Made by a program: the position numbers and the translations under genes. A stretch of DNA of 64,000 nt from Elusimicrobiota bacterium. Its GTDB lineage: Bacteria > Elusimicrobiota > Elusimicrobia > Elusimicrobiales > UBA9959. The notes beneath the pieces are model-generated. The model saw only the letters and a list, made by a program, of their open reading frames with translations. It was not told the DNA's origin and searched no databases. Positions within the stretch are counted from its first letter, which is position 1. Each line of letters begins with the position of its first letter. The stretch is taken from assembly GCA_037137395.1 (NCBI GenBank), contig JBAXKK010000003.1, positions 541 through 64,540 of the forward strand, in the 5' to 3' direction. Shown here one piece after another: positions 1-64,000 of the stretch.

Positions 1-501
1 GGTGAATTCTCTTACAACAGACATTCCGTTCTCGACCACAAAACTTTCAACCGCATGGGACACATCGCCCAGTTTCGCTCCGCTCCTGACTTCGGATAGA
101 GCCCTGGAGAGCGAGGCTTCCGTAACAGCCATGAGGCGCAGCATTTCGGGCTTCACAACCCCGACGGCTACGGTAACAGCGGCATCTCCGTAAAAACCGC
201 GGTAGACAGCGCCAAGGTCCATACTGACAAGATCGCCGCTCCGTATGATCCGCTTATCGCTCGGGATTCCGTGGACAACTTCCTCGTTTATTGAAACACA
301 AAGCGCGGCGGGATAGCCCCGGTAGCCGAGAAAGGCGGGGACTGCTTCGCGGCTCCTAATTTCCAGCTCCGCAAAATTGTTCAATTCGGCGGTGGAAACT
401 CCGGCACAAATCTTTTTTTTAAGAAGGCCCAGCACCTGGGCCACTATTTTAGAGGCCTGCCGCATCAGCTCAAGTTCAGCCGCCGTCTTTATTTCGACCA
501 T
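1..501 (-). CDS. map: methionine aminopeptidase type I (N-terminal 167 codons; 3' end beyond window edge)
   Basis: Hand translation of the minus strand from ATG 501 gives MVEIKTAAELELMRQASKIVAQVL...VVHGIPSDKRIIRSGDLVSMDLGAVYRGFYGDAAVTV, which is MetAP-I-like. It follows adk, as in spc operons. It is open at the window edge, so it is absent from the ORF track. Confidence 0.85.
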   Translation of the reverse strand, partial: MVEIKTAAELELMRQASKIVAQVLGLLKKKICAGVSTAELNNFAELEIRSREAVPAFLGYRGYPAALCVSINEEVVHGIPSDKRIIRSGDLVSMDLGAVYRGFYGDAAVTVAVGVVKPEMLRLMAVTEASLSRALSEVRSGAKLGDVSHAVESFVVENGMSVVREFT

Positions 502-524
502 TAAATTGTGCCCGTGCCGCGCTG

Positions 525-1172
525 TCAGACGTTCTTTATTTTCAGAACAGCCGCAATCTCCTGGGTGACAGCCTCCGGATCTTTGTCGCCTTTGACCATG
601 CAAAAATTGCCCATTCCCTTGTAATAAGCCACCAGCGGTTCCGTCTGGTCCTTATAGACTAAAATCCGGCGCCGGATCACTTCAGGCTTATCGTCTTCGC
701 GCAGGATAAGCTTTTCGCTGCAGGCGTCGCAAAGCCCCTCTTTGGCTGGCGGAGAAGTAAGGAGGTTGTATATCTTCTGGCACTTCGGACATGTCCGCCT
801 CGATCCGAGCCTGGCAACCACAGCCTCTTCATCCACATCAAGAAAAATAACGGCGTCTACGCTCTGAGACCGGGAAGTAAAATAATCATCAAGTTCCCGG
901 GCCTGATCCACTGTTCTGGGAAAGCCATCGAATAATAATCCCCTGGTTTCCGTGGCAAGTCTGGTCTTTATAACCTCCAGCACCAGCTTGTCCGGCACCA
1001 GCCTGCCCGCAGAGAGATATCCTGAAACTTCCTGTCCAAGCGTGGTCTTCGCGGAAATAGCCTCTCTGAAGATGTCGCCCGTTGATATATGGAAAAGAGC
1101 GAATTTTTCGCTTAAAACTCTGGCCTGCGTACCCTTACCCGATCCCGGGTAACCCAAAAGAATGAGATTCAT
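525..1172 (-). CDS. adk: adenylate kinase
   Basis: P-loop LLGYPGSGKGTQ; LID domain with Zn knuckle CPKC...CDAC; position between secY and map. Confidence 0.95.
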   Translation of the reverse strand: MNLILLGYPGSGKGTQARVLSEKFALFHISTGDIFREAISAKTTLGQEVSGYLSAGRLVPDKLVLEVIKTRLATETRGLLFDGFPRTVDQARELDDYFTSRSQSVDAVIFLDVDEEAVVARLGSRRTCPKCQKIYNLLTSPPAKEGLCDACSEKLILREDDKPEVIRRRILVYKDQTEPLVAYYKGMGNFCMVKGDKDPEAVTQEIAAVLKIKNV

Positions 1173-1326
1173 TACGCTCTCCCCAAATAACCGATACGTT
1201 AAAGAGTTTTCGCGAGTTGCGAATCAGCGAACTAAGAAATACTGACCCCTGCAACTTTTTCGGACCGAACACGGAATTGCCTTCTAAGCAAACTCAAGAC
1301 CAGCGCAGTCTGCTCAAAACCCGCTC

Positions 1327-2655
1327 TCAACTGCCCACGTTAAACCAACGCCCTTTTATTTTTGAGTTTTTATAGAAACCCTCATAGTTCCGCATTATGA
1401 GATGGGCCTCTGTCTGCGCGATGGTGTCCAGCGCCACGCCGACCACGATCAGCAATGATGTTCCGCCGAAGTAAAACGGCACATTAAGCCTGGCCCGCAT
1501 GTAATCGGGAAGGACCGCCAGCATCGCGACAAAAAGCGCTCCGCCGAGCGTGATCCTGTTCATAACCCATTCTATATACTGGGCCGTGGGGTCTCCGGGC
1601 CTGATACCCGGGATGAACCCGCCCCATTTCTTCATATTATCGGCCAGGTCCTTCGGGTTGATGCTGACCGAATTATAAAAGTAGCAGAAAAACACAATCA
1701 GCGCCACATACATGAGCTGGTAAGTGATATTGCCGTGGTTCATAAATGCCATAACCTTCTGAGCCAGCGGAGAATTAGGATTAAACTGGGTGATGGTGTA
1801 GGGCACGCTCAAAAGGGATACTGCGAATATGACCGCGATAACGCCGGATTGGTCCACTTTAAGAGGCAGGAAGGTGCTAACACCGCCAAACATTTTACGT
1901 CCCACCTGACGCTGAGCGTACTGAATAGGAATCTTGCGCTGCGCGGTCTCTATCCAGATAACAAGGCCGACCACCAGAAACACTATGGCAACTATCATCA
2001 TGCCGGTGAGGAGGCTTATTTCATCTATCTGGACAAGTTTAACCATGCTGCGGATAGCGCTGGGGAGACGATCCACGATACCGGCGAAAATTATCAGTGA
2101 GATACCGTTGCCGATGCCGCGTTCGGTTATTTGTTCGCCCAGCCACATTACGAACACCGTGCCGGTAGTAAGGGTGAGTACCGTAACAAAATAAAAAGCG
2201 AGATCCGTGTTAGGAGCTATGGGCGCCCCGCCGGCGGGCGACATTTTGGTCAGCGCTATGGTAAGGCCCAAGGACTGGAAGGCGGCCAGAAAAAGAGTGA
2301 ACACTCTGGTGAACTGCGTAATTTTTCTGCGACCCAGCTCACCTTCTTTCTGCAGACGGTCAAGTATCGGAAACACGTGTGCCCCCTGCACCAGGCTCAT
2401 AATAATAGAGGCGTTGATATAGGGCATGACGCCCATCGAGAAGATTGAGAATTTACCGAGCGCGCCACCGGAAAAGATGTCCAAAAAGCCCAGAAGGCTA
2501 CCTTGGTTAGCCGCAAAAAGAGCCCTTAGCGCCGCGGTGTCTATGCCTGGAATCGGAATAGTAGCGCCAAGACGATAAACCGCCAGCGCGCCTAAAACAA
2601 AAAGTATCCTTTTTTTGAGTTCCTGAATTTTGAACAAGTCCGTTATCTGTTGCAT
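1327..2655 (-). CDS. secY: preprotein translocase subunit SecY
   Basis: Polytopic SecY-like sequence (GIMPYINASII..., GEQITERGIGNGISLIIFAGIV). Start moved to ATG 2655 (MQQITDLFKIQELKKRILF), since the upstream extension of the track ORF is basic and non-SecY-like. Confidence 0.93.
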   Translation of the reverse strand: MQQITDLFKIQELKKRILFVLGALAVYRLGATIPIPGIDTAALRALFAANQGSLLGFLDIFSGGALGKFSIFSMGVMPYINASIIMSLVQGAHVFPILDRLQKEGELGRRKITQFTRVFTLFLAAFQSLGLTIALTKMSPAGGAPIAPNTDLAFYFVTVLTLTTGTVFVMWLGEQITERGIGNGISLIIFAGIVDRLPSAIRSMVKLVQIDEISLLTGMMIVAIVFLVVGLVIWIETAQRKIPIQYAQRQVGRKMFGGVSTFLPLKVDQSGVIAVIFAVSLLSVPYTITQFNPNSPLAQKVMAFMNHGNITYQLMYVALIVFFCYFYNSVSINPKDLADNMKKWGGFIPGIRPGDPTAQYIEWVMNRITLGGALFVAMLAVLPDYMRARLNVPFYFGGTSLLIVVGVALDTIAQTEAHLIMRNYEGFYKNSKIKGRWFNVGS

Positions 2656-2819
2656 TATTCGCCCCGTTGGAGCTCTCCGCCTGAGATGGACGCGCTCCAC
2701 AAAATTATCCGGCTTAAACTTTTCCCCGGGAAAACCCCGGCATCCTCCATACTAAAACCAACCCCGCGACCGCGGCCCGGGTTAAAACAAATCAACCTGG
2801 CGGACAGTCACGCGGATAG

Positions 2820-3299
2820 CTATTTGGCAGGCTTGGCTTCCGGCTTCGCCTTGATTATAAGTTCGGCCTTGCCGCCGGCCTTCTCTATCTTTTCCTTGGC
2901 CGAGCCGGAAAAAGCGTGAGCCTTAACCGTTAATTTTTTATTAATTATGCCGTCACCGAGAACCTTTATCAAATCGCCTTTCTTTATCAGTCTTTTCCTG
3001 ACAAGAAGCTCAGGGGTAACTTCGGTCCCGTTTTCAAAATGTTTGTCGAGTATGGAAACGTTGGTCCACTCATACACTACTCGGAAACGCCTGTTGCTGA
3101 ATCCACTCTTGGGGATACGCCGCAACAGCGGCATCTGGCCGCCTTCAAAACCGTCGCGCTTGGAGCCGCCCGCGGTAGCATTCTGGCCCTTCTGACCTTT
3201 AGTGGAGGTTTGGCCGTGTCCCGAACCCTGTCCGGTACCGAGCCTTTTTTTTCTGTGAACGGAGCCCGGTTTAGGGCGGAGCTGGTGTATGCCTGGCAT
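2820..3299 (-). CDS. rplO: 50S ribosomal protein L15
   Basis: HRKKRLGTGQGSGHGQTS...GFEGGQMPLLRRIPKSGF is the L15 signature; the gene lies directly after rpsE. Confidence 0.9.
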   Translation of the reverse strand: MPGIHQLRPKPGSVHRKKRLGTGQGSGHGQTSTKGQKGQNATAGGSKRDGFEGGQMPLLRRIPKSGFSNRRFRVVYEWTNVSILDKHFENGTEVTPELLVRKRLIKKGDLIKVLGDGIINKKLTVKAHAFSGSAKEKIEKAGGKAELIIKAKPEAKPAK

Positions 3300-3300
3300 A

Positions 3301-3867
3301 TTATTTATCTCCTCTCATCTTTAAAACTTCTTCCCGGCTGCGAAGCTTCTTCAATGCGTCAAGAGTCGCGTAAACGGTGTTGAATGAATTTCTGCTGCCG
3401 AGGTTCTTGGTAAGAATGTTCTTCACGCCGCCGGCTTCCAGCACGGCGCGCACACCTCCGCCGGCTATAAGACCGGTGCCGCCCACCGCGGGTTTCATCC
3501 AAACGTGGCCCGCGCCGAAATAGCCTTCCGCTTCGTGGGGTATGGTAGAACCTTTAAGCGGGAAAGTGATCATTTCCTTGCGGGCGCCTGCCGTGGCCTT
3601 TTGGATAGCGACCTGAACTTCGTTGGACTTGCCTAAAGCAACTCCGACCGAGCCGGCGCTGTCTCCGACCACCACGAGAGCGTTGAAGGAAAATCTTTTG
3701 CCGCCCTTTACAACCTTGGTGACCCTGTTTATGGCTACGACCACGGTCTTTTCTTCCGCGACCGGGCCTATTTCCAGTTCCAGCATCTCCGCGGCAGCTA
3801 CGACCTTGGACGGGCCGTCGGCGTTGAGTTCTTTCTCGGTCCTTAATTGTTTCTGATTTCTAAGCAT
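3301..3867 (-). CDS. rpsE: 30S ribosomal protein S5
   Basis: [27 protein letters not shown] and [25 protein letters not shown] motifs. Confidence 0.92.
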
Positions 3868-3887
3868 TATTCATTCTCCGTAGTTGC

Positions 3888-3984
3888 AAGGATTAAGCGT
3901 TAAGGATTAAGCGAGCAAGAATTAAGTTTTTAATTCCTTACCTCTTGAGACTTACTCCTTACACCTTACTACTTATTCCTTTAC
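3888..3984. repeat. intercistronic imperfect inverted repeat, AAGGATTAAG-word family
   Basis: Purine-rich arm aaggattaagcgttaaggattaagcgagcaagaattaag, loop ttttt, pyrimidine-rich arm aattccttacctcttgagacttactccttacaccttactacttattcctttac. Lies between rpsE and rplR. Confidence 0.7.
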
Positions 3985-4001
3985 ATCCGATTAACGATAT
4001 T

Positions 4002-4364
4002 CTAAAACTTAAGACCGGCTTCTCTGGCCGCGTCGGCCAGCGCCTTTATCCTGCCGTGGAATATCCGGCCTCCACGATCAAAACAAACTTCCTTAACACC
4101 TTTCTCTATGGCCCTTTTGGCAACGAGCGCGCCCACAACCTTGGCAGTTTCCAGACTCTTGCCGGACTTCACCTTGCCCTTCAGCTCTTTGTCCACGCTG
4201 GAGGCGCAGGCAAGGGTCAAACCCTTAGCGTCGTCAACGACCTGGGCGTAAAGGTGCTTATCGCTCCGGTACACGCTCAGGCGGGGCCTGGTAAAAGCGT
4301 TGGCCTGAAGACTTCTTCTGGTGCGATCCTTTCTGAACTGGTATCTTTCCTGTTTGCTTATCAT
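4002..4364 (-). CDS. rplR: 50S ribosomal protein L18
   Basis: [20 protein letters not shown]...[26 protein letters not shown]. Confidence 0.92.
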
Positions 4365-4450
4365 ATATGGTCTTCTTCCTTACTTGAATTGGCGGCACTT
4401 GCAAAAGTATCATTTCTCAGACGCGGAGGTTAACGCCTCCCGCCCGAAGC

Positions 4451-5032
4451 TTATTTCTTCGCCGCGCCGGCTCCGGCGCCGCCGGAGCTCGCACCCGCCG
4501 CGGTCTTACCGGCCTTGCGGATGATATGCTCGCCCTGATATTTGATCCCGGTGCCCTTATAGGGTTCCGGCGGTTTCACCCTTTTGATCTGTGCTGCCAG
4601 ATTCCCCACCACATCTCTGTCAATGCCGCTTATGGTAAGAATAGTCGCCTTGGGATCAAAAGTCATCTTGATGCCCTGGGGTATATCCATTATGACGGGA
4701 TGCGAGAAACCTAATTGCATTGTGAGCCTGGCCCCCTCCACCACGCCTTTGAAACCCACGCCGTTAATCTCCAGCACTTTATTAAATCCAAGCAGAACGC
4801 CGTTAACCATATTGTTAACCCGCGCCCTGATGGTGCCGTAAAGGGCGGCCTTTCCGATCGCCCCGCCCGCCACGCTTAAATTGACCTTGCCATCTTTAAC
4901 CTCGGCAAGTATACCGTCAGGAAGCGCGTAAGAAAGCTTGCCCAGCGGTCCGTCCACGAACACCTGACCGCCTTCCACTCTGACTTTTACCTTCTCTGGA
5001 ACTACTACAGGTTTTCTTCCGATTCTGCTCAT
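4451..5032 (-). CDS. rplF: 50S ribosomal protein L6
   Basis: MSRIGRKPVVVPEKVKV...PEPYKGTGIKYQGEHI; Gly/Ala-rich C-terminal tail. Confidence 0.92.
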   Translation of the reverse strand: MSRIGRKPVVVPEKVKVRVEGGQVFVDGPLGKLSYALPDGILAEVKDGKVNLSVAGGAIGKAALYGTIRARVNNMVNGVLLGFNKVLEINGVGFKGVVEGARLTMQLGFSHPVIMDIPQGIKMTFDPKATILTISGIDRDVVGNLAAQIKRVKPPEPYKGTGIKYQGEHIIRKAGKTAAGASSGGAGAGAAKK

Positions 5033-5089
5033 AAATGTTACCTCTTAAATTAACTTTCTTTCCTCTACCCTGAACCCTCTACCCTTTCT

Positions 5090-5497
5090 TTACCACACCT
5101 GGCAGAGCACTTCTCCGCCTATTTTCTGCTTCTTGGCTTCGGAGTCAGTCATTAAACCTTTGGAGGTGGAAAGTATGCTCACGCCGAAAGCGGCGCGGAC
5201 CCTGGGGATCGCGTCGTGAGGCCGGTAAATCCTCAAACCCGGACGGGATACTCTTTTTATGCCGGTTATGACCGGGCGCTTGTCCTGTGTATATTTCAGG
5301 GTTATCCTTATGATGCCGCGCCTGTCTATACTCTTATCGGTTTTGGGATCTATTACTTTGTAATTGGAAACAAAACCCTCGTCTTTAAGCAGTTTTACAA
5401 CCGATGTTTTGATGTTTGAAAAAGGCACATCAACTCTTTCTTTGTTCTTCGCCACGGCGTTCCGTATCGAAGTCAGCATGTTGGATATGGGGTCCAT
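5090..5497 (-). CDS. rpsH: 30S ribosomal protein S8
   Basis: MDPISNMLTSIRNA...GGEVLCQVW. Start set at ATG 5497, which sits 7 nt after a GGAG. Confidence 0.92.
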   Translation of the reverse strand: MDPISNMLTSIRNAVAKNKERVDVPFSNIKTSVVKLLKDEGFVSNYKVIDPKTDKSIDRRGIIRITLKYTQDKRPVITGIKRVSRPGLRIYRPHDAIPRVRAAFGVSILSTSKGLMTDSEAKKQKIGGEVLCQVW

Positions 5498-5518
5498 TCG
5501 TTTCTCCTTCAAAAAAAT

Positions 5519-5613
5519 AAGTAAGTTATAAGTTTTAAGTAGTAAGTGGTAAGCGGGTAAAGTTTTTAAAATTAATCCTTAAAACTTAATCCTTAACACT
5601 TACTTCTTGCCAC
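5519..5613. repeat. intercistronic imperfect inverted repeat (GTAAGT/TAAGG word family)
   Basis: aagtaagttataagttttaagtagtaagtggtaagcgggtaaag / tttttaaa / attaatccttaaaacttaatccttaacacttacttcttgccac. Lies between rpsH and rpsN. Confidence 0.65.
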
Positions 5614-5619
5614 TGTTAG

Positions 5620-5805
5620 CTACCAACTGGACTTCTTAAGCCCCGGTATAAGACCTTCGTGGGCCATTTTCCGGAGGCAGATCCTGCAGAGTCCGAAATC
5701 CCTGTAGTAGCCCCTGGGTCTCCCGCATATCTGACACCTGTTCCTGAAGCGCGTGGAAAACTTCTGGGGTTTGCGCATCTTCGCCATCCAAGCGTATGTT
5801 GCCAT
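5620..5805 (-). CDS. rpsN: 30S ribosomal protein S14, zinc-ribbon (type Z) form, 61 aa
   Basis: [61 protein letters not shown], with a CxxC...CxxC motif. ATG 5805 is preceded by GGAAGGAG. Confidence 0.9.
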
Positions 5806-5884
5806 ATCTGCTCCTTCCTTTTGATCCTTACTGCCCTCGCCCCCCATCCGCCTGCGGACGGGGGTAACCGTCGGGGGCGAAACT

Positions 5885-6502
5885 TTAGCGCCGAACGGCG
5901 TGCACTTCCGGCTTCTTAAACGGCATGCCCAGATGCTCGAAAAGGACTTTAGCCTTATCGTTGTCGCCGGCCGTAGTAACAAAAGTGATGTTCATGCCGC
6001 GAGCCTTGGGAGATTTTTCCTGATTTACTTCCGGGAAAATGTGATGCTCTTTAAGGCCGATATTCAGGTTTCCGCGGCCGTCAAAATACCTGGGGTCCAC
6101 ACCCTGAAAGTCGCGTATCCTGGGCACGGAGAGTGAGATGAAACGATCCAAAAACTCGTACATCATTATGCCGCGCAGCGTCACGCGAACAGCGATAGGC
6201 ATACCCTCGCGCAGCTTGAAGTTGGAAATAGACTTCTTAGCCCGCCTGATCTGGGGCGCTTGGCCGGCGATCTGGGCGAGATCTTCCTTGGCGAGATCGA
6301 GGGCCTGGATGTTCTCCTTCGCCTCGCTTACTCCGATATTAATGACGATCTTGGTTATCTTAGGCACCGCCATAGGTGATTTAAGAGACAGATCCTTCAT
6401 CAGGGCCGGGACCACTGTTTTAAGATAAAGCTCTTTCATCCTCGGCGTATAATTCTTAGGCAGAGCCTGCTGATTTTCTTCTTTCTTGTTTTCCTTAGTC
6501 AT
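5885..6502 (-). CDS. rplE: 50S ribosomal protein L5
   Basis: [19 protein letters not shown]...[10 protein letters not shown]...[17 protein letters not shown]; short Lys/Glu-rich N-terminal extension. Confidence 0.9.
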
Positions 6503-6516
6503 TTAAAAAACACCTC

Positions 6517-6828
6517 TTATAGTATAACTTCGCCGCATTTGCGGCAGGCGCGCATCTTGTCTCCGGAGGGCGCCGTGGAGACCTTGGTCTTCACCGGCTT
6601 ATCACACTTGGGGCAGATAATCTGCACGTTCGAAATATGTATGGAGGCTTCGAGCTTGTGGATGCCGCCGGGCTTTTCCTTGGTGGTGCGCTTGTGCTTG
6701 GACACGATATTTACGCCCATAACCACGACTCTGTCGCTATCAGGGCGAATCTCTTTAATCTCGCCCTTCTTGCCCTTATCCTTGCCGGCCATCACCATGA
6801 CGATGTCTTTCTTTTTAAGTCTTAGCAT
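6517..6828 (-). CDS. rplX: 50S ribosomal protein L24
   Basis: KOW motif KKKDIVMVMAGKDKGKKGEI; C-terminal CPKC...CRKC pair. Confidence 0.9.
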   Translation of the reverse strand: MLRLKKKDIVMVMAGKDKGKKGEIKEIRPDSDRVVVMGVNIVSKHKRTTKEKPGGIHKLEASIHISNVQIICPKCDKPVKTKVSTAPSGDKMRACRKCGEVIL

Positions 6829-6844
6829 ATTGTTTCCTTAACGA

Positions 6845-7213
6845 TTAAATTACTTCGGGAGCCAGTGAAACTATCTTGAGGAAGTTCTTGGCTCTGAGCT
6901 CTCTGGCCACGGGGCCGAATACGCGGGTACCCCTGGGCTCACCATTGGCGTCTATAAGACAGACAGCGTTGTCGTCGAAACGGATATACGAACCGTCCTT
7001 GCGCCGGGATTCCTTCCTGCACCTGACAACCACACCCTTCACCACTTCGCCCTTCTTCACGGCGCCGTGAGGAATAGCGTCTTTCACCGAGCAGACCACG
7101 ATATCGCCTAAAAAAGCGTAACGCCGAGTGCTGCCGCCCAGAACCATAAAACACATCAACTTTTTGGCTCCGGAATTATCCGCCACATTCAACATTGTTC
7201 TTAACTGTATCAT
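6845..7213 (-). CDS. rplN: 50S ribosomal protein L14
   Basis: [21 protein letters not shown]...[10 protein letters not shown]...GPVARELR. Confidence 0.95.
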
Positions 7214-7244
7214 AAAGCATTCTCCAGTTTTGCAGCTACCCTTA

Positions 7245-7517
7245 TTAAATCCGGGCCTTTTCTATAATGCGCGAGATCCTCCACCTTTTAAGGGTGGACA
7301 GCGGCCTCGTGCTCATGATCTCAACCGTATCGCCGGCTTTTGACTCGTTCGCCTCGTCATGGGCGTAAAATTTCTCGTTGCTTCTCAGGGTCTTGGAATA
7401 AGCGCTATGGCGGGTCGTGCGTTCCACGCTTATAACGCGGGTCTTGTTCATTTTATCAGACACCACAACCCCGCGGAAAACTTTTCTGGCGTTCCTTTCA
7501 ATTTTATTTTCGGTCAT
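7245..7517 (-). CDS. rpsQ: 30S ribosomal protein S17
   Basis: [45 protein letters not shown]. Confidence 0.9.
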
Positions 7518-7750
7518 TATTTTTTCACCTCTGCCGTTTTGCCGGCGGTTTCGGCGCGCTGCTTCGCTCCGATGTATGTTTTGATCACGGCCATCTTGCG
7601 TCTTATGAGCCTGATCTCCAGCGGATTTTCAAGCGGCGAAGACGACCTTTTGAACTTTATCTGAAAGAGGCGTTTCTCCAGATCCCGCAGTTGGGATTTG
7701 AGTTCCGCTTCAGACATATTCTTCAAATTCTCTTTATCTTTTCTCTTCAT
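7517..7750 (-). CDS. rpmC: 50S ribosomal protein L29
   Basis: MSEAELKSQLRDLEKRLFQIKFK. Start set at ATG 7750, downstream of the rplP stop. Its stop overlaps the rpsQ start (TAATG). Confidence 0.85.
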   Translation of the reverse strand: MKRKDKENLKNMSEAELKSQLRDLEKRLFQIKFKRSSSPLENPLEIRLIRRKMAVIKTYIGAKQRAETAGKTAEVKK

Positions 7751-7805
7751 ATTTCTAACTCCGTAACTACCCAGATTATTTAGACTGAGGACTGTCAACT
7801 ATAAG

Positions 7806-8219
7806 CTAGTCGTTTCTGGCTACAAATCTCGTCCGTATCGGCAGCTTGTGGCTGGCTCTGGTAAAAGCCGTTTTGGCGGTTAACAGGTCCAAACCCTCAA
7901 CTTCAAACAGAATCCTTCCCGGCTTAACGACCGCGACCCAATGATCGGGCGCACCTTTACCTTTACCCATTCGGGTTTCAGCGGGGTGCTTGGTAACGGC
8001 CTTATCGGGGAATATCCTTATCCAGACCTTTCCCTTCTTTCTGACAAAGCGCATTATGGCCACGCGGCAGGCTTCTATCTGGCGAGCCGTGATCCAGCGG
8101 GGCTCAAGAGCCTTCAGCCCGTATTCCCCGAAAACAATAACTGCACCGCCCTTGGTATTGCCCTTTATCCGCGGAGCGGAGTGGGTTTTTCTGTATTTAA
8201 CCCTTTTTGGCATCAACAT
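7806..8219 (-). CDS. rplP: 50S ribosomal protein L16
   Basis: [14 protein letters not shown]...[15 protein letters not shown]...[28 protein letters not shown]. Confidence 0.95.
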
Positions 8220-8263
8220 AAAATTATTCTCCTTAAATAGCGTCCGGGGTGGAACTTCCCCCT

Positions 8264-8995
8264 TTACTTCGTCTCTTCCGCCGATACGGCAGCGTCAATG
8301 TTCACCGGAACTTCCATCGGGGTTTCGGACTGCAGCTTCTTCAGCTGTTCCATAAGTTCCCTGGGGGTCTTGGCGAAGAAGAGCTTTTTAAATATCCACA
8401 CTTTTACTCCGATCTTACCCATAGTCGTATTGGCTTCAGTTAAACCGTAATCGATGTCGGCCGATAGGGTCTGCAGCGGCACGCGGCCCTTGCGGAACCA
8501 CTCGCGGCGGGCGATCTCAGAGCCGCCGAGACGTCCGGAAACCATGACTTTTATGCCTTGGGCGCCGGAACCCATTGTGCGCTCCATGGCGCGCTTGATG
8601 GCCTTTTTATGCCCCATGCGCTTCTCAAGCTGCTGCGCGATAGACTGCCCGACCAGCCTGGGATCCATTTCCGCGATTTTTATCTCCGAAACATTGATAA
8701 ATACTTTTCTGCTTGTGAGCGCTTCAACGTCTTTTTTAAGGCTCTCTATGTCCATGCCGCGGCGGCCGATAACTATACCGGGGCGGGCGGTGTGAATGGT
8801 CAGTTTGAGATAGGAACCGGCTCTTTCAATACCGACCCAGCTGACCGAGGCCTGCTGAAAACGATCGCGCACCATGCGTCTGATTTCAAAATCTTCTCCG
8901 ATTAGCTCCGGCATCTTGTGCACGGAGAACCACTTGGACTGCCAGTCCTGAATGTACCCGAGCCTGATACCGCGGGGATGAATTTTTTGACCCAT
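8264..8995 (-). CDS. rpsC: 30S ribosomal protein S3
   Basis: [23 protein letters not shown]...KH domain...[13 protein letters not shown]. Confidence 0.95.
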
Positions 8996-9000
8996 ATAAA

Positions 9001-9085
9001 GTTAGTGATTAGTGGACAGTGTTTAGTGGTTAACGGTTAAAGAGCATCATCTCCTGTCCGCTTCACTATTCGCTGTTCGCTAGTT
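9001..9085. repeat. intercistronic imperfect inverted repeat (GTTTAGTGG / CACTATTCGC word family)
   Basis: gttagtgattagtggacagtgtttagtggttaacgg ... cctgtccgcttcactattcgctgttcgctagttc. Lies between rpsC and rplV. Confidence 0.65.
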
Positions 9086-9442
9086 CTACTTGCCTCCTTT
9101 AGTGTCGGAAACGGTCACGGTTATGTGACACATTTTCCTTTTGAACGGCATTGCTCTGCCCTGGGGACCGGGCTGAACTCTTCTCAGCATCTTCATCGGG
9201 CCCTGGTCAGCGAAAGCCGATGTTACCCATATGGCCTTGAGATCCAGTTTTTTTCCCAATTTAACCGACAGGTTGGCACCGGCGGACTTGACAGCATCCT
9301 GCACCAGCTCCGTGGCTCTCATGGGAATGCTTGCCAGAATCTGCTCGGCCTGATACAGGTTCTTTCCCCTGATCTGGTCAAGCAGCTGCCCGACTTTCCG
9401 GCGACCATACCGCTGATATTTCAATTTGCAGATAGCTTCCAT
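9086..9442 (-). CDS. rplV: 50S ribosomal protein L22
   Basis: [27 protein letters not shown]...; ATG 9442 lies behind a GGAG, while the track start is a TTG 12 nt upstream. Confidence 0.9.
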
Positions 9443-9469
9443 AGTTGACTCCAATTGATAAGCGTTAAT

Positions 9470-9497
9470 ATTTCGTTTAGTGGCTAGTGATCAGCTG
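9470..9497. repeat. short copy of the GTTTAGTGG word set
   Basis: ttcgtttagtggctagtgatcagctg uses the same words as 9001-9036, so rplV is flanked by them on both sides. Confidence 0.5.
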
Positions 9498-9785
9498 TTA
9501 CGTTAAAGCTGTGGCTTCTTTAGTATGCGACTGACCATGACCCTTGAAGAGCCTGGTAAAAGAAAACTCGCCCAGTTTATGTCCGACCATTCTCTCAGTC
9601 ACATAGACCGGCAGAAACTTCCTACCGTTATGCACCATAAAAGTCTGCCCGACGAAAGCCGGAGTAATCGTGCATGTTCTGGACCAGGTTTTAATCGGCT
9701 TTTTTTCGCCGGCCTGAACCATCTTCTGCACCTTTTCGGCCAGTTTAGCGTCAACGAAAGGACCCTTTTTTGATGACCTGCTCAT
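9498..9785 (-). CDS. rpsS: 30S ribosomal protein S19
   Basis: [15 protein letters not shown]...[24 protein letters not shown]. Confidence 0.95.
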
Positions 9786-9798
9786 TTAAAAACCTCCG

Positions 9799-10638
9799 TT
9801 AAATTGACTTCGCTTTACGCCTGTCTTCTATGATCATCCAGGACCATATTTTTTTCTTTGTCCTGGTTTTGAAGCCCTTGGACGGCTGATTCCACGGAGA
9901 GCGCGGAACGTTATTACCCTTGGAATGTCCTCTGCCTCCGCCGAGCGGATGGTCGCAGGCGTTCATAGCGGCACCGCGGACGGTCGGCCTCACGCCTATG
10001 TGGCGCTTGCGTCCGGCCTTGCCGAGAGTGATAGTGTTATGCTCGATATTTCCAACCTGGCCGATGGTGGCGAGACAGTTCTTAAGGACTTTCCGGATCT
10101 CGCCTGACGGCATTTTCAGAAGAGCGTAGTCCCCTTCCTTGGCCATAAGCTGAGCCTGAGTGCCCGCGGCGCGCACGAATTGGGCGCCCTTGCCGGGAAT
10201 CATCTCTATGGCGTGAACGAAAGAACCTTCAGGGATATTCACCAGCGGAAGGGCGTTCCCGAGCCTGATATCGGCCTTGGGGCCGCTCATCACGGTGGCG
10301 CCGACTCCGAGACCCAACGGGGCAGGTATATAGCGCTTTTCACCGTCCACGTAGAACAGCAGGGCTATGCGGGCGTTGCGATTGGGGTCGTACTCTATAG
10401 CCGCGACCCGGGCGGGCACGCCGAATTTCTCGCGTTTAAAATCGATTGTGCGGTAACTGCGTTTATGTCCGCCGCCGTGGTGTCGCACCATCACCATACC
10501 GGTGTTGTTGCGTCCGCCGTGCTTCCTGAGGCCGCGCGAGAGCTTTTTTTCCGGCACCGTTTTGGTGATATCGGAAAAGTCGCTCATCTGCAGTGTCCTT
10601 CTGGACGGTGTATATGGTCTATATGATTTAACTGGCAT
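9799..10638 (-). CDS. rplB: 50S ribosomal protein L2
   Basis: [26 protein letters not shown]...[21 protein letters not shown]. Confidence 0.95.
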
Positions 10639-10658
10639 ATTTCTGGTCCTCTTTGTAC

Positions 10659-10739
10659 GGGATTCAAGATTTAAGATTCCGGATTTAAGATTGCGGAACC
10701 GTTTTTAATCTTGAATCTTCAATCTTTAATCTTCAATCC
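10659..10739. repeat. intercistronic ~33-bp imperfect hairpin (AAGATT word family)
   Basis: Left arm is gggattcaagatttaagattccggatttaagatt. The reverse complement of the right arm is ggattgaagattaaagattgaagattcaagatt, matching at all but a few positions. Lies between rplB and rplW. Confidence 0.75.
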
Positions 10740-10743
10740 TTAT

Positions 10744-11040
10744 TTATTTGGGCAGATCCGTCAGATCAATCTTCTGTCCGGCTTTTACCGTAACCACGGC
10801 TTTTTTCCAATCCGACCGCCTGCCTTCGTAGCGGCCGACCTTGTGCATCTTGCCCATGAAAATCATGGTCCTGACTTTATCTACTTTCACCTTGAACAGC
10901 GTCTCTACGGCCTTCTTTATATCCACCTTATTGGCCTTGGCGTTCACCTTGAAAGTATAGCGGTTCTGCGCGTCCTTGATAGTGACGCTCTTCTCGCTTA
11001 ATATCGGAGATACAAGCACTTCTGAAACTGGCCTGTTCAT
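10744..11040 (-). CDS. rplW: 50S ribosomal protein L23
   Basis: PILSEKSVTIKDAQNRYTFKVNAKANKVDIKKAVETLFKVKVDKV. Confidence 0.9.
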   Translation of the reverse strand: MNRPVSEVLVSPILSEKSVTIKDAQNRYTFKVNAKANKVDIKKAVETLFKVKVDKVRTMIFMGKMHKVGRYEGRRSDWKKAVVTVKAGQKIDLTDLPK

Positions 11041-11673
11041 TTAGTCCTCCTTCTTGAGGTTGTTCACCAGAGCGGACATACCTGCGACGGTAAATATCAG
11101 GCGGCCGTGATGAAGCACTTCGTAAGCGTTGAGATTGGCGGCAAGACTCCAACCAGCTCCGGGAATGTTCCGGGAGGCCTTAAGGAAATTCTTCTCGGCC
11201 TTATCCATAACGAAAAGTATCCGCTTGCCGTCCAGAGCCAGGGTCTTGTAAAGCTCGCCCAGGGCCTTAGTTTTAATTTCTTTTAGGTCAAAGTTTTCCA
11301 TAACAAGGATGGCGCCGTCCGCCTGCCTGGCAGAAAGGGCGTCAATGAGCGCAGCCTGCCTCTTGGTCACGGACATGTCCTGCCTGTAGGAGTGGGGCCG
11401 GGGTCCGAACACGATGCCGCCCTTTCTCCACACCGGAGAGCGTGTGCTGCCGGAGCGGGCGCGGCCGGTGCCTTTCTGCTTCCAGGGCTTCCTGCCGCCG
11501 CCGGAAACTTCACCGCGGGTCTTGGTGGAGGCCGTGCCGCGGTGCTTGTTAGCGAGGTAGTACTTCACCGCTTCATGCAGAAAGTACGGGTCGGGCTTAA
11601 CGGCGAAAAGGAATTCGGGCAGTTCAAACTTCCCCACTTCCTTGCCGCTTAAATTTAAGAGTTTGGTTTCCAT
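11041..11673 (-). CDS. rplD: 50S ribosomal protein L4
   Basis: GTASTKTRGEVSGGGRKPWKQKGTGRARSGSTRSPVWRKGGIVFGP. Confidence 0.92.
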   Translation of the reverse strand: METKLLNLSGKEVGKFELPEFLFAVKPDPYFLHEAVKYYLANKHRGTASTKTRGEVSGGGRKPWKQKGTGRARSGSTRSPVWRKGGIVFGPRPHSYRQDMSVTKRQAALIDALSARQADGAILVMENFDLKEIKTKALGELYKTLALDGKRILFVMDKAEKNFLKASRNIPGAGWSLAANLNAYEVLHHGRLIFTVAGMSALVNNLKKED

Positions 11674-11686
11674 ATTTCACGCTTCC

Positions 11687-12478
11687 TTATTTTTTTATGG
11701 CCTTTTTGGGAGCCGTTTTCGCCGCCGCGGCTTTAGCTTTCGCCTTCGCGCTGATAACAGCGGGCTTGGGCACAGCTTTAACGGTCCTGACTATGTATAC
11801 AAGACAGCCTTTGGCTCCGGGCACGCTGCCGTTAAGGAGTATAAGGTTCTCTTCGGGGATAATCTTCATAACCTTCAGTTTCATCATGCTCACGGTATCC
11901 ATCCCCATATGGCCGGCCATGCGCTGACCGGGAAGAACGCGGCCCAGAGATCTTCTGGAAGCCAGGGAACCCGGAGCTCTTTCCCTGTCTGAGGCGCCGT
12001 GCGAGGCGGGGCCGCCGCTGAAATTGTGCCGTTTCATGCCGCCGGCGAAACCCTTACCCTTGGAGACGCCCTGAACATCAACGTACTCTCCGGCTACAAA
12101 GCGGGCGGCCACGGTAGCCATCTGGCCGTCTTTCACGCCGTCGATGTTATCAAGGCGGAATTCCTTCATATGGCGGATGGGGGTGATGCCAAGCTTGGTG
12201 AAAATTCCTTTGGCGGCATTATCGGTATGCTTGTCTTTGCGATGTCCGAAACCGAGACACACGGCGGTATAACCGTCTCTCTCTTTGGTGCGGGTGCGGA
12301 CCACGCGGCAGGGGCCGGCTTCAACCACGGAGACGCCGTGAAGCTCACCTTTTTCGTCAAACATCTGCGTCATGCCGATCTTTTTGCCGATTATAATTTT
12401 AAGGGCGGCAGGCATTTCCTCGGGCTGAGCCTGAGGAGCGGACTGGGGCTGTTCTGCGTTTTTGTTTTCTTCTGTCAT
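11687..12478 (-). CDS. rplC: 50S ribosomal protein L3
   Basis: GKKIGMTQMFDEKGE...GVSKGKGFAGGMKRHNFSGGPASHG. Start set at ATG 12478 behind AAGAGG. Has Gln/Pro-rich N-terminal and Ala/Lys-rich C-terminal extensions. Confidence 0.9.
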   Translation of the reverse strand: MTEENKNAEQPQSAPQAQPEEMPAALKIIIGKKIGMTQMFDEKGELHGVSVVEAGPCRVVRTRTKERDGYTAVCLGFGHRKDKHTDNAAKGIFTKLGITPIRHMKEFRLDNIDGVKDGQMATVAARFVAGEYVDVQGVSKGKGFAGGMKRHNFSGGPASHGASDRERAPGSLASRRSLGRVLPGQRMAGHMGMDTVSMMKLKVMKIIPEENLILLNGSVPGAKGCLVYIVRTVKAVPKPAVISAKAKAKAAAAKTAPKKAIKK

Positions 12479-12801
12479 ACGATTACCTCTTAATTTGTGA
12501 CCGCGCGTGGTATTCGCCGCGGCGCGCACTTCTTAAAATAGGCCGTCCGATAGGCACCGTCGCTTGAACGGCACCTAAGCAAATATTGGCAAACAAACAT
12601 TCCGTAGCCCGGGGGCTTACGGGAAAGAGTTCGCACATCAGTTGTTTTCGTTTTTATCTTATTCGTCCGCAGGCAGAGGGAATTAAGGCCGCTCCGCCTA
12701 TAGGACCGACCGTCCGTATTCCGAAGAACGCGACAGCCGATATTATAAAAACTAACCTTTTTCAAAGAAACTTCAATAAAGGTTTTTGGAACTACGGGAT
12801 T

Positions 12802-12830
12802 ATTGTAACAAAATATCTTTTGAGAGTCAA
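12802..12830 (-). promoter_or_regulatory. sigma70-type promoter for the ribosomal protein operon
   Basis: The minus strand reads TTGACT (12830-12825), a 17-nt spacer, then TACAAT (12807-12802). This is about 320 nt upstream of the rplC ATG. Confidence 0.6.
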
Positions 12831-12857
12831 AAGATATTTTACGCGATATTTATCGCG
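12810..12857. promoter_or_regulatory. two adjacent perfect palindromes (14-bp arms, then 7-bp arms)
   Basis: aaaatatcttttga-gag-tcaaaagatatttt (12810-12840) covers the -35 box and spacer. cgcgata-tt-tatcgcg (12842-12857) follows. Possible operator and/or flbD 3' hairpin. Confidence 0.5.
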
Positions 12858-12898
12858 CGGCATTTCGGGCGATGCTTTGGTTTTAAACAGGGGTGGGA

Positions 12899-13102
12899 TT
12901 ACGGGTTCACGGATTTTTTATCGGCACAGATCTTTTTCTTATACTCCACGACCTTATCCACCACTTCCTGCACCGGATCCTTTACAAGAAACCGATTGCC
13001 GGTAGAAAGATTAATAACGGTGTCTGGCGTAGCTTCCACGCTTTCTATAAGTTCGGCGTTAATGATTATTTCAACGCCATTCAATTTGTGAAGTTTTATC
13101 AC
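12899..13102 (-). CDS. flbD: FlbD-family small protein
   Basis: (M)IKLHKLNGVEIIINAELIESVEATPDTVINLSTGNRFLVKDPVQEVVDKVVEYKKKI closely follows the FlbD pattern as I remember it (MIKLTRLNG...IE.TPDT.I.L.NG.K..VKE...EV). GTG start behind GGAGG. Confidence 0.7.
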   Translation of the reverse strand: MIKLHKLNGVEIIINAELIESVEATPDTVINLSTGNRFLVKDPVQEVVDKVVEYKKKICADKKSVNP

Positions 13103-13195
13103 CTTTCCGCCTCCCGGCGCTTTTTGCCCCTGTGGGACAGCATGCGCTATATTATAGTTAATTATACCTTATGTTCTTGACGAAGGCTGCCTGCT

Positions 13196-15493
13196 TCACC
13201 CTTTTTTACCTTTAAGAGCCCATTTCATTCGCTCGGAAAACGAGCTTTCCATAAGCCGATATTTCCCAAGCTCGGCTGAAACAGCGTCGATACGGGTCTG
13301 ATAGGCTTGCGCGGCCCCGGAAGCCTCTTCTCTTAAGGCAATTGCTCCCTGCTTCTCCGCCTCTATCTGGCGAGCCGAGTCCTGAAGCCGGAGTTCAAGC
13401 TCCTGTATCTGCTGCTTGATCATCATAAGTTCGGACTCCAGCCGCGCGCGGTTCCCGCTTTCGGTCTTAAAATCCCGCACGACCCCGGCAAGCTCCGCTT
13501 CGCGTGAAAACTTAGCGGCCAGCGTCGCATCTAATTGGGCCTTAACAGAGGAATGCTCGGCGCTGAGGCGTGTAAACTCTGCGCCGAAACGCGCACGATC
13601 GGCCTCCATAGCGGCAAAACGCCTTTCATAGTCAGCCCTCACGGTCAGCAGTGAATTTAATTGCGCTTCCAGGCGTTTATAATTCTCAGCCATGGACACG
13701 CTGGAGTCCGCGTATTCTTTCCGGACGCGAGCCAGCTTTTCTTCGAAGCCGCGAGCCTCTTCGGTCAGCCGCCCGACCTCCACCTCCAGCGTCATCTTGT
13801 TATCCTCCGCCTGAGTCCTGGCAGCCTTGAGCCGCACCAGCTCATAAGCGTACTCCTGCTCCAGCTCTCGCTTAACCCCGGCGCGAATGTCGTTAACGCC
13901 GGCTTCATATTTGGCGCGCATGTCCAGATTGATGTTTTCCAGATCAGCCGCGGACGAGGCCTTAACCCTGGCCAATTCGTCCTGATTTTTTTTGTTGCTC
14001 GCCAGCATCTCTTCCTGATGCTTTTTACTGCTCGCCAGCATCTCCTCCTGCTGCTTTTTGCCGGCAGCAAGCAGCTCCTCCTGATTTTTTTTACCGATAG
14101 CCAGCAGCTCTTCCTGATGACTGCGCTGCAGATCCGACAGCCGCTGAGCGTGTCCGGCCGCGAATTCGGCGGCGTAATCGTCTTTAAATTTCTGGATCTC
14201 CGCCTGATATTTTTTCATCAGGCCCTCTATTTCCGCCTGATTCGACGCGCTCATCGCCCCCATCTCGGATTTCAATTTCTTGACATCCTCAATGCCAGAC
14301 GCCATGGCCTGAGCCATCTGCATCTTCTCCATGCGCAGGGATTGCCGCTCCTTCTCCAGCACCGCGTTGATCGCCTGCACCCGGGATACAAAACCTTTGA
14401 TCCTGACCAGCTCCGACATGGCCCGTACCTTCTCTCCAGTGACATCGGCCACCGCCTTCTCTTTTTCCTGCAGGGCAAATTCGTAGCGTATCTGGAGTTT
14501 GCGAAGTTCCTCATCCTTTTCAGTGTTTTTGCGGTCCGAGATCGCGCCGATTTCGGACTGCAGGCCGCCGACCTCTTTGCGCATCTTGTCCATTTCAAAA
14601 CGGAACTTCTCATCAGCCAGCTTGCACTCGCTGCGCGCGCTTTCCTCGCGGGCGCGCAGACCGGCGTTTTCGGCCCTCATGTCCGAAAATTCCCTCTCGC
14701 GCTCAGGAATATTTTTGATATAAGACTCAATGGAAGCTTTCTCGCGGTCAATCTTGGCCACATCATCCCTGAGCTTGGAAATTTCCTTGGCCTGCATTTC
14801 TTTTTCCATGGCCGCGCGGCGGAATTCATCTTCGACCGCCCTCAACTTCTCGGTGCTGGATTTGAGAGATCTTACTTCATCCTCTTTCTGGGAAATAGTC
14901 TTCTGCCATTGGGCTTTTTCCTCAAGCCAGCGGCGCTCCATCTCCTGAAGCCGGTAAAGAAAATGGCCCTCAACGTCTTTGGACTGGGTCTCGCGCTCCT
15001 GGATCTGCCCCTTGAGCGTCTGCATCCAGGTCTCGCGCTCGGAGACCAGCCGTGTTTCCAGGTCCTTCACCTTAGATTTAAGCGTAAGGCGCTCTTCCTG
15101 CACTTCCTGCTCGCGCCGGTCGCGGCGCAGTTTATCCTGTATGTCTTTCAGCGAAGATTCAACTTTGGAGGAGAGCGCCTCATCCTGCTGGTTTTTTAAA
15201 GTGGCCAGCAGAGCTTTCTCTTTTTCTTGGGAAACGATCTTCTCCATCTCGGTTATTTTTTTCTCAAGCCTGTCCTTGTCCTCTTTCATTCTGGCAGACT
15301 CATCGGCCTGCGTGTTCCTCTGAAAATTCTGGGGCTGATTGGGCGCGGAAAAGTTCTGGGGCTGAGAAGAAGGGAAAGCGGACACTCCTCCCCCCTGCAG
15401 CTGAGGGAGCAGCGGAGAATAGTGATTAACGCCATCCGGAGGCGTCGGAGGAGAACTCATTTTTTCCTTCTGCTTATTATCTTTGTCTTCCAT
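13196..15493 (-). CDS. long coiled-coil protein (Pro/Gln-rich N-terminus, about 700 aa of heptad-rich E/K/R/L/Q sequence)
   Basis: Composition and heptad-like periodicity throughout; no TM segment or signal peptide. Start set at ATG 15493 (MEDKDNK) behind AAGGA; the track start is a GTG 42 nt upstream. Confidence 0.7.
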   Translation of the reverse strand: MEDKDNKQKEKMSSPPTPPDGVNHYSPLLPQLQGGGVSAFPSSQPQNFSAPNQPQNFQRNTQADESARMKEDKDRLEKKITEMEKIVSQEKEKALLATLKNQQDEALSSKVESSLKDIQDKLRRDRREQEVQEERLTLKSKVKDLETRLVSERETWMQTLKGQIQERETQSKDVEGHFLYRLQEMERRWLEEKAQWQKTISQKEDEVRSLKSSTEKLRAVEDEFRRAAMEKEMQAKEISKLRDDVAKIDREKASIESYIKNIPEREREFSDMRAENAGLRAREESARSECKLADEKFRFEMDKMRKEVGGLQSEIGAISDRKNTEKDEELRKLQIRYEFALQEKEKAVADVTGEKVRAMSELVRIKGFVSRVQAINAVLEKERQSLRMEKMQMAQAMASGIEDVKKLKSEMGAMSASNQAEIEGLMKKYQAEIQKFKDDYAAEFAAGHAQRLSDLQRSHQEELLAIGKKNQEELLAAGKKQQEEMLASSKKHQEEMLASNKKNQDELARVKASSAADLENINLDMRAKYEAGVNDIRAGVKRELEQEYAYELVRLKAARTQAEDNKMTLEVEVGRLTEEARGFEEKLARVRKEYADSSVSMAENYKRLEAQLNSLLTVRADYERRFAAMEADRARFGAEFTRLSAEHSSVKAQLDATLAAKFSREAELAGVVRDFKTESGNRARLESELMMIKQQIQELELRLQDSARQIEAEKQGAIALREEASGAAQAYQTRIDAVSAELGKYRLMESSFSERMKWALKGKKG
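13986..14120. repeat. four tandem 33-bp (11-codon) repeats inside the coiled-coil CDS
   Basis: Encodes KKNQEELLAAG / KKQQEEMLASS / KKHQEEMLASN / KKNQDELARV. The DNA units all end in ...cagcatctc(c/t)tcctg(a/c)tgc. Confidence 0.8.
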
Positions 15494-15615
15494 ATACTGT
15501 TCCTTAATATGCCCGGTCCGCGTTTTAATCTTCACAATATTTTAGAAGTTACTGATTTCCTTTTGATTAAGGAATTGTTAACAGGCTGTTTAACAGGGGC
15601 TGCTATAAGCTATAG

Positions 15616-15671
<56 letters not shown>

Positions 15672-15694
15672 ATGGGGACCATAGCCGAATTGTT

Positions 15695-15720
15695 ATAAAT
15701 AAAAAAGCCGCTTCGGCTTT
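15695..15720 (-). terminator. intrinsic terminator
   Basis: Minus-strand RNA reads AAAGCCG-AAG-CGGCUUU followed by UUUAUUU. Confidence 0.75.
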
Positions 15721-15893
15721 CTTCAGGGTTCACACCCGGAAGGCAACTGAAACGGCCAACCTGAATTGTCCCGTTAGGGGCGCACCGGACACTCCTAGCG
15801 CACCGCAACCGCCCCACACTACGCCTACGCGTTTCCGACTGACTCTGCCGCGCTCCTAACGGGACACCCACTGCACTACCCGCCGCACTTCTC
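15697..15893 (-). ncRNA. candidate stand-alone small RNA (~195 nt), class unknown
   Basis: Bracketed by a consensus promoter (15900-15927) and an intrinsic terminator. It contains a 16-bp stem (GUCCCGUUAGGAGCGC...GCGCCCCUAACGGGAC) enclosing ~65 nt, plus a second hairpin CUUCCGGGU-GUGA-ACCCUGAAG. It has no credible ORF. Confidence 0.6.
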
Positions 15894-15899
15894 CGTTAT

Positions 15900-15927
15900 A
15901 TTATAGCAGATTTACAAAAATTGTCAA
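15900..15927 (-). promoter_or_regulatory. consensus sigma70 promoter
   Basis: The minus strand reads TTGACA (15927-15922), a 16-nt spacer, then TATAAT (15905-15900). The -35 hexamer contains the TGA stop of the upstream CDS. Confidence 0.7.
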
Positions 15928-17096
15928 GGGTTGCCCCTTGCCTTGTCAAGCAGCGGTCCGGCGCCGACGAGAAAGCTCCGGGCTTTTGCGTATACGGTGT
16001 CGGTCATGAGCGCGGTTTCGCTGGCTGAAATCCACGCTTTCCTTAGCTCCTCCGCCTGGGCGCCCGTAAGCTCTACTTTAAAATTCGGCTCTACGCCCTT
16101 CCCCTCCAGGGCTGCGCCTGAAGGAGGAAACATTCTTGCCACGGTAATCCTGAGCCCCTTGCCGCCGGCCCCAAGTCTGAATGTTTTTTGCAGGGAGACT
16201 CCGCCCCGGGTAGTCTCGCCTATAACTTGCGCGCCGCGCAGTTCCCGCAGAGCCTGCGCGAAAACTTCAGCCGCCATCGCGGTCCCTGAATTAACAAGCA
16301 CAACCGACTGCAGGGCCGCGAAAGGCCCTGCACCATGAGCCTCAAAAAGACGGCGGTAGCCTTTATGCCTGGACTTTATCTCAAGCACCGGCCCCGCCTT
16401 GGCCGCCAAAGCCTCAAGCAGACCGGCAGCCTCATCCGGTACGCCGCCGGCCGAATCCCTGAGATCAAATATCACTTTTTTCGCCCCCAAACCGGACAAA
16501 GCCTCCAGCCCGGCGACAATCGTGGCTCCTGAGCCTGCGGAAAACATCCTTATCCTGATAAAAGCGGTAGCCGTGGCTGGCTCGTAAAAGCCGAAGATCG
16601 GCGGAGAATAAAAAATTTTCTTTTTAATATCCGCAACTATCACGCCGGACCCTTTAGGCGTGCGCCGCTCCACTTTCAGCCTGAACCCTTCGGCCGCGCG
16701 CGCCAAACCCAAAACCGCGTCCGCAGTGGCCGCAACACCGTTCACTTCAAGCACCCTGTCTCCGTCCCGCAAACCGGCTGCCATACCGGGAGATCCGCGA
16801 AACACCCTGATCAGGTAAAAAGCGCCGCCCCACTCACTTAGCAGCAGACCGGAGGATAAGCCCGCCGCTCCGGGCAATTCTTTTATTTTTTTCCTGGCCG
16901 CCACAACCTCGGCGTGACGGTCCAGAAGCTTAAGGCCATCCACGCCCCTGGAGCGCAACAAGTCCCGTATCCTCTGCGGGGAGTATTCCTCATAGCTGTG
17001 CGCCTCAAACACATTAATAATGCCCGGGCTCAGATCTTTATCGGCGCAAGCCGCGGCAAAAAGGAAAATCACAGGCAGAAAAATTTTCTTCATCAT
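15924..17096 (-). CDS. S41 (C-terminal processing) peptidase homolog with PDZ domain, predicted catalytically inactive
   Basis: Signal peptide; PDZ-like GSPGMAAGLRDGDRVLEVNG; S41 core DLRDSAGG...VLVNSGTAMAAEVFAQAL...GETTRGGVSLQ. Alignment to the bona fide Ctp at 49061-50356 shows Ser->Met and Lys->Gly at the catalytic dyad positions. Confidence 0.75.
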   Translation of the reverse strand: MMKKIFLPVIFLFAAACADKDLSPGIINVFEAHSYEEYSPQRIRDLLRSRGVDGLKLLDRHAEVVAARKKIKELPGAAGLSSGLLLSEWGGAFYLIRVFRGSPGMAAGLRDGDRVLEVNGVAATADAVLGLARAAEGFRLKVERRTPKGSGVIVADIKKKIFYSPPIFGFYEPATATAFIRIRMFSAGSGATIVAGLEALSGLGAKKVIFDLRDSAGGVPDEAAGLLEALAAKAGPVLEIKSRHKGYRRLFEAHGAGPFAALQSVVLVNSGTAMAAEVFAQALRELRGAQVIGETTRGGVSLQKTFRLGAGGKGLRITVARMFPPSGAALEGKGVEPNFKVELTGAQAEELRKAWISASETALMTDTVYAKARSFLVGAGPLLDKARGNP

Positions 17097-17132
17097 ACGC
17101 TCCAGAAATCAAATCCTGTCAGGAAATATTGT

Positions 17133-18443
17133 CTACGCCGGCAATGTGCCCGTGGTATTGGCGGGGAAATCCCCGACCGGCGCGCCGTCGTAAAGCCCGG
17201 CGCCGCAGGGATCATCCGGCAGGAACGGCCCGTACATGGGGCATGGCTGACCATTTGCAGAATCGGGAGGCAGACAGCAGCAGGCTGACTCGATCTTACA
17301 GCCGCATTCCGCCCCGTAACCTTCGGTATCGATATATTCCTCCTTCCCGATATCCTGCAAGGTCTGAGCGTCATCAGGGTTGGAAAAACTTTCAACATCG
17401 TCATTTCCCGGGCCAGCGGAAGGCTGCCCCGCATCGGCGGCAGGATTATCGCCCGTATTCCCGGATCCCGTGAACGGGCCCAGCGGGGTGAACAGCGCCT
17501 TAGCCAGGTCTCTGCTCCCTTTTTTCTCCTGATAGTCTTTATCTTCTTTCAGCGCTTCTTTGGTGCCTTCCTTATCGAGCTCCGGCTTGCCCACGCTGGA
17601 CACTCCGAGCGACTTGGCATCGGTGGCGTCCATATTCTGATCTCTGAGGAAGTTGGGAATGGAACCGGGATTCACGCGGTCCAGCTTGGCCTTCACCTTC
17701 TCATCGTACTCCAGAGAAAGCTGCGCATCGTGGTTGGCGTCAAAGGCCTTGGCTATCCAGCTTTTAGCCGAGTCCTGGGAGGCCAGCCGCGCCCCGTAAA
17801 GATTCGCTTTGAAAGCGCTTTTCAGCGCCTCCATCACGGACATCTTCGGCCCTTTTGCGAGACCGCCGCCTGGCGCGCCGTTTTTAGACTGCGCGGTCGC
17901 GGCCGAAACGCCGCCGCTCATTTCTTCCGGCCTAAGCGCCATCGCTTTTGAGGCCTGGCCGCCATTCATCTGGCCGAGATGTATCGCCCCGGCGTTAAGC
18001 CTGTAGGCGAGCCCGGAGCCCTGAGCCGGGGAACGCGACGCGGAACCGCCGCCGGAAGCAGAATTAAAGTTTCCGCCCCCGGCGCCGCCGGCTTTACCTG
18101 AGACAGGGAGGGCCGCGGCGGCGGAATTATCCATAAATTCTTTTTGAAGCGCAGGGTCAGCCTTAGCCAATTCCTCTTCCGAAGCAAAAAATCCTTCTTC
18201 CTTTTCAGTTTTGGCCGCGGAGCCTTCCCCGTAAGGCGCGCTATTGGCGCTAAGAGAATTATAGTTGCCGCCGCCCGCAAGCTTATTGGCGGCGTTTTTC
18301 ATGGTAAACCAGGCGACAAACCCGCCCGCAATAAGAAATGCCAGCACCAGCAAGGTGCTCAACCATTTATAATTCCTTATATTTTTTAAGCCGGGAAAAG
18401 AAGCCCAAAAACCGCCTCGTTCCTCATCCTCTTCGGAAGCCAT
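17133..18443 (-). CDS. membrane-anchored low-complexity protein with Cys-rich C-terminus
   Basis: Acidic N-terminus, one TM segment (LSTLLVLAFLIAGGFVAWF), a Gly/Ala/Ser-rich region, and C-terminal GAECGCKIESACCCLPPDSANGQPCPMYGPFLPDDPCG. I recognise no family. Confidence 0.55.
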   Translation of the reverse strand: MASEEDEERGGFWASFPGLKNIRNYKWLSTLLVLAFLIAGGFVAWFTMKNAANKLAGGGNYNSLSANSAPYGEGSAAKTEKEEGFFASEEELAKADPALQKEFMDNSAAAALPVSGKAGGAGGGNFNSASGGGSASRSPAQGSGLAYRLNAGAIHLGQMNGGQASKAMALRPEEMSGGVSAATAQSKNGAPGGGLAKGPKMSVMEALKSAFKANLYGARLASQDSAKSWIAKAFDANHDAQLSLEYDEKVKAKLDRVNPGSIPNFLRDQNMDATDAKSLGVSSVGKPELDKEGTKEALKEDKDYQEKKGSRDLAKALFTPLGPFTGSGNTGDNPAADAGQPSAGPGNDDVESFSNPDDAQTLQDIGKEEYIDTEGYGAECGCKIESACCCLPPDSANGQPCPMYGPFLPDDPCGAGLYDGAPVGDFPANTTGTLPA

Positions 18444-18545
18444 ATCCCCTCCGCCTTATCCCGGATTAAAAAAAATAATCTGAGTCTGGAGACTAATATG
18501 CATAGATATTATCCCCACGGCCCATTTTTTGGTTATCTCACTTAT

Positions 18546-18574
18546 GTTATAGCAGAGGAAACAACTAATTTCAA
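18546..18574 (-). promoter_or_regulatory. sigma70-type promoter
   Basis: The minus strand reads TTGAAA (18574-18569), a 17-nt spacer, then TATAAC (18551-18546). About 100 nt upstream of ATG 18443. Confidence 0.5.
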
Positions 18575-18640
18575 GGTCTAACCCACAAAAGGATGTGCGC
18601 GATCATTACAAGATATCATTTGGTTTACAGAGAAACCACG

Positions 18641-19243
18641 CTATTTGCTAAGGCCGGGCAGAACAAATTGTATCGGCCGGTCGCGGTTAGGAACATACTT
18701 GATCACTTGCAGCTGTTTTCCGCCGGTGCAGAGGTAATCGTAACCATTATTGCAGGCTTCGCCGTACGGGGCGGCGCATACCACCTGCCTGGGATACTTA
18801 CACAACATCCTAATCCCGGCCGGGTCGGTCTCAATAGTCAGGGTCACCACGTTCCAGACCTGGGTCCGCACGACTTCGAGCGTAAATGTGCGCAGATTAA
18901 GAAATTTTTTAACCGATGGCGTGTCAAACCCGACATAGCCTCTGACCTTGTCTTCGATATCCCTTCTAAGCCATGGATCGTCCCAATTGGCGGCGAACTC
19001 GGCGCTAAGATGGGATTCCAACTGCCAGCGGCGGGCGGCGTAATATGAACCAATCTCCATCTTCTGCACCAGAACCAGCAGTGCGAACATCTTGGCCGTC
19101 ATGAATACAACCAGCATGAAGATTGGGAACAGCAGGACGACTTCGGTCATGGCTTGTCCTTTCCGGCTCCGCCGGAAAGGACGCCATAGGCCATAGGCCG
19201 TATGCTTTAAGCTTGTTATTATTTTGGATAATTTCATCTGCAT
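18641..19243 (-). CDS. TadE-like pseudopilin
   Basis: N-terminal RKGQAMTEVVLLFPIFMLVVF (TadE/TadG-type hydrophobic N-terminus); ATG preceded by AAGGTG. The leader MQMKLSKIITSLKHTAYGLW is shared with the flp gene at 20846. Confidence 0.7.
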   Translation of the reverse strand: MQMKLSKIITSLKHTAYGLWRPFRRSRKGQAMTEVVLLFPIFMLVVFMTAKMFALLVLVQKMEIGSYYAARRWQLESHLSAEFAANWDDPWLRRDIEDKVRGYVGFDTPSVKKFLNLRTFTLEVVRTQVWNVVTLTIETDPAGIRMLCKYPRQVVCAAPYGEACNNGYDYLCTGGKQLQVIKYVPNRDRPIQFVLPGLSK

Positions 19244-19289
19244 TTCAGCACCTTATCTGCATATGGCTTATGGCCTAAAGCATATGGCA
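19183..19289. repeat. imperfect inverted repeat (GCCATAGGC / GCATATGGC word family) bracketing a start codon
   Basis: Left arm is gccataggccataggccgtatgctttaagc; right arm is gcatatggcttatggcctaaagcatatggc. A stem of ~12 bp is possible (gtatgctttaag with cctaaagcatat). The SD and ATG 19243 lie between the arms. Confidence 0.6.
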
Positions 19290-19293
19290 TTGT

Positions 19294-20553
19294 TCACGGA
19301 TACAGCCTGGTTTGATACTTAGGCGTGGGATTGGGCCATACGCAGTTATTGCCGGAACTCAACTGCGAACACTGAGTGGCCACAAGGGCGTGCACGCAGG
19401 GACGCCCGGTCTCCTGACAGGCCACCATGCTGTTGAAATTAACGCCGAAATAATTAGAGGACACATCCCAGCCCTGGTAAACATGATAGCCGGGACGCCC
19501 CACGGTCTTCAGAGCGTCGTCGCTGAAAGTGGCAATCTGGAACAATCCTTTGCCCGGCATCCGTATCGGAGGATCTACCCACCCCAGAAAATACGGCGGC
19601 AAGCCGGACTTAGGCACTTTGGCGTAGAACATTATTTCTTTCAGGTACCAGATGAACATGTTCGAACCGCGCACAAACCTGTTGTTCCTGAACCCGCCCG
19701 GACTCCTGACGCCGTCTTCGCCGCAGGTATTGGGATTATCCACGCATTCCTGGGTGTTGGCGTTCAGATAATAAGACTTCCTGAAAAAATTAAAATTCTC
19801 GGTCAGGCGTTCAAACACCGTCATCTGGGATTCCTCCACCGCGCCCAGCATGGTATAGACCCGGGAGTAAAATTGATAAATAGATGCGGCCGGGTCCCAG
19901 AATATATATGTATAAATGCCCTGATCACGGGTTATCAGTTTGAGCAAATTATCCATCGCCGGAGGATTTTTATTTATGCCGCCCCTGGGCGGATCCTTAT
20001 ACGCGATCTCCCATTTGGACTCGGCGTCCAGGGGCGTGGCTTCCGCACCCGAAACATCGTTTTTATATTTAGGTATAGCCCCCGCGTCGTAAAGCATATC
20101 GTAAACACAGACCGAGCCGCTCTCATCTGTCTTTTTCAGACAGTTGCCTCCGCTGCCGCCGCAGCCACCCACGCACTCATACGCTTCCTTGAAGATCCTG
20201 TACGGGAACGCGCCGTTGACATAAGCCGTACGGTTGAGGATATTGGTGTAGTCTCCCATCTGAATGAAGGCGGCGGAATCCACCGCGAACTGCTGGCGTA
20301 TTTTTTCTCTGGACAACTTCGTGGTCTCAAATATAAGGTAGATAAAAAGCATGAGAGACGGGATTATCAGGACAGAAGGAATCAGTATCTGTCCTTTCCG
20401 AACGCGCGGAGTCAGGTCAGGGATGTTAAGGCGGAGGGCAGATATAATACCCAATAGAAAATGAAGGAATGCAAAAAAAGAGTTGCATATCCTATTCTCG
20501 TTAATATTTTCAACCCCGCCTCTGAATGCCATATTTATCTTCTCTTTTTTCAC
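19294..20553 (-). CDS. TadG-like large pseudopilin / pilus-associated protein (Cys-rich)
   Basis: N-terminal VRKGQILIPSVLIIPSLMLFIYLIF resembles the TadE/TadG class; about 340 aa extracytoplasmic with many Cys pairs. The start is uncertain (GTG 20553 or ATG 20532). Confidence 0.55.
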   Translation of the reverse strand: MKKEKINMAFRGGVENINENRICNSFFAFLHFLLGIISALRLNIPDLTPRVRKGQILIPSVLIIPSLMLFIYLIFETTKLSREKIRQQFAVDSAAFIQMGDYTNILNRTAYVNGAFPYRIFKEAYECVGGCGGSGGNCLKKTDESGSVCVYDMLYDAGAIPKYKNDVSGAEATPLDAESKWEIAYKDPPRGGINKNPPAMDNLLKLITRDQGIYTYIFWDPAASIYQFYSRVYTMLGAVEESQMTVFERLTENFNFFRKSYYLNANTQECVDNPNTCGEDGVRSPGGFRNNRFVRGSNMFIWYLKEIMFYAKVPKSGLPPYFLGWVDPPIRMPGKGLFQIATFSDDALKTVGRPGYHVYQGWDVSSNYFGVNFNSMVACQETGRPCVHALVATQCSQLSSGNNCVWPNPTPKYQTRLYP

Positions 20554-20573
20554 CCTGTACCCTACAACTGCGG

Positions 20574-20846
20574 TTAAGTGGGCTTGCCGGCGCCCATTAC
20601 CATGCCAATCAAACTAAACATCCCGCCCAGAATTTTTTTATGAAACAGTATCCCGATTATCAGCGTCATTCCGACAACCACGGCCAGCATAAGGAGATAC
20701 TCCACCGTGGTCTGCCCCTTCCGGAATATACGGGGAGGGCGCGCGAAACCACACGCAGCAATACAAGTTAAGCCATAGGCCATAGGCCATAGGCCATAGA
20801 CATAATGCTTTAAGCTTTTTACTGTTTCGGATAATTTAATCTGCAT
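20574..20846 (-). CDS. flp: Flp-family prepilin (third copy)
   Basis: G/XXXXEY processing motif RKGQTTVEYLLMLAVVVG. The long leader starts at ATG 20846 (SD AAGG); an alternative in-frame ATG lies inside the heptamer repeat. Confidence 0.75.
   Translation of the reverse strand: MQIKLSETVKSLKHYVYGLWPMAYGLTCIAACGFARPPRIFRKGQTTVEYLLMLAVVVGMTLIIGILFHKKILGGMFSLIGMVMGAGKPT
20772..20799. repeat. heptanucleotide repeat (GCCATAG)x4 inside the flp leader coding region
   Basis: The coding strand reads CTATGGC x4 and encodes YGLWPMAYG. Each unit carries an ATG, so ATGs occur in all three frames. Confidence 0.9.
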
Positions 20847-20908
20847 TTTTAAACCTTGTCCGCCTATGGCGCACAGCCTACAACTTATGGCGGTTTTTTC
20901 CCTACTAT

Positions 20909-20937
20909 CTTATACCACCAAAACAGGCCGTTTTCAA
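20909..20937 (-). promoter_or_regulatory. sigma70-type promoter for the flp/tadG/tadE satellite cluster
   Basis: The minus strand reads TTGAAA (20937-20932), a 17-nt spacer, then TATAAG (20914-20909). Confidence 0.5.
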
Positions 20938-20983
20938 GGGCCCTGCTGCGCCATATAGCATACCTCAGCTATGTTACATTATC

Positions 20984-21020
20984 ATTAAAAAAGGGGCTGC
21001 CGGAAAAGTCAGCAGCCCCC
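20984..21020 (-). terminator. intrinsic terminator after the NarL-type regulator gene
   Basis: Minus-strand RNA reads GGGGCUGC-UGACUUUUCCG-GCAGCCCC followed by UUUUUUAAU. Confidence 0.8.
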
Positions 21021-21043
21021 TTATAATTATGAAAGCGGCCCGA

Positions 21044-21715
21044 TTATTGACCTTCGTGCGATATGAGGCCTTTTTCTATTGCCTTCACCACAGCTTCGGT
21101 CCTGTTGTTAGCCGAGAGCTTCTGAAAGATGCTGTTGAGGTGGTTTTTAACGGTCTTGACGCTGCAGTCGAGCGTGGCGGCAATTTCCTTGTTAGAGTTA
21201 CCCTTGCCGAGGAGTGACATAACTTTTATCTCTGTGGCGGTAAGGGAGTCGGGAGCGTTCTCGTAGCCGGGCTGCCCCATCTGCCTTAAACCCTGTATAA
21301 GTTTCCCCATTATAGGCTGGGGTATCATCACGCCGTCGGTGGTGAAAGTTTTAAGCGCGTGAACCAGTTCGGAAGCGGGCAGCATTTTCGAAAGGTAGCC
21401 GTTGGCGCCGGCCTGGATAGCTTCGGTCACATGCGCCTCATCTTCGTAGCTGGAGAGGATCAGCACATTCGTGTTGGGACACTCCTTCCTTATGATGCGC
21501 GTAGCCGAAACGCCGTCCATCTGAGGAAGTTTTATATCCATCAGGATTACATCAGGCTTTAGTTTCTTTGCCATGGCGACTACTTCCGGGCCGTTGGAGG
21601 CTTCACCCACGACGGTTATTCCTTTTTCGTCTTCCAGCAGATCCTTGATTCCTTCCCTGAAAAGTGTCTGGTCGTCTGCGATTAAAACTGTAACTGTTTT
21701 TTTAGGGGTAGCCAT
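21044..21715 (-). CDS. NarL/LuxR-family response regulator
   Basis: REC domain (VLIADDQ...DVILMDIKLP...SSYED...GYLSK) plus a C-terminal LuxR HTH (LTATEIKVMSLLGKGNSNKEIAATLDCSVKTVKNHL). Confidence 0.9.
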   Translation of the reverse strand: MATPKKTVTVLIADDQTLFREGIKDLLEDEKGITVVGEASNGPEVVAMAKKLKPDVILMDIKLPQMDGVSATRIIRKECPNTNVLILSSYEDEAHVTEAIQAGANGYLSKMLPASELVHALKTFTTDGVMIPQPIMGKLIQGLRQMGQPGYENAPDSLTATEIKVMSLLGKGNSNKEIAATLDCSVKTVKNHLNSIFQKLSANNRTEAVVKAIEKGLISHEGQ

Positions 21716-21841
21716 GCTAAACTCCTTGTTTTATAACTCGGTTATACCTGTATACCTGCAACCCGACTGCCTGCAGCCTATTCAATAAGATTATACCTGA
21801 TTATGCCGCTCTTTTTAAAATCCGTTTAAAATTTTTAACTG

Positions 21842-22990
21842 TCAGGCCGCCTTGTCGGCTACCGGCGGCGGCTCCTTGGCGAACGGAATAGTGAATTTAA
21901 ACGAGGAGCCCTTTCCCACGCCTTCGGATTCCACCCAGATCTTGCCCTCATGATTTTGAATTATCTCTTTCGCGATGGAAAGACCGAGGCCGAGCCGCCC
22001 GTGCGGGGACTTACCGCCGGCCGGCTGGTAGAAGCTATGGAAAAGTTTGGTCAGCTCAGCCGGGTCTATGCCCTCGCCCGTGTCCTTCACGGAAACGCAG
22101 ACCGAGTCTTCCAGACGCTCAACAAAAACCATTATGCTCCCTCCGCGCGAAGTGTGCCGGATCGCGTTTTCCAGGAGATTCATAAGCACCTGGCTTATCC
22201 GGCGCTTGTCTGCGCAGACCATCTTAAGGTTCTCTTTATTGATGCTGGTGGCGATCGATATGCTTTTCTGCTGAGCCCTGGCTTTAGGTCCCACGACAAT
22301 CTCGTCCACCATCTTGTCCATTTCGAAATAATTCTTTTCCATGCGCAACTTGCCCTGCTCGATGGATGCCCAGTCCACCAGATCGCCAATAAGGCGCGAG
22401 ATCTGGGAGATGCTGGTGTTGATAAAACTCATCTTCTTGCCCTGGTCCTCATTCGGGGTAATAGTGGCGGCAAGCATCTCAAAGCTTATCTGCAGGGTCA
22501 TCAGGGAGTTGGAGAGGTCATGCGAGGCCATGGACATGAATTTAGACTTCATCCCGTTCAGGCGGTCCAGCTCCTCGTTATTATGCTTGAGCATGTCAAT
22601 AAGGCGCTTATTCTCCTGCTCGAGAAAAAGCTTTTCTTCAGCCTTCTTTATGGCGCGCCGCAGGTAATTAAAATCAACGGGCTTTATCAGGAAATCGTAA
22701 ACGGATTCCTGGATGGCCTTGACTGCGGTATCCAGGGAGGCGTGGGCGGTCATCATCAGGATCTGGCTGTCGGTGTTAAGTTTTCGGATATCCTTTATGA
22801 CCTCGATGCCGGTCTTATCGGTGAGGTTGAAATCCATGAGGATAATGTGGTAAAAATCGGAAACGACCCGTTTCATGGCCTCGGCGCCGGAACTGGCCTC
22901 AAAAACCTTGTAGCCTTCCATTTCCAATAAGTCGCGCAGGGTTTCCCGCAGGTGGGCGTCATCATCAACGATTAGTATCTTGCTTTCCAT
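21842..22990 (-). CDS. hybrid response-regulator/histidine kinase (N-terminal REC, HisKA, HATPase_c)
   Basis: MESKILIVDDDAHL...ILMDFNL...KPV; H-box FMSMASHDLSNSL; N box LMNLLENAIRHT; G boxes DTGEGI and GLGLSIAK. Start set at ATG 22990. Confidence 0.85.
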   Translation of the reverse strand: MESKILIVDDDAHLRETLRDLLEMEGYKVFEASSGAEAMKRVVSDFYHIILMDFNLTDKTGIEVIKDIRKLNTDSQILMMTAHASLDTAVKAIQESVYDFLIKPVDFNYLRRAIKKAEEKLFLEQENKRLIDMLKHNNEELDRLNGMKSKFMSMASHDLSNSLMTLQISFEMLAATITPNEDQGKKMSFINTSISQISRLIGDLVDWASIEQGKLRMEKNYFEMDKMVDEIVVGPKARAQQKSISIATSINKENLKMVCADKRRISQVLMNLLENAIRHTSRGGSIMVFVERLEDSVCVSVKDTGEGIDPAELTKLFHSFYQPAGGKSPHGRLGLGLSIAKEIIQNHEGKIWVESEGVGKGSSFKFTIPFAKEPPPVADKAA

Positions 22991-23032
22991 AGTATAGCGT
23001 GACAGCGCTGGATTAAAACAGACTAACCACAA

Positions 23033-23102
23033 GCGGCAAAGATGCAAGGAGGCAAAGCCCCTGTCGGGCTAAACCGCTTTACATCCAAACGGCTTTGCAT
23101 CG
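23033..23102. repeat. imperfect inverted repeat (GCAAAG / GATGCAAG word family)
   Basis: gcggcaaagatgcaaggaggcaaagcccc ... ccgctttacatccaaacggctttgcatcg. The same words recur at 38760-38830. Confidence 0.6.
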
Positions 23103-23120
23103 TTGTTTATATCGCCGCGC

Positions 23121-25019
23121 TTACTTATATTGTTGCTTATTTTGATTATTGGTTACAAGCGGGATAAACAGTTTAAAGCAGGTGCCCTTGCCCACAATAC
23201 TGGTAACTTCGACGCGGCCTCTATGCCGGTCTACAATTTTCTTAACTACTGCCAGACCGAGGCCGGTGCCGCGGGCTTTGGTGGTGAAGAAGGGCGCGAA
23301 AATCTTTTCCAGGGTCTCTTTAGGAATGCCGGGGCCGGCGTCCTCCACATCTATACGAACCATATCCCCCGACACCTCGGTGCGAACGAAAATCCTGCCG
23401 GCATCGGGCATGACTTCAATGCCGTTCTTTATCAGGTTACGGACCGCCTGAGTCATCTCATCGGTGTCGATATTAACAGTGGGATTTTCCGGAGCAAGTT
23501 TTTTTATAAGTTCTATATGAGGAGGGAAGGGGTAAGACATCATGAGGTCTTCCATGTAGGCGTTCAGATGAGTTAGCTTTGGGTTCAGTTCTCTGGTGCG
23601 GGCGAAACCCAGAATCTCGTCAATAATGCCGTTGGCCTGACGGATCTCCGATTCTATTATTGAGATATGCTTGGTAACCTTCGGGTCCAGCGGATTTGCC
23701 GCGGCGGAGGCGTTGAATTTAGTCTTGATAAAGTAAATTGAATTATTTATGACGGCGAGAGGGTTACGGATCTCGTGCCCGACCACGGAAGCCATCTGGC
23801 CTATGGCGGCCAGACGCTCCTTCTTAATAAGTTCATCCTGCGCTGACTTAAGCTCGCGCGTGCGGGCTTCAACGCGGTTCTCAAGGCTGCGGTTAAGCCT
23901 TTCCAATTCTTCTTTGGCTGACATGATTTCTGCGGTCTTTACCTTCAGAGATTCGCTCATCTGCATAAAAGTATGGGCCAGCTCGCCTATCTCATCGTTT
24001 GGCATGCTGATGTCCGGCAGATAATCAAAATCGCCCTCTCCCAACTTTATAGCGGCTTCGCGCAACGCGTGTATAGGCTGCGTGATGAACAGCGACACGG
24101 CGTAACCGAGAATCAGCACGAAAACTGTGACAAGCAACATCATCCACCGGGTGCGCTTAAGCATCTCATTGGAGGCCGAATAGGCCACGGAGACAGAGCG
24201 CTGGATGTAAACAACCCAGCCGAGTTCGGAAACCTCCGCGAAAGCGCCGAGGACCTTCTCTCCGGTGTCGAGTATTATCTCCCCCCCTCCGGTCTTCGCG
24301 TCGTTTTGCAGGAGAATTTTAAGAATATCGTCCGGTAGCTTGGCATCAGGCTTATATATTTCTTTAAGGTTTGAGTGCGCTATCAGGAATCCGTTGGTAT
24401 CTATCACCGCGGCCTGCGTGTGTGTGATCTCAGGAAAACCAGTCTTCAGGATGCTGGAAAGGCCGGTGAGGCTCATCTTGGCGATAAGAACTCCCGTACC
24501 CTGATTGGTGGTGGAACTGACGATCTGCACACCCATGGTTATGGCCGGATAAGACCCCATGTATTTTTCCAGCCCGCCCACGAACTCGCCGGTTTTCATG
24601 ACCTTGGCGAACAGCGCGTCATTTGAAAAATCGCGCAGCTTATTATCGCGCACGAAACGGCCGACGCGCACGGTCTCCTGTCCTCCGGAGTCGATGACGG
24701 AAAGTTCAAGGAACGGGGCGTGCAGCTGCATGACATGATTGATCAGGGCCTGTTGCTTGCTCGCGTTCATGGAGGAAAAATCTTCAAGGTGGGCCGCGTC
24801 AAAAAGCACGTTCCGGAAATTAGTGACATAGCTGGAGACGGTGTCGGAGAAGCCTACGGCCAGGGCCTCCTGATCACGGGAGATGGCCCTGTTAAGCGTC
24901 ACCTGGCTCAGGTTCACCAGATAATAGCCGACTATACCCAGCGGCACCAGCGAGACAATAAGGAACACAAAAAGGAATTTATAAAAAAGCCGTCCGCGTT
25001 TTTTGGGAGCTTCGGTCAT
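23121..25019 (-). CDS. sensor histidine kinase (TM, Cache-like periplasmic domain, TM, HAMP, HisKA, HATPase_c)
   Basis: Two TM segments flank ~270 aa. HAMP ITQPIHALREAAIKLGEGDF; H-box VVGHEIRNPL; N box NLIKNGIEV; G boxes DAGPGI and GLGLAVVK. Confidence 0.9.
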   Translation of the reverse strand: MTEAPKKRGRLFYKFLFVFLIVSLVPLGIVGYYLVNLSQVTLNRAISRDQEALAVGFSDTVSSYVTNFRNVLFDAAHLEDFSSMNASKQQALINHVMQLHAPFLELSVIDSGGQETVRVGRFVRDNKLRDFSNDALFAKVMKTGEFVGGLEKYMGSYPAITMGVQIVSSTTNQGTGVLIAKMSLTGLSSILKTGFPEITHTQAAVIDTNGFLIAHSNLKEIYKPDAKLPDDILKILLQNDAKTGGGEIILDTGEKVLGAFAEVSELGWVVYIQRSVSVAYSASNEMLKRTRWMMLLVTVFVLILGYAVSLFITQPIHALREAAIKLGEGDFDYLPDISMPNDEIGELAHTFMQMSESLKVKTAEIMSAKEELERLNRSLENRVEARTRELKSAQDELIKKERLAAIGQMASVVGHEIRNPLAVINNSIYFIKTKFNASAAANPLDPKVTKHISIIESEIRQANGIIDEILGFARTRELNPKLTHLNAYMEDLMMSYPFPPHIELIKKLAPENPTVNIDTDEMTQAVRNLIKNGIEVMPDAGRIFVRTEVSGDMVRIDVEDAGPGIPKETLEKIFAPFFTTKARGTGLGLAVVKKIVDRHRGRVEVTSIVGKGTCFKLFIPLVTNNQNKQQYK

Positions 25020-25020
25020 A

Positions 25021-25080
25021 AGTCAGTAACCAGTACCCGGCAACCAGTAATCTCAACCGATTACAAATTACCCGGCTCAA
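25021..25080. repeat. word-based imperfect inverted repeat (CAGTAACC / GATTAC words)
   Basis: gtcagtaaccagtacccggcaaccagtaatc tcaacc gattacaaattacccggctc, immediately upstream of the HK start codon. Confidence 0.5.
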
Positions 25081-25151
25081 CTACATCTAAATCTGCAGTG
25101 ATATTATCGCAAAAGCATGTTGCGAAAATATTGCGCCAGACAGTCGAGGCG

Positions 25152-26672
25152 TTATTTCGCGCAGCCGGCGCCGGTCGATCCCTGCGCCGTAACTTTTTCA
25201 AAACCCGGAATCTTGGCAAGCTCTCCCACTCCCACCGCGAACAGCCTTCCTTCCCACAGGAAAGAGGGCGAGGTGGTCATACCGAGATTGGCGGTGTATT
25301 TAAAATCTTCCGCCAGCAGGGCTTTCCCCGCCTCAAAACCGTCGGCCAGCGCGGCAGGGTTCAGCCCGGATTTTTTGGCCGCTTCTTCCCATTGCGTAGA
25401 CGTGATGTCTTTATTCCTCTCCAAAAGATAGGCGTTAAGCTTGGATGGAAATTTCGCAGCAATCACCAACTGGCGGACGTTCTCCTCCCACTCCGGGGTG
25501 CCATGAAGACTCTTAAAAGTGTATTGTCCGTCGGCGCCTTTCTCGGAGTCGCCGATATAATGTATTCGTATCTTCGTACCCTCCGGCAGGAGTTTTTTAT
25601 TCAGCGCGTCTATAATTCCGTTTTCGGCCGTCACGCCGTAAGGACACTGGGACATGACAAACACCTTTAACACACCCGGCTCATGTTTGGCGCCGGCATA
25701 AAGCCCTTTGCGCTGCTTGTCAAAATAGACCAGATATCCGTTATGTTCCGCGAACACCCCGGCTTTTATCTCCTGGGCGAGGACGGTGCGGGCGTTCTTG
25801 GTGTCCTCGATGACATAGGCGGGCAGAAAGTCAAGATCCGGAAAGCTGTTCACCCGCTCCGGGGAATCGTAATCCAGGATCACGGGCTTTATACCGGAGA
25901 AATATTTGCTGAACACATCCACCAACGTGTCGCTTTTTTCCACGCCGGAGCTTATAACTATCCAGAACTTGGGAGCAGGCGCGCTGGCAGCCAGCGGGGC
26001 CGCGGCCGTTTTCGGCATGGCAACGCGCTTTTCTCCGGGCAACTGGCTGTTGACCATCTCAAAGAGAGTTAAAAGCCTGGGCCCGCCCTCGTATTTCTTG
26101 CCGTTCACCAGGACCGCTGTGCCAGTAACTCCGGCCTTTTTTACGCGGTCGTACACTTTCCCCATCAGCTCATCTCCGCTCTTAGCGACCTTCGCCTCCA
26201 GCTCCTCGGGAGGTATGCCACAGAAAATAGCGGCGTCGCGCCAGCCGTCGGCCCAGGGGCTCAGAGATCTTGCGTTAAGGTAGCCCGAAAGCTTGGCGCC
26301 GTAAAATTTTGCAACCGCAGCTATCCGCATGGACTCGGCTATCTCGGCAGCCCCGCGCTTCGATTCCCATTCGCCTTTATCGTTCCTGGCGAGCAGAGGA
26401 TACACGCTCATCTCCACGGAAGGCAGCCGCCTTCGCACGGCATCGCCCAGAAAGAACCACTGCCAGCCGGCGCCGTCCATGCTCTCGAAAAAGATCTCCA
26501 GTTTCACCCCGCTCTTCTGCCCGCTATTTGTCGGCTCAGTTGCAACCGGCAAATTAGCTTTCTTCGCGCTCTGAGCGACAGGGGCGGGGGTAACACCTTC
26601 TACCGCCGTGCTGGAAACGGTCGCCATACACAGAAGCGTCAGGACCAGAGGAGCGGCTTTTAATAGTTTCAC
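25152..26672 (-). CDS. secreted multi-domain thioredoxin-fold / DsbA-like protein
   Basis: A GTG start at 26672 (SD GGAAGGGA) overlaps the CheY stop as GTGA. Signal peptide VKLLKAAPLVLTLLCMATVSS. The C-terminal domain has VFVMSQCPYGV and a DsbA-like tail (MTTSPSFLWEGRLF). The upstream domains lack the Cys motif. Confidence 0.5.
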   Translation of the reverse strand: MKLLKAAPLVLTLLCMATVSSTAVEGVTPAPVAQSAKKANLPVATEPTNSGQKSGVKLEIFFESMDGAGWQWFFLGDAVRRRLPSVEMSVYPLLARNDKGEWESKRGAAEIAESMRIAAVAKFYGAKLSGYLNARSLSPWADGWRDAAIFCGIPPEELEAKVAKSGDELMGKVYDRVKKAGVTGTAVLVNGKKYEGGPRLLTLFEMVNSQLPGEKRVAMPKTAAAPLAASAPAPKFWIVISSGVEKSDTLVDVFSKYFSGIKPVILDYDSPERVNSFPDLDFLPAYVIEDTKNARTVLAQEIKAGVFAEHNGYLVYFDKQRKGLYAGAKHEPGVLKVFVMSQCPYGVTAENGIIDALNKKLLPEGTKIRIHYIGDSEKGADGQYTFKSLHGTPEWEENVRQLVIAAKFPSKLNAYLLERNKDITSTQWEEAAKKSGLNPAALADGFEAGKALLAEDFKYTANLGMTTSPSFLWEGRLFAVGVGELAKIPGFEKVTAQGSTGAGCAK

Positions 26673-27046
26673 TTTCCCTTCCTTGAGAGAAGCTGTCGGA
26701 TGCGCAGGCACAGCTCCTGAATATCGAACGGCTTTGTAAGGTATTCGTCCGCGCCGAGCGAGAAACCCTGTGTTTTTTCCTCCGCGGAGAGGAACCGGCC
26801 CGTCATCATTATAAGAATGAAATCCTTGGAGTAGCGTCTCAGTTCCTGACATATCTGAAAGCCGCTGGAATCAGGAAGCTGAATATCCATGATCACAACG
26901 TCGGGGGTGTGCTTCTTGGCCGATTCAATGCCGGACTTGGCGTTTCCGGCCTGAAGGCAGTCAAAACCCTCAAGGTCCAGGACCTCGGCCAGGCTTTCCC
27001 TCAGATGGGCGTCGTCATCAATAACCAGAATTTTTTTACCGGACAT
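26669..27046 (-). CDS. single-domain CheY-like response regulator
   Basis: KKILVIDDDAHL...DVVIMDIQLPDSSG...IMMTG...GADEYLTKPF; all canonical receiver residues are present. Confidence 0.9.
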   Translation of the reverse strand: MSGKKILVIDDDAHLRESLAEVLDLEGFDCLQAGNAKSGIESAKKHTPDVVIMDIQLPDSSGFQICQELRRYSKDFILIMMTGRFLSAEEKTQGFSLGADEYLTKPFDIQELCLRIRQLLSRKGK

Positions 27047-27070
27047 AATTAAAACCCTCCGTAAAACACA

Positions 27071-27132
27071 GAATTAAGGATTCAGCGGCAAGCGATTCTC
27101 ATTCCTTACTGCCTACTCCCTGCTACTTACTG
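27071..27132. repeat. intercistronic imperfect inverted repeat, AAGGATT word family
   Basis: gaattaaggattcagcggcaagcg / attctcattccttactgcctactccctgctacttactg. Confidence 0.6.
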
Positions 27133-27141
27133 TTTTTTATT

Positions 27142-27918
27142 TCACTTCGCAGGCACAAGTTTATAGCCCACACAGGGCACAGTGTGCACATACTTAGCAG
27201 CCTTCCCCATCTTGGACCTCAGGCGGCGGACGTGGACATCCACGGTACGGGGCGAACCAAAATAGTTATATCCCCAGACGCGCTCAATAAGATAGGGGCG
27301 CGAGAGCACGCGATTGGGCGAGCTCAGAAACACATACAGCAGGTCGAATTCCTTGGCAGTGACCGTGATCTCCTTGTTGGCTATTTTTACGGTGTAACTG
27401 GACATATTGATTTCGACTTCGTTCAGCTTAAGAACCTCATCCGGCTGGGTGCTTACAGTGCGACGAACCACCGCTCGGATGCGGGCGATGCTTTCGTGCA
27501 GGTCCTGATTATAACTAAGGCACTCATCCGCTCCCAGTTGAAAAAAAGCCAGTTTATAGCTGATCTTGGGCGCCTGATGGGCATTATGGCCGCCGTGAGC
27601 GCCATGCCCGTGCTGAACCAAGCTCTCAAGGGTCAGGCCGGACGGCATGTGTTCAAGATAGGTATCCGGCGATTCTAGCATAGCAATGACCGGAATATTT
27701 TTATTTTTCGCGCGGAGATTTTTGAGGAAAGTGAGCCCTTCCTCGTCCGAAAGGTTCTGCCCGATGATGACCAAATCGAAAGATTTTTCAGCCAGCATGC
27801 CCATTACTTCCCGTGCTCTGTGGGCGGTCATGACCGAATAACCCTGCCGGTTAAGCATCTCGAGTATAAGCGAGGCCCGGGAAAAGTCTTTTGCGGCAAA
27901 AATAACATTAATTTTCAC
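27142..27918 (-). CDS. OmpR/PhoB-type winged-helix regulator with a degenerate (pseudo) receiver domain and a His-rich insertion
   Basis: C-terminal Trans_reg_C region (LSRPYLIERVWGYNYFGSPRTVDVHVRRLRSKMG...VGYKL). In the receiver, the DD pair is replaced by AAKD, the phospho-acceptor context DLVIIGQNL has Gly where Asp is expected, and KPF is absent. Insertion HGHGAHGGHNAH. Confidence 0.75.
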   Translation of the reverse strand: MKINVIFAAKDFSRASLILEMLNRQGYSVMTAHRAREVMGMLAEKSFDLVIIGQNLSDEEGLTFLKNLRAKNKNIPVIAMLESPDTYLEHMPSGLTLESLVQHGHGAHGGHNAHQAPKISYKLAFFQLGADECLSYNQDLHESIARIRAVVRRTVSTQPDEVLKLNEVEINMSSYTVKIANKEITVTAKEFDLLYVFLSSPNRVLSRPYLIERVWGYNYFGSPRTVDVHVRRLRSKMGKAAKYVHTVPCVGYKLVPAK

Positions 27919-28081
27919 ATTATCTCCATGCGGCTATTCCAGCTACGCCATAAGCCCTATCTTTAGGCCATACGCAGAAACCTTATGTTAGGCCTTAAGA
28001 ACCTCCTTAAAAGCCTATGGCTTATAGCGGGCGCGGCGCCTTTATGGCTTACGGCTATATTTTTTTGCGACAGCAAAAAAA

Positions 28082-28381
28082 TTACTCGTGTTCGTGTATC
28101 TCTTCGATGTCGAAAGAAACGCCTTTCATTCCAAGAACGCCGGTCAGGATATTGTACAGGAAAGATACAAACACCATAAGCGCGGAAACGATCACGACAT
28201 ATAAAAGCGCGAAAAGCCCTATAGACATCATTTTAGCGCCGATGTTCATCGGCTCTATTTGCGGGTTGGGAACTACCATAAACGTCACTATCCCCCCCAG
28301 AACAGCCAGCGCAAACACTACAAGGGGCACCGATGAGGTTATAAGAGAAGCGACGCTAATGTTTCTGATTTCAAGTTTCAT
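28082..28381 (-). CDS. small two-TM membrane protein (99 aa)
   Basis: MKLEIRNISVASLITSSVPLVVFALAVLGGIV...IGLFALLYVVIVSALMVFVSFLY; ATG 28381 is preceded by GGAGG. Confidence 0.5.
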   Translation of the reverse strand: MKLEIRNISVASLITSSVPLVVFALAVLGGIVTFMVVPNPQIEPMNIGAKMMSIGLFALLYVVIVSALMVFVSFLYNILTGVLGMKGVSFDIEEIHEHE

Positions 28382-28675
28382 GCAAGCCTCCATAATAAAA
28401 ACGCCGGATAGACGCCCGCCCCGCTCTTTTGTCCGCACAATTAAATCCATGCAGCCCGGGCTCAAGATTAACGCCCGACACACAGGACAAAAAGGCGGGC
28501 CTGCGGGGCGCCTGCTTAGTAGATATTATTTTAGCAATTATTTTCTGGAAATAAACGAGAATATCATGAACAAAAGTTGGGAAAGTTACGGGGGCTGCTG
28601 GTTCCTGTTTTCAAACTCTTAATACCGCCGCACCCTGGAGAATTCGCAAACGCTGAAACCCTCAACCGGCTTAAG

Positions 28676-29791
28676 CTACATAGTTATACCCGGTTTCGGA
28701 TAGAACATTATAAGCGTGCGATTCATCTCTGAAGTCTCGCCCACGTGCAGAACCTTGACATTAAGGCTCTGGCCGCGAAACACTGTCTCACCCTCAACAG
28801 GCTGGTTGGGTGTTTCAAAAGCCTGGCCCACGAGGCGCAGGAGGTTCTGCTGTTGGCTGTCAACCACGTCCAATAGGTGAATGTTTTTGGCGTCCCCGCC
28901 CCCGGCGAGCTCAAAATTAGCGTATAGGATATTATTATTCTCGTCGACCACTATCACATATTCGCTTCCCGGCACTATAATGCTTAAAAGGGACCGCCAC
29001 CAGTTTTGTTCGGCGTCCTTGTATTTACGGTCCCTGTTCACAATACCGTCTATCTCCACCTTCATCTTGCTCAGCAGCCGGGCGATGGCGTCGGCCAGAT
29101 CCCCAATCTCGTCTTTTTTTGACGGAAAACGCAGATCAAAGTTTTTAAGCGAGATGGTCTCCACGCTATCTCGGAGAGTCTCCATAGGAGAGATGATGAA
29201 ATGATGGAGGAAGAAGTAGAGGGGCAGGCCCAGCAGGAACAGAACGCCGATGGCGCCGAAAACATATTTGCGCATAGCAACGCCGATCAGGATGTCGGCG
29301 CCGGCCTTGGACACCAATACGTCTATTATGCCGATAATCTCCCCCCGCACGGAAAAGGGGATGGCAATTTCATAAAAAGGCTCTTTTGGCACCTGCCGGA
29401 CCTTGGGCAGTTTTGAAAGATACGCCTGGCCGATAGCATCGGTGGGCGGAGGATAGTCCTTCTGAAAATCGGCCCAAGCCATGCCGATAAAACGAGATTG
29501 CTTATGCCAGCGCACCGTGCCCGCGCGGCTCAGATAAATAACGGAGGCGATGCGCTCGTCTTTAACGAGCGACTGCATTATGTCGTATTCTCCGAATGAT
29601 ATAATCCTGGGGTTCTTGAGAAGTCCGTTGCGCATCGTGGGGGCGTAGACCCTCACAGTCTCAGTGATATCCTTTTTCAGCTTCTCGTCAAAAGTCCATT
29701 TAAAAAGGTTGTAATAGAAAACCCCTCCCAGACAAAGGACATAAATGCCGATCCCGGTAAACCATAAAAGCCATTTAATAGTAAGCCGCAT
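28676..29791 (-). CDS. membrane sensor with periplasmic domain, HAMP and PAS-like C-terminus, no recognisable output domain
   Basis: TM1 WLLWFTGIGIYVLCLGGVFYY, TM2 GAIGVLFLLGLPLYFFL, HAMP ISPMETLRDSVETISLKNFDLRFPSKKDEIGDLADAIARLLSKM. Start set at ATG 29791 behind GGAAGG. Confidence 0.65.
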   Translation of the reverse strand: MRLTIKWLLWFTGIGIYVLCLGGVFYYNLFKWTFDEKLKKDITETVRVYAPTMRNGLLKNPRIISFGEYDIMQSLVKDERIASVIYLSRAGTVRWHKQSRFIGMAWADFQKDYPPPTDAIGQAYLSKLPKVRQVPKEPFYEIAIPFSVRGEIIGIIDVLVSKAGADILIGVAMRKYVFGAIGVLFLLGLPLYFFLHHFIISPMETLRDSVETISLKNFDLRFPSKKDEIGDLADAIARLLSKMKVEIDGIVNRDRKYKDAEQNWWRSLLSIIVPGSEYVIVVDENNNILYANFELAGGGDAKNIHLLDVVDSQQQNLLRLVGQAFETPNQPVEGETVFRGQSLNVKVLHVGETSEMNRTLIMFYPKPGITM

Positions 29792-29897
29792 AATAAAACC
29801 TTCCAGGCGATCCACCGCCCACAGTCAGTCAGGAACTATCTAATTCTACAAAACACGCATTTCAAAATTATTACGAAACAATGAATAAACAACCTCC

Positions 29898-29930
29898 CCA
29901 AAAAACAGAGCCGCCTATCAGGCGGCCCCC
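29898..29930 (-). terminator. intrinsic terminator closing the Tad operon
   Basis: Minus-strand RNA reads GCCGCC-UGAUA-GGCGGC followed by UCUGUUUUUUGG, 115 nt after the TPR gene stop. Confidence 0.75.
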
Positions 29931-30044
29931 CCACAGAAAGCGGTCACGGATAATAATCAGCCTCAAAGCTGCAGCTGCAATTTCGCGGCAAACCTACAAC
30001 CGAATCCCCCGCCCTAACTCGGTCACTAACCACTATCCACTGTC

Positions 30045-31385
30045 TTATTGCCCGCCGGCCTGATATTGCTCTATACGCTTCATACCGGCCTCGGCGTCAG
30101 AATTACCGGGATCCAATTGCTTGGCGATAGTCCACTCATCAAGGGCTTTTTCGTAGTTGGAATTTTGAAAATATTTCAAGCCTTCAAGGTAATGCTGCTG
30201 CGATGACAGCCGGTTCTCCTCAGTCGGGCCCTGGGCTTTGACGGGGCCATCCACGGAAGTTCCCTTTCGCTTGGCGTCCTCTTCCGCTTTTTTGCGCTCA
30301 GCCTCTTCATTCTTCCGCCGCTCTTCCTCATCTTTCGCGCGTTTCGCGGCCTCTTCAGAGCGGCGGCGTTTTTCTTCAGCTTCAAGGCGCATCTGTTCTC
30401 TGGCGCGGGAGATCAGCTTGTCGAGATAGGTGAGGTTTGCGGTGTAAGGCTTGGCTGTGCTCCACTCCCCTATAGCGTCGGTATATCTCCTCTCGCCGTA
30501 AAATTTTTTACCGCGCCCGATATAGCCCTGCTCTATTTCACTCTTAACCTCAGTCAGCAGCTTATTGGCTTTGGAATCGCCAGGCTGGATTTCCAGCACG
30601 CTCTTTAAACCTTCGTAAGCGTCCCGGAGCTTGCCCTGGGCGTAATATTCCAGCGCGCCCTTCAGCTTCTCGTTGGCTGACTCCTGACGAAGCTCGTCCT
30701 CAACCCTGGTAATATATTCCACGACCCTGGAATCTCTGGGCTTAATCAGCAGTGCGTTATAAAAATTATCCAGGGCCATTTTCAGGTCGCGCCTGGCGTA
30801 GAGATGAGAGCCTTTCTGAAAATAATAGTCGCGCAGGTCATCCTTCATCTTGGCCAGCCAGTATTTTGCCTTGATGTTGTTCGGGGAAAGCTTTACTACC
30901 TCTTCCATCTTCTTATGAGCGTCCAGGATCCTGCCCTCGTTGTACAGTGAGAGGGCGCTCTTAAAGCGGTCCTCCAGCATAAGTTTCTCGGATATGCCCG
31001 GGCGCAAAGAGCCGCGAAGCTGATTGGACGCCTCCAGCAGCATGCCGGCGTCCTCAAAATTGGGATCTATGGAAAGGATCTTATTCGCCAGATCGCGCGC
31101 GTCCTCGTAGTTTCCGGCGCGATAATAGTTGAAGGCGTTCTCATAAACATTCATGAGCATCTTGGATTGGATCTTAGCCTTTTCCAGCCTTATGGTCTCA
31201 ATAAAACGTTTTTTCTCCGAAAGCTCGCTCAGTGAACCCAAGCCGGTTTTCTGCAGATCAAGAAAAAGGGACTCCTCACTCTTCACCCGGGCTTTCTCCT
31301 GAGCGAAGGCGGCGGATTGGTGCAGGCACAAAAGCACGAAGGCGCAAAAACACGAGGTGACGGCATTCCTGACAAGATTTTTCAT
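30045..31385 (-). CDS. secreted TPR-repeat protein (TadD-like position) with a charged E/R/K helix
   Basis: Signal peptide; multiple TPR-like repeats (YYRAGNYEDARDLANKILSIDPN, LYNEGRILDAHKKMEEVVKLSPNN, YFQNSNYEKALDEWTIAKQLDPGN); an EAEEKRRRSEEAAKRAKDEEERRKNEEAERKKAEED segment. Confidence 0.75.
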   Translation of the reverse strand: MKNLVRNAVTSCFCAFVLLCLHQSAAFAQEKARVKSEESLFLDLQKTGLGSLSELSEKKRFIETIRLEKAKIQSKMLMNVYENAFNYYRAGNYEDARDLANKILSIDPNFEDAGMLLEASNQLRGSLRPGISEKLMLEDRFKSALSLYNEGRILDAHKKMEEVVKLSPNNIKAKYWLAKMKDDLRDYYFQKGSHLYARRDLKMALDNFYNALLIKPRDSRVVEYITRVEDELRQESANEKLKGALEYYAQGKLRDAYEGLKSVLEIQPGDSKANKLLTEVKSEIEQGYIGRGKKFYGERRYTDAIGEWSTAKPYTANLTYLDKLISRAREQMRLEAEEKRRRSEEAAKRAKDEEERRKNEEAERKKAEEDAKRKGTSVDGPVKAQGPTEENRLSSQQHYLEGLKYFQNSNYEKALDEWTIAKQLDPGNSDAEAGMKRIEQYQAGGQ

Positions 31386-31410
31386 AAAAATTTCCGCCTC
31401 TCCACTGCCG

Positions 31411-32304
31411 CTAGAACGGCATTCCGCCGGTCATCAGGTCCGCTATCATAGGCGACAGCATCAGGATGAACACGGTCGGGAAGATAAAGATAAATAAAGG
31501 GATAAGCATTTTGGTAGAGGCCTGGGCCGCGAGCTTTTCAGCTTTATTCAGACGGCGAAAGCGCATATCCGCAGAGTAGTTGCGCAGAAGCTCCACCAGG
31601 CTGGTGCCCAGCTCGTCCGACTGGATAACCAGGCCCACGAAAGAGCGCACTTCCTGCAGACCCGTCCGCATGGAAAAACGCCTGAGCGCGTCCCGCCTTG
31701 AATAACCCAGCTGAACCTCGTTAATGGTTCGCTCCACCTCAATTTCCAGGCAGGTCTTGATTGGCACGATCTTGACGATCCGGTCAAAAGCGCTCATATA
31801 ATCGAGCCCGGATTCTATCATCAGCGCGGCAAGATCAACGAAGGTCGGGAAATTATGAACGATGTCCTGCTGGCGGGCCCGTATCTTAGGGGAATAATAA
31901 AACACGTCCGGCAGCAGGAAACCAAGCGGAGCGAAGATGATTACGAAATAAGAATCTGTCAAAACATAAAAGATCACGGGCAGGGCCGCGGCCAGCATCA
32001 TCTTGATATGAAGCATCTTAAGCGGGTCGGTATGCACCGGCCGGCCCAGGAGCATATACCGCTCTTCCAGCTTTTTCTCCAGCCCCAGGCCCCTCGCGAA
32101 GAACAGGTCCAGCTTGTCCCAGAAATTTTTGCTCTCCTCCAGCTTTGAAAAAACCGAAACTTCCTTGCCCTCCATATCGCTGACGTCACCTATGGCCGAA
32201 CGCTCCTCCTCTCTGGGAGCAAAGAAGCGCTGCACGGCCGCGGCAACAGCGAAAGATCCGAAGATAGCGAGAAACACCAGAAAATATTTTGTAAAAGCAT
32301 CCAT
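31411..32304 (-). CDS. tadC: Tad pilus inner-membrane platform protein, T2SS-F family (TadC-like)
   Basis: T2SSF-like core FPTFVDLAALMIESGLDYMSAFDRIV...LLRNYSADMRFRR...; 3-4 TM segments. Confidence 0.8.
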   Translation of the reverse strand: MDAFTKYFLVFLAIFGSFAVAAAVQRFFAPREEERSAIGDVSDMEGKEVSVFSKLEESKNFWDKLDLFFARGLGLEKKLEERYMLLGRPVHTDPLKMLHIKMMLAAALPVIFYVLTDSYFVIIFAPLGFLLPDVFYYSPKIRARQQDIVHNFPTFVDLAALMIESGLDYMSAFDRIVKIVPIKTCLEIEVERTINEVQLGYSRRDALRRFSMRTGLQEVRSFVGLVIQSDELGTSLVELLRNYSADMRFRRLNKAEKLAAQASTKMLIPLFIFIFPTVFILMLSPMIADLMTGGMPF

Positions 32305-32474
32305 ATAAATCTTTCCTTAACACACCACGCGGCAATTATTTGCCATATGCCGTAAGCCATTGGCTATACGCAAAAAACAAAAGAACTTCCGGACATATCC
32401 TGGGCTTATACGCCCGACAGCGAACCAATAGCTGTGTCTAAACTTATGAGATCATAGCGCGGAGCTCTATGATC

Positions 32475-34082
32475 TTACACCTTTATCTTGCCCAGGCTTG
32501 ATACCACTTTCATACCGATGGCTATCCAGATAGCGCAGCCGACGAAAACGCCCATGCCCAGCGGGGTACTGTAAAATTTCATCATCGTGTCGGGCTGGAA
32601 AACAAACATGACGCCGACCATAACCCAGGGCATAATACCTACCACTATGGACTGGATGCGCTGCTGCGCCGTCATCGCTTTTGTCTTTTCCTCAAGTTTT
32701 GATTCCTCGCGTATATCTATAACTATGCGCTCAAAAACCTTGGTCAGGTTACCGCCCATCTGCCGCTGCAGCACTATCGCGCGGATCATATAGGAAAGCA
32801 TCTTGCTGGAAACACGATCCTCCATACCGCCAAGAGCGCGCTCAAAGGGTGTGCCCAGTTGGTAATTCTTAATAACGAGAGCAAACTCGTCTGAAATGGG
32901 TGGCAGAAGGTCCTTTGAAACCATATCGAAACCCTGCACTATATCCAGACCAGAACGCAGAGCGTTGGCTAAAAGGATCAGCGCGTCCATCAGCTGAGTG
33001 TCAATCTTGAGACCGCGCCGCAGCTTCATGGAGTTCAAAACATAGGTGGGAGTCTTAAGCCCGACAACCATCCCCAGTGCGGTCAGGACAATGAACACCG
33101 GCAGGTTGAAGCTCAACAGGCCGGCCAGCGCGAAAAGTCCGGCCGGGATAAAAACAAGATAGTGCACTTTTATATCAATAAACTGCCTGGAAAAAGCATC
33201 GCTCCACTTGTCGACTTTTGTGGAGTAGTCGGCAACCATTTTATCCGTCTTCTCCTCGTTCATCATGAAATAAAGCCTGACCGACAAGAAGACTAGCAGA
33301 ATACCCAGAACCGTGGCCGCGGTAAGGATTGCCTGTTGGGATTTGGAGGGAGTCAGAGGTGGCGAATAGGCGCGCGGCGCCCTGAAAAGCAGGCTGAAGG
33401 AGTCCTGGCTCAGGACGGAGATGGCGGCGACCGCCTCGGCGTATCGCTGCTGGTCCGCGCTTGAAATCGCATCAGATATGCTCTCCATCTCTTTTAATAT
33501 AAGATTGAAGACGGCGAGCATTGTCCGTCCGCGGCCATTCATGGAATCGTAACGCTTGGCCCGGTAAAGCCGGTCCAGAGACATCTGAAAGCGTATCCGG
33601 ATATCCGCGTATTCCTTTACAAGCAGACCCGGAGAAATCTCAACTCCCTTTTCTTCGCGCGGAAAAGTCTTTTTTGTCAGTTCCAGGAACTCATAAAGAA
33701 TGGAGACCGGCGTCTGCCAGAGTGACGCTTCAGAAATTTCACCTTCCTCAGGGTCGCGCCATACCTTATTATTAAGCATGACGGGAACGGCCGTCTCCAC
33801 CCATTTAGGCATCTTAATATTGATAGTCGCGCCTTTGCACTTGATGGGGTAATCGCTGAGCCTGGGGTCGTGTTCAGGGGCCAGATAATAATAGAAAAGC
33901 TGCATTTTGGTGGCCGCGCAGGTGACCTCAGCCATCTGATTTTTGGCCAGAACTCCCGCGTCAAGCGAGGGGACAGGGGTCAGGGTACAGGGCAGAGGGC
34001 AGAGAGCGGCAAAAACAAAAAGAACGCCAATGAAACGCTTTTTACATGGCGCGATTAGGTTTGATAATCTGAAAATATTCAT
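32475..34082 (-). CDS. tadB: TadB-like T2SS-F platform protein with ~240-aa extra N-terminal exported domain
   Basis: The C-terminal ~290 aa is T2SSF-like (LMDALILLANALRSGLDIVQGFDMV...VLQRQMGGNLTKVFERI). The N-terminal part has a signal-like segment and matches no family I recognise. Confidence 0.75.
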   Translation of the reverse strand: MNIFRLSNLIAPCKKRFIGVLFVFAALCPLPCTLTPVPSLDAGVLAKNQMAEVTCAATKMQLFYYYLAPEHDPRLSDYPIKCKGATINIKMPKWVETAVPVMLNNKVWRDPEEGEISEASLWQTPVSILYEFLELTKKTFPREEKGVEISPGLLVKEYADIRIRFQMSLDRLYRAKRYDSMNGRGRTMLAVFNLILKEMESISDAISSADQQRYAEAVAAISVLSQDSFSLLFRAPRAYSPPLTPSKSQQAILTAATVLGILLVFLSVRLYFMMNEEKTDKMVADYSTKVDKWSDAFSRQFIDIKVHYLVFIPAGLFALAGLLSFNLPVFIVLTALGMVVGLKTPTYVLNSMKLRRGLKIDTQLMDALILLANALRSGLDIVQGFDMVSKDLLPPISDEFALVIKNYQLGTPFERALGGMEDRVSSKMLSYMIRAIVLQRQMGGNLTKVFERIVIDIREESKLEEKTKAMTAQQRIQSIVVGIMPWVMVGVMFVFQPDTMMKFYSTPLGMGVFVGCAIWIAIGMKVVSSLGKIKV

Positions 34083-34112
34083 ACCAAAAGAATCCTTACA
34101 CCACCCTATATC

Positions 34113-36329
34113 CTACTTTTTGACACCGCGGGCGCGTTTTTGCTCTTCGGTCCAGAAAAGTTCCACAGGCATGTTGATGCCGTGGGTTTCGAAATCCTTG
34201 AAGAATTTGGGCGGGTCCCCGGTGGCCGAGAAATGGCCGATTACCCGGCCGGTATCTTTATCTATTCCGGTCTGGTGATATCTGTATATATCGTGCGTCG
34301 TTATCTGGTTCTCCTCACGGCCGGTAATCTCGGTGACTGCGGTGATCTTTCTGGTACCGTCGGAGAACCTGGTTAACTGCACCACCATATGTACGGCGGA
34401 AGCGATCATTTCCCGCAAAGCCCAGATAGGAAGATCGGCGCCGGCCATAAGACACATGGCTTCCATGCGGGTAAGGGCGTCGCGCGGAGTATTGGCGTGG
34501 ATGGTGGCGAGCGATCCTTCGTGACCAGTGTTCATGGCCTGCAACATATCCAAAGCCTCGGAACCGCGGACCTCTCCGACCACAATGCGGTCGGGACGCA
34601 TACGAAGGCAGTTCTTCACCAGGTCGCGTATGGTAATCTCGTTCTTGCCTTCGATGTTAGGCGGACGGCTTTCAAGGCGCACCCAGTGTTCCTGCTGCAG
34701 GCGCAACTCGGCCACGTCTTCCACGGTCACGATGCGCTCTTCTTCGGGTATATAGCTGGACAACATGTTGAGAAAAGTGGTTTTACCGGTACCGGTACCG
34801 CCCGAGATTATAATATCCTTGCGCAGCCTGACGCAGGCCTTCAGGAAATCAACGCAATCCTGCGAGATGCTGTTTTTTTTGACAAGCTCGGTATCGGTGA
34901 AAGGCTTGTTCGAAAATCTTCTTATGGTGAGCGTGGGCCCGGAAACGGCCAGCGGCGGGATAATGGCGTTGACGCGGGAACCGTCCTTAAGGCGGGCGTC
35001 CACCAGCGGCACGGATTCGTCTATGCGCCGGCCCAGGGGAGCCACGATCCTTTTCATAACCTGGACTATCTGCTCTTCGTTCCTGAACTTATATTTGGTC
35101 AGCGTCAGCTTACCGCCCCTTTCGATGAACACCCGGTCCGGGGCGTTTACCATTATTTCAGTGACGGCCGGATCCCTCATGAGCTCTTCCAGGGGACCCA
35201 GACCGAGGATCTCGTCCAGAAGCTCGTTTATAAATTTGGCGCGCTGTTCCCTGGTCAGCGGCATGGTGGCCTCTTTCTGCAGTAGGCCATTAATGATCAG
35301 ATCCACTTTTTTCCTGATCGCCTCGTTGGCGGCGGCGTTATCGTCAGTTATTTTAATGCGCTCCGTTTCAAGCGCCGAAACAACATCACGATGCATTTTC
35401 ATTTTAAGCTCATCCCAAAAATCAGGCACATCCACTCTGGCCACGGGTTGGGCGGGCTGCGGGCCGCCGGAAGCTGGCTCCGCCTCACGATCCAATTTCC
35501 GCCACAGCATATCCGAGCCATGAACAAATTCGGGGGAAGCGACGCTGGAAACCCACTGTTTCTCCACGGGATTTAGTTCCGAAAGACGGCCCATGAGCAC
35601 GCGCAGGATCTTCACCCACTGAGTGTTGGGCTGTTCCACTATAAGTATCTTGTTCTGATTCGTGTAGCCGGGCAGGGCGTCTTCCCAGGGCATGAAAGCC
35701 AAAATATCTTTATTCATCTGTTTGTAGAACTTCTCGACTTCATTGGGGCTTATGGCGCCCGGCATGTCGTAAAGATTACAAACAACCTCAAATTTGCTCA
35801 TGGGAAAATGAAGTTCGTTTATCTCCCGAAAAGTGGCTGCCGTGGCGTTGAGTGAGGAAACGTTGGAATTTGTGACCCAAAACACGATGTCCGAGATATC
35901 GAACGCGAAAACCTGCATGGGGAAATAGGGGTCGACGTCTATAAAAATATCAAAGGACTGCGAAAGCTTGGATAGTATGGGCAGAATGAGGTCCGGGGAC
36001 ATCTTGGAAACATCGGAGCGCTTCTTGGCCAGGGGCAGCACGCCCACGCCGTAAGACGAGATCGGTATCTTCCCCCTCAGCAGCGCGCCCAGGGCGCTGA
36101 CCGATTCGCGGCCCAGCGTTTTAATAATGTCGGCCATGGCCGGCGGGTTGAGGCCGAGGAGCATGGCCTGCTCCTGCCTGCACATGGGATCCAGAGGAAT
36201 AATAATAACATTCCGTTTTTGATAATTCGCCCAGGCCAGGGCCAGATTGACGCAAATGGAAGTTTTTCCCACGCCCTCTTTAGGGCCCGAAAATGTGATG
36301 ACTCGCGGCGCGGGATTAATATTTTCCAT
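34113..36329 (-). CDS. fused TadZ/CpaE-like ParA-type domain + TadA/CpaF secretion ATPase
   Basis: Residues 1-~290: MinD/ParA-like with a deviant P-loop, [21 protein letters not shown]. Residues ~300-738: CpaF-like, with Walker [15 protein letters not shown], Walker [13 protein letters not shown], and [14 protein letters not shown]. Confidence 0.88.
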
Positions 36330-36338
36330 AAAATTTAA

Positions 36339-36442
36339 GGTTACAGGTCGCAGATGACCGGTGGCAGGCGGATAACCGAAAAATGAAACTTAAAACACTT
36401 TTCACTTCGCTGCCTGTTACTTGCAACCTGCCACCTGCTACC
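36339..36442. repeat. intercistronic imperfect inverted repeat (GGTGGCAGG / CCTGCCACC words)
   Basis: ggttacaggtcgcagatgaccggtggcaggcgg ... cttcgctgcctgttacttgcaacctgccacctgctacc. Lies between the secretin and the ATPase genes. Confidence 0.65.
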
Positions 36443-37164
36443 TATTTAATTATATCGAACGTGACGAACAGGAACAGAGAGCTTTGTTCTTCCACCACGT
36501 CAGTGGAACTGAACAAAGCGCCCAGCAGCGGTATGCTGCCCAAAACCGGCACACGGCTCTTGGAAACGTTCCTATTGCTTCGCTTAAGCCCGCCGATAAC
36601 AAGCGTCTCGCCGCTTTTCAGCTCCACCTCGGTCTGGATCTGGCGGGTGATCATAGACGGGATGGTGGTGCCGCCCACGTTGACGGGCTTTGAATAATCC
36701 GGGTTGGAAACTTCAAGCTGCAGCTGCACGTCAACGGTATCCTTCTTTTCCGCGATAATCACCGGCAGGACGTTCAGGATGACACCGAATTTTTTAAATT
36801 CCGCGCCGACACCCTGCGCGTTGGAGTAGGGGACCGGGATCTCGCCACCCACGGTAAAATTGGCTTGGGTGCCGCTCTTTGTGATGACTTTGGGGTTTGA
36901 CAAGAGCTGGGCCTTACCTTCGGTCTCAAGAAGCCTGAGCTTGGTCGCCAGTGCTGTTCTTCTCTCAAAGTTGCCTATCGTCATAATTCCAGGGATATTT
37001 TTCTCTCCAAAATCAAACTCCTGGCTCCAGGAAAAACCGACGGCCTTCTGTATGGAGCCGCTTATCTCCACGATGTCAGCGCTGACGGCAACCATTTCGC
37101 TCTTCTGCGCCCAGACAGAGGGCGCAAGCGCCAATGTTATCACAAGAAAGTAAAAATTTCGCAT
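36442..37164 (-). CDS. minimal secretin (RcpA/CpaC-like), 240 aa
   Basis: Signal peptide MRNFYFLVITLALAPSVWA. Secretin core LLSNPKVITKSGTQANFTVGGEIPVP...GVILNVLPVI...TLVIGGLKRSNRNVSKSRVPVLGSIPLLGALF. Confidence 0.8.
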   Translation of the reverse strand: MRNFYFLVITLALAPSVWAQKSEMVAVSADIVEISGSIQKAVGFSWSQEFDFGEKNIPGIMTIGNFERRTALATKLRLLETEGKAQLLSNPKVITKSGTQANFTVGGEIPVPYSNAQGVGAEFKKFGVILNVLPVIIAEKKDTVDVQLQLEVSNPDYSKPVNVGGTTIPSMITRQIQTEVELKSGETLVIGGLKRSNRNVSKSRVPVLGSIPLLGALFSSTDVVEEQSSLFLFVTFDIIK

Positions 37165-37177
37165 AGTAATAATCTCC

Positions 37178-37250
37178 AGATTAAGGATTAAGTAGTAAGT
37201 GGTAAGGAATAAACTGCTATGCAGTTAAACCTTAATTCACTTAATCCTTA
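37178..37250. repeat. intercistronic hairpin, AAGGATTAAG family
   Basis: agattaaggattaagtagtaagtggtaaggaataaactgc-tat-gcagttaaaccttaattcacttaatcctta. Confidence 0.7.
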
Positions 37251-38003
37251 TTTTATAAGCCTTTTAAAGCTCGCTATCTCCATGGGGTGCAGCTCCACGT
37301 CTCCGAGACCCCTTACAATAATGGAAACATCTCCGACCTTCATCGAAAGTGAAAGATACTGCGCCTCGTTCGGATTAAGCGACAGGCTTATGACGCCCTT
37401 GTCGGAAAAAGCCTGATCAGCGGCCACCTGGGCTTCTTTCGCTTTAGCCTGGATAGAAGAAACGCCCTGGCCAAGGTTCGTTCCCACTCCCAACACCAGC
37501 ACATTCTGTAGAATGGTTGCGGTCACTTTTTCCTTCCGATTGTCCCCCATAGAGGCTTCAAAGGTCACAAGCACGTCTATCCTGTCGCCCGGTTTTATCA
37601 GGCGCAGCAGTTCGTTCTCCATAGGGAGGACGCAGCCCCGGTAGCCGGGCGGCACTTTAACGCTCAGGCCGGCCTCCGGACTTAAAGAGACGAGCGAAGA
37701 CAAAGTGATCTGGTTGCCCTTGGGAATCCTGACGGCAGTCACAAGATTGGATACCATCTTAATATCGGAAGCGCTTCGGATCTCCTGAGCGTCCTGCTGT
37801 ATGTACTGCCTGGGCATCTGCACAATTTCCACGAGATCTTCTTTAAGAATGGTGCGCGCCGGCAAGTCATACTTTGCGACCAGCACCTGGGCGGGCTCCT
37901 GCGCGTTGGCGATGGCCCGCTCTTTGGATGTCAGAACCCACCAGTAAATACTGGCGGCAAAAATGGCGAGAATTACCGGAACCAGGACACCTTTCTTTTC
38001 CAT
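37248..38003 (-). CDS. cpaB: Flp pilus assembly protein CpaB/RcpC
   Basis: N-terminal TM segment, SAF-like VLVAKYDLPARTILKEDLVEIVQMP, and an RcpC-like C-terminal domain. Confidence 0.8.
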   Translation of the reverse strand: MEKKGVLVPVILAIFAASIYWWVLTSKERAIANAQEPAQVLVAKYDLPARTILKEDLVEIVQMPRQYIQQDAQEIRSASDIKMVSNLVTAVRIPKGNQITLSSLVSLSPEAGLSVKVPPGYRGCVLPMENELLRLIKPGDRIDVLVTFEASMGDNRKEKVTATILQNVLVLGVGTNLGQGVSSIQAKAKEAQVAADQAFSDKGVISLSLNPNEAQYLSLSMKVGDVSIIVRGLGDVELHPMEIASFKRLIK

Positions 38004-38068
38004 GACACATTCTCCTTAGCAAATTATAGAATCCACAGATTACAGCTTTATTAAATAATTAATAAATA

Positions 38069-38139
38069 AGGATTAAGTGGTAAGAATTAAGTTCCAAATC
38101 CCTCTTCATTCTTATTCCATACCGCTTGACCCTTACTGC
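38069..38139. repeat. intercistronic imperfect inverted repeat, AAGGATTAAG family
   Basis: aaggattaagtggtaagaattaag ... ccctcttcattcttattccataccgcttgacccttactgc. Confidence 0.6.
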
Positions 38140-38163
38140 ACATCACCTGCTCATTGCCGCGTC

Positions 38164-38739
38164 CTACTGAAAGACCGGCTTCTCTATGGGCATCCTTACC
38201 CGCACCGTTATGTTTTTGATCCGCCGTCCCTTTGGCGGATCGGAGAAAAAATAGCTGGAGCCAGGGAAAACAAGTTTGGCCGGAAAAATCAGCGTCACCA
38301 GCAGATCCTCATTTGTGTGCGTGCTCGGATTCGCCGAAGCCTTTGGCTGCGGGTCCACGCCTGTAATCTCGCTGGTTACCACTAGTTGTATCTGGCCCGG
38401 ATCTTTAAACATCTTGGAAATCACCGATCGCATCTTGGATTCGGCCTTTCCCACATTTGAGGTGTCATCCGAACTGCCACCAGGAGGCCCGGCCACCAGC
38501 GAACCGATACGCGCCAGCTCATAGGCGCAATGATGCGCGAGGATGGTCTGGTAAGCGAGGTTCCCCAGCTCCATGATAAAAAATATCATCAGCATGAAAA
38601 CCGGCAGAACCAGAAGAAGCTCCACGGTAACCTGCCCGGCTCTTTTAATTTTCAGAGAACAAGCCACGAAACTCCGCCGGACATTAAAAACCCGGCAGAA
38701 AAACCGAAACAGTCCACACACGGACTCTTTGAAAGCCAC
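38164..38739 (-). CDS. TadE-like pseudopilin
   Basis: KRAGQVTVELLLVLPVFMLMIFFIMELGNLAY. The start is uncertain; GTG 38739 behind GGAG is preferred, and the track start is a TTG at 38763. Confidence 0.65.
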   Translation of the reverse strand: MAFKESVCGLFRFFCRVFNVRRSFVACSLKIKRAGQVTVELLLVLPVFMLMIFFIMELGNLAYQTILAHHCAYELARIGSLVAGPPGGSSDDTSNVGKAESKMRSVISKMFKDPGQIQLVVTSEITGVDPQPKASANPSTHTNEDLLVTLIFPAKLVFPGSSYFFSDPPKGRRIKNITVRVRMPIEKPVFQ

Positions 38740-38759
38740 AGGGTCTCCAATACTTAGAT

Positions 38760-38819
38760 GCAAAGCGATCCGGCAATTTAGAAGCTCATCTGAATTTCTT
38801 TACATCTAAATTGCTTTGC
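38760..38819 (-). promoter_or_regulatory. stem-loop immediately downstream of the flp gene (possible attenuator or mRNA stabiliser)
   Basis: The minus strand reads GCAAAGCAATTTAGA...TCTAAATTGCCGGATCGCTTTGC; no U-tract follows. Confidence 0.45.
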
Positions 38820-38839
38820 CTCTCGACTTGCATCTACTC

Positions 38840-39079
38840 TTACTGGTTGCCGCCGCCGGAACCAAGAGATCCGGCCGCTCCGTTAATCATGCCCTGGATC
38901 TTGGTGAATAGCGCCGGCATATAATTCTTGAGAGCCATACCTGCTATAAGCACCACGCCAACGACTACAGCCAACATCAACAGGTATTCCACGGTGTTCT
39001 GCCCTTTCCTGTTTTTTGCCGCCAGCCGGCCATAGGCCTGTGATACGATGCCAACGCACATGGTGAACAGTCTGTTCAT
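38840..39079 (-). CDS. flp: Flp-family prepilin
   Basis: NRKGQNTVEYLLMLAVVVGVVLIAG (G/XXXXEY motif); 79 aa; Gly-rich C-terminus. Confidence 0.8.
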   Translation of the reverse strand: MNRLFTMCVGIVSQAYGRLAAKNRKGQNTVEYLLMLAVVVGVVLIAGMALKNYMPALFTKIQGMINGAAGSLGSGGGNQ

Positions 39080-39128
39080 TTTGCTAGTCCTCCAGTATTA
39101 TTTATAACAATTATATCTAAATTCACAC

Positions 39129-39209
39129 GGATAAGGATTCGGCACTAAAAACTAATTTCCTCAAATCCCTATCACTTACAACTTAATCCTTAACACTTAA
39201 TCCTTATTC
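39129..39209. repeat. intercistronic imperfect inverted repeat, AAGGATT family
   Basis: ggataaggattcggcac ... cctatcacttacaacttaatccttaacacttaatccttattc. Lies between the two flp genes. Confidence 0.6.
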
Positions 39210-39431
39210 TTACCAGGGATCTTCCTGGTACATCCTGAGTATTACAACTCCGCCGCTGGTGAATTGGCTGGCCAGGTACCACTGCAATACCCTATACACC
39301 GATGCAAAGGCGACTGTAAGAGCGACCGTCACCAGAAGGTACTCTATGGCAGTCTGGCCTCTGCGAAGGGTAGAGGATTTAGTGGAAGGAGTATAGGAGA
39401 AAAAGCGCTTACAATTGAATTTACGCTTCAT
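39210..39431 (-). CDS. flp: Flp-family prepilin (divergent second copy)
   Basis: LRRGQTAIEYLLVTVALTVAFASVY; 73 aa. Confidence 0.75.
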   Translation of the reverse strand: MKRKFNCKRFFSYTPSTKSSTLRRGQTAIEYLLVTVALTVAFASVYRVLQWYLASQFTSGGVVILRMYQEDPW

Positions 39432-39471
39432 AAGTTTCCCTAACTTTATCCAATGAACCCCATACCTTCAG

Positions 39472-40479
39472 TTAGAACTGCATCTTAAGCATGATCTGGT
39501 TGGACTTTCCGAGCGCGCCATAAGGTACCATGGCGTAATCAAACGACATTCCGAAGCCCATTGCCTGCGCGCTGTATATCCCTATTCCAAAAGTCCAGCC
39601 GCTGGTCTCGCTCAGTCCCAGCGTGTCAAGCGTTTTGTCGTCGTAATTTTTACCGTAGCTGTCCGCGCGAGTATAGCCGACGCGCATGCTCACGCGGCCG
39701 ACTTGCAGCAGCTCCTCCGGAAGATTAAATTCCATCCCGACGCCGGATAGATTTTTACGATCAGAATAGGCTTTTGATTCCACCAGCGCCGTGAGAAACG
39801 AATTCAAAGAGAAAGCGATGCCGGTGCGCTGAATCTTCACAACCTGATCTGTTTTGCCTGAAAAATTAGCGCCCGACCAGCCGAACGAGAGTTTACGCCC
39901 CAGTTTCAAAACCAGGCCGGCGTCAAAAACGAGATTATTATACTTTGTGGTATAGTTGTCTTCCATCACGCTCTTGGCGCTGACGCCAAGGAGCAGCTTT
40001 TCCAGAAAAAAACTTTTAGCCAGGGTGATCGTGGCATATCCATTGCGCACTTTAACATCCTCGCCGTACTGCGGAATTCCCTCCTGGTCCCTTACATCAA
40101 ACCCTTCCATACCGTAATAGGCGACATTTACACCCACGACCGACTGCCCGATGGGGTGCACGTACGCGATGGACTGGCCGGAATAATCCTGAAACCAGCT
40201 CAGGTGTGAAAAACTCGCCTCGCGCAGCTGCGACGAAGCGACTCCCGCCGGATTTATACTCATGGCTTCCGTCCCCTCCATTATAGAGACGCCACAGTTG
40301 CCAAGCGCCTGCGCCCTGGGACTGCCGGTAGGAATCTTCATAAACACGGCGCCGGACGTTCCCGCTTTCGCGTCCGCGGCGTGAAGCAGTGCGGAAGGGT
40401 CGGAGATCAGGGCAGGGGCAAAAACAAACGCCGCCACCCAAAACATTCTTTTTAAAACCGCGCTTTTCATGGCTTTCAT
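39472..40479 (-). CDS. PorV/PorQ-family-like outer-membrane beta-barrel
   Basis: Signal peptide. N-terminal GTSGAVFMKIPTGSPRAQALGNCGVSIMEGTEAMSINPAGVA follows the PorV/PorQ-type pattern (GtsgaqFLki..gaRa.amGga......a...NPAG). Alternating beta-strand pattern ending in ...MLKMQF. Start set at ATG 40479 behind GAGAGGA. Confidence 0.65.
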   Translation of the reverse strand: MKAMKSAVLKRMFWVAAFVFAPALISDPSALLHAADAKAGTSGAVFMKIPTGSPRAQALGNCGVSIMEGTEAMSINPAGVASSQLREASFSHLSWFQDYSGQSIAYVHPIGQSVVGVNVAYYGMEGFDVRDQEGIPQYGEDVKVRNGYATITLAKSFFLEKLLLGVSAKSVMEDNYTTKYNNLVFDAGLVLKLGRKLSFGWSGANFSGKTDQVVKIQRTGIAFSLNSFLTALVESKAYSDRKNLSGVGMEFNLPEELLQVGRVSMRVGYTRADSYGKNYDDKTLDTLGLSETSGWTFGIGIYSAQAMGFGMSFDYAMVPYGALGKSNQIMLKMQF

Positions 40480-40499
40480 AAAATCCTCTCGATCTGATT

Positions 40500-40593
40500 C
40501 GTAAAGCGTGAAGCGCAAATCAGAAAGAGTCTAAAACAAATTTTTACAAAATCAAACTTATAACCCTTTACGACTTACGCTTTCCGCTTTACG
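40500..40593. repeat. intercistronic imperfect inverted repeat (CGTAAAG / CTTTACG words)
   Basis: cgtaaagcgtgaagcg ... ctttacgacttacgctttccgctttacg. Confidence 0.6.
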
Positions 40594-40597
40594 CACA

Positions 40598-43500
40598 TTA
40601 CGGTACAAGTATCTTCTTGACTGTCTGGAACGCGCCTTTCGCGCCGTCCCGGCCTTCCAGCCTGATTACCGCGAAGTACACTCCGGGAGCGACAGCATTT
40701 CCGGAGCTGTTTTTCTTATCCCATGGAATGGTTTTAACCACCGAGCCGGCCAACAGACCGGAGCTGTAACTATATACCAGGTCTCCGACCAGATTATAAA
40801 TTTTTATGGTGAGTTCGGAATTAACATATATCGGGATATGGAACCAGCCACTATTCCCCGTGTACGGATTGGGGGCGAACCAGATATCCTGCGCGAGCTG
40901 CGCGTCATCGCCGCTCGGGCCGTTTACCACCGGGATATTGTCTATTATGGAGTCTGAGGCTAATCCCGCGTTACCCGACACCGTTCCGTTAAGCATACTT
41001 ACACTCTCCGTACTGGTGGAGCCGTACACTTTAAAAACATAGTTGCCGTCCGGCACCCTTGAAAGCGTCAGGTCCGTACCGTCCCAGTACTCGGAAATCT
41101 GGGTTCTGGCCGGGCGCACCCCCACGAACATTTTTACGAGCTTGTCAGGAGGACAATTCACCGAGGGTTTCACGCATGAAGCCAGAGAAGTGCCCGGTTT
41201 ATAAATCTTAGTGACAACCGTCATCGGCTCGGAAACCTGATACGATACAATGCCGGGCGACTCAAGGGTCTGCGGCGTTATAGCCATGTCAAAGATCCTG
41301 AGCGGATCGACGTCTATTGTCTGCTGCACCGTGGCCACTGAGAGCAGTTTGTAGCCGATATCGCGGGCGACCACCCTTACGACATAACTGTTCCAGGTCA
41401 CAAAGTCGGTGTTGGGGCATGCCGGGGTATTGGTGCATCGCCCGTCCCAATAATCTCTCTGATCCATATCCCCGTCCCTGATCTCGCCGTTTATAACATC
41501 CGCGAAGACCTGCAGGTTGCCTCCGGCGGGCGGTATTCCCAGTATCTGGATCGTGACTGAAGACTGGCGGGTGAGCAGATACTCTATCTCGTAAGGCGGC
41601 AGCTTGATGGTGTCAGAAGAGTTGTACATCACGGGAATGTTGGGAATCACCTCAAAAAGCGTGAACGCAATCTGCCCCCTGGACACGTCCAGGTATCCGT
41701 AAACCCTATCCGTGGCGTACATCGCCTGAGCGGTGCCGGTGGAGCCGGCCACCAGGGTGAACGGATATCGGCCATCGGCCACCAGTTCGCCGTTATTATC
41801 GCGGCCGTCCCAGTATTCGGTTATCTTGAAGCGGCCCGGCCGCATGCCGGCCGCGCTGTAGACCGGATTGGCGGACAGACCAGACACCGGGTCGCGCACA
41901 TCCGGCGGCCAGCTGGTGTAAGGATCTATCACAATATCCGGCTCGTAAACACTAAGCGTTATAAACATCGTCTGCGACATCTCAAAACTGATATTCGCGG
42001 TATCGGAAGTTCCGCCCAAAAGCGGCGTCGTCTTGACATCTATTATGCGGAACATGTTAACGGGGGTCCTGACGGTCGTTCTGGTGAATCTGGTTGTGAT
42101 GCAGGAGGCCGGGTCCTCGGCGATTAACTCAGCCTGATAAACTCCGGCGGGGACATACTCCCCGAAGTCGTCCTTGCCATCCCAAAGTTCGCGGTTGGAA
42201 AAATTAGCGGCCCTTGTCTCGCGGTTTATAAGGTGACGGACCGGAGTCACGCTGTTGTCCGGGAAGATATTCAGCGTGAACAGAGCGTCCCGGGCCGGCG
42301 TATAGCGGAAATAAAACGGATCCAGGCCGGCCACTGACGGCGAAGACCCCATTACCGTGGAAGAAGGGGATATCAGGCTGACCACCAAGCCCCTTGCCAC
42401 AGGCAGCGCTCCGACCCAGAGGCGCTTGTTCCTTATAACACTCGCGCCCGAAGGCAGCTCAGCCCAGATGGCGTATACATATTGGCCGTCGCAGACCGGA
42501 TTGCCGTTGGCGTCGCGGCCGTCCCATATGGTCGAGACAACCTGACGCCCCGGCTGCTGCTCGGTTATCAGCCTGAGACGCGTCCCGTTGAAAGCCGGAT
42601 CGTGAGTGACGTTATTGAGATCGCTAAAAAACGTATCCGGCGTATAGATGCCGACATAAACCGTGGCGGACTCGGTGAGCATATAAGATATGACCGCCTG
42701 GTCGGTGGAGCTGGCCCCCAATGGTTTGATAGCTATATCGGTTATTTGCAGCGGATCGTGGGAAATTGTGGTGTAGTAAGTATAGGCATAGTCTATGCCT
42801 GTCCAATTATCCTGCGACTCGGCATTAATCTCGGCCCTGTAGACGCCCGGAGGGGCCATCTTGCCGGTATTGTCGCGGCCATCCCAAAAATCGCCGTTAG
42901 TCAGCGTGCCGTCAGGCGTGCCTTCTCCGACCCTTGGAATATAGTTCAACAGCTGACGCGCAAACGGCAATACGCCGCCGACATTTTCGGCCGAATATAT
43001 AGTAATAGTGGTGGTCGCGTCCTTGCTGAGCCGGTAAAGTATGTTATACGGCTGGGCCGCCACGCCCGTGATCTTTCCCACCACCGTGGGGCTCGAACGC
43101 ACCGTGTGGATATTTATGACGTCCACCTGTATAGGTATCTGGTTCTGGCCGGGGAAAGCCGCCGTCTGCTCTATAGAAATGTTTCCCACAGTCTCGCTGA
43201 CCTCGTTAGTCTTAACCTTGGCCCGGAAGCCGAATTGGCCGTTGGTCTTGCCGAAGATACCGTTTAAATTATAGGAACCGTCCCAGGCGGTACAAAAATA
43301 ATTATTAGTTCCGCCGATAGTCTGCTCCGCGGGTGCTCCTGAAGTCTGACTGCAGGTGCCGATGTCAAACATACTGACCGTTTTTATGGGCGGAGTGGAG
43401 GCCGGGTCAAGCGGATTTCCGCCGCTAGTGAATTTAAAAATTTCAAAACTCAGTTCATTAATACCGAATGTGGTGGGAGTGCTGGCGACCACGCATTTTA

Positions 43501-43759
43501 TCTTGGCGCACAGGGCCAGACAACCGCCGGGGTAACTACTCTGCGGCTTTTCATACTCTATGCGGGAAGAATTTCTCCACACGTCATTGCCGGAGGTCAC
43601 AAAAGACACCTTATTGCCGATGCCTGCGTCCTTACAATAGCCGAAGCCTCCGTCCCCCACATTTATATCGGCCACAAAAAGCTGCTGAGCGCTGGCCGCC
43701 GGAACGAAAAAAATTCCGAACAGAACGGCTGTAAGAATCAGAAATATTTTATTATTCAT
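40598..43759 (-). CDS. 1053-aa secreted protein of ~8 FlgD-Ig-like modules ending in a T9SS-type C-terminal sorting-domain-like module
   Basis: Signal peptide. A module-end motif recurs: FWDGRDNTGKMAPPGVY, IWDGRDANGNPVCDGQY, LWDGKDDFGEYVPAGVY, YWDGRDNNGELVADGRY, YWDGRCTN, YWDGTDLTLSRVPDGNY. The last ~90 aa read FAPNPYTG...LTIKIYNLVGDLVY...IPWDKKNSSGNAVAPGVYFAVIRL...KKILVP. Confidence 0.75.
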   Translation of the reverse strand: MNNKIFLILTAVLFGIFFVPAASAQQLFVADINVGDGGFGYCKDAGIGNKVSFVTSGNDVWRNSSRIEYEKPQSSYPGGCLALCAKIKCVVASTPTTFGINELSFEIFKFTSGGNPLDPASTPPIKTVSMFDIGTCSQTSGAPAEQTIGGTNNYFCTAWDGSYNLNGIFGKTNGQFGFRAKVKTNEVSETVGNISIEQTAAFPGQNQIPIQVDVINIHTVRSSPTVVGKITGVAAQPYNILYRLSKDATTTITIYSAENVGGVLPFARQLLNYIPRVGEGTPDGTLTNGDFWDGRDNTGKMAPPGVYRAEINAESQDNWTGIDYAYTYYTTISHDPLQITDIAIKPLGASSTDQAVISYMLTESATVYVGIYTPDTFFSDLNNVTHDPAFNGTRLRLITEQQPGRQVVSTIWDGRDANGNPVCDGQYVYAIWAELPSGASVIRNKRLWVGALPVARGLVVSLISPSSTVMGSSPSVAGLDPFYFRYTPARDALFTLNIFPDNSVTPVRHLINRETRAANFSNRELWDGKDDFGEYVPAGVYQAELIAEDPASCITTRFTRTTVRTPVNMFRIIDVKTTPLLGGTSDTANISFEMSQTMFITLSVYEPDIVIDPYTSWPPDVRDPVSGLSANPVYSAAGMRPGRFKITEYWDGRDNNGELVADGRYPFTLVAGSTGTAQAMYATDRVYGYLDVSRGQIAFTLFEVIPNIPVMYNSSDTIKLPPYEIEYLLTRQSSVTIQILGIPPAGGNLQVFADVINGEIRDGDMDQRDYWDGRCTNTPACPNTDFVTWNSYVVRVVARDIGYKLLSVATVQQTIDVDPLRIFDMAITPQTLESPGIVSYQVSEPMTVVTKIYKPGTSLASCVKPSVNCPPDKLVKMFVGVRPARTQISEYWDGTDLTLSRVPDGNYVFKVYGSTSTESVSMLNGTVSGNAGLASDSIIDNIPVVNGPSGDDAQLAQDIWFAPNPYTGNSGWFHIPIYVNSELTIKIYNLVGDLVYSYSSGLLAGSVVKTIPWDKKNSSGNAVAPGVYFAVIRLEGRDGAKGAFQTVKKILVP

Positions 43760-43948
43760 AAAAACCCTTGGGAGTCAAGATTCAAAAGATTCGGCACTTC
43801 GGCGCTGAAACCAAGCATTAATTTCTCAAACTTTAAGCGCGTTCCTATACCGCTTAATCCTTTCTCCATGTTAATTCTGCCATTTTGCCGATACAAAATC
43901 AATGTCATTTAAAAACCGTTAAAACCCCTGATCCGATCCGAAATAACG

Positions 43949-44710
43949 TCAATCGGTTTTCTGCTTGTTTTCCAGAGGCAAGCTTTTCCGGTCACAAAGT
44001 TCTCTCTCCCCCTTGCGCGCGGCGTCAAGGTTGAATTTAGCGACAGAAAGCCGGAACTCCAGATCAGCGGATTTTTCTTCGGCTTCCTTTATCCTTTTCC
44101 CTGAGTCAGCCCTGGCGCGCCTTTCCGCCATTAGTTCGGAAAGAGTTTTTTCCGAAGCTTCTCTGGCGGCTAAAAATTTACGTTCCATAACAACAATCGC
44201 GTCTTTCAGATTGGCTTGTTCCACAACCGATCTCGTGAATTTCTCCCGCCACTCCTCGCTCCTGACCTTAAAAACTTCCAGCCGCGCGGAGAGGTTGGCT
44301 ATCTCTATTCTGGTCCGTTCCAGAACCTCAGTCAGAAGCGCAACCTCGCGGGCATGCCTTCTCTTCTGGGCCTCCAGCATCTTTCCGGACTCTCCCAGGC
44401 TTAAAGCCGCGGACAATTCTTCACTGATGGCTTTTTCCCGCGCCTCCTGACACGACTGTTTAAGCTCGCCGAGTTGCGCGCGGGTATCGCACAGTTGGGC
44501 CGACAGGTCGCGGATGCCGGACTCTTTGACTTCCAATAAATATTTCCAATCGCTTTCGGCCTTAGAAAAATTGTTTTTGAGAAACTGAATAGTTTCAACC
44601 TGAGATTCTGAAAAACGTAAAGACGAAGCAGAAAATTCGGGGATGTAATCCTTCCCCGACGCTTTCTTCCAGAGTTCACCTAATTGTCTGTCTATTTCGC
44701 TGCTTTCCAT
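43949..44710 (-). CDS. cytoplasmic coiled-coil protein (first gene of the Tad operon)
   Basis: E/K/R/L/A-rich heptad-like sequence throughout; no TM segment or signal peptide. Confidence 0.55.
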   Translation of the reverse strand: MESSEIDRQLGELWKKASGKDYIPEFSASSLRFSESQVETIQFLKNNFSKAESDWKYLLEVKESGIRDLSAQLCDTRAQLGELKQSCQEAREKAISEELSAALSLGESGKMLEAQKRRHAREVALLTEVLERTRIEIANLSARLEVFKVRSEEWREKFTRSVVEQANLKDAIVVMERKFLAAREASEKTLSELMAERRARADSGKRIKEAEEKSADLEFRLSVAKFNLDAARKGERELCDRKSLPLENKQKTD

Positions 44711-44714
44711 AATG

Positions 44715-44813
44715 TTAAGGGGTAAGGATTAAGCGATAAGAATTAAGTTCTAAAGCCCTTCTCGCTTACCACTTAATCCTTACTGCTTATCGCTTACACC
44801 TTATAACTAGTCT
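44715..44813. repeat. 5'-UTR imperfect inverted repeat, AAGGATTAAG family
   Basis: ttaaggggtaaggattaagcgataagaattaag ttctaaag cccttctcgcttaccacttaatccttactgcttatcgcttacacctta. Confidence 0.7.
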
Positions 44814-44921
44814 ACCAGCGCGGCGTTGCCCTGTCATGAAATAAATGTTAAAAAAAGGTTACAGGAAGGGGCAGGGGAGGGATTAAAAACTCCGGAGTCC
44901 GCGATCTTCAAATCTTCACAC

Positions 44922-46439
44922 TCACTCTTTAACCGTGTTTTTTTTCTCTTCCGCTTTCAGCTTCTCAACTTCTCCGGCCAGAGCTATCCCTCCGCGGCCG
45001 TGAGATTTCACCCAATAGAGGGCGTCATCGGCTTTTTCAAGCAGGGTTTCCATGGATGCGGCGTCAGCGGGAAACGTAGATATGCCCAGACTCACCGAAA
45101 CGCTGAGTTCACGGGTCTTTGAAAAGGCCACCGGGATTTTTATTTCACGAATCTCAGCGGCGAGACGCCTGGCCAATTTTCCGGCCTCTTCACCGGTGGC
45201 CTGGGGCAGCAGAATTAGAATCTCGTCCCCCCCGTAGCGGCAGGGAAAGTCTATCTTGCGCAAATTGGAAAGTATGACTCTGCCAATTTCCTTCAGCACC
45301 CGGTCGCCTATCTGGTGACCGTAAGTGTCGTTAACTTCCTTAAAATAGTCCACATCAACCCAGATCATGGCGAGCGGCTGCTTAAAGCGCTCAGCGCGGT
45401 AGAATTCTTCCTGAAAGCGCTGGTTGAAATACCGCCGCAGCGGCAGCTTAGTCAGTTCGTCAAAAAGTGAAAGTTCCTCAACCTTATCAAAGAGCCTCAC
45501 ATTGTCCAGCGCCAGGCCGATCTGCCCCGCGAAAGATTTCAGCATGGCAAGCTCTCCCTGCTCGATCTTCTGCTGGCTTAACAGGTTATCCACTATCAGC
45601 AGACCGATAGTGACACCCTGCACGACCAGCGGCATGTAAAGAACGCATTCCTTGTAGCGCTCCATAAACACGCCCGAACTGTGGCCCAACACGATGTCCG
45701 CGAAGCGGTGCGCCCCGGCCTCCAGTGGTATTTCCTCGTATGCGATGCTCTTTATCTGACCGCGGATATCGGAGCTGAGCTCGCCCTTTAACTTCTCGGC
45801 TTTCTCGTCAATCAGGTAGAGTCTTACGCGGTCGAAGCCGAAATAGGTTTGGATACCCGTCAGTATATGTTTAAAACTCTCCCGAACCCGGAGTGAATTG
45901 GCGAAGATCTCGGTCAGTTCGGTAATCGCGCCCAGATTCTTGGCGTATTTTTTATTAAGCCCCACAAATTCCGCTTTGTAATAACTGCGCATAAAGTCGC
46001 CGAGGTGCTCGTGCGCGGCCCCGGCCTCAGCCGGAGAAAAGCGCCTTTTACCAGGAAAACGTTCCAGCTTTATGAGACCCTGCAGCGGGGCTTCGCGGAG
46101 AGCGGACGAGGAATATATTTCGATCAGGAACGGCACCAGCAGGAAATGACCGGCCTTGTTCCTGAAAACCACGGGCTTAAGCGAGCCGAGAGCGGACGCC
46201 GCCGGCGAATCAGGCGACGGCCGGACGCTTTCCTCGGCTTCAAAAGATACGCCGCCCGCGCGGCGCATCATCAGGCGTAGAAGCGAATTTTTTTCATCAT
46301 GATAGTAAAAAGATACGCGGTCAGCGGCGAAAAGCTTTGCCGCGGATTCCAGCAACCCCTTCAGGAAAGCTTCCCGGCTTTCGTAGAAAACGGGGTTTTT
46401 TCCGCCAATGCCGCTCAGGATTTTTTTCATCTTAATCAT
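44922..46439 (-). CDS. GAF-domain diguanylate cyclase (GGDEF)
   Basis: C-terminal DELTKLPLRRYF...DVDYFKEVNDTYGHQIGDRVLK...RYGGDEILILLP, with an RxxD-like site upstream; the N-terminal ~330 aa is GAF-like. Confidence 0.88.
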   Translation of the reverse strand: MIKMKKILSGIGGKNPVFYESREAFLKGLLESAAKLFAADRVSFYYHDEKNSLLRLMMRRAGGVSFEAEESVRPSPDSPAASALGSLKPVVFRNKAGHFLLVPFLIEIYSSSALREAPLQGLIKLERFPGKRRFSPAEAGAAHEHLGDFMRSYYKAEFVGLNKKYAKNLGAITELTEIFANSLRVRESFKHILTGIQTYFGFDRVRLYLIDEKAEKLKGELSSDIRGQIKSIAYEEIPLEAGAHRFADIVLGHSSGVFMERYKECVLYMPLVVQGVTIGLLIVDNLLSQQKIEQGELAMLKSFAGQIGLALDNVRLFDKVEELSLFDELTKLPLRRYFNQRFQEEFYRAERFKQPLAMIWVDVDYFKEVNDTYGHQIGDRVLKEIGRVILSNLRKIDFPCRYGGDEILILLPQATGEEAGKLARRLAAEIREIKIPVAFSKTRELSVSVSLGISTFPADAASMETLLEKADDALYWVKSHGRGGIALAGEVEKLKAEEKKNTVKE

Positions 46440-46553
46440 GGGGAATCAGTATAAGTTTGCCATTTGCTTTATGCCATTAGCAATTCGCAGAAAAATCAGT
46501 TAACTCCTTAAAGCATATGGCCAACGGCAGCCTTTATCCCGCGTATGGCGCTG

Positions 46554-47735
46554 TTAGTACAGCGACAGCAGATAATCTATCTCGCCCTGCGCTATTATCA
46601 GCTCCCGCATAAAATCCTCGCTCACATACGCCTGTCTTGAAATGCGCAGAGACGCGCGCCATAGCGCGCGGTCAAGCAGCAACTCCGCCGTTGGATAGAC
46701 TGTCGTGTTTGGCGTAAGCGCCGGCGCTGAAAATATTTCCCGCCAGGCGCTTCCTTCCCGGGCACCCTCAAGCGTTTCTTCAAAGGCCTGCTTCAGACAC
46801 GGGAAAACGCCAAACGCAGCCGCGAATGAGCGGCTGTTATCCGCGGAAAGAGCCCATTTCATGAATAGCCCCGCCTCTTTCAGGTGCGCAGATCCGGACG
46901 AAGCCGCGAGGTTATAACTGAAAACCGGATTTTTTTTTCTGGGGCCCGGCAGCCGGACTGGTTTAAAAACACTTTTCCGGCCCAATGACGACGGTGCTCT
47001 GCTCCCTAACACCATGGCGGTCGAGTCCTCGTAAAAAGGTCCGCCTTCGAAAGAAGCCTCACCAAACAGAGGCATATAACCCTTGAGCGCCGGTCCCAGA
47101 TAATCCTCCAGGCCCTTCACCGCTTCGCCTTTGCTTAGCGTGCAGCGATTCATGTCTTCGGAAAACAGGTCTCCGCCCCGGTTCCAGACGCAGGGGAGGG
47201 CGTTAAAAGAGTGCAGCCGGCCTACTCCGTCGCCCTGCAGAACGGGGTAAAAACCCCGCTTCTTGTTACCGGCCGCTATCCGTTCGCAGACCGCCATAAA
47301 ACTTTCCCAGTCGGGCAGGCCGGCCTCAGGGCGCAGAGAATGCCTCTTAAACTCTTCGGGCCTGTAAAAAAGGGCCGGCGCCTCCATCCACCACGGCGCA
47401 GAAAAAACGATATCGCTTTCTTCTGGGACACAGCCTTTTTTCAGGAAGTCGGGGACCCTGGTCTGGCTGAATGTCTCCATGACCGCCCCCGTTTCCGCAA
47501 GGAGACCAAGCTTGGCGAATACCGCGGTCCAGGAATGCGGCAACTCGATGACATCGGCCGATTCGCTGTTTTTGGAATCTCTGAGGTGGGCAAAAAGGTT
47601 ATGCCACATGGACCGGCGGGTGAGCACCCGGAAATCCACTTTAATGTCCGGGTAATGCGCGCAAAAAGAATGCAGCAGATTTTTAAAAGCCGCGAACTTA
47701 CCCGTATTAGAATCGGCCAGAAGCCATATAAGCAT
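46554..47735 (-). CDS. family-1 solute-binding-protein-like protein without an evident signal peptide
   Basis: N-terminus IWLLADSNTGKFAAFKNLLHSFCAHYPDIKVDFRVLTR resembles a mature SBP_bac_1 start; there is no hydrophobic leader or lipobox. Confidence 0.5.
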   Translation of the reverse strand: MLIWLLADSNTGKFAAFKNLLHSFCAHYPDIKVDFRVLTRRSMWHNLFAHLRDSKNSESADVIELPHSWTAVFAKLGLLAETGAVMETFSQTRVPDFLKKGCVPEESDIVFSAPWWMEAPALFYRPEEFKRHSLRPEAGLPDWESFMAVCERIAAGNKKRGFYPVLQGDGVGRLHSFNALPCVWNRGGDLFSEDMNRCTLSKGEAVKGLEDYLGPALKGYMPLFGEASFEGGPFYEDSTAMVLGSRAPSSLGRKSVFKPVRLPGPRKKNPVFSYNLAASSGSAHLKEAGLFMKWALSADNSRSFAAAFGVFPCLKQAFEETLEGAREGSAWREIFSAPALTPNTTVYPTAELLLDRALWRASLRISRQAYVSEDFMRELIIAQGEIDYLLSLY

Positions 47736-47764
47736 AATTATGAATGAAAATGTTAAAAGTGCTT

Positions 47765-47850
47765 AGAAGGATTAAGCGATAAGGATTAAGTTTAAAAAAC
47801 CTGCTTCTTACCCCATTGCCACTTATTCCTTACCACTTAATCCTTACTAC
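47765..47850. repeat. imperfect inverted repeat, AAGGATTAAG family
   Basis: agaaggattaagcgataaggattaag tttaaaaaac ctgcttcttaccccattgccacttattccttaccacttaatccttactac. The right end abuts the tsaD stop. Confidence 0.7.
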
Positions 47851-48923
47851 TTACCCGGCCAGGAAACTACGGCCAGGTCGGGGGCTATGTCCAGCGACCC
47901 GCCGGTAGCCCGCGCAGCAAGCCGCCTGGCGCCGCAAAGAGCCACCATGGCGGCGTTATCTGTGCAGTAGCGTTTTTCAGCAAATTTAATTTCGTATCCG
48001 GATTTAGCGGAGAGTTCCATGAACTTCCGCCTTAAACGCAGATTGGCGGCGACGCCCCCCCCGACTATCACGCTTTTTATTCCTGTATCAGCGCAAGCCC
48101 TGGCAGTTTTATGGACCAGCGTGTCAGCGACCGCCTCTTCAAAAGCAAGACATATCCTCCCCCGGTCCGCAGGGGACGGGCGCAGTCTTTTTTCATAAAA
48201 ATCGTTGCCCAGCATATCTCTGAGTTTATAAGCCACGGCCGTCTTCAGACCGCTGAAAGAAAAATCAAAACTGTCTTCCATATATGGTCTGGGGAAGTCA
48301 AAGCCGGACGGCCCGGACTTTAAAGCTTCCTTCTCCACCGAAGGCCCGCCGGGATACTCAAGCCCCAGCAGTTTAGCCACCTTGTCAAAAGCTTCTCCGG
48401 CGGCATCGTCCCTTGTGCGCCCCATTACCTTATACCTGCCGTATCCTTCGGCTGTCCAGAGTTCGGTGTGCCCGCCTGAGACGATCAGGCCTATGCATGG
48501 GAATTTGATGCGCCTGGACGCGGTCATGCCCTCATATTCATAGGCCAGAAAATGCCCTTCCAAATGGTTCACTCCCAGAAGTTTGGCGCCTAGAAGCCTG
48601 GCCGCGGCCTCTGCCGCCACTCTGGACACCAGAAGCGCGCCCGGCAGTCCGGGGCCTCTGGAGAACGCCACAGCGTCTATCTTAGGTCCTCTAAGTCGGC
48701 CCCCGACAAAGAAAGGTCTGCGGTAACCGGCCTTCGAAAGAGCGGCGCCTAGCACCCAGGAAATCTTCTCAAGGTGCGCACGGCTGGCCAGCTCCGGAAC
48801 AACGCCGCTGTATTTTCTGTGAAGATCTATCTGGGAGAAAATAATATTTGAGAGCAGGCGGCCGTCATCCAGCAGACAGACCGAGGTCTCATCGCACGTG
48901 GTCTCAAACGCCAGTATTCTCAT
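47847..48923 (-). CDS. tsaD: tRNA N6-adenosine threonylcarbamoyltransferase
   Basis: MRILAFETTCDETSVCLL...SGVVPELASRAH...GVNHLEGH...VSGGHTEL...GGVAAN. Confidence 0.93.
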   Translation of the reverse strand: MRILAFETTCDETSVCLLDDGRLLSNIIFSQIDLHRKYSGVVPELASRAHLEKISWVLGAALSKAGYRRPFFVGGRLRGPKIDAVAFSRGPGLPGALLVSRVAAEAAARLLGAKLLGVNHLEGHFLAYEYEGMTASRRIKFPCIGLIVSGGHTELWTAEGYGRYKVMGRTRDDAAGEAFDKVAKLLGLEYPGGPSVEKEALKSGPSGFDFPRPYMEDSFDFSFSGLKTAVAYKLRDMLGNDFYEKRLRPSPADRGRICLAFEEAVADTLVHKTARACADTGIKSVIVGGGVAANLRLRRKFMELSAKSGYEIKFAEKRYCTDNAAMVALCGARRLAARATGGSLDIAPDLAVVSWPGK

Positions 48924-49072
48924 AAAAAAGTGCCATAAGCCATAAGGGCGGCGCGCCCGCCATAAGCTTTAGGCAACTCCTAAAAAGCATATGTCAGCCT
49001 TTCTGCATATGGCCTACGGCGGACTCCCGGCATATGGCGCGGCTAAATAGCCGCTAGCGGCTATTTAGCCGC
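48924..49072. repeat. GCCATAAGC / GCATATGGC word block ending in a perfect 34-nt palindrome
   Basis: gccataagccataaggg...gccataagctttaggc...gcatatggcctacggc...ggcatatggc, then gcggctaaatagccgc-ta-gcggctatttagccgc (49039-49072), which overlaps the ctp stop codon. Confidence 0.8.
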
Positions 49073-50356
49073 TTTGAGATTACCGAGGACTTCTCTGGCT
49101 TTAAGAAGTTCGACTCCGCGGTCCAGCACTTCGTCGCGCACAAGACCTTCTTTTTTCTTTCCATTAATCTCTTTATTTCCCTTGTCTTCTTTACCCGGAT
49201 AAAAGAGCTCTTCGGCCTGCTGGATGAGCTTTTTCTCAGCCTCCAGCGTGACCTTTACCTCGATGTCAGGTGTTATGCCGCCGGTATCTTTTTTTTCATC
49301 CCGGTGAATGGACCGGCCGGAGGGTGTGTAATACCTGGCAATCGTGAGCCTTAACGCGGACTTATCGGAAAGCGGAATCATGGATTGAACGCTGGCCTTG
49401 CCGTAAGTGCGCTCGCCTATAATGACCGCCCGCTTGTTGTCCTGCATGGCGCCCGACACGATCTCGCTGGCGGAAGCGGAATAGCGATTCACCAGAATAA
49501 CCATGGGCAGATCCGCGTAAGTCGCGCTGGCGGCGGCCCTGAATTCCTGGTAGTTCTCGGGCTTGCGACCCTTGGTGTAAACGATCATTTTATTGTTATC
49601 CAGGAAAAGCCTGGAAACGTCCACCGAAGCCGACAGCAGACCGCCCGGATCGTACCGAAGATCCAGGATCAGGCCTTCCATGCCCTGCTTTTTCAGATCC
49701 GCAAGAGCTTTGGTAAAATCCGCCACGACATGCCCGGTAAACTCGATCATCTTTATATACCCGATCTTCCCGTCAAGCAACCGTGACCTGATATTCTCGG
49801 TCTTTATAAGTTCGCGGATAAGCGTAATATCTTTATTCACCCATTCGGCATCCTTAACTTCGGGCTCACGGGCGATGGTAATCTTAACGGAAGTACCGGG
49901 AACGCCGCGCAGTTTTTTTATCGCGTCATCTATAATCATGTCCTTGGTACTTTCGCCTTCTATCTTAATTATCTTGTCTCCGGGATACATCTGGGCGCGG
50001 TAAGCCGGGGTGTTGGGGAGCGGAGTGACCACTGTCAGCCAACCCTCACGCAGGTCCACGCGGATACCGATCCCGCCGAATTCCCCCTCGGTATCACTTT
50101 TGACTCTGGAGTAAACATCAGGCTCCATAAACTGGGAAAAATCATCAAGCTCGCGGACCATTCCGGCGGCGGCTCCGTATATAAGCTTTTGGGAATCTAT
50201 TTCGTCTACATAATTTTCCTTAATAAGCTCCATAACATCAACAATCACCTTAAGCTGCTGGTAAGTCTGGTCGATGGCAAAATTAACATAAGGGAAAGCC
50301 AGACCGATAAAGGCAGAAACAAGGGTGATGGACGCTATTTTTTTGATGTTTTTCAT
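49061..50356 (-). CDS. ctp: C-terminal processing peptidase (S41A)
   Basis: PDZ (AYRAQMYPGDKIIKIEG); LILDLRYDPGGLL; catalytic context VNRYSASASEIVSGAM...GERTYGKASVQ. Start set at ATG 50356 behind GGAG. Confidence 0.9.
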   Translation of the reverse strand: MKNIKKIASITLVSAFIGLAFPYVNFAIDQTYQQLKVIVDVMELIKENYVDEIDSQKLIYGAAAGMVRELDDFSQFMEPDVYSRVKSDTEGEFGGIGIRVDLREGWLTVVTPLPNTPAYRAQMYPGDKIIKIEGESTKDMIIDDAIKKLRGVPGTSVKITIAREPEVKDAEWVNKDITLIRELIKTENIRSRLLDGKIGYIKMIEFTGHVVADFTKALADLKKQGMEGLILDLRYDPGGLLSASVDVSRLFLDNNKMIVYTKGRKPENYQEFRAAASATYADLPMVILVNRYSASASEIVSGAMQDNKRAVIIGERTYGKASVQSMIPLSDKSALRLTIARYYTPSGRSIHRDEKKDTGGITPDIEVKVTLEAEKKLIQQAEELFYPGKEDKGNKEINGKKKEGLVRDEVLDRGVELLKAREVLGNLKAAK

Positions 50357-50536
50357 TAATTTCTCCAGTTTTGAGCAAAACAACCCGTAATTATATAGTC
50401 TACAGGCCCGCAACCACCAGTTAGAAACTCAATTATACATCTTTCGCAAGGCTTAAAGCCGTAAGGCTGTGGCCCGAGACCCTTCCCCCGGAGGCGGATC
50501 CGCCGAGCCGTCACATGTTGAACTGAAAGATTCGGG

Positions 50537-51700
50537 CTAATTCGTAAGCCAGGCCAACGGGTCTATTGCGTCGGATCCTATCCGTATTTCGAAATATACC
50601 GCGCTATAGTCCTTGCCTGCCTCTCCGGAAACCGCCTGAGTGTCCTCTCCGGCGCGCCCCAGCGGCGAGCTTGTCGTAACAGCCTCGTTCTTTGAGACTG
50701 AAATATTTTCCAGCAGTCCGTAAATTGTAAAAAATCCCCGCTCGTGGTCCACTATCACCACGTTTCCATAAGTCCTGAAAGGTCCGGAATAGATCACTTT
50801 ACCGCTCATCACGGGAAAAACAGCGGCGGTTTGGGCGGCGCGTATCCTGATTCCCTCCCGCACTATCCAGGTCTTCAGCAACGGAACCGCTTCCCTGCCG
50901 TAGCGGCTTATAACCTTGCCCTGCACCGGCCAGGGCAGCGAATGCCGCGGAATCGGCAAATCCCTGGATCTGGCTGCCGTAGGTCTGTAAGGCGACTGTT
51001 TTTCAAGTTTCCTCACCAGCTTAGTCAGACCTAGGGCCGCGTTCTGCAGATTTTCAACTTCCATAGAAAGCCGGGCCTGCTTTTCCCTTGTCCTCTCCAA
51101 TTCCGTCCTCTTACCCTCTACAATATGCTTGTGGGCCGAGCGCTGCTTATCCACCAATTCCTTTTTAGCCTTGAGCTCAAGGTTCTGCCTGGTGAGGTCC
51201 TGGATGGCGCCTTTGACCTTAACAGTCTCACCCTTAATCCTGTTTATGAGGCTGTGTTTTTCAAGTATCGCAGACTTCAGCAATATTCCCCGCGAAATGT
51301 CTTCCAGTCCGTAGTAGGGATAATCGAACTGTTTATCCAGGGAATAGATTACGGTTTCGCCGTAAAGATCGGCCTGCAGATATCCATACGCTTTGGAAAG
51401 CGAATCGTATTTTTCTCTGGAATCTGAACTTTTAACCCTTGAGCGGCCGAGTTGGGACTTAAGCTCGTTCTGGCGCTCAATATTTAAGTTGTCCTCTTTT
51501 TTGAGGCCGTCTATCTCTAAATTTATGCGATCTTCTTCTTTTATATATTTTTCAAGCTCTTTCTTTTTTTCATCAAGCTGGACGCGTATCTCCTCAAGGC
51601 TCTTTTTTTTTGCCGCGACCTTGTCCTGCGCGATGAGCGGGCCCAAGCCCGAAAAAAAGGCAAGGAATAAAACGAGTGTCAGTTGTGCGTGTTTTTCCAT
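50537..51700 (-). CDS. coiled-coil M23 (LytM-domain) protein, EnvC-like
   Basis: Signal peptide, a long coiled coil, and a C-terminal LytM-like GIRIRAAQTAAVFPVMSGKVIYSGPFRTYGNVVIVDHERGFFTIYGLL. Start set at ATG 51700; this overlaps the ftsX end by 22 nt. Confidence 0.8.
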   Translation of the reverse strand: MEKHAQLTLVLFLAFFSGLGPLIAQDKVAAKKKSLEEIRVQLDEKKKELEKYIKEEDRINLEIDGLKKEDNLNIERQNELKSQLGRSRVKSSDSREKYDSLSKAYGYLQADLYGETVIYSLDKQFDYPYYGLEDISRGILLKSAILEKHSLINRIKGETVKVKGAIQDLTRQNLELKAKKELVDKQRSAHKHIVEGKRTELERTREKQARLSMEVENLQNAALGLTKLVRKLEKQSPYRPTAARSRDLPIPRHSLPWPVQGKVISRYGREAVPLLKTWIVREGIRIRAAQTAAVFPVMSGKVIYSGPFRTYGNVVIVDHERGFFTIYGLLENISVSKNEAVTTSSPLGRAGEDTQAVSGEAGKDYSAVYFEIRIGSDAIDPLAWLTN

Positions 51701-52497
51701 TGGAAGATTACCCAGGCGCAAACACCTCCGGCGGCTATAATGACCGCCTGTGTCAGCGCCCCCGGCCAAAGCCATAGCGGGCTGAGGTATTTAACGGGAT
51801 AAACAAGCGCGTATGAAACAGCTACGGCGCTAGAGCTGGCCAGGATGCCGGCAAAAAACCAGTTCCGATCGCGCCGCAGGCTTTCCAGCAGACTGGCGAC
51901 AGTGTTGCGATAAAACACCGCCATAAGGGTCATAATCACAAGAGACACGAAGGCGAGGGCCAGTGTGACCAAAATATAGTGCCCGTAAAAAAGAGCGTGA
52001 AGGATGGCTGTCGCCTCAAGCGGTTTATACTTAATGTCGTCCACTCCGTTTATCTTCCAGGCTGCCTCTACCCAGGAACTCAGATTGCCAAGAGCGGATT
52101 CTTGCAGAGATATTTCAAAAGTATCGGGCAGCGGGTTGGCGCCCATATTCATCACCGCGCTCACCAGATCAGGATCTTCCTCGCGCAGCTTGCGCAGACT
52201 CTCGGCCTTGCTTATGAAGGAAACCTCGGCGGTACCTGCCAGGGCTTTGAAGGCACTATCCATATCCCCCGGCTCCGGCTTCACCCTATCGCTCTTGACC
52301 GCCACTATTCGAAAATCTTCTTTTAGTATGAGTGCTATTTCGCGAACCTGAATTCTTACAAAAAGGAGCGCTTCAACCATTAGCGCGCCGGCAAAAACAA
52401 TCAGGAAGACTATTCGATAGCCTTTCCTGTCTTTTTTTTGTTCTTCAATGTTATGAGGATGCTGCGGCTTATGATGTTGCGGATGATGTTCTTCCAT
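51679..52497 (-). CDS. ftsX: cell-division permease-like protein FtsX
   Basis: Topology of TM1, a ~100-aa periplasmic loop, then three C-terminal TM segments; position directly upstream of envC-like and ctp. Start set at ATG 52497 behind GGAGAAAGG. His-rich N-terminus. Confidence 0.75.
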   Translation of the reverse strand: MEEHHPQHHKPQHPHNIEEQKKDRKGYRIVFLIVFAGALMVEALLFVRIQVREIALILKEDFRIVAVKSDRVKPEPGDMDSAFKALAGTAEVSFISKAESLRKLREEDPDLVSAVMNMGANPLPDTFEISLQESALGNLSSWVEAAWKINGVDDIKYKPLEATAILHALFYGHYILVTLALAFVSLVIMTLMAVFYRNTVASLLESLRRDRNWFFAGILASSSAVAVSYALVYPVKYLSPLWLWPGALTQAVIIAAGGVCAWVIFQWKNTHN

Positions 52498-52582
52498 ATA
52501 AAAACCTTTCTCCGGCTGACCAGGGCTCAGGGACTCCATGGAGATTATATAATTTATTGGAGACACCGGAGCGGGAGGTTCG

Positions 52583-52645
52583 GAGAATTAAGGATTTAAG
52601 GATTAAGGGTTATGCCGCTTACCGCATCTTATATCGCTTACACTC
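52583..52645. repeat. imperfect inverted repeat, AAGGATTAAG family
   Basis: gagaattaaggatttaaggattaaggg ttatg ccgcttaccgcatcttatatcgcttacactc. Confidence 0.6.
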
Positions 52646-53547
52646 TACAGCGACTTATCTTTGAATTCCACGGCCGCCACAAAAGGAGAGCGGGAAAGCT
52701 CCCCCACCATATCCACCGGCAGACTGCCAGTGACATCAAAAGCGGTGAACTTAGCGTTTCCGGCATTTTGAGGCAGCCGGAATATGTTTTCGGAAGCGAA
52801 CCCGGTGCCGGCGCTAAGCTGGCGTATGAACTCGGAAACGAATACTCCGGAAAGGGTGCCGCCCGGCGCCCGAAGAGTGAAACGTATGCGTGTCCGGAGC
52901 GGTATGCCGGCGGATTTTTTCTCTATCGCCACCCTGCGCACATGGGGATGCTTATAAATGCTTTCAAGTTTAGAATAGGGCGCCCAGCCGAGCAGAAATG
53001 TTTTTTTTCCGCCGCCCGTAAAGTAAGTTTTCTCCCCGGCAAACCTAAAACCTGTCGCGGAAAGCGCCTTTATCACGGCGGGATATTCGTTCGTCTTGGG
53101 AAGCACAGTTATAAACACATAATCCCCTGCGTTAAAACCAGAGAGGGCGTTGGGGTCCAGCGGATTGACATACGCGGAAAGCGGCCCCCCTTCGTTGGCA
53201 AAAGTGACTTTATAATACTGTCCCGGCGCGGTCTTGACGGCGGGCGCGGGAGCGGGCGCGGGAGCGGGCGCGGGAGCGGGAGCGGAGGCCTTGATTATTA
53301 CTGGCAGCTGATCATTCTTTAAAGTCACTGACAGCAGAGAAGTGGGCGCGTCACGGAAATCGTTCACGTATTTCGGGGTGTTATTGGGATTGCGGTAACC
53401 GTAAGCAGTTTCAACGTAATCCTGGAAAGCAGGGTCAAGATATGGATTTGTATCGGGGGAAGGCGCCAGAAAACCATCATGAGCCGCCGCCCGTCCAAAA
53501 AACAGGCATACGAGAGGGAATAAAACAGCGTACTTTTTAATTTTCAT
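52645..53547 (-). CDS. secreted protein with a (Pro-Ala)n linker, unknown function
   Basis: Signal peptide MKIKKYAVLFPLVCLFFGRAAA and the linker SAPAPAPAPAPAPAPAPA. I recognise no family. Confidence 0.5.
   Translation of the reverse strand: MKIKKYAVLFPLVCLFFGRAAAHDGFLAPSPDTNPYLDPAFQDYVETAYGYRNPNNTPKYVNDFRDAPTSLLSVTLKNDQLPVIIKASAPAPAPAPAPAPAPAVKTAPGQYYKVTFANEGGPLSAYVNPLDPNALSGFNAGDYVFITVLPKTNEYPAVIKALSATGFRFAGEKTYFTGGGKKTFLLGWAPYSKLESIYKHPHVRRVAIEKKSAGIPLRTRIRFTLRAPGGTLSGVFVSEFIRQLSAGTGFASENIFRLPQNAGNAKFTAFDVTGSLPVDMVGELSRSPFVAAVEFKDKSL
53241..53286. repeat. tandem 12-nt repeats encoding the (PA)n linker
   Basis: gggcgcgggagc repeated about 3.5 times. Confidence 0.8.
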
Positions 53548-53850
53548 TCTTGCATCCAAATAATCTGCGCAGACGCCACATCAGAAACAATGACAACCAA
53601 TCGGCCGCAAAAAAAACAAAGAAGCGGGAATATTTTTAAATCCCGTTTCCCCTGGTACCCCGGATTCACAGGCCCGGAGGTGGATGCTCCCTCGCCTCTT
53701 CGAAGGATTACAAGTGGTATATACATATTACCTTCAATGACACATACCCACAAGGCACTTTAGACCCATAAAACCGCCACAAAGAGACCTACTCTAAAAT
53801 AGGCCTAAAGACCTATATGCGCCCGCAGCTGGATTCCATTTAGAAGCGTA

Positions 53851-53947
53851 ACCATTGTCGCTGTCGCATTGTCGTACTGTCTCGCTGCCGCCCTGCCGTA
53901 CTGTCTCGTTGCCGCGTTGTCTCGCTGCCGCCCTGCCGCGCTGTCAG
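53851..53947. repeat. A-poor direct-repeat block (40-nt period) upstream of the efflux operon promoter
   Basis: ctgtctcgctgccgccctgccg (53877-53898) and ttgtctcgctgccgccctgccg (53917-53938) match at 21 of 22 positions, with a degenerate copy between them. Built from the words TGTCGC and TGTCTCG. Confidence 0.75.
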
Positions 53948-53949
53948 TC

Positions 53950-53979
53950 TTGACATCAAAGCTCCGGACCTGTTATAAT
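53950..53979 (+). promoter_or_regulatory. consensus-hexamer sigma70 promoter
   Basis: TTGACA (53950-53955), an 18-nt spacer, then TATAAT (53974-53979); 21 nt before ATG 54001. Confidence 0.6.
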
Positions 53980-53997
53980 TTATCTACCGGTAGGTAA
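53980..53997 (+). promoter_or_regulatory. candidate TetR operator (18-bp palindrome)
   Basis: TTATCTACCGGTAGGTAA differs from its own reverse complement at one symmetric position. It sits between the -10 box and the start codon. Confidence 0.5.
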
Positions 53998-54000
53998 GTT

Positions 54001-55899
54001 ATGAAAAAACAACAAAAAGAAAAAATGACCAAGGGCGATAAGACCCGCCATAAAATACTTGAGACCGCGGTCAGGATGATGTCCGAAAAAGGCCCGGACG
54101 CGGTCTCCATGAGAGAGATATCATCCCACTTGAGGATAACGAAGCCCGTGCTCTATTACTATTTCAAGGACAAAGAAACGCTCATCCGCGCGGCCTTCCA
54201 TGAAGGCACCAGACATTTCCGCGAGCTGGATACGCTGGTACTGGATGAATCCATACCGCTTGAGAAAAAGATAGCCATGATTTTAAGCAATCACCTTAAC
54301 TTTATACGAAAACACCCAAATATGCCCAAATGCGCCCTCAAGATAATAGCCTCACCCTCAGACGGGGTCCTCAGCGGCATGGCCCTTGAAATGAAAAACG
54401 AACACCGGAAAATGCTCAAACAGGTAATTTATGACGCGGCACGAAAAGGCGAGGTTGCAAAAGAGGCCGCCAACGATATATCACACCTCTTAAGCGCCGC
54501 CATGACCCATTTCATCATTGAGGCGAAAGAGAACGGCCTGGCCGCGCTTGATACAGGTATGCCGGCGCGCTTCGCCAGAATAATCTGCGCCGGGGCCAGG
54601 GGCGTCAAAGCCTCGATAGCGGCTTTTTTGATTTCAGCCATGATGATTTCCGGGGCGCGGGCAGCATCCCTTGAACTCAGCCTGCGCGACGCGGTCGGCA
54701 CCGCACTGAGGAATAACGCAACGGTGGTGACCGCGGAAGAGACGCGCCTCATATATAAGGAAAGAGTAAAAGAATATTGGGGCACGGTCTACCCGCAACT
54801 TAGCGCCAGCGGCCAGTATACCCGCAATATCGAGTCTCCCTCGTTCTTCATCGGCGGCAACAAAATAAAGTCAGGGTTAGCCAATGCATACGCCGCCGGG
54901 CTGAACTTGGACCAGGTTCTCTGGGCGGGCGGCAGGGTCTATACGGGAATAAAGATAGCCAACATCTACTCGAGCGCCAGCGACGAACAGCTCAAGACCG
55001 CTCAGAATGGCGTATCCAAGGCGGTAAAACAGATTTATTATTCGGTTCTGCTGGCTAAATCGATGACCGGCATACAGAAGGAATCTCTGGATTTGGCCCG
55101 CCAGCATTTGGATACCATCGAGGCCCAGTACAAGCAAGGCATAGCCAGCGATCTTGCCGTGCTTCGCCAGAAGGTAGAGGTGTCCAACACCGTCCCCGCG
55201 CTGACCCAGGCCCAGAATCTTTATGAAGAAGGGCTGGTAGAACTGAAAAACCTGCTGGGACTGGACCCTGAAACGGATATTTCTCTGTCGGATGGGTTCA
55301 CCTGTGGCGTTCAGGGTCCCGGGGAAATATCCGCGCTCTACAAAACCGCCCTCATGAATCGTCCCGAATACAGCAATATGAGATATCAGCGCGATCTCTA
55401 CAGAGAAATGGTAACAATAGAACGGGCCGGCCACTTCCCACACCTGAGCGCCTTCGCTTCCAGGCAGTTCCAGGGCCAGAGCGACTCCGGTTTCCCGGAT
55501 TCAGGCCATCAGGCCTGGAGCACAATGGCCGGACTCAAATTATCATTGCCTCTGTTCTCCGGCGGCTCTGTAAATTCCCGCACCAGACAGGCCAGACTGC
55601 AAGCCGGTATAGCGGATACAAACCTTAAGGAACTTGAAAGAAAAATAAAGATAGAGGTTAAAAAAGCCTGGCTCAGCATGAACGAGGCTTCCGAAAGGCG
55701 CGAATCGCAAACCACGGCGGTGGAACAGGCCCGCAAGGCGCTGTCCGCTACTGAAGTCAGGTTCAGAAACGGCCTGGCAAGCCAGCTGGAACTCAATGAC
55801 ACTTCTCTGGCTTTAAACAGGTCTCAAACCCTCTATATACAAGCCCTGCACGACACCTGCTCGGCTGACGCGGAATTGAAGTGGACGCTCGGAGAATAA
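54001..55899 (+). CDS. single ORF joining a TetR-family HTH regulator (aa 1-~190) in frame to a TolC-family outer-membrane factor (aa ~187-632)
   Basis: TetR N-terminus TRHKILETAVRMMSEKGPDAVSMREISSHLRITKPVLYYYFKDKETL. From aa 187 there is a signal-peptide-like MPARFARIICAGARGVKASIAAFLISAMMISGARA, then TolC-like repeats (LSLRDAVGTALRNN...; LPLFSGG...). Confidence 0.7.
   Translation: MKKQQKEKMTKGDKTRHKILETAVRMMSEKGPDAVSMREISSHLRITKPVLYYYFKDKETLIRAAFHEGTRHFRELDTLVLDESIPLEKKIAMILSNHLNFIRKHPNMPKCALKIIASPSDGVLSGMALEMKNEHRKMLKQVIYDAARKGEVAKEAANDISHLLSAAMTHFIIEAKENGLAALDTGMPARFARIICAGARGVKASIAAFLISAMMISGARAASLELSLRDAVGTALRNNATVVTAEETRLIYKERVKEYWGTVYPQLSASGQYTRNIESPSFFIGGNKIKSGLANAYAAGLNLDQVLWAGGRVYTGIKIANIYSSASDEQLKTAQNGVSKAVKQIYYSVLLAKSMTGIQKESLDLARQHLDTIEAQYKQGIASDLAVLRQKVEVSNTVPALTQAQNLYEEGLVELKNLLGLDPETDISLSDGFTCGVQGPGEISALYKTALMNRPEYSNMRYQRDLYREMVTIERAGHFPHLSAFASRQFQGQSDSGFPDSGHQAWSTMAGLKLSLPLFSGGSVNSRTRQARLQAGIADTNLKELERKIKIEVKKAWLSMNEASERRESQTTAVEQARKALSATEVRFRNGLASQLELNDTSLALNRSQTLYIQALHDTCSADAELKWTLGE
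54559..55899 (+). CDS. nested candidate: TolC-family outer-membrane efflux protein translated from the internal ATG
   Basis: ATG 54559 gives a 446-aa product with a plausible Sec signal peptide ending ARA-AS, the normal size for an OMF. The SD is weak (AGG only 2 nt upstream). Confidence 0.5.
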   Translation: MPARFARIICAGARGVKASIAAFLISAMMISGARAASLELSLRDAVGTALRNNATVVTAEETRLIYKERVKEYWGTVYPQLSASGQYTRNIESPSFFIGGNKIKSGLANAYAAGLNLDQVLWAGGRVYTGIKIANIYSSASDEQLKTAQNGVSKAVKQIYYSVLLAKSMTGIQKESLDLARQHLDTIEAQYKQGIASDLAVLRQKVEVSNTVPALTQAQNLYEEGLVELKNLLGLDPETDISLSDGFTCGVQGPGEISALYKTALMNRPEYSNMRYQRDLYREMVTIERAGHFPHLSAFASRQFQGQSDSGFPDSGHQAWSTMAGLKLSLPLFSGGSVNSRTRQARLQAGIADTNLKELERKIKIEVKKAWLSMNEASERRESQTTAVEQARKALSATEVRFRNGLASQLELNDTSLALNRSQTLYIQALHDTCSADAELKWTLGE

Positions 55900-55965
55900 G
55901 AAGTGATAAAGAAATAAGTTTAAAACTTTATATTTAATTGTTAAAGCTTTCACCATGGAGAATTT

Positions 55966-56874
55966 ATGAAAAATATTAAAACTATAAAACCATTAACTGC
56001 CGGATATTCGCTTATTTTAACGGCTGTCCTTATGACAACAGGCGGATGCAAAAACAAGGACCTGGAAGCTTTCAACAACCTTGAAAAAGACCGCTTCCTT
56101 GTGAAAACCGAAAAAGCCGTGATAAAAAATATAGAGGACTACCTTATACTAGTGGGGTCGATAAAAGCCATGGACGAAGCCGTGCTTTACCCCCGGGTTT
56201 CAGGCAAGCTTTTAAAAAATCTCCTTACCGACGGCGACGCGGTAAAAAAAGACCAGACGGTAGCATTGATCGAACGCGACGAGCCCGGCGTGGTTTACGA
56301 AGCGGCTCCGGTCCCCTCAACCCTTAACGGGGTCATCGGCCGCGTATATCAGGACACAGGGGCCAGCGTCACCCCCCAAACGCCCATAGCACTGGTGGTG
56401 AACCAGGACCAGGTGCGGGTGGTGGTAGATGTGCCAGAGCGCTACGTCGCCAAAGTTTTCATCAACCAGATCGCTTATATTAAAGTTGACGCTTTTCCCG
56501 AAACGCTTTTCCGCGGCAGGGTCTACAGGGTCAGCCCCGTGGTGGACACAAAATCAAGGAGCTCAGTCATAGAGATCCTGGCCGACAACTCCAAAAATCT
56601 GCTTAAATCCGGCATGTTCGCCGAGATACGGCTGGTTGTTGGATTCAAGTCCGAAGCCTTGGCCGCACCTTCGGCCGCCGTACTCCGGGATGAAAAAGGC
56701 CGCCCCTACATCTTTGTGCCCATGAACAATGTGGCTGTCAAACGCAATGTTACGACCGGCATCAGCAACGGAGATTATGTGCAGATCTCCGGCGGATTGA
56801 AAGCCGGGGATATGCTTATAACCTTCGGCCTTTACGGCCTAAAGGACGGAAGCAAGATCAAAATACAGGATTGA
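55966..56874 (+). CDS. RND efflux periplasmic adaptor (MFP), lipoprotein
   Basis: Lipobox LMTTGGC; a HlyD-like barrel-sandwich and beta-barrel (VKKDQTVALIE...VDVPERYV...FRGRVYRVSPVVD...). Confidence 0.88.
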   Translation: MKNIKTIKPLTAGYSLILTAVLMTTGGCKNKDLEAFNNLEKDRFLVKTEKAVIKNIEDYLILVGSIKAMDEAVLYPRVSGKLLKNLLTDGDAVKKDQTVALIERDEPGVVYEAAPVPSTLNGVIGRVYQDTGASVTPQTPIALVVNQDQVRVVVDVPERYVAKVFINQIAYIKVDAFPETLFRGRVYRVSPVVDTKSRSSVIEILADNSKNLLKSGMFAEIRLVVGFKSEALAAPSAAVLRDEKGRPYIFVPMNNVAVKRNVTTGISNGDYVQISGGLKAGDMLITFGLYGLKDGSKIKIQD

Positions 56875-56876
56875 GC

Positions 56877-56934
56877 GGTAAATTGTAAAAAGTAAAAACT
56901 TAACCCTTATCATTTAATTCTTGCTACTTACCTA
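56877..56934. repeat. word-based spacer (GTAAAAA / CTTAAC, CTTAC words) in the plus-strand operon
   Basis: gtaaattgtaaaaagtaaaaac ttaacccttatcatttaattcttgctacttacc. Confidence 0.45.
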
Positions 56935-56936
56935 TT

Positions 56937-59900
56937 ATGAAAATAACTGAAATTGCAGTCAAAAAACCGATCTTCACCACCATGATGATCCTGGCCCTGG
57001 TAGTCCTGGGCACTTTCTCCTACTTCCGCCTGGGCGTGGACCTTTTTCCGAACGTGGAATTTCCGTTCGTGGTTGTGCAGACCACCCTGCGCGGCGCGGG
57101 CCCGGAAGAGATAGAATCCTCCGTGACCAAACCTATAGAGGAAGCGGTAAACACCATCTCCGGCATTGAAGAAATAAATTCCACCAGCTATGAAGGCCTC
57201 TCCATGGTCATGATCAAGTTCGTGCTGGAGAAGAACGGGGACATAGCCGCTCAGGACGTGCGCGACAAGGTCGGCTCCGTCCAGCGCCAGCTGCCGCAGG
57301 GCACCGACCCACCCGTTATCGGCAAGTTCGACATCGGAGCCATAGCAGTGGTGAATGTGGTAGTTTCAGGAGATAAGGACCTGATAGAGCTTACCCGCTT
57401 CGCTAAGAAAAAGATCAAGGAAAATATAGAGACCGTAAGCGGCGTGGGATCGGTTGATGTGGTGGGCGGACGCGAGCGCGAGATACACATCGTAGTGAAC
57501 CCGCTGAAAATGGCCTCGCTTAATATCTCCACCAAACAGCTGAAAGACGCAATAACGCAGCAGAATATAGAGATTCCAGGCGGCAAAGTTGAGCAACCGG
57601 ACAAGGAATTTGTGCTCCGCACCCTGGGCCGCATTAAAGATGTGAAGGATTTTAACGCCATAGTCGTCACCAGCGTCGGCGGAACACCTATACGCATCTC
57701 CGACATCGCCATAGTGGAAGATACCGGCGAATATATGCGCACCGCCTCCTATCTGGACGGTAAACCGTCGGTCACTCTGGTGGTAAAAAAACAATCCGGA
57801 ACAAACACCGTTGAGGTGGTAAAAAAAATACGCGAGCGCGTTAACAGCATTCAAGCCATCATCCCCCCCGGCATCCAGACCAGGATAGTAGGCGACCAGT
57901 CGGAGTTCATCCAGAATTCCGTCAACACGGTCAAAGAGCATCTGGTCCTTGGCGCCATTCTTGCCGGCCTGATGGTGCTGCTCTTCCTGGGCGACTTCCG
58001 GTCCACAATAATCTCAGCCATGGCCATCCCGGCCTCGCTCATCGCCACCTTCCTGTTTATGGACTACGCTGGCTTCACTCTGAACAATATGACGCTTCTG
58101 GGCCTGACCATAGCAGTTGGCCTGGTCATAGATGACGCTATAGTCATGCTCGAAAACATATACCGGCATATGGAGGAGCATAAGATCTCCCCTGTAAAAG
58201 CGGCGCTGAGCGGCGCTGAGGAAATAGGCTTCGCGGTCATCGCCATGTCCTTGTCGCTTATCGTTATATTTCTGCCGCTGGCCTATATGGGCGGGATTAT
58301 CGGCAGGTTTGTGAAGAGCTACGGGCTCACCATCGCCTTCGCCATAGCGATAAGCACCCTGGTGGCGCTGACATTCACTCCGATGCTCGCCTCGCTTTTC
58401 CTTAAAGTAAAAAGCACCGAAAAAACAAAACTTCAGAAATTCACCGACCATATCAACGAATCTCTGGCGAACCGCTATATAAAGATGCTCGAATGGGCCT
58501 TATCTCACAGGAAATTCATGGTCCTGTCGTCCATCGGCATAATGCTGTCCATGATACCGATGTTCATGTTTATAGGCAAGGACTTCCTGCCTGCCGACGA
58601 CACCGGCCAGTATCAGATAAACATCAAGGCTCCGGAGGGAACCAGCCTGGGGGTCATGAAAGAGCTCTTCTCTCAGATAGAGGCGGAGACCAAAACCATC
58701 CCCTATGTCACAACCACGCTGTCCTCCATCGGCACCGGCATTGGCAGCCACGCGGGCGCGCCTTCCGTAAACGAAGGATATGTCATGGCGGAACTGGTAG
58801 ACGTTTCTAAACGCCCGTCCCTGAAAAAGATAATGGCAAGCTCGCGCGCCATGATGTCGAAATATACCACCCTCAGGATCTCAGTCGCGCCCGTGGGCGG
58901 CTTCGGCGGGGGAGGAGAAAAAGAATTCCAGTATGTGGTGGCCGGCCCCGAACTGGCAAAGTTGCAGATTTACGCTAAAACAATCGCCGATCATCTCCGC
59001 TCCCTTAATGGAGTGGTTGACGTAGATCTTAGCTTTTCCTATGCAAAGCCGGAATATCGCGTGGAGATAGACCGCGACCGGGCGCACGATCTGGGAGTCA
59101 AGATTGAAGACATCGCCACATCGCTGCGCACACTGGTGGGCGGAGAAGAAGACATCACAAAGTTTAAGGACGCGGATGATCTATACCAGGTCCGCGTAAG
59201 AGCCGACAAGAACTTCCGGGACAGGAAGGATGTTATAGAGGCCATGGTGGTCCCTGCCAACAATGGCAAGACCGTGCGGCTGGACAACGTGGCGAAAGTG
59301 GTGGAGGGGCTGGGTCCGACGCAGATAGAGAGATATAATCGCCAGCGCAAGATCACGGTGGAAGCCAACACCACCGGAATGCCACTGGGAAAAATGATAG
59401 ATGAGGCGGATAAGGCGTTCAAAGCGCTGAAAGCTCCGCCCGAATACACCGCGGGCGCGACCGGAAGATCAAAGGAACTGGGGAATATGCTGAAAGGCTT
59501 TCTGATCGCCTTCCTCATGTCCTTCATCTTTATCTATATCGTGCTGGCGAGTCAGTTCGAAAGTTTCGTCTATCCGATATCCATCATTATAGCCCTGCCG
59601 CTAACCCTGCCGTTCGCGGTTCTCTCTCTGTTCATAACCGGCCAAAATATGACGCTGTTCAGCATCATGGGTATCTTCATGCTGTTCGGCATAGTCAAAA
59701 AGAACGCCATCCTGCAGGTGGATTACACCAACACCCTGCGGGCCGGAGGGATGGACAGACATACCGCGTCCATAGAAGCCAACCGCACAAGGCTGCGCCC
59801 TATACTTATGACCACGCTGACTCTGGTAGCCAGCATGATACCGACCGCGCTGGGAACAGGCGCTGGATCTGGCTCGCGCCGCGCTATGGCGTGGGTCATC

Positions 59901-60014
59901 ATAGGCGGACAGTCACTGTCGCTGCTAATAACCTTGTTGATGACGCCGGTCACCTACACGCTATTTGACGATCTGCAAGAATGGTTTAAGAAGAAGTACA
60001 TGAAGACCGAATAA
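56937..60014 (+). CDS. RND-family efflux transporter (AcrB/HAE1-like)
   Basis: 1025 aa with a 12-TM AcrB architecture: MKITEIAVKKPIFTTMMILALVVLG..., VIDDAIVMLENIYRH, second-half repeat. Confidence 0.93.
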   Translation: MKITEIAVKKPIFTTMMILALVVLGTFSYFRLGVDLFPNVEFPFVVVQTTLRGAGPEEIESSVTKPIEEAVNTISGIEEINSTSYEGLSMVMIKFVLEKNGDIAAQDVRDKVGSVQRQLPQGTDPPVIGKFDIGAIAVVNVVVSGDKDLIELTRFAKKKIKENIETVSGVGSVDVVGGREREIHIVVNPLKMASLNISTKQLKDAITQQNIEIPGGKVEQPDKEFVLRTLGRIKDVKDFNAIVVTSVGGTPIRISDIAIVEDTGEYMRTASYLDGKPSVTLVVKKQSGTNTVEVVKKIRERVNSIQAIIPPGIQTRIVGDQSEFIQNSVNTVKEHLVLGAILAGLMVLLFLGDFRSTIISAMAIPASLIATFLFMDYAGFTLNNMTLLGLTIAVGLVIDDAIVMLENIYRHMEEHKISPVKAALSGAEEIGFAVIAMSLSLIVIFLPLAYMGGIIGRFVKSYGLTIAFAIAISTLVALTFTPMLASLFLKVKSTEKTKLQKFTDHINESLANRYIKMLEWALSHRKFMVLSSIGIMLSMIPMFMFIGKDFLPADDTGQYQINIKAPEGTSLGVMKELFSQIEAETKTIPYVTTTLSSIGTGIGSHAGAPSVNEGYVMAELVDVSKRPSLKKIMASSRAMMSKYTTLRISVAPVGGFGGGGEKEFQYVVAGPELAKLQIYAKTIADHLRSLNGVVDVDLSFSYAKPEYRVEIDRDRAHDLGVKIEDIATSLRTLVGGEEDITKFKDADDLYQVRVRADKNFRDRKDVIEAMVVPANNGKTVRLDNVAKVVEGLGPTQIERYNRQRKITVEANTTGMPLGKMIDEADKAFKALKAPPEYTAGATGRSKELGNMLKGFLIAFLMSFIFIYIVLASQFESFVYPISIIIALPLTLPFAVLSLFITGQNMTLFSIMGIFMLFGIVKKNAILQVDYTNTLRAGGMDRHTASIEANRTRLRPILMTTLTLVASMIPTALGTGAGSGSRRAMAWVIIGGQSLSLLITLLMTPVTYTLFDDLQEWFKKKYMKTE

Positions 60015-60052
60015 CTACGGGCCCCGCCGCTATTCATGATAAGCGGCGTCAA

Positions 60053-60937
60053 CTACTGGCTTTTAATCGCATCAAGATAAAGCGCGGCGGCGCCAAGTAT
60101 GGCGATATTTTCAGTGTCTGAAGCTTCAACCCTCACTCGCTCCAGCGCGCGGACAAAGGCGTAGCCGCGCATGGTCTCGCGCATCGTGCTTTCAAAAAAG
60201 CGGAACGCCTTGCTGACAGAGCCTCCCAGCACTATAATCTCAGGATCCACCGCGTACATTATTATTTTGAGCGCGGCGCCCACATGCCCGCCGAACTCTG
60301 AAAACATAGCTAGTGCTTTTGCGTCGCCCTTTTCGGCCAGTGCGAAAGCCCCGGCGCCGGTAATGCCGTATATCCTCTTAAAAAACTGTCCGCAGCAGTA
60401 ATCTTCCAATACGCCGTCGCGGTAAGGTACCATGCCGAATTCTCCGGCGCCGCAATTCGCGCCGGAGTAAAGCTTTCCGTTTGTTATGATTCCCGCGCCC
60501 AGGCCCGTGCCCATGATCAGCCCCACGGCGGAATCGCATGAGCGGGCCTTACCGAAATATTTTTCGCCGGCGGCAAAACAGTTGGCGTCGTTATTTACGC
60601 GGACGGGAACGCTATAGCGCTTTTCCAGTAGTTCCTTTAGGCGGATCTCCTTCCAGGATGGTATATTCTGAACATTATACACCACGCCAGTGGTCTGGTC
60701 TGCCACGCTGGGCACGCCCACACCCATGCCGGCCACTTCCCGCGACATTTCGCGGTCCGCCAGCTCGCACAATTGAGCAAAAACCTCCTGCTCCGTCCCG
60801 GCGGCGTTTATGAAAGCGGAGGAGGAATGTACGAGTTTACCGTCACGCACCAGCCCCACGCGGAAATTAGTGCCGCCTAAATCTGCTCCTAACACGTCCA
60901 TAGTCAGCCCTCCGCGATCTGTTATTCTATATTCCAA
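60053..60937 (-). CDS. ROK-family sugar kinase (glucokinase-like)
   Basis: VLGADLGGTNFRVGLV; NDANCFAAGE; GTGLGAGII...GAGEFGMVP. Confidence 0.82.
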   Translation of the reverse strand: MEYRITDRGGLTMDVLGADLGGTNFRVGLVRDGKLVHSSSAFINAAGTEQEVFAQLCELADREMSREVAGMGVGVPSVADQTTGVVYNVQNIPSWKEIRLKELLEKRYSVPVRVNNDANCFAAGEKYFGKARSCDSAVGLIMGTGLGAGIITNGKLYSGANCGAGEFGMVPYRDGVLEDYCCGQFFKRIYGITGAGAFALAEKGDAKALAMFSEFGGHVGAALKIIMYAVDPEIIVLGGSVSKAFRFFESTMRETMRGYAFVRALERVRVEASDTENIAILGAAALYLDAIKSQ

Positions 60938-63579
60938 CCGCGTATTTTAAGCGCCGGATCAGAACCGCCGGCGTCCCGCTTTAGATAATAGGCGCGCAGC
61001 ACGCGCTTCTCCCCGGGGAGGAGCGAAATAAAATTATCGTCCCAGAAAACCGGCGCGACAAATTCCTCTGTGCCCGACTTGTGCAGAACAAGCTCGACCG
61101 AGAAGGCCAATTGTTTTGCCGGGTTTACAAGTTCTACTTCAATATACCGTCGGCCCGTAGAGGACTCCGTGCCGTAATGATGCTTCTCCGATAACTTCAC
61201 CCGGGGAAGTCCGGCGAGCGCCGTCAGATCGCCATAGGATTTCACGGGGGTTACAGACCAGTCAAACTTAGCGTGATCCAGCACGTCCGGCACTGAGGAA
61301 AGGGCGTAGAAGTTCGCGTCCAGCAGTTTGCCACCGGCGCCGTAAACCCGCAGATCTATAAAATAGGTTTTTTCCGGCGGGTTGATGCCTGCCAGCCCGG
61401 CCAGGCGCACCGACCGGTTGGGGCCGAGGTCAGAGCTTGCGGCCTGCTCCTGCGTCACCACGGAGGCGGCATCCAGCGTCTTTAGCTCCACCCTTATGTT
61501 TCTATACTCCGTCAAGCCGCTGTTCACAAGGTAGACGCCTCCGTCCGAGGGATTGTAGACGGCGTGCAGCGGCGCGTTCGCCCTGCGGGCTCCGTAGAAC
61601 GCACCAGTCGGCGCGAGGTAATAATCAAAAAGCTGCCACCATAGCTTCGGCCACGCGGAGTTAAACATCCACTGGATTACGCCAGTCGAGTTAAATTTGG
61701 CGGCGTTGAAAGCCTCAAACATCGCCCGCACGCCATCGTAGTTCATGAGCTGAGCTTTGCGCTCGTAATCATTCAGATTTTCCGGCTTGCCGAACCTCGC
61801 GCTCATGGCCTCATTGTAGCGGCTGAGACCGTAAAATTTATTCCTGGCCGTGTGATACAGCCAGGTTTCGTCTATCGGCCAGAGGTGTTCCTTTGACAAC
61901 ATCCGCTCAAGACTTTCCCTAACCGGGATCTGCGGCCCCGGACCGGTTTCGGTATTGAAGCCGAACGCGCCTCCGCGGGTCTTATCCTCAAACCAATAAA
62001 CAGGCGGCACATAATCGTAAGGGCCGTTCATTTTAACGCCTGTGGGGCCGGTTATGTCACTGGTCTTCCACGAGGCCGCGGCAAGGAACGGCCTTGACGG
62101 ATCGTCGGCTTTCAGAATGGCCTGATACTCCTTCTCCAGCTCCGGGCTGGGCGGCAAATCGCTGCCGTAAAGCCAGACAAACAGCGCGGGATGGTTGCGC
62201 AGCCATCGCACATGGTCCTGCCACGAGCGGGCTATGAACTGCATATCGTCTTTGCTTCGGATGCCGCCGTAAGTCCCATCAGTTTCCTTGCCGAGAAATT
62301 CGGGCCATTCCCACTGGCAGCTCCAGCCGGCCATCAAAAGGATTCCGGCCTCGTCGCAGGCGTCGTATAATTCTTCATCAGAGCCCCAAAAGGATTCCAG
62401 CCTTATGGTGTTAAGCCCCATGTGCCTGGCATACGCCAGTTGCGAGCGCACCTTTTCGCGGGACTGGCGCATAAAAATATCGTCCGTCCAGCCGCCGCCG
62501 CGGATAAGGATCGGCCTGCCGTTTATCCTGAAGCCGCGGTGCCCCTCCGGGGTCATGTAATCCGAAACCTGGCGCACCCCGAACCGCAGCGCGCTGGAAT
62601 CCGACACCGCCCTCCCGGTTTTAAATTCCAATTTTAGGGAGTAGAGCTCCGGCTTGCCAAAATCATGCGGCCACCATAAGCGCGGGTTCTTCAGCGACAG
62701 CTCCGGATAATCCTGCGGGGCAAACCCGATAATCGCGCTTTGTCCGGCGGCAAGTTCAACCTTCTTTGAAAAATGAATATGCCCTATTTCGCCCGACACT
62801 TCGCCCGATATGGCGGCGGAAGTATCGTTGCGCGCTTCCACGGTAATGGCCAGGTTGGCGGTTTTAAGCGTGTCGGTATCAACATCAGTCATTATATACG
62901 GGTTATGCAGCGAGACCGGCCCGGTCCGCAGCACGCGTACGCCGCGCCAGAGGCCCATGGCGGCATCGGGGGGCGGCGGATTCCAGTCAACGAAACCTAT
63001 GGTCGGATCTCCGGGCTTGGGCGGGAAAACTTCCACGGCAAGAGTGTTTACCCCTTCAGCCAAAACAATATCAGTAACATCGAAATCAAAGCGCCGGAAA
63101 GCGCCTTTGACGTCGCGCGCGTCCGCCACCTTGCGACCATTAAGCCAGATATTGGCGCGATAGTTTATACCATCGAACGCAAGCCTGGTCCTGGAAAGCC
63201 CAGACTGGCGCGAAAGCTTGAATTCGGTCCTGTACCACCACGCCCCGGCAAACGACGCGGTAGAAACCGAGGCCAGATTTTTTACCGCCAGAACGTCACC
63301 GTAAACTCCGTTGTCAACCAGCGTCCCCAGTACGGTAGCCGGAACAGAAGCCTTATTCCATCCGACCGGAACGAATGCCGCCCCGGAGATGACTCTTCCG
63401 TCCGCGCCCGCTTTATCGGCGGACTGGATAAGCCAGTTGTCGCGCAATTTAGTTTCGTAAGGCGTAGCGGCGCTGCCGCGCGCAGCGCACGGAGCGGGGC
63501 GCAAAGCGCCGGCCAAAACCAGGAACAGGATTATTATACGAGCCGAGGCGCGCCGGTAATTTTTCATATCTGGCTCCAT
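60922..63579 (-). CDS. secreted glycoside hydrolase family 2 (exo-beta-glucosaminidase / beta-mannosidase-like)
   Basis: Signal peptide. GH2 sugar-binding N-domain (FDGINYRANIWLNGRKV) and TIM-barrel region (INGRPILIRGGGWTDD...GLNTIRLESFWG...WSCQWEWPE). The stop region overlaps the ROK start by 16 nt. Confidence 0.8.
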   Translation of the reverse strand: MEPDMKNYRRASARIIILFLVLAGALRPAPCAARGSAATPYETKLRDNWLIQSADKAGADGRVISGAAFVPVGWNKASVPATVLGTLVDNGVYGDVLAVKNLASVSTASFAGAWWYRTEFKLSRQSGLSRTRLAFDGINYRANIWLNGRKVADARDVKGAFRRFDFDVTDIVLAEGVNTLAVEVFPPKPGDPTIGFVDWNPPPPDAAMGLWRGVRVLRTGPVSLHNPYIMTDVDTDTLKTANLAITVEARNDTSAAISGEVSGEIGHIHFSKKVELAAGQSAIIGFAPQDYPELSLKNPRLWWPHDFGKPELYSLKLEFKTGRAVSDSSALRFGVRQVSDYMTPEGHRGFRINGRPILIRGGGWTDDIFMRQSREKVRSQLAYARHMGLNTIRLESFWGSDEELYDACDEAGILLMAGWSCQWEWPEFLGKETDGTYGGIRSKDDMQFIARSWQDHVRWLRNHPALFVWLYGSDLPPSPELEKEYQAILKADDPSRPFLAAASWKTSDITGPTGVKMNGPYDYVPPVYWFEDKTRGGAFGFNTETGPGPQIPVRESLERMLSKEHLWPIDETWLYHTARNKFYGLSRYNEAMSARFGKPENLNDYERKAQLMNYDGVRAMFEAFNAAKFNSTGVIQWMFNSAWPKLWWQLFDYYLAPTGAFYGARRANAPLHAVYNPSDGGVYLVNSGLTEYRNIRVELKTLDAASVVTQEQAASSDLGPNRSVRLAGLAGINPPEKTYFIDLRVYGAGGKLLDANFYALSSVPDVLDHAKFDWSVTPVKSYGDLTALAGLPRVKLSEKHHYGTESSTGRRYIEVELVNPAKQLAFSVELVLHKSGTEEFVAPVFWDDNFISLLPGEKRVLRAYYLKRDAGGSDPALKIRGWNIE

Positions 63580-63590
63580 AAATGCGGAAA

Positions 63591-63620
63591 TTTACATCTA
63601 ATAAAACAAAATGTTACCAT
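63591..63620 (+). promoter_or_regulatory. possible promoter of the permease gene
   Basis: TTTACA, an 18-nt spacer, then TACCAT; SD AAGAGGA precedes ATG 63642. Confidence 0.3.
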
Positions 63621-63641
63621 ATTGCTAAGAGGACATAAACT

Positions 63642-64000
63642 ATGCCGACACAGGAAAAGACAGCCGGTTTGCCAGGGCTTAGACGCACGCTTACGCTTTG
63701 GGATCTTATACTTTACGGCGTTATAGTCATCCAGCCCACCGCGCCCATGTCGGTTTTCGGCGTGCTGAGCGAAAAGGGACATGGACATGTAGTTACCACT
63801 ATTTTGCTGGCTATGATCGGCATGCTTTTCACGGCCATAAGCTACGGGCGCATGGCTCGCGCGTATCCGAGCGCCGGTTCAGCTTTTACCTATGTAGGAC
63901 AGGAAATAAACCCCGCTTTGGGCTATGTTACCGGCTGGAGCATGGTGATGGACTACATGCTCAACCCCATGATCTGCATCATATGGATAAGCCAGCAGGC
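63642..64000 (+). CDS. APC-superfamily amino acid/polyamine permease (N-terminal part; runs off the right edge)
   Basis: Hand translation gives MPTQEKTAGLPGLRRTLTLWDLILYGVIVIQPTAPMSVFGVLSEKGHGHVVTTILLAMIGMLFTAISYGRMARAYPSAGSAFTYVGQE..., a typical APC TM1-TM3. Confidence 0.8.
   Translation, partial: MPTQEKTAGLPGLRRTLTLWDLILYGVIVIQPTAPMSVFGVLSEKGHGHVVTTILLAMIGMLFTAISYGRMARAYPSAGSAFTYVGQEINPALGYVTGWSMVMDYMLNPMICIIWISQQ

Follow-up and report, generated by a model that had tools for sequence, protein, structure and literature searches.

The minus-strand gene run analyzed here, located within a 64-kb stretch of an Elusimicrobiota MAG (hereafter the window), is very probably the core operon of a Tad (type IVc, Flp) pilus machine in a form that is standard in a large part of the Elusimicrobiota. 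By homology, it encodes two Flp-type prepilins, TadE, the CpaB/RcpC ring protein, a secretin, a TadZA fusion, the TadB/TadC platform and a TPR protein (Table 1). The most unusual item of the locus, which was under-rated in the initial annotation, is the secretin of only 240 aa.

Organization and conservation of the locus

The twelve open reading frames, from 44710 down to 30045, were found at the positions reported in the initial annotation, with intergenic gaps of 25-189 nt. The strong intrinsic terminator described there was also recovered and consists of a 10-bp stem with 7 GC pairs (29929-29907) followed by GTTTTTTGGGG. Promoter-like matches did not exceed the frequency expected by chance, and thus no promoter can be placed. 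Structured RNA elements were found at two sites, 5' of the first gene and past the stop codon of the gene for the 79-aa prepilin. The 5' leader is composed of 7/14-nt periodic repeats (TRF rows at 44715-44804), and its predicted fold of -37.2 kcal/mol (z = -4.3) was equalled in stability by 0 of 200 shuffled sequences.

The gene order is shared by all 10 long related loci examined, which come from habitats ranging from groundwater to the human gut. The shared order comprises the giant FlgD-Ig/CTD protein, the PorV-like barrel, the Flp genes, TadE, CpaB, a secretin of 240-256 aa and TadZA, followed by the extended TadB, TadC and the TPR protein. It was established from the gene order in L001-L003, verified with Pfam in L159 (human-gut metagenome) and judged by ORF sizes alone in six of the ten loci (L144, L151, L160, L140, L117 and L157). 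On these sequence comparisons, this layout is the usual one across much of the Elusimicrobiota and no oddity of one genome. The composition had been called atypical, which holds with respect to the Aggregatibacter tad and Caulobacter cpa layouts but not within its own lineage. Profile searches supported every functional assignment to the Tad system (e.g. T2SSE 3e-63, Secretin 9.5e-43), and no description of this gene order including the PorV-like and CTD genes was found in the literature searched. Tad-like regions have been noted in Elusimicrobia before (Denise et al. 2019, PMC6668835; Stephens et al. 2022, PMC8809381); for the same phylum and kind of system, the accessible text of these papers reports presence only and contains nothing on secretin size, a TadB extension or linked CTD and barrel genes.

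Two putative regulatory genes flank the operon. The GAF-GGDEF cyclase gene is syntenic in L003, L159 and L160, precedes the giant gene in L003 and L159, and from its domains probably provides a c-di-GMP input. The HAMP protein has orthologues in L001, L003 and L004, and an ORF of ~370 aa occupies the equivalent place in L159, L144, L151 and L160. As this gene lies past the terminator and is nevertheless syntenic in every locus extending that far, it probably encodes a sensor or regulator.

Table 1. Features of the Tad locus and its surroundings (window coordinates)
Feature	Coordinates	Strand	Evidence or remark
GAF-GGDEF diguanylate cyclase, directly upstream	44922..46439	-	Pfam GGDEF 3.5e-44, GAF 6e-12
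Structured 5' leader, predicted long hairpin	44715..44810	-	ends ~8 nt before start codon of first gene
Coiled-coil protein, cytoplasmic, 253 aa	43949..44710	-	no family above cutoff
Giant FlgD-Ig/CTD protein, Sec-exported, 1053 aa	40598..43759	-	FlgD_ig 4.4e-24, CHU_C 3e-10
PorV-like barrel, outer membrane, 335 aa	39472..40479	-	ORF as called 39472-40518
Flp-like prepilin, 73 aa, RRG/QTAIEY	39210..39431	-	motif read from sequence
Flp-type prepilin, 79 aa, RKG/QNTVEY	38840..39079	-	Class_IIIsignal 27 bits (cutoff 23.7), Flp1_like 6e-5
TadE-type minor pilin (pseudopilin)	38164..38763	-	TadE 5.3e-11, 42.9 bits (cutoff 22.9)
CpaB/RcpC alignment-complex protein	37248..38003	-	TIGR03177 7.6e-27, 94.2 bits (cutoff 71)
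Secretin, core-only, 240 aa	36442..37164	-	Secretin 9.5e-43 over residues 78-240
TadZA fusion, 738 aa	34113..36329	-	CbiA 41 bits (cutoff 25.4), AAA_31, T2SSE 3e-63, TIGR03819 1e-102
TadB N-terminal extension (TadB ORF 32475-34082)	33348..34082	-	signal/anchor segment, ~190-aa helical-bundle and small-sheet domain
TadB platform core	32475..33347	-	T2SSF 3.7e-18 at residues 368-492 of 535 aa; TM helices
TadC platform protein, 297 aa	31411..32304	-	T2SSF 5.3e-16
TPR protein, exported, 446 aa	30045..31385	-	TPR families; Lys/Glu-rich coiled-coil segment
Intrinsic terminator, strong	29897..29929	-	closes operon
HAMP-domain membrane protein	28676..29815	-	HAMP 1.9e-4; beyond terminator
Second pilin cluster: 90-aa, 419-aa, 200-aa proteins	18641..20846	-	pseudopilin-type N-termini

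Pilins and assembly machinery

Both small pilin proteins contain the G/XXXXEY motif, in agreement with the two Flp prepilins annotated initially. The 79-aa protein, which is conserved in L001-L004 and is probably the major pilin, is recognized by the Class_IIIsignal profile. The 73-aa protein gave no HMM match in the profile searches and is supported by the motif of its orthologues in L001 (61% identity) and the human-gut locus L159 (KKGQTAIEY). The true start of TadE probably lies near 38739, giving 191 aa as called in a near-identical NCBI contig. The second pilin cluster, annotated as TadE/TadG/flp, carries the motifs RKGQTTVEY, RKGQILIPS and RKGQAMTEV. Its flp member stands (90-aa protein, FRKGQTTVEY, Class_IIIsignal 4.8e-5) and the 200-aa protein reached TadE at E=0.005 only, whereas the label TadG is unsupported because the 419-aa protein shows an N-terminal pseudopilin-like motif alone. 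By their N-termini, these proteins are probably minor pilins of the same Tad system.

The operon contains no tadV, rcpB, tadF or tadG, and no A24 prepilin peptidase was detected among the ~50 ORFs scanned within the window; for the peptidase, TadF and TadG this bears out the initial reading of the operon. The standard Tad model treats tadV as a gene that may be a 'loner', and Endomicrobium genomes retain pilD.

The secretin is composed of a signal peptide and a secretin domain, and its gene has its own SD sequence. Its best match in the PDB is the Tad secretin RcpA (8odn, residues 207-369), and residues 25-221 align to InvG 304-500. The alignment starts at the beginning of the InvG secretin domain and stops at RcpA 369, before the S-domain. 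The length of 240 aa is invariant in more than 100 clusters at 76-100% identity, and a 100% identical protein is present in one NCBI Elusimicrobiota MAG. In L001-L004 the secretins measure 240-264 aa, as compared to 403-730 aa in the loci of most other phyla. By sequence, this is a core-only secretin lacking both the RcpC-docking N-domain and the pilotin-binding S-domain, a form that was not found described in the literature searched. RcpA consists of a VirB9-like N-domain (28-112), a linker, the secretin core and an S-domain (378-416), and in Pseudomonas RcpC binds the RcpA N-domain in a contact that is needed for function. Since the N-domain is missing here, a contact of the Pseudomonas type is impossible. 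CpaB itself has an N-terminal TM helix (4-26), matches RcpC (2e-14), contains a SAF domain and ends in a tail, GDVE(L/M)HPMEIASF, which is conserved in paralogues.

In TadZA, a ParA/MinD/FleN-like TadZ module (residues 1-~250) with the Walker A variant KEGVGKTS is joined by a linker to a TadA/CpaF secretion ATPase, and the best structure matches of the N-terminal part are FleN and MinD. Orthologues have 735-770 aa. Homologues at 70-99% identity all belong to the Elusimicrobia, while full-length matches at 38-40% identity occur in Bdellovibrionota and Omnitrophota.

TadB, 41% identical over its full length to the L159 orthologue, has hydrophobic segments at 9-38 and 248-276. The intervening N-domain is modelled by AF2 with pLDDT >95 over residues 45-235, has 52 representatives among 1.84 billion proteins and gave no fold match below E=0.08 against the PDB. 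In the paralogues P0364, P0365, P0368 and P0370 it is fused to an RcpC domain, itself periplasmic, which suggests a periplasmic location; the N-domain is probably specific to this lineage. A confidently modelled helical TadB domain of about 200 aa was not found described in the literature searched. L004 has a 264-aa secretin alongside an ordinary 287-aa TadB, and thus the N-domain cannot be strictly required to stand in for the secretin domains that are missing. TadC is kept in all related loci and is always followed by the TPR gene. The TPR protein lacks a lipobox and scores far under the cutoffs of the PilW, Tgl and Amuc_1098 TPR families; by analogy to TadD, it is possibly an assembly factor.

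Compared with canonical Tad/Flp systems (Aggregatibacter flp-tadV-rcpCAB-tadZABCDEFG, Pseudomonas aeruginosa, Caulobacter cpa), the locus shares the Flp G/XXXXEY pilins, TadE, RcpC/CpaB, an RcpA-like secretin, a TadA/CpaF ATPase, a ParA/MinD-type TadZ, the TadB/TadC pair with one T2SSF domain each and a TPR protein in last place. It differs in the secretin without VirB9-like N-domain, linker and S-domain, in the fusion of TadZ to TadA, the extra periplasmic domain of TadB, the four genes missing from the operon, the TPR protein without lipobox and the upstream CTD and barrel genes.

Two of these traits, the fusion of TadZ with TadA and a tad locus without tadV, are already published for Bdellovibrio bacteriovorus, where TadZ, linker and TadA form one polypeptide and the tad loci contain no TadV, with PilD as the proposed enzyme for processing the pilins (bioRxiv 10.64898/2026.07.08.737194). 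The fusions align over their full length; in the Bdellovibrionota loci compared, however, the secretin measures about 500 aa and TadB about 290 aa, and neither FlgD-Ig nor PorV-like genes were detected. In Bdellovibrio, tadC is encoded apart (bioRxiv 10.64898/2026.07.08.737194). As the nearest fusions outside the Elusimicrobia are found in Bdellovibrionota and Omnitrophota, and Bdellovibrio depends on its machine to invade prey (bioRxiv 10.64898/2026.07.08.737194), the present system could serve contact-dependent attack on other cells or DNA uptake (competence) instead of adhesion; a role in DNA uptake has been proposed for the Tad-like region in Endomicrobium. We consider this quite improbable, given that neither ComEA, ComEC nor killing-associated genes were found within the window and that the linked GGDEF gene and the adhesin-like protein favour surface attachment.

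The linked surface-protein genes

The 253-aa coiled-coil protein aligns over residues 1-241 with a 579-aa ORF in L140 (51% identity), and full-length relatives measure 599 aa (L001) and 579 aa (L002). It is a truncated form of these proteins. Since it is truncated here and its gene is missing from gut-type loci, it is not a conserved core part.

The giant protein starts with a hydrophobic signal, followed by seven FlgD-Ig-like repeats of ~120 aa (WDG motifs at 159, 292, 412, 526, 650, 771 and 892) and a C-terminal T9SS-type (CHU_C-like) beta-sandwich. CHU_C scored 40.4 bits against a cutoff of 27, and TIGR04183 21.4 bits, under its cutoff of 23. The best structural match of the C-terminus is FlgD 3osv, and this domain is equally close to FlgD-Ig and T9SS CTDs. 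With orthologues of 1056-1570 aa, the family is faster-evolving and length-variable (1053-1570 aa), and the protein is a probable surface adhesin.

For the adjacent barrel, position 40479 is probably the correct start rather than 40518. Three independent weak lines, namely the family profile, Foldseek and a PDB profile search, mark it as PorV-like within the FadL/PorV/PorQ superfamily. NF033709 PorV_fam matched with 1.4e-18 (67.6 bits, under the NCBI cutoff of 90), PorQ with 1.9e-9 and UPF0164 with 8.7e-4; the top PDB match of the family profile was PorV 6h3i_F (E=0.002). The AF2 model has 14 strands at low confidence (pLDDT 57.5), with FadL (4e-7) and PorV 8gl6_F (2e-6, TM 0.55) as top Foldseek matches. 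The barrel probably anchors or shuttles the CTD protein, whose gene lies just upstream. In type IX secretion, PorV binds CTDs, PorZ is paired with PorQ, and type-B CTD proteins have a neighbouring PorP/SprF barrel gene. The present pair resembles such cargo-shuttle pairs in that a large repeat protein ending in a CHU_C-type beta-sandwich adjoins the gene for a 14-strand PorV/PorQ-family barrel, but differs in that the barrel stays under the PorV family cutoff and the two genes lie within a Tad operon.

The barrel gene lies 79 nt past the giant gene and 40 nt ahead of the first pilin gene. In all long loci seen, the pilin genes come right after these two genes, and we found no description of such a consistent tie between a CTD repeat protein, a PorV/FadL-like barrel and pilus genes in the literature searched. 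The three upstream genes might still form a separate envelope module, with the Tad operon proper beginning at the first pilin gene, as the state of the coiled-coil gene, the lack of a placeable promoter and the dispensability of such proteins in known Tad systems would allow. This is rather unlikely, because the adjacency to the pilin genes is kept down to ~40% barrel and 57% ATPase identity, the gaps are only 4-40 nt and no terminator intervenes. To judge from the spacing, the adhesin pair and the pilus genes may be transcribed together.

The same adjacency would also suit a Tad-derived secretion device, instead of or besides an adhesive pilus, in which a short Flp pseudopilus drives the FlgD-Ig/CTD protein, already folded, out through the core-only secretin in a type II-like manner and the PorV-like barrel captures the CTD and keeps the protein on the surface without a type IX system. 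The giant protein has a Sec signal and no evident outer-membrane route within the window, which contains no type IX core genes, no report of type IX secretion in Elusimicrobia was found in the literature searched, and a secretin without periplasmic domains departs from pilus-type architecture. On the other hand, type IX core genes could sit elsewhere in the genome, true pili typically show this combination of two Flp pilins and a minor-pilin cluster of its own, and adhesin genes often sit beside pilus genes, which is no sign that the products are exported by one route. We therefore give the secretion device little probability.

Proposed mode of action

As a pilus machine, the system would work as follows. 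A prepilin peptidase encoded elsewhere in the genome, none having been detected within the window, would cleave the prepilins behind the Gly of G/XXXXEY. TadZA would polymerize the prepilins on TadB/TadC, the CpaB ring would guide the pilus through the periplasm, and a multimer of the 240-aa secretin would form the exit. Without N-domain and S-domain in the secretin, the coupling between inner and outer membrane must differ. Most likely, CpaB would touch the base of the secretin directly, possibly via its conserved C-terminal tail, and the periplasmic helical domain at the N-terminus of TadB would most likely provide a second contact in this clade. The FlgD-Ig/T9SS-type-CTD protein would most likely act as surface adhesin and the PorV/FadL-like barrel as its outer-membrane anchor, the two being expressed together with the pilus so as to form a single adhesion module. 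The GAF-GGDEF cyclase encoded upstream, together with the HAMP and two-component genes downstream, would probably exert control. With its bare-core secretin and the linked surface-protein and barrel genes, the Elusimicrobiota machine would thus be built somewhat unlike the textbook form.

Gene content, setting and conservation of the operon

The twelve minus-strand genes of the operon lie at the positions proposed in the initial annotation and are separated by gaps of 25-189 nt. Every Tad function assigned there was backed by profile searches, which supports the interpretation of the locus. The strong intrinsic terminator expected at the end of the run was also recovered, as a 10-bp stem with 7 GC pairs followed by a T-run. 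In consensus scans, promoter-like and terminator-like sites were not more frequent than in shuffled sequence, and this operon-closing terminator is the only one relied on here. The remaining window contains a ribosomal-protein operon with SecY and adenylate kinase, TsaD, envelope peptidases, an RND efflux pump and sugar enzymes; the surroundings are ordinary chromosome. Across the whole window, neither Rfam searches at gathering thresholds nor a tRNA scan gave a match; specifically, the pilin genes are not preceded by a c-di-GMP riboswitch.

Positions and profile matches of the features discussed in the text
Feature	Position (strand)	Length	Sequence features and profile matches
Twelve-gene operon	30045-44710 (-)		
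Leader hairpin	44715-44810 (-)		
Coiled-coil protein	43949-44710 (-)	253 aa	
FlgD-Ig/CTD protein	40598-43759 (-)	1053 aa	FlgD_ig 4e-24; CHU_C 40.4 bits (cutoff 27); TIGR04183 21.4 bits (cutoff 23)
PorV-like barrel	39472-40479 (-)	335 aa	NF033709 1.4e-18, 67.6 bits (cutoff 90)
Flp-type prepilin	(-)	79 aa	RKGQNTVEY; Class_IIIsignal 27 bits (cutoff 23.7); Flp1_like below cutoff
Predicted hairpin after the 79-aa pilin gene	38670-38845 (-)		
Flp-like prepilin	(-)	73 aa	RRGQTAIEY; no profile match
TadE-type pseudopilin	(-)		TadE 42.9 bits (cutoff 22.9), 5e-11
CpaB/RcpC alignment protein	(-)		TIGR03177 94.2 bits (cutoff 71)
Secretin	36442-37164 (-)	240 aa	secretin domain 146 bits, 9.5e-43
TadZA	34113-36329 (-)	738 aa	CbiA/AAA_31 P-loop module at residues 9-240 (CbiA 41 bits, cutoff 25.4, at 11-222); T2SSE at 376-657, 3.1e-63; TIGR03819 1e-102, 343.8 bits (cutoff 373)
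TadB	(-)	535 aa	T2SSF at residues 368-492, 3.7e-18, above cutoff
TadC	(-)	297 aa	T2SSF 5.3e-16, above cutoff
TPR protein	(-)		
Terminator	29929-29907 (-)		
Exported protein among regulators	25152-26852 (-)	566 aa	no Pfam/NCBIfam family
Second cluster	18641-20846 (-)	90, 419 and 200 aa	90 aa: FRKGQTTVEY, Class_IIIsignal 4.8e-5; 200 aa: TadE E=0.005
Heptanucleotide repeat in second Flp-like gene	20772-20799		(CTATGGC)x4, perfect
Low-complexity membrane-anchored protein	17133-18443 (-)	436 aa	no Pfam/NCBIfam family
Intergenic heptanucleotide repeat	15616-15671		(TTACGGC)x8, perfect
Small ORF	~12899-13102 (-)	67 aa	
14-nt periodic repeats	5566-5602, 10668-10738, 47819-47853		

As in canonical Tad systems, the locus encodes a TadA ATPase, a TadB/TadC pair with a single T2SSF domain each, an Flp prepilin, TadZ, RcpC/CpaB and TadE. 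In contrast to them, its secretin is not of the RcpA type, which carries a periplasmic N-domain as well as an S-domain for binding the pilotin. The dedicated TadV/CpaA peptidase, which in canonical systems may lie apart, had already been reported as missing from the operon, and no Peptidase_A24 match was obtained among the approximately 50 ORFs scanned across the 64-kb window. The G/XXXXEY processing motif is present in both small proteins of the operon, and within the operon there are no TadF/TadG minor pilins. Directly behind the stop of the gene for the 79-aa pilin, a long hairpin followed by a short GC stem and a U-run is predicted (z = -3.4); it overlaps the TadE ORF at its 5' end, the position of which is uncertain, and could attenuate read-through into the machinery genes. 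An exported TPR protein comes after tadC. Its matches to PilW, Tgl and Amuc_1098 are weak and its signal peptide has no lipobox; the S-domain, the usual partner of TadD, is missing from the secretin.

The TadE/TadG/flp cluster suggested downstream of the two-component regulator block was upheld in part. Its 90-aa protein is Flp-like and the 200-aa protein matches TadE weakly, whereas the label TadG for the 419-aa protein is without profile support, since this protein shows only a pseudopilin-like N-terminus. The Flp-like gene carries a perfect fourfold heptanucleotide repeat on the coding strand of its 5' leader-coding part. The TadE-like gene for the 200-aa protein has a two-copy version in the corresponding position, and both genes share the leader MQ(I/M)KLS..SLKH..YGLW. 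An eightfold repeat of another heptanucleotide is located 80-135 nt upstream of a 779-aa coiled-coil gene. As seven is not a multiple of three, these repeats are candidate slipped-strand phase-variation switches; alternatively, they could be repeated regulator sites. Their copy numbers are identical in the contigs compared, which all come from the same sample as one another. The 67-aa ORF directly downstream of the 779-aa coiled-coil gene has a precomputed Pfam match to the flagellar protein FlbD in a near-identical NCBI contig (L167, 9175-9378), suggesting that flagellar genes start beside the minor-pilin cluster. The minor-pilin cluster also includes a conserved 436-aa protein with a Cys-rich C-terminus, and a conserved 566-aa exported protein with orthologues in the related loci L001 and L003 is encoded among the regulators.

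TadZ and TadA are joined in one reading frame of TadZ module, linker and TadA, the same arrangement as the 'atypical TadZA fusion' of Bdellovibrio bacteriovorus described in a 2026 preprint (bioRxiv 10.64898/2026.07.08.737194). In the TadA part a Walker motif can be read, and the score against the TadA family TIGR03819 is slightly below its cutoff. FleN and MinD are the closest structures to the TadZ module, and the receiver-like N-terminal domain of canonical TadZ is absent from the protein layout. An exact-sequence look-up with the window protein gave no match; homologues at 70-99% identity number in the hundreds, the named ones all being from Elusimicrobia. Among the loci compared, those of Bdellovibrionota and Omnitrophota contain true single-ORF fusions of 716-754 aa, collinear over residues ~4-728 at 38-40% identity, whereas in Firmicutes, Actinomycetota and Chloroflexota loci TadZ and TadA are mostly separate adjacent genes. 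A WOR-3 locus (L010) was rejected as a TadZA fusion, its match being confined to residues 271-725. In a near-identical NCBI contig (L081, 11001-13052), the ATPase is annotated from a start 55 codons later (683 aa), removing the TadZ P-loop (residues 14-23). The 738-aa start was retained because orthologues are 735-770 aa long.

The same preprint describes tad loci without TadV and proposes PilD as the processing enzyme, and in the standard Tad model tadV need not be part of the locus. Thus, neither the TadZA fusion nor the missing peptidase is new. For the phylum itself, Stephens et al. (PMC8809381) mention that Endomicrobium, E. proavitum and E. minutum have a large Tad-like region, with pilD kept elsewhere in those genomes.

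The secretin is 100% identical to one in the NCBI Elusimicrobiota MAG GCA_005795845.1. In three Elusimicrobial species genomes, with ATPase identities of 82, 57 and 57%, the order is FlgD-Ig protein, PorV-like barrel, flp, TadE, CpaB, secretin (240-254 aa), TadZA (738-768 aa), TadB (521-561 aa) and TadC; the TPR protein, a HAMP protein and regulators come next where the contig extends. Furthermore, a metagenome scan seeded with the PorV-like family yielded 80 loci, of which seven long ones were inspected by hand. The gene series was confirmed gene by gene with Pfam in one human-gut metagenome locus, and the six others show the same series as judged by ORF-size pattern. Thus, the layout is the norm of the lineage and not an accident of one genome, the coiled-coil first gene being the exception. 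This Tad system is common in its phylum.

The core-only secretin and the TadB extension

The 240-aa secretin comes with a signal peptide and a ribosome-binding site of its own. Among solved structures it is closest to the Tad secretin RcpA, and the aligned part is limited to RcpA residues 207-369. Against InvG and MxiD, the match starts at residue 25 of the secretin and at residue ~303-304 of the targets, where the secretin domain of those structures starts. [quoted passage not shown] As the alignment spans the secretin domain alone, the mature Elusimicrobial protein consists of nothing but the core. The full length of 240 aa hardly varies across more than 100 sequence clusters at 76-100% identity, whereas TadA-adjacent secretins in most loci of other phyla have 403-730 aa. 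The literature search returned nothing relevant on natural minimal secretins, and the core-only secretin is a previously undescribed feature. It matters because in Pseudomonas the RcpC ring docks to the RcpA N-domain and function needs that contact; a bare secretin conflicts with the current model of Tad machine alignment.

The second departure concerns TadB, whose N-terminal extension, likewise previously undescribed, comprises a signal/anchor segment, a domain of about 190 aa and an extra transmembrane helix. When 1.84 billion representative proteins were searched in full with HMMER, just 52 matched this N-domain. AlphaFold models residues 45-235 as a helical bundle with a small sheet (pLDDT above 95). 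Foldseek against the PDB gave no match below E=0.08, and generic four-helix bundles (for example PsbQ and FAT domains, E>=0.085) were rejected as homologues. The N-domain also occurs in proteins of about 345 aa, in which it comes after a signal peptide and is joined to an RcpC domain (44% identity to the RcpC domain of the window's CpaB, E=2e-28); their genes adjoin another RcpC gene and a TPR gene. Since RcpC is periplasmic according to the Pseudomonas work, the TadB N-domain almost certainly serves the alignment complex as an accessory in the periplasm.

In separate small loci (L085, 407-2006; L086, 531-2130; L084, 59-1735), an RcpC-only protein of 165-174 aa precedes the fusion of N-domain and RcpC. 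A further gene lies downstream of the fusion in L085 and L086, and is a Pfam-confirmed TPR gene in L085 only. Such loci may represent a second module of the alignment complex in part of the Elusimicrobia.

In the related locus L004, a 264-aa secretin stands beside an ordinary 287-aa TadB, with no other candidate ORF. The proposal that the TadB N-domain is an obligatory substitute for the missing secretin domains is weakened by this locus; N-domain and short secretin are not strictly coupled.

The FlgD-Ig protein and the PorV-like barrel

The FlgD-Ig protein combines a Sec signal with seven repeats, which are marked by WDG motifs and spaced at about 120 aa, and ends in a beta-sandwich. Like type IX cargo, it carries a C-terminal sorting domain, recognized here by the type B profile CHU_C; with the type A profile TIGR04183 it scores slightly under the cutoff. 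The domain is equally FlgD-Ig-like. It evolves faster than its neighbours and varies between 1053 and 1570 aa, as is often the case for surface proteins. The barrel protein matches the NCBI PorV/PorQ family NF033709 below its cutoff, its family profile finds PorV as the top PDB match (E=0.002), and an AF2 model built from closer homologues has 14 strands at low confidence (pLDDT 57.5), with FadL and PorV as best Foldseek matches. By these three independent tests, each weak alone, the barrel is tentatively considered PorV-like.

The two genes are 79 nt apart, and 40 nt separate the barrel gene from the first pilin gene; in relatives, the corresponding gaps are a few nucleotides only. That these upstream genes work independently of the Tad operon is, next to such spacing and a gene order kept across the lineage, unlikely. 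In the 64-kb window, no type IX translocon or motor component (SprA, PorKLMN, PorU) was found. Export of the FlgD-Ig protein by the pilus machine in a type-II-like manner is an alternative that we consider very unlikely. Nothing relevant was found in the literature on a link between PorV and Tad, and the linkage of a CTD protein and a PorV-like barrel to pilus genes is a previously undescribed feature.

The first gene of the operon corresponds to residues 1-241 of a coiled-coil protein that has 579-599 aa in relatives (L140, 4768-6507; L001, 1242-3041), and about 0.9 kb of the gene appears to have been deleted in the lineage of the window. The gene is missing from gut-type loci. In the window, the 5' leader of this gene forms a long hairpin (-37 kcal/mol, z = -4.3), which stops 8 nt short of the ATG and is made of purine-rich TAAGGATTAAG-type repeats pairing with a pyrimidine-rich copy. 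The hairpin has no Rfam match, and related 14-nt periodic repeats are found in three other intergenic regions.

Proposed mechanism and implications

From the observed and conserved set of parts, we infer the following route. The pilins would be cut by a prepilin peptidase encoded elsewhere and polymerized on TadB/TadC, powered by TadZA. CpaB would form the periplasmic conduit and the core-only secretin the pore, coupled by direct contact between CpaB and secretin and, in the clade of the window, additionally by the new TadB domain. The FlgD-Ig protein would act as an adhesin that the PorV-like barrel keeps in place and that is expressed together with the pilus. Regulation would probably involve c-di-GMP, given by an upstream GAF-GGDEF gene, together with the downstream HAMP and two-component genes. 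A role of the machine in DNA uptake or contact-dependent attack, rather than in adhesion, appears improbable to us.

In its most far-reaching form, the proposal would be that the envelope-spanning section of a type IV filament machine was rebuilt in Elusimicrobiota. The resulting machine would combine a natural bare-core secretin of 220 residues, inner-membrane coupling by a novel periplasmic helical domain (on TadB or an RcpC paralogue) instead of secretin N-domains, and use with a CTD/PorV-like pair for placing a large Ig-repeat adhesin at the surface, no type IX system being involved. Taken as a whole, we regard this as unlikely.

Structural models of Tad machines currently rest on Pseudomonas, where the secretin is held at its N-domain by the RcpC ring and at its S-domain by the TadD pilotin. 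As a whole phylum that includes human-gut members keeps a highly conserved Tad locus with a secretin devoid of both domains, at least one other route of pore alignment and assembly must exist. The periplasmic domain of TadB/RcpC and the conserved CpaB tail are concrete candidate coupling elements. With about 220 mature residues, the protein would rank among the smallest natural secretins and, as a minimal model, would lend itself well to work on how secretins assemble and gate. Furthermore, with CTD protein and PorV-like barrel constantly paired, it may be asked whether docking between CTD and barrel is also used outside type IX secretion. Elusimicrobium minutum is cultivable, so that the questions of alternative alignment, minimal secretin and CTD-barrel docking can be tested in this phylum.

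What the first reader, a model, noticed from the sequence alone, without database searches (positions are those of the whole stretch)
39472..43759. PorV/PorQ-like barrel paired with a giant CTD-bearing FlgD-Ig repeat protein inside a Tad operon
The 1053-aa protein has about eight modules, each ending in xWDG(R/K/T)D..G..V..G.Y.
- Its last ~90 aa (NPYTG...LTIKIYNLVGDLVY...GVYFAVIRL...KKILVP) look like a T9SS type-A C-terminal sorting domain.
- The next gene encodes a barrel whose N-terminus (GTSGAVFMKIPTGSPRAQALG...INPAGVA) follows the PorV/PorQ family pattern.
- In Bacteroidota, PorV shuttles CTD cargo, but no SprA, PorK, PorL, PorM or PorN gene is in this window.
- A dedicated cargo-plus-shuttle pair cotranscribed with pilins suggests a surface adhesin whose display is coupled to a Tad pilus. 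I do not know of such an arrangement having been described.
Basis: partly seen in the sequence, partly recalled or inferred. Interest (0 to 1): 0.7.

Follow-up and report, generated by a model that had tools for sequence, protein, structure and literature searches.

The report
CTD protein–PorV-like barrel pair heading Tad operon
In an Elusimicrobia genome, a large repeat protein with a type-IX-secretion-style C-terminal tag and a matching PorV/PorQ-like outer-membrane barrel are always encoded together at the head of a Tad pilus gene cluster. This phylum is not known to have type IX secretion, so the tag-plus-barrel pairing may work without that machinery.

Summary
Minus-strand ORF 40598-43759 encodes a 1053-aa Sec-exported protein with eight ~120-aa WDG modules (FlgD_ig). 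Only the last module matches T9SS C-terminal-domain (CTD) models, at threshold level, and 25 of 26 orthologues do the same.

ORF 39472-40479 encodes a 14-stranded FadL-superfamily barrel. It is a divergent relative of the PorV/PorQ family: PorV_fam E 1e-18, below NCBI's cutoff. All 60 distant relatives tested hit PorV/PorQ models, and solved PorV gives the best TM-score.

The organism belongs to Elusimicrobiales. The order cargo, barrel, Flp, Flp, TadE, RcpC, secretin, TadZ/A, TadB, TadC, TPR is invariant in 69 species. In a control ascertained through the secretin, 38/38 loci have the barrel and 32/32 the cargo.

PorV/PorQ/PorP-like barrels also sit directly behind other CTD-bearing proteins in other Elusimicrobiota, without Tad genes. 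The pair is therefore one fixed instance of a wider two-gene cassette.

My best reading is that the barrel anchors the CTD protein at the outer membrane, as PorQ anchors PorZ, as an accessory of the pilus system. No T9SS core gene lies in the window. Genome-wide absence, the export route and the physical interaction are untested.

The parts
40598..43759 (-). Cargo gene: 1053-aa secreted FlgD-Ig-repeat protein (the range includes the stop codon)
   Evidence: ORF; translation; FlgD_ig 84.7 bits in 6 stretches; full-length orthologues of 37-94% identity at the same position in all related loci
43688..43759 (-). Sec signal peptide of the cargo (MNNKIFLILTAVLFGIFFVPAASA|QQ)
   Evidence: Read directly from the translation; the cleavage site is inferred from the sequence pattern
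43055..43687 (-). Cys-containing N-terminal region of the cargo (aa 25-235). Its second half, aa 156-235, is among the best conserved segments.
   Evidence: Column conservation 0.83-0.84 over aa 156-235 in 46 orthologues; no Pfam family assigned
40895..43054 (-). About six FlgD_ig-like modules of ~120 aa, each ending in WDG(R/K/T)D..G..V..G.Y
   Evidence: Motif positions and spacing; FlgD_ig stretches; FlgD models in NCBIfam
40601..40894 (-). C-terminal T9SS-type CTD-like module (aa 956-1053): APNPY...IKIYNLVGDLVY...WDKKNSSGNAVAPGVYFAVIRL...KKILVP-COOH
   Evidence: TIGR04183 25.1 bits on the isolated domain and 25/26 orthologues hit it; 25/26 hit CHU_C; 13/26 hit the PorZ C-terminus and 11/26 the PorU C-terminus. 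KKIL[IV]P is the exact C-terminus in 44/46 orthologues, and an HMM of this domain scores the internal repeats below 7 bits.
39472..40479 (-). Barrel gene: 335-aa PorV/PorQ-like 14-stranded outer-membrane barrel (signal peptide aa 1-34, N-terminal plug segment with NPAG motif, terminal F)
   Evidence: PorV_fam E 1.4e-18. AF2 model pLDDT 90.1 with 14 strands. Foldseek gives the best TM-score to PorV 8gl6_F/6h3i_F, 0.61-0.63. The family profile hits PorV 6h3i_F at 1e-33 against TodX at ~1e-5. All 60 distant relatives hit PorV/PorQ models.
39210..39431 (-). Flp-like pilin 1 (73 aa, class III signal motif G/QTAIEY)
   Evidence: ORF and translation; orthologues carry Flp1_like/Class_IIIsignal Pfam hits
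38840..39079 (-). Flp-like pilin 2 (79 aa, G/QNTVEY)
   Evidence: 65-91% identical across species
38164..38763 (-). TadE-like pseudopilin (true start codon uncertain)
   Evidence: Pfam TadE, 5.3e-11
37248..38003 (-). RcpC/CpaB
   Evidence: Pfam RcpC 2.2e-14 and SAF
36442..37164 (-). Minimal secretin (240 aa; essentially the secretin domain only)
   Evidence: Pfam Secretin 9.5e-43 at aa 78-240; also 240 aa in orthologues
34113..36329 (-). TadZ(CpaE)-TadA(CpaF) fusion ATPase
   Evidence: CbiA plus T2SSE; the same fusion in L002 and L003
31411..34082 (-). TadB (32475-34082) and TadC (31411-32304) platform proteins
   Evidence: T2SSF in both
30045..31385 (-). TPR protein (TadD-like position)
   Evidence: TPR families; syntenic in all loci
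43949..44710 (-). 253-aa coiled-coil remnant of a 581-aa gene that is full-length in most other species
   Evidence: tblastn: only residues 1-241 of the L001 581-aa protein match the window; weak SMC-like coiled-coil hit
44922..46439 (-). GAF-GGDEF diguanylate cyclase upstream; syntenic in many species and a possible regulator
   Evidence: Pfam GGDEF 3.5e-44 and GAF; synteny

Best explanation
The two genes encode a dedicated outer-membrane pair.

Proposed mechanism:
1. The 1053-aa protein is exported by Sec (signal peptide read from the sequence).
2. Its last ~100 residues form a T9SS-type CTD.
3. The 335-aa barrel is a divergent PorV/PorQ-family, 14-stranded FadL-superfamily outer-membrane protein.
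4. The barrel binds that CTD and holds the chain of Ig-like modules, with its conserved N-terminal head, at the cell envelope and most likely on the surface. This is the way PorQ anchors PorZ, PorV anchors PorU, and PorP/SprF anchor type-B CTD proteins in Bacteroidota.
5. The pair is a hard-wired accessory of the Elusimicrobiales Tad-type pilus locus and is probably co-expressed with the Flp pilins, giving an adhesion or contact module.

Shown here: homology of both parts; strict one-to-one gene pairing; complete co-occurrence with this type of Tad locus; and recurrence of the same CTD-plus-barrel cassette elsewhere.

Inferred, not shown: CTD-barrel binding, surface exposure, co-transcription, the role in adhesion, and the route across the outer membrane. 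Candidate routes are the operon's own secretin, the barrel with BAM, or an unseen translocon.
For: CTD homology:
- Only the terminal module hits T9SS CTD models: CHU_C 40.4 bits and TIGR04183 21.4 on the full protein, 25.1 on the isolated domain.
- 25/26 orthologues hit both models; 13/26 hit the PorZ C-terminus (best E 2e-12) and 11/26 the PorU C-terminus.
- The C-terminus KKIL[IV]P is fixed in 44/46 orthologues.

Barrel homology:
- PorV_fam E 1.4e-18 and no FadL hit.
- All 60 relatives of 25-35% identity hit PorV_fam, PorQ, PorV and PorV2 models.
- The family profile hits solved PorV at 1e-33 against TodX at ~1e-5.
- The AF2 model (pLDDT 90) has 14 strands and its best TM-scores, 0.61-0.63, are to PorV.

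Linkage:
- Identical gene order in 69 species found by scanning with the barrel.
- In loci ascertained through the secretin, 38/38 have the barrel and 32/32 the cargo.
- Distance matrices of cargo, barrel and Tad genes correlate at r 0.75-0.94, consistent with joint vertical inheritance.

Generality of the pairing:
- L073, L074 (two pairs), L075, L076, L078/L079, L080 and L077 each have a PorV/PorQ/PorP-like barrel directly behind a protein with the same kind of C-terminus.
- Type-A-like ends sit next to PorV/PorQ-like barrels; type-B-like 'TPN(G/S)DG.ND' ends sit next to PorP/TraF_2-like barrels.

Precedent for barrel-anchored CTD proteins: PMC7463736, PMC9143113.
Against: - No direct evidence of interaction.
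- The mirror-tree signal is weak: partial r 0.36 for barrel against CTD.
- The barrel scores below NCBIfam's PorV_fam cutoff (67.6 against 90), and a profile built from Elusimicrobiales sequences alone finds no solved PorV.
- In the T9SS, CTD proteins need SprA and PorKLMN to cross the outer membrane. Here no export route is identified.
- The cargo keeps a constant length and domain number and is fairly conserved. That fits a structural machine part as well as it fits an adhesin.
- The promoter/terminator scan gave no more sites than shuffled sequence, so co-transcription is not shown.
Confidence: 0.5

Rival explanations
1. The pair is a structural part of the Tad outer-membrane complex rather than an adhesin display unit. 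The barrel would partner, pilot or gate the unusually small secretin. The Ig-repeat protein would form a fixed-length periplasmic or extracellular scaffold or cap for the pilus.
For: Co-occurrence with this type of Tad locus is 100%. The secretin is only 240 aa and lacks periplasmic N-domains. Cargo length and module number are nearly constant, with strongly conserved segments. Most species carry a second weak PorV-family barrel (484 aa) and a coiled-coil membrane protein in the same operon. 14 of 60 family relatives also hit the pilus-linked FadL-type model FilD.
Against: The same kind of cassette occurs without any Tad genes in other lineages. Cargo and barrel evolve faster than the core Tad proteins: mean p-distance 0.41-0.45 and 0.36, against 0.17-0.30. 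As far as I know, no Tad system is known to need such parts.
Confidence: 0.22
2. It is an ordinary T9SS cargo plus a PorV/PorQ paralogue. A full T9SS is encoded elsewhere in the genome, and proximity to the Tad genes reflects only co-regulation.
For: Both parts are homologous to T9SS parts. Other Elusimicrobiota encode proteins that NCBI names PorV/PorQ or PorP/SprF. The rest of the genome could not be searched.
Against: Reviews describe the T9SS as confined to the FCB superphylum or Bacteroidota (PMC11205867, PMC7463736). NCBI taxonomy does not list an FCB group in the Elusimicrobiales lineage. No paper in the held library links Elusimicrobia with a T9SS. No T9SS core family was found in 64 kb. 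One-to-one cassettes with gaps of about 10 nt argue for dedicated partners rather than a shared shuttle.
Confidence: 0.12
3. The barrel is a FadL-type channel for hydrophobic compounds, functionally unrelated to the neighbouring repeat protein. The last module of that protein is just one more FlgD_ig repeat.
For: Foldseek's lowest E-value is for FadL (2r89, 1.4e-9). The NPA-containing N-terminal plug is a FadL-superfamily trait. The terminal module shares the W-D-x-x-x-x-G-x-x-V-x-x-G-x-Y motif with the internal repeats and also hits FlgD models.
Against: There is no Toluene_X/FadL hit by sequence, whereas PorV-family hits are strong by transitivity. TM-scores are higher to PorV. T9SS CTD models and the orthologue-derived CTD HMM hit only the terminal module. 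Adjacency to CTD proteins recurs in unrelated contexts.
Confidence: 0.06

Closest known systems
PorQ-PorZ and PorV-PorU anchoring pairs of the Porphyromonas gingivalis T9SS attachment complex
   Same: A 14-stranded FadL-type barrel of the PorV/PorQ family is paired with a surface protein that keeps a type-A-like CTD. The cargo's C-terminus hits the C-termini of PorZ and PorU. PorU and PorZ are anchored by PorV and PorQ respectively (PMC7463736).
   Different: The organism is outside the FCB group. No SprA/PorKLMN is seen nearby. The two genes are adjacent and fixed at the head of a Tad pilus locus. The barrel is smaller (335 aa) and scores below the family cutoff. The cargo is a FlgD_ig-repeat protein, not a sortase or an A-LPS carrier.
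Type-B CTD proteins with PorP/SprF-like barrels (SprB-SprF, PG1035-PorP)
   Same: The cargo and its dedicated barrel form a cognate complex (PMC9143113); that their genes are commonly adjacent is from my own knowledge. Pfam CHU_C hits the cargo above its gathering score. True type-B-like pairs exist in other Elusimicrobiota (L074b, L075).
   Different: The window's CTD starts with APNPY, which is type-A-like, and lacks the TPNGDG.ND motif of the type-B-like ends printed. The barrel hits the PorV/PorQ models and not the PorP model TIGR03519.
Tad (tight adherence) pilus loci (Flp, TadE/F, RcpC/CpaB, RcpA/CpaC, TadZ/A/B/C/D)
   Same: All core components except the prepilin peptidase lie directly downstream in one direction. 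Tad systems in Elusimicrobia have been noted before (PMC6668835).
   Different: As far as I know, described Tad loci have no PorV-like barrel or CTD protein. Here the secretin is 240 aa and TadZ is fused to TadA.
PorV/PorQ-family proteins annotated in bacteria without a T9SS (for example Brachyspira BP951000_RS08455; Treponema UPF0164)
   Same: They belong to the same broad family. The window barrel has a weak UPF0164 hit. Their function outside the T9SS is unknown (bioRxiv 10.1101/2025.01.03.631275).
   Different: In the passages I read, those reports discuss a FadL-like transport role and mention neither a partner CTD protein nor a pilus locus.

Membership tests
T9SS type-A C-terminal sorting domain (TIGR04183 / PF18962) | HMM score at or above the curated cutoff | tested here: inconclusive
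   TIGR04183 scores 21.4 bits on the full protein (cutoff 23) and 25.1 on the isolated last 120 aa. 25/26 orthologues hit it at E<=0.01. Pfam Por_Secre_tail hits only 6/26.
T9SS type-A C-terminal sorting domain (TIGR04183 / PF18962) | About 70-100 aa at the extreme C-terminus of a Sec-exported protein, with conserved start (PNP) and end (K-x-x-x) motifs | tested here: met
   aa 956-1053; APNPY start; KKIL[IV]P is the C-terminus in 44/46 orthologues; a signal peptide is present.
T9SS type-A C-terminal sorting domain (TIGR04183 / PF18962) | Export through SprA/PorKLMN and processing by PorU | not testable with these tools
   None of these families is in the 64-kb window.
T9SS type-B CTD (CHU_C PF13585 / TIGR04131) with a PorP/SprF partner | CHU_C hit plus the TPNGDG.ND-type start, and a PorP/SprF-family barrel next door | tested here: not met
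   CHU_C scores 40.4 bits on the full protein but 25.3 (below 27) on the isolated domain. The start is APNPY, not TPNGDG. The barrel does not hit TIGR03519.
PorV/PorQ family (NCBIfam NF033709) | Score at or above the curated cutoff (90 bits) | tested here: not met
   67.6 bits, E 1.4e-18, covering mainly the N-terminal half of the model. It is therefore filed as a divergent relative, not a certified member.
PorV/PorQ family (NCBIfam NF033709) | Homology to bona fide PorV/PorQ that is stronger than to FadL/TodX | tested here: met
   All 60 phmmer relatives hit the PorV_fam, PorQ, PorV and PorV2 models. Profile A3 hits PorV 6h3i_F at 1.1e-33 against TodX at 4e-6. No Toluene_X hit. Caveat: distant relatives make up most of the rows in A3, and the Elusimicrobiales-only profile A1 finds no PDB match.
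PorV/PorQ family (NCBIfam NF033709) | 14-stranded FadL-type barrel with an N-terminal plug | tested here: met
   AF2 pLDDT 90.1, pTM 0.81, 14 strands, helical N-terminal segment with NPAG. TMq 0.63 and 0.61 to PorV 8gl6_F and 6h3i_F.
PorV/PorQ family (NCBIfam NF033709) | Binds a CTD and docks on the SprA translocon | not testable with these tools
   No multimer prediction was available and no SprA is in the window.
FadL/OmpP1/TodX transporters (PF03349) | Sequence match to the family model | tested here: not met
   No hit at E<=1. The only similarity is fold-level.
Tad pilus system | Flp pilin with the G/xxxxEY motif, TadE-like pseudopilin, RcpC/CpaB, secretin, TadZ, TadA, TadB, TadC | tested here: met
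Tad pilus system | Dedicated prepilin peptidase (TadV/CpaA) | tested here: inconclusive
   No A24 peptidase among the ORFs of 150 aa or more that were scanned. Shorter ORFs and the rest of the genome were not searched.

The most novel reading that the evidence does not exclude
CTD-protein plus PorV/PorQ/PorP-like-barrel cassettes are a self-sufficient, T9SS-independent module for surface display or secretion, widespread outside the FCB superphylum. They may be the evolutionary precursor of the T9SS shuttle and attachment pairs. In Elusimicrobiales one such cassette has become an obligate part of a Tad machine. Its minimal secretin might even serve as the export route, linking a type-IV-filament system to a T9SS-style sorting signal.
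Probability: 0.25. Interest if true: 0.85.

Novelty: new variant of a known kind. Interest (0 to 1): 0.62.

Why it matters
T9SS CTD signals and PorV/PorQ/PorP barrels are currently understood only as parts of the roughly 20-component Bacteroidota/FCB machine.

A strictly conserved CTD-barrel gene pair in a phylum not known to have that machine, and the same kind of pair next to many different large proteins, suggests the CTD-barrel interaction can stand alone. It may predate the T9SS.

It also gives a testable function to the 'PorV/PorQ family' proteins annotated in non-T9SS bacteria. It adds unexpected outer-membrane components to a Tad pilus system. Elusimicrobium minutum is cultured and a MAG assigned to that species carries an orthologous locus (L063), so biochemical tests are feasible.

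Tried and rejected
- A profile of Elusimicrobiales barrels only (A1) against PDB sequences gave no meaningful hit. A broader family profile (A3) was needed.
- The first AF2 run, with the shallow alignment, gave pLDDT 58.8 and was discarded. The second, with 83 diverse sequences, gave 90.1.
- A homology search with the CTD alone returned only 4 short fragments, so it cannot say how many other architectures carry this CTD.
- An orthologue-derived CTD HMM run against all ORFs of 72 loci plus the window found only cargo orthologues and paralogues, plus one 25-bit hit. These flanks all cover the same neighbourhood, so this is not a genome survey.
- The promoter/terminator scan gave counts equal to shuffled sequence and is uninformative on operon structure.
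- The mirror-tree test gave barrel-CTD partial r 0.36. This is the highest value for the barrel, but it is weak and the control is partly circular.
- Literature searches for Elusimicrobia with T9SS, and for PorV with Tad, found nothing relevant. I guessed a PMC id for the E. minutum genome paper and nothing is held under it.
- I considered and rejected a flagellar role for the FlgD_ig hits, because the phylum lacks flagella (PMC11257099).
- I considered and rejected a type-B CTD / PorP pairing for this locus (see the membership test).

Full report
**1. What is at the coordinates**

The minus strand carries ORF 40598-43759 (1053 aa) and ORF 39472-40518. The second most plausibly starts at the ATG at 40479, giving 335 aa.

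The large protein begins with a typical Sec signal peptide, MNNKIFLILTAVLFGIFFVPAASA|QQ. It contains eight W-D-[G/K] motifs at aa 159, 292, 412, 526, 650, 771, 892 and 1013, spaced 114-133 aa apart. Pfam FlgD_ig scores 84.7 bits over six stretches, and several NCBIfam FlgD models hit the same motif region. All genomes of this phylum lack flagella (PMC11257099), so these are Ig-like modules, not flagellar parts.

**2. The C-terminal module**

T9SS C-terminal-domain (CTD) models hit only the last module.
- On the full protein, CHU_C matches aa 969-1036 at 40.4 bits (gathering cutoff 27). TIGR04183 matches aa 963-1034 at 21.4 bits (cutoff 23). The C-termini of the PorU and PorZ models also match.
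- On the isolated last 120 aa, TIGR04183 scores 25.1 bits, at or above cutoff, and CHU_C 25.3, below cutoff.
- Of 26 orthologous C-termini, 25 hit TIGR04183 and 25 hit CHU_C. Thirteen hit the PorZ C-terminus (best E 2e-12) and 11 the PorU C-terminus.

In an alignment of 46 orthologues the module has a fixed start (APNPY) and a fixed end: KKIL[IV]P is the last residue run in 44 of 46. An HMM built from this module scores the internal repeats below 7 bits, so it is a distinct terminal domain although it shares the WD..G..V..G.Y motif with them. Its start is type-A-like. The type-B start 'TPN(G/S)DG.ND' seen in other cassettes is absent.

**3. The barrel**

By sequence:
- NCBIfam PorV_fam gives 67.6 bits, E 1.4e-18, below the 90-bit cutoff. 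PorQ gives 37 bits.
- Pfam gives only a weak UPF0164 hit and no Toluene_X/FadL hit at E<=1.
- An exhaustive phmmer search of 1.84 billion representatives found 2098 relatives at E<=1e-3. All 60 tested relatives of 25-35% identity hit the PorV_fam, PorQ, PorV and PorV2 models.
- A profile of the window protein plus close and distant relatives (A3) hits solved Flavobacterium johnsoniae PorV (6h3i_F) at 1.1e-33, against about 1e-5 for TodX/TbuX. A profile of the Elusimicrobiales clade alone (A1) finds no solved structure, so the link to PorV is transitive.

By structure:
- AlphaFold2 with the deep alignment gives pLDDT 90.1 and pTM 0.81, with 14 strands and an N-terminal helical plug segment carrying NPAG.
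- Foldseek places FadL and PorV at the top. The best TM-scores are to PorV: 0.63/0.58 for 8gl6_F and 0.61/0.59 for 6h3i_F. FadL and TodX mostly score 0.48-0.56.

The barrel is therefore a FadL-superfamily barrel of the PorV/PorQ lineage. It is divergent enough to miss NCBI's trusted cutoff. The refutation condition 'scores better as FadL/OmpP1' is not met.

**4. Organism and surroundings**

Close homologues of the barrel (62-92% identity) are all from Elusimicrobia or Elusimicrobiales MAGs. The NCBI lineage places the order in phylum Elusimicrobiota and lists no FCB group.

Directly downstream on the same strand lie, in order:
- two Flp-like pilins (GQTAIEY, GQNTVEY);
- TadE;
- RcpC/CpaB;
- a 240-aa secretin;
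- a TadZ-TadA fusion;
- TadB and TadC;
- a TPR protein.

Upstream are a 253-aa coiled-coil ORF and a GAF-GGDEF protein.

The rest of the window holds a ribosomal-protein/SecY/Adk block, S41 and M23 peptidases, two-component systems, a TolC-RND pump, a GH2 enzyme and a few unknowns. No T9SS core family was found among the ORFs of 150 aa or more that I scanned.

**5. The pairing is not incidental**

A scan of one genome per species with the barrel alignment returned 69 loci, all Elusimicrobiota. They include a MAG assigned to Elusimicrobium minutum and a rumen Elusimicrobium. Wherever the contig extends, the gene order is identical: cargo, barrel, Flp, Flp, TadE, RcpC, secretin, TadZ/A, TadB, TadC, TPR, HAMP (gene calls).

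That sample was ascertained through the barrel, so I repeated the test from the other side. A metagenome scan with a secretin alignment returned 80 loci, with secretin identity down to 62%. All 38 loci with at least 3.8 kb upstream have the barrel, and all 32 with at least 7.2 kb upstream have the cargo.

Pairwise-distance matrices of cargo, barrel and Tad proteins correlate at r 0.75-0.94, which is consistent with joint vertical inheritance. Cargo and barrel evolve faster than the Tad core (mean p-distance 0.41-0.45 and 0.36, against 0.17-0.30), as expected for envelope-exposed parts.

**6. The pair belongs to a wider class**

I searched with a profile of distant barrel relatives and inspected their contigs.
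- L073 (Elusimicrobia): a 1654-aa beta-helix/NHL protein, then 8 nt later a 302-aa PorV-like barrel.
- L074 (Endomicrobiales): a 2842-aa Big_13/fn3/FlgD_ig/Por_Secre_tail protein, an inserted group II intron reverse transcriptase, then a 327-aa PorV-like barrel. The same locus has a 1023-aa fn3/CHU_C protein followed by a 548-aa barrel that hits both PorV_fam and PorP_fam.
- L075 (Elusimicrobiota): a 924-aa fn3/CHU_C protein overlapping a 548-aa PorP_SprF barrel.
- L076: a 551-aa Por_Secre_tail protein followed by a 308-aa PorV-like barrel.
- L078 and L079: FG-GAP/Por_Secre_tail proteins of about 1060 aa followed by barrels of 317-318 aa.
- L080: a BNR/FlgD_ig protein followed by two PorV-family barrels.
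- L077 (Margulisiibacteriota): a 671-aa protein with a CTD-like end followed by a 582-aa PorV-like protein.

The printed C-termini show two matching classes. '[YF]PNP...I.IY..G.LV...W.....G.Y.Y......K..V..' ends sit next to PorV/PorQ-like barrels. 'TPN(G/S)DG.ND' ends sit next to PorP/TraF_2-like barrels. One context (L081) had a TonB-dependent receptor upstream instead.

None of these other cassettes is next to Tad genes. The Tad-linked pair is thus one fixed, lineage-wide instance of a recurrent two-gene cassette.

**7. Mechanism**

In the T9SS, PorV binds type-A CTDs. PorU and PorZ keep their CTDs and are anchored on the surface by PorV and PorQ (PMC7463736). Type-B CTD proteins are held by PorP/SprF-like barrels (PMC9143113).

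A dedicated one-to-one gene pair matches these anchoring pairs better than it matches a general shuttle. My best reading, at confidence about 0.5, is as follows.
- The barrel binds the CTD of its neighbour.
- It holds the chain of about seven Ig-like modules, with the conserved Cys-containing N-terminal head, at the outer membrane and probably outside the cell.
- The pair acts as an adhesion or contact accessory made together with Flp pili. It is possibly under c-di-GMP control, given the syntenic GGDEF gene.

What is shown: homology, pairing and co-occurrence. What is inferred: binding, topology, co-transcription and function.

The route across the outer membrane is open. It could be the operon's own minimal secretin, the barrel with BAM, or an unseen translocon.

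**8. Rivals**

- (a) The pair is a structural part of the Tad outer-membrane complex (confidence about 0.22). For: total co-occurrence, a 240-aa secretin lacking N-domains, constant cargo length, and further envelope genes in the operon of most species. Against: similar cassettes exist without Tad genes.
- (b) It is an ordinary T9SS cargo with a full T9SS elsewhere in the genome (about 0.12). Against: the reported FCB restriction (PMC11205867, PMC7463736) and the absence of any literature link. I could not search whole genomes, so this remains open.
- (c) The barrel is an unrelated FadL-type channel and the last module is a plain repeat (about 0.06). Sections 2, 3 and 6 contradict this.

**9. 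Comparison and novelty**

The closest known systems are PorQ-PorZ and PorV-PorU, then PorP/SprF with type-B cargo, and the Tad pilus itself.

The differences are:
- a phylum outside the FCB group;
- adjacency of cargo and barrel;
- fixation at the head of a Tad locus;
- a small, sub-threshold barrel;
- no visible translocon.

PorV/PorQ-family proteins have been noted in non-T9SS bacteria such as Brachyspira, where a FadL-like transport role was proposed (bioRxiv 10.1101/2025.01.03.631275). I found no description of CTD-barrel cassettes outside the FCB group, or of one inside a Tad locus.

I rate this a new variant of a known kind, with interest 0.62. It is a robust comparative-genomic pattern with a testable hypothesis, but no functional evidence yet.

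Noticed in passing
window 36442-37164 (-): The Tad secretin is only 240 aa: a signal peptide, a short linker and the secretin domain (aa 78-240), with no N0-N3-type periplasmic domains. It is also 240 aa in the three related loci with gene calls (L001-L003), and its sequence is highly conserved across the order (66-96% identity).
   Followed up: partly
window 34113-36329 (-): TadZ/CpaE (CbiA/ParA-like) and TadA/CpaF (T2SSE) are fused into one 738-aa protein. The same fusion appears in L002 and L003. In L001 the gene call splits it.
   Followed up: partly
window 43949-44710 (-); L001:3288-6687: Most Elusimicrobiales carry two more genes between GGDEF and the cargo. One is a 484-aa weak PorV_fam barrel (28 bits) with a C-terminal coiled coil. 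The other is a 581-aa protein with an N-terminal coiled coil followed by a hydrophobic, probably membrane-spanning segment and a C-terminal domain without any family match. In the window and its closest relative L004 the first gene is missing and only the first ~240 aa of the second survive as this 253-aa ORF.
   Followed up: partly
window 17133-20553 (-): A 200-aa ORF (18641-19243) has a weak TadE-like N-terminus (17.3 bits). It is flanked by 436-aa and 419-aa ORFs with no family hit. This may be a second pseudopilin cluster about 18 kb from the Tad locus.
   Followed up: no
L013:1095-4751, L015:489-4205, L026:388-4728, L030:755-4444, L034:1747-5802, L060:2067-5771: Six species carry a second, longer (1219-1447 aa) paralogue of the cargo with the same CTD, upstream in the same locus. 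Only one copy of the Tad-linked barrel was detected in those loci.
   Followed up: no
CTD alignment of cargo orthologues, e.g. L028, L013, L003: Many species have a 10-25-aa insertion carrying a Cys pair (..NIDGSGKC....T...ACWP..) inside the CTD. The window lineage lacks it. Gut Elusimicrobium-like genomes have a still longer version.
   Followed up: no
L074:8472-9782: A group II intron reverse transcriptase (RVT_1 + GIIM) is inserted between a 2842-aa CTD protein and its PorV-like barrel in an Endomicrobiales MAG.
   Followed up: no
window 54001-55899 (+): This 632-aa ORF combines TetR-like hits at aa 10-76 with TolC hits at aa 226-631. It is either two in-frame genes merged by mechanical ORF calling or an odd fusion. 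RND adaptor and pump genes follow it.
   Followed up: no
window 13196-15535 (-) and 25152-26852 (-): A 779-aa protein has only a weak coiled-coil (Filament) hit and a 566-aa protein has no family hit. Both lie near the two-component genes that flank the Tad region.
   Followed up: no
L082 (Ga0247842_10000217, 130 kb) and L004 (CAIPTO010000043.1): These public contigs are 92-99% identical to the window at protein level across the locus. They probably represent the same or a sister population.
   Followed up: no
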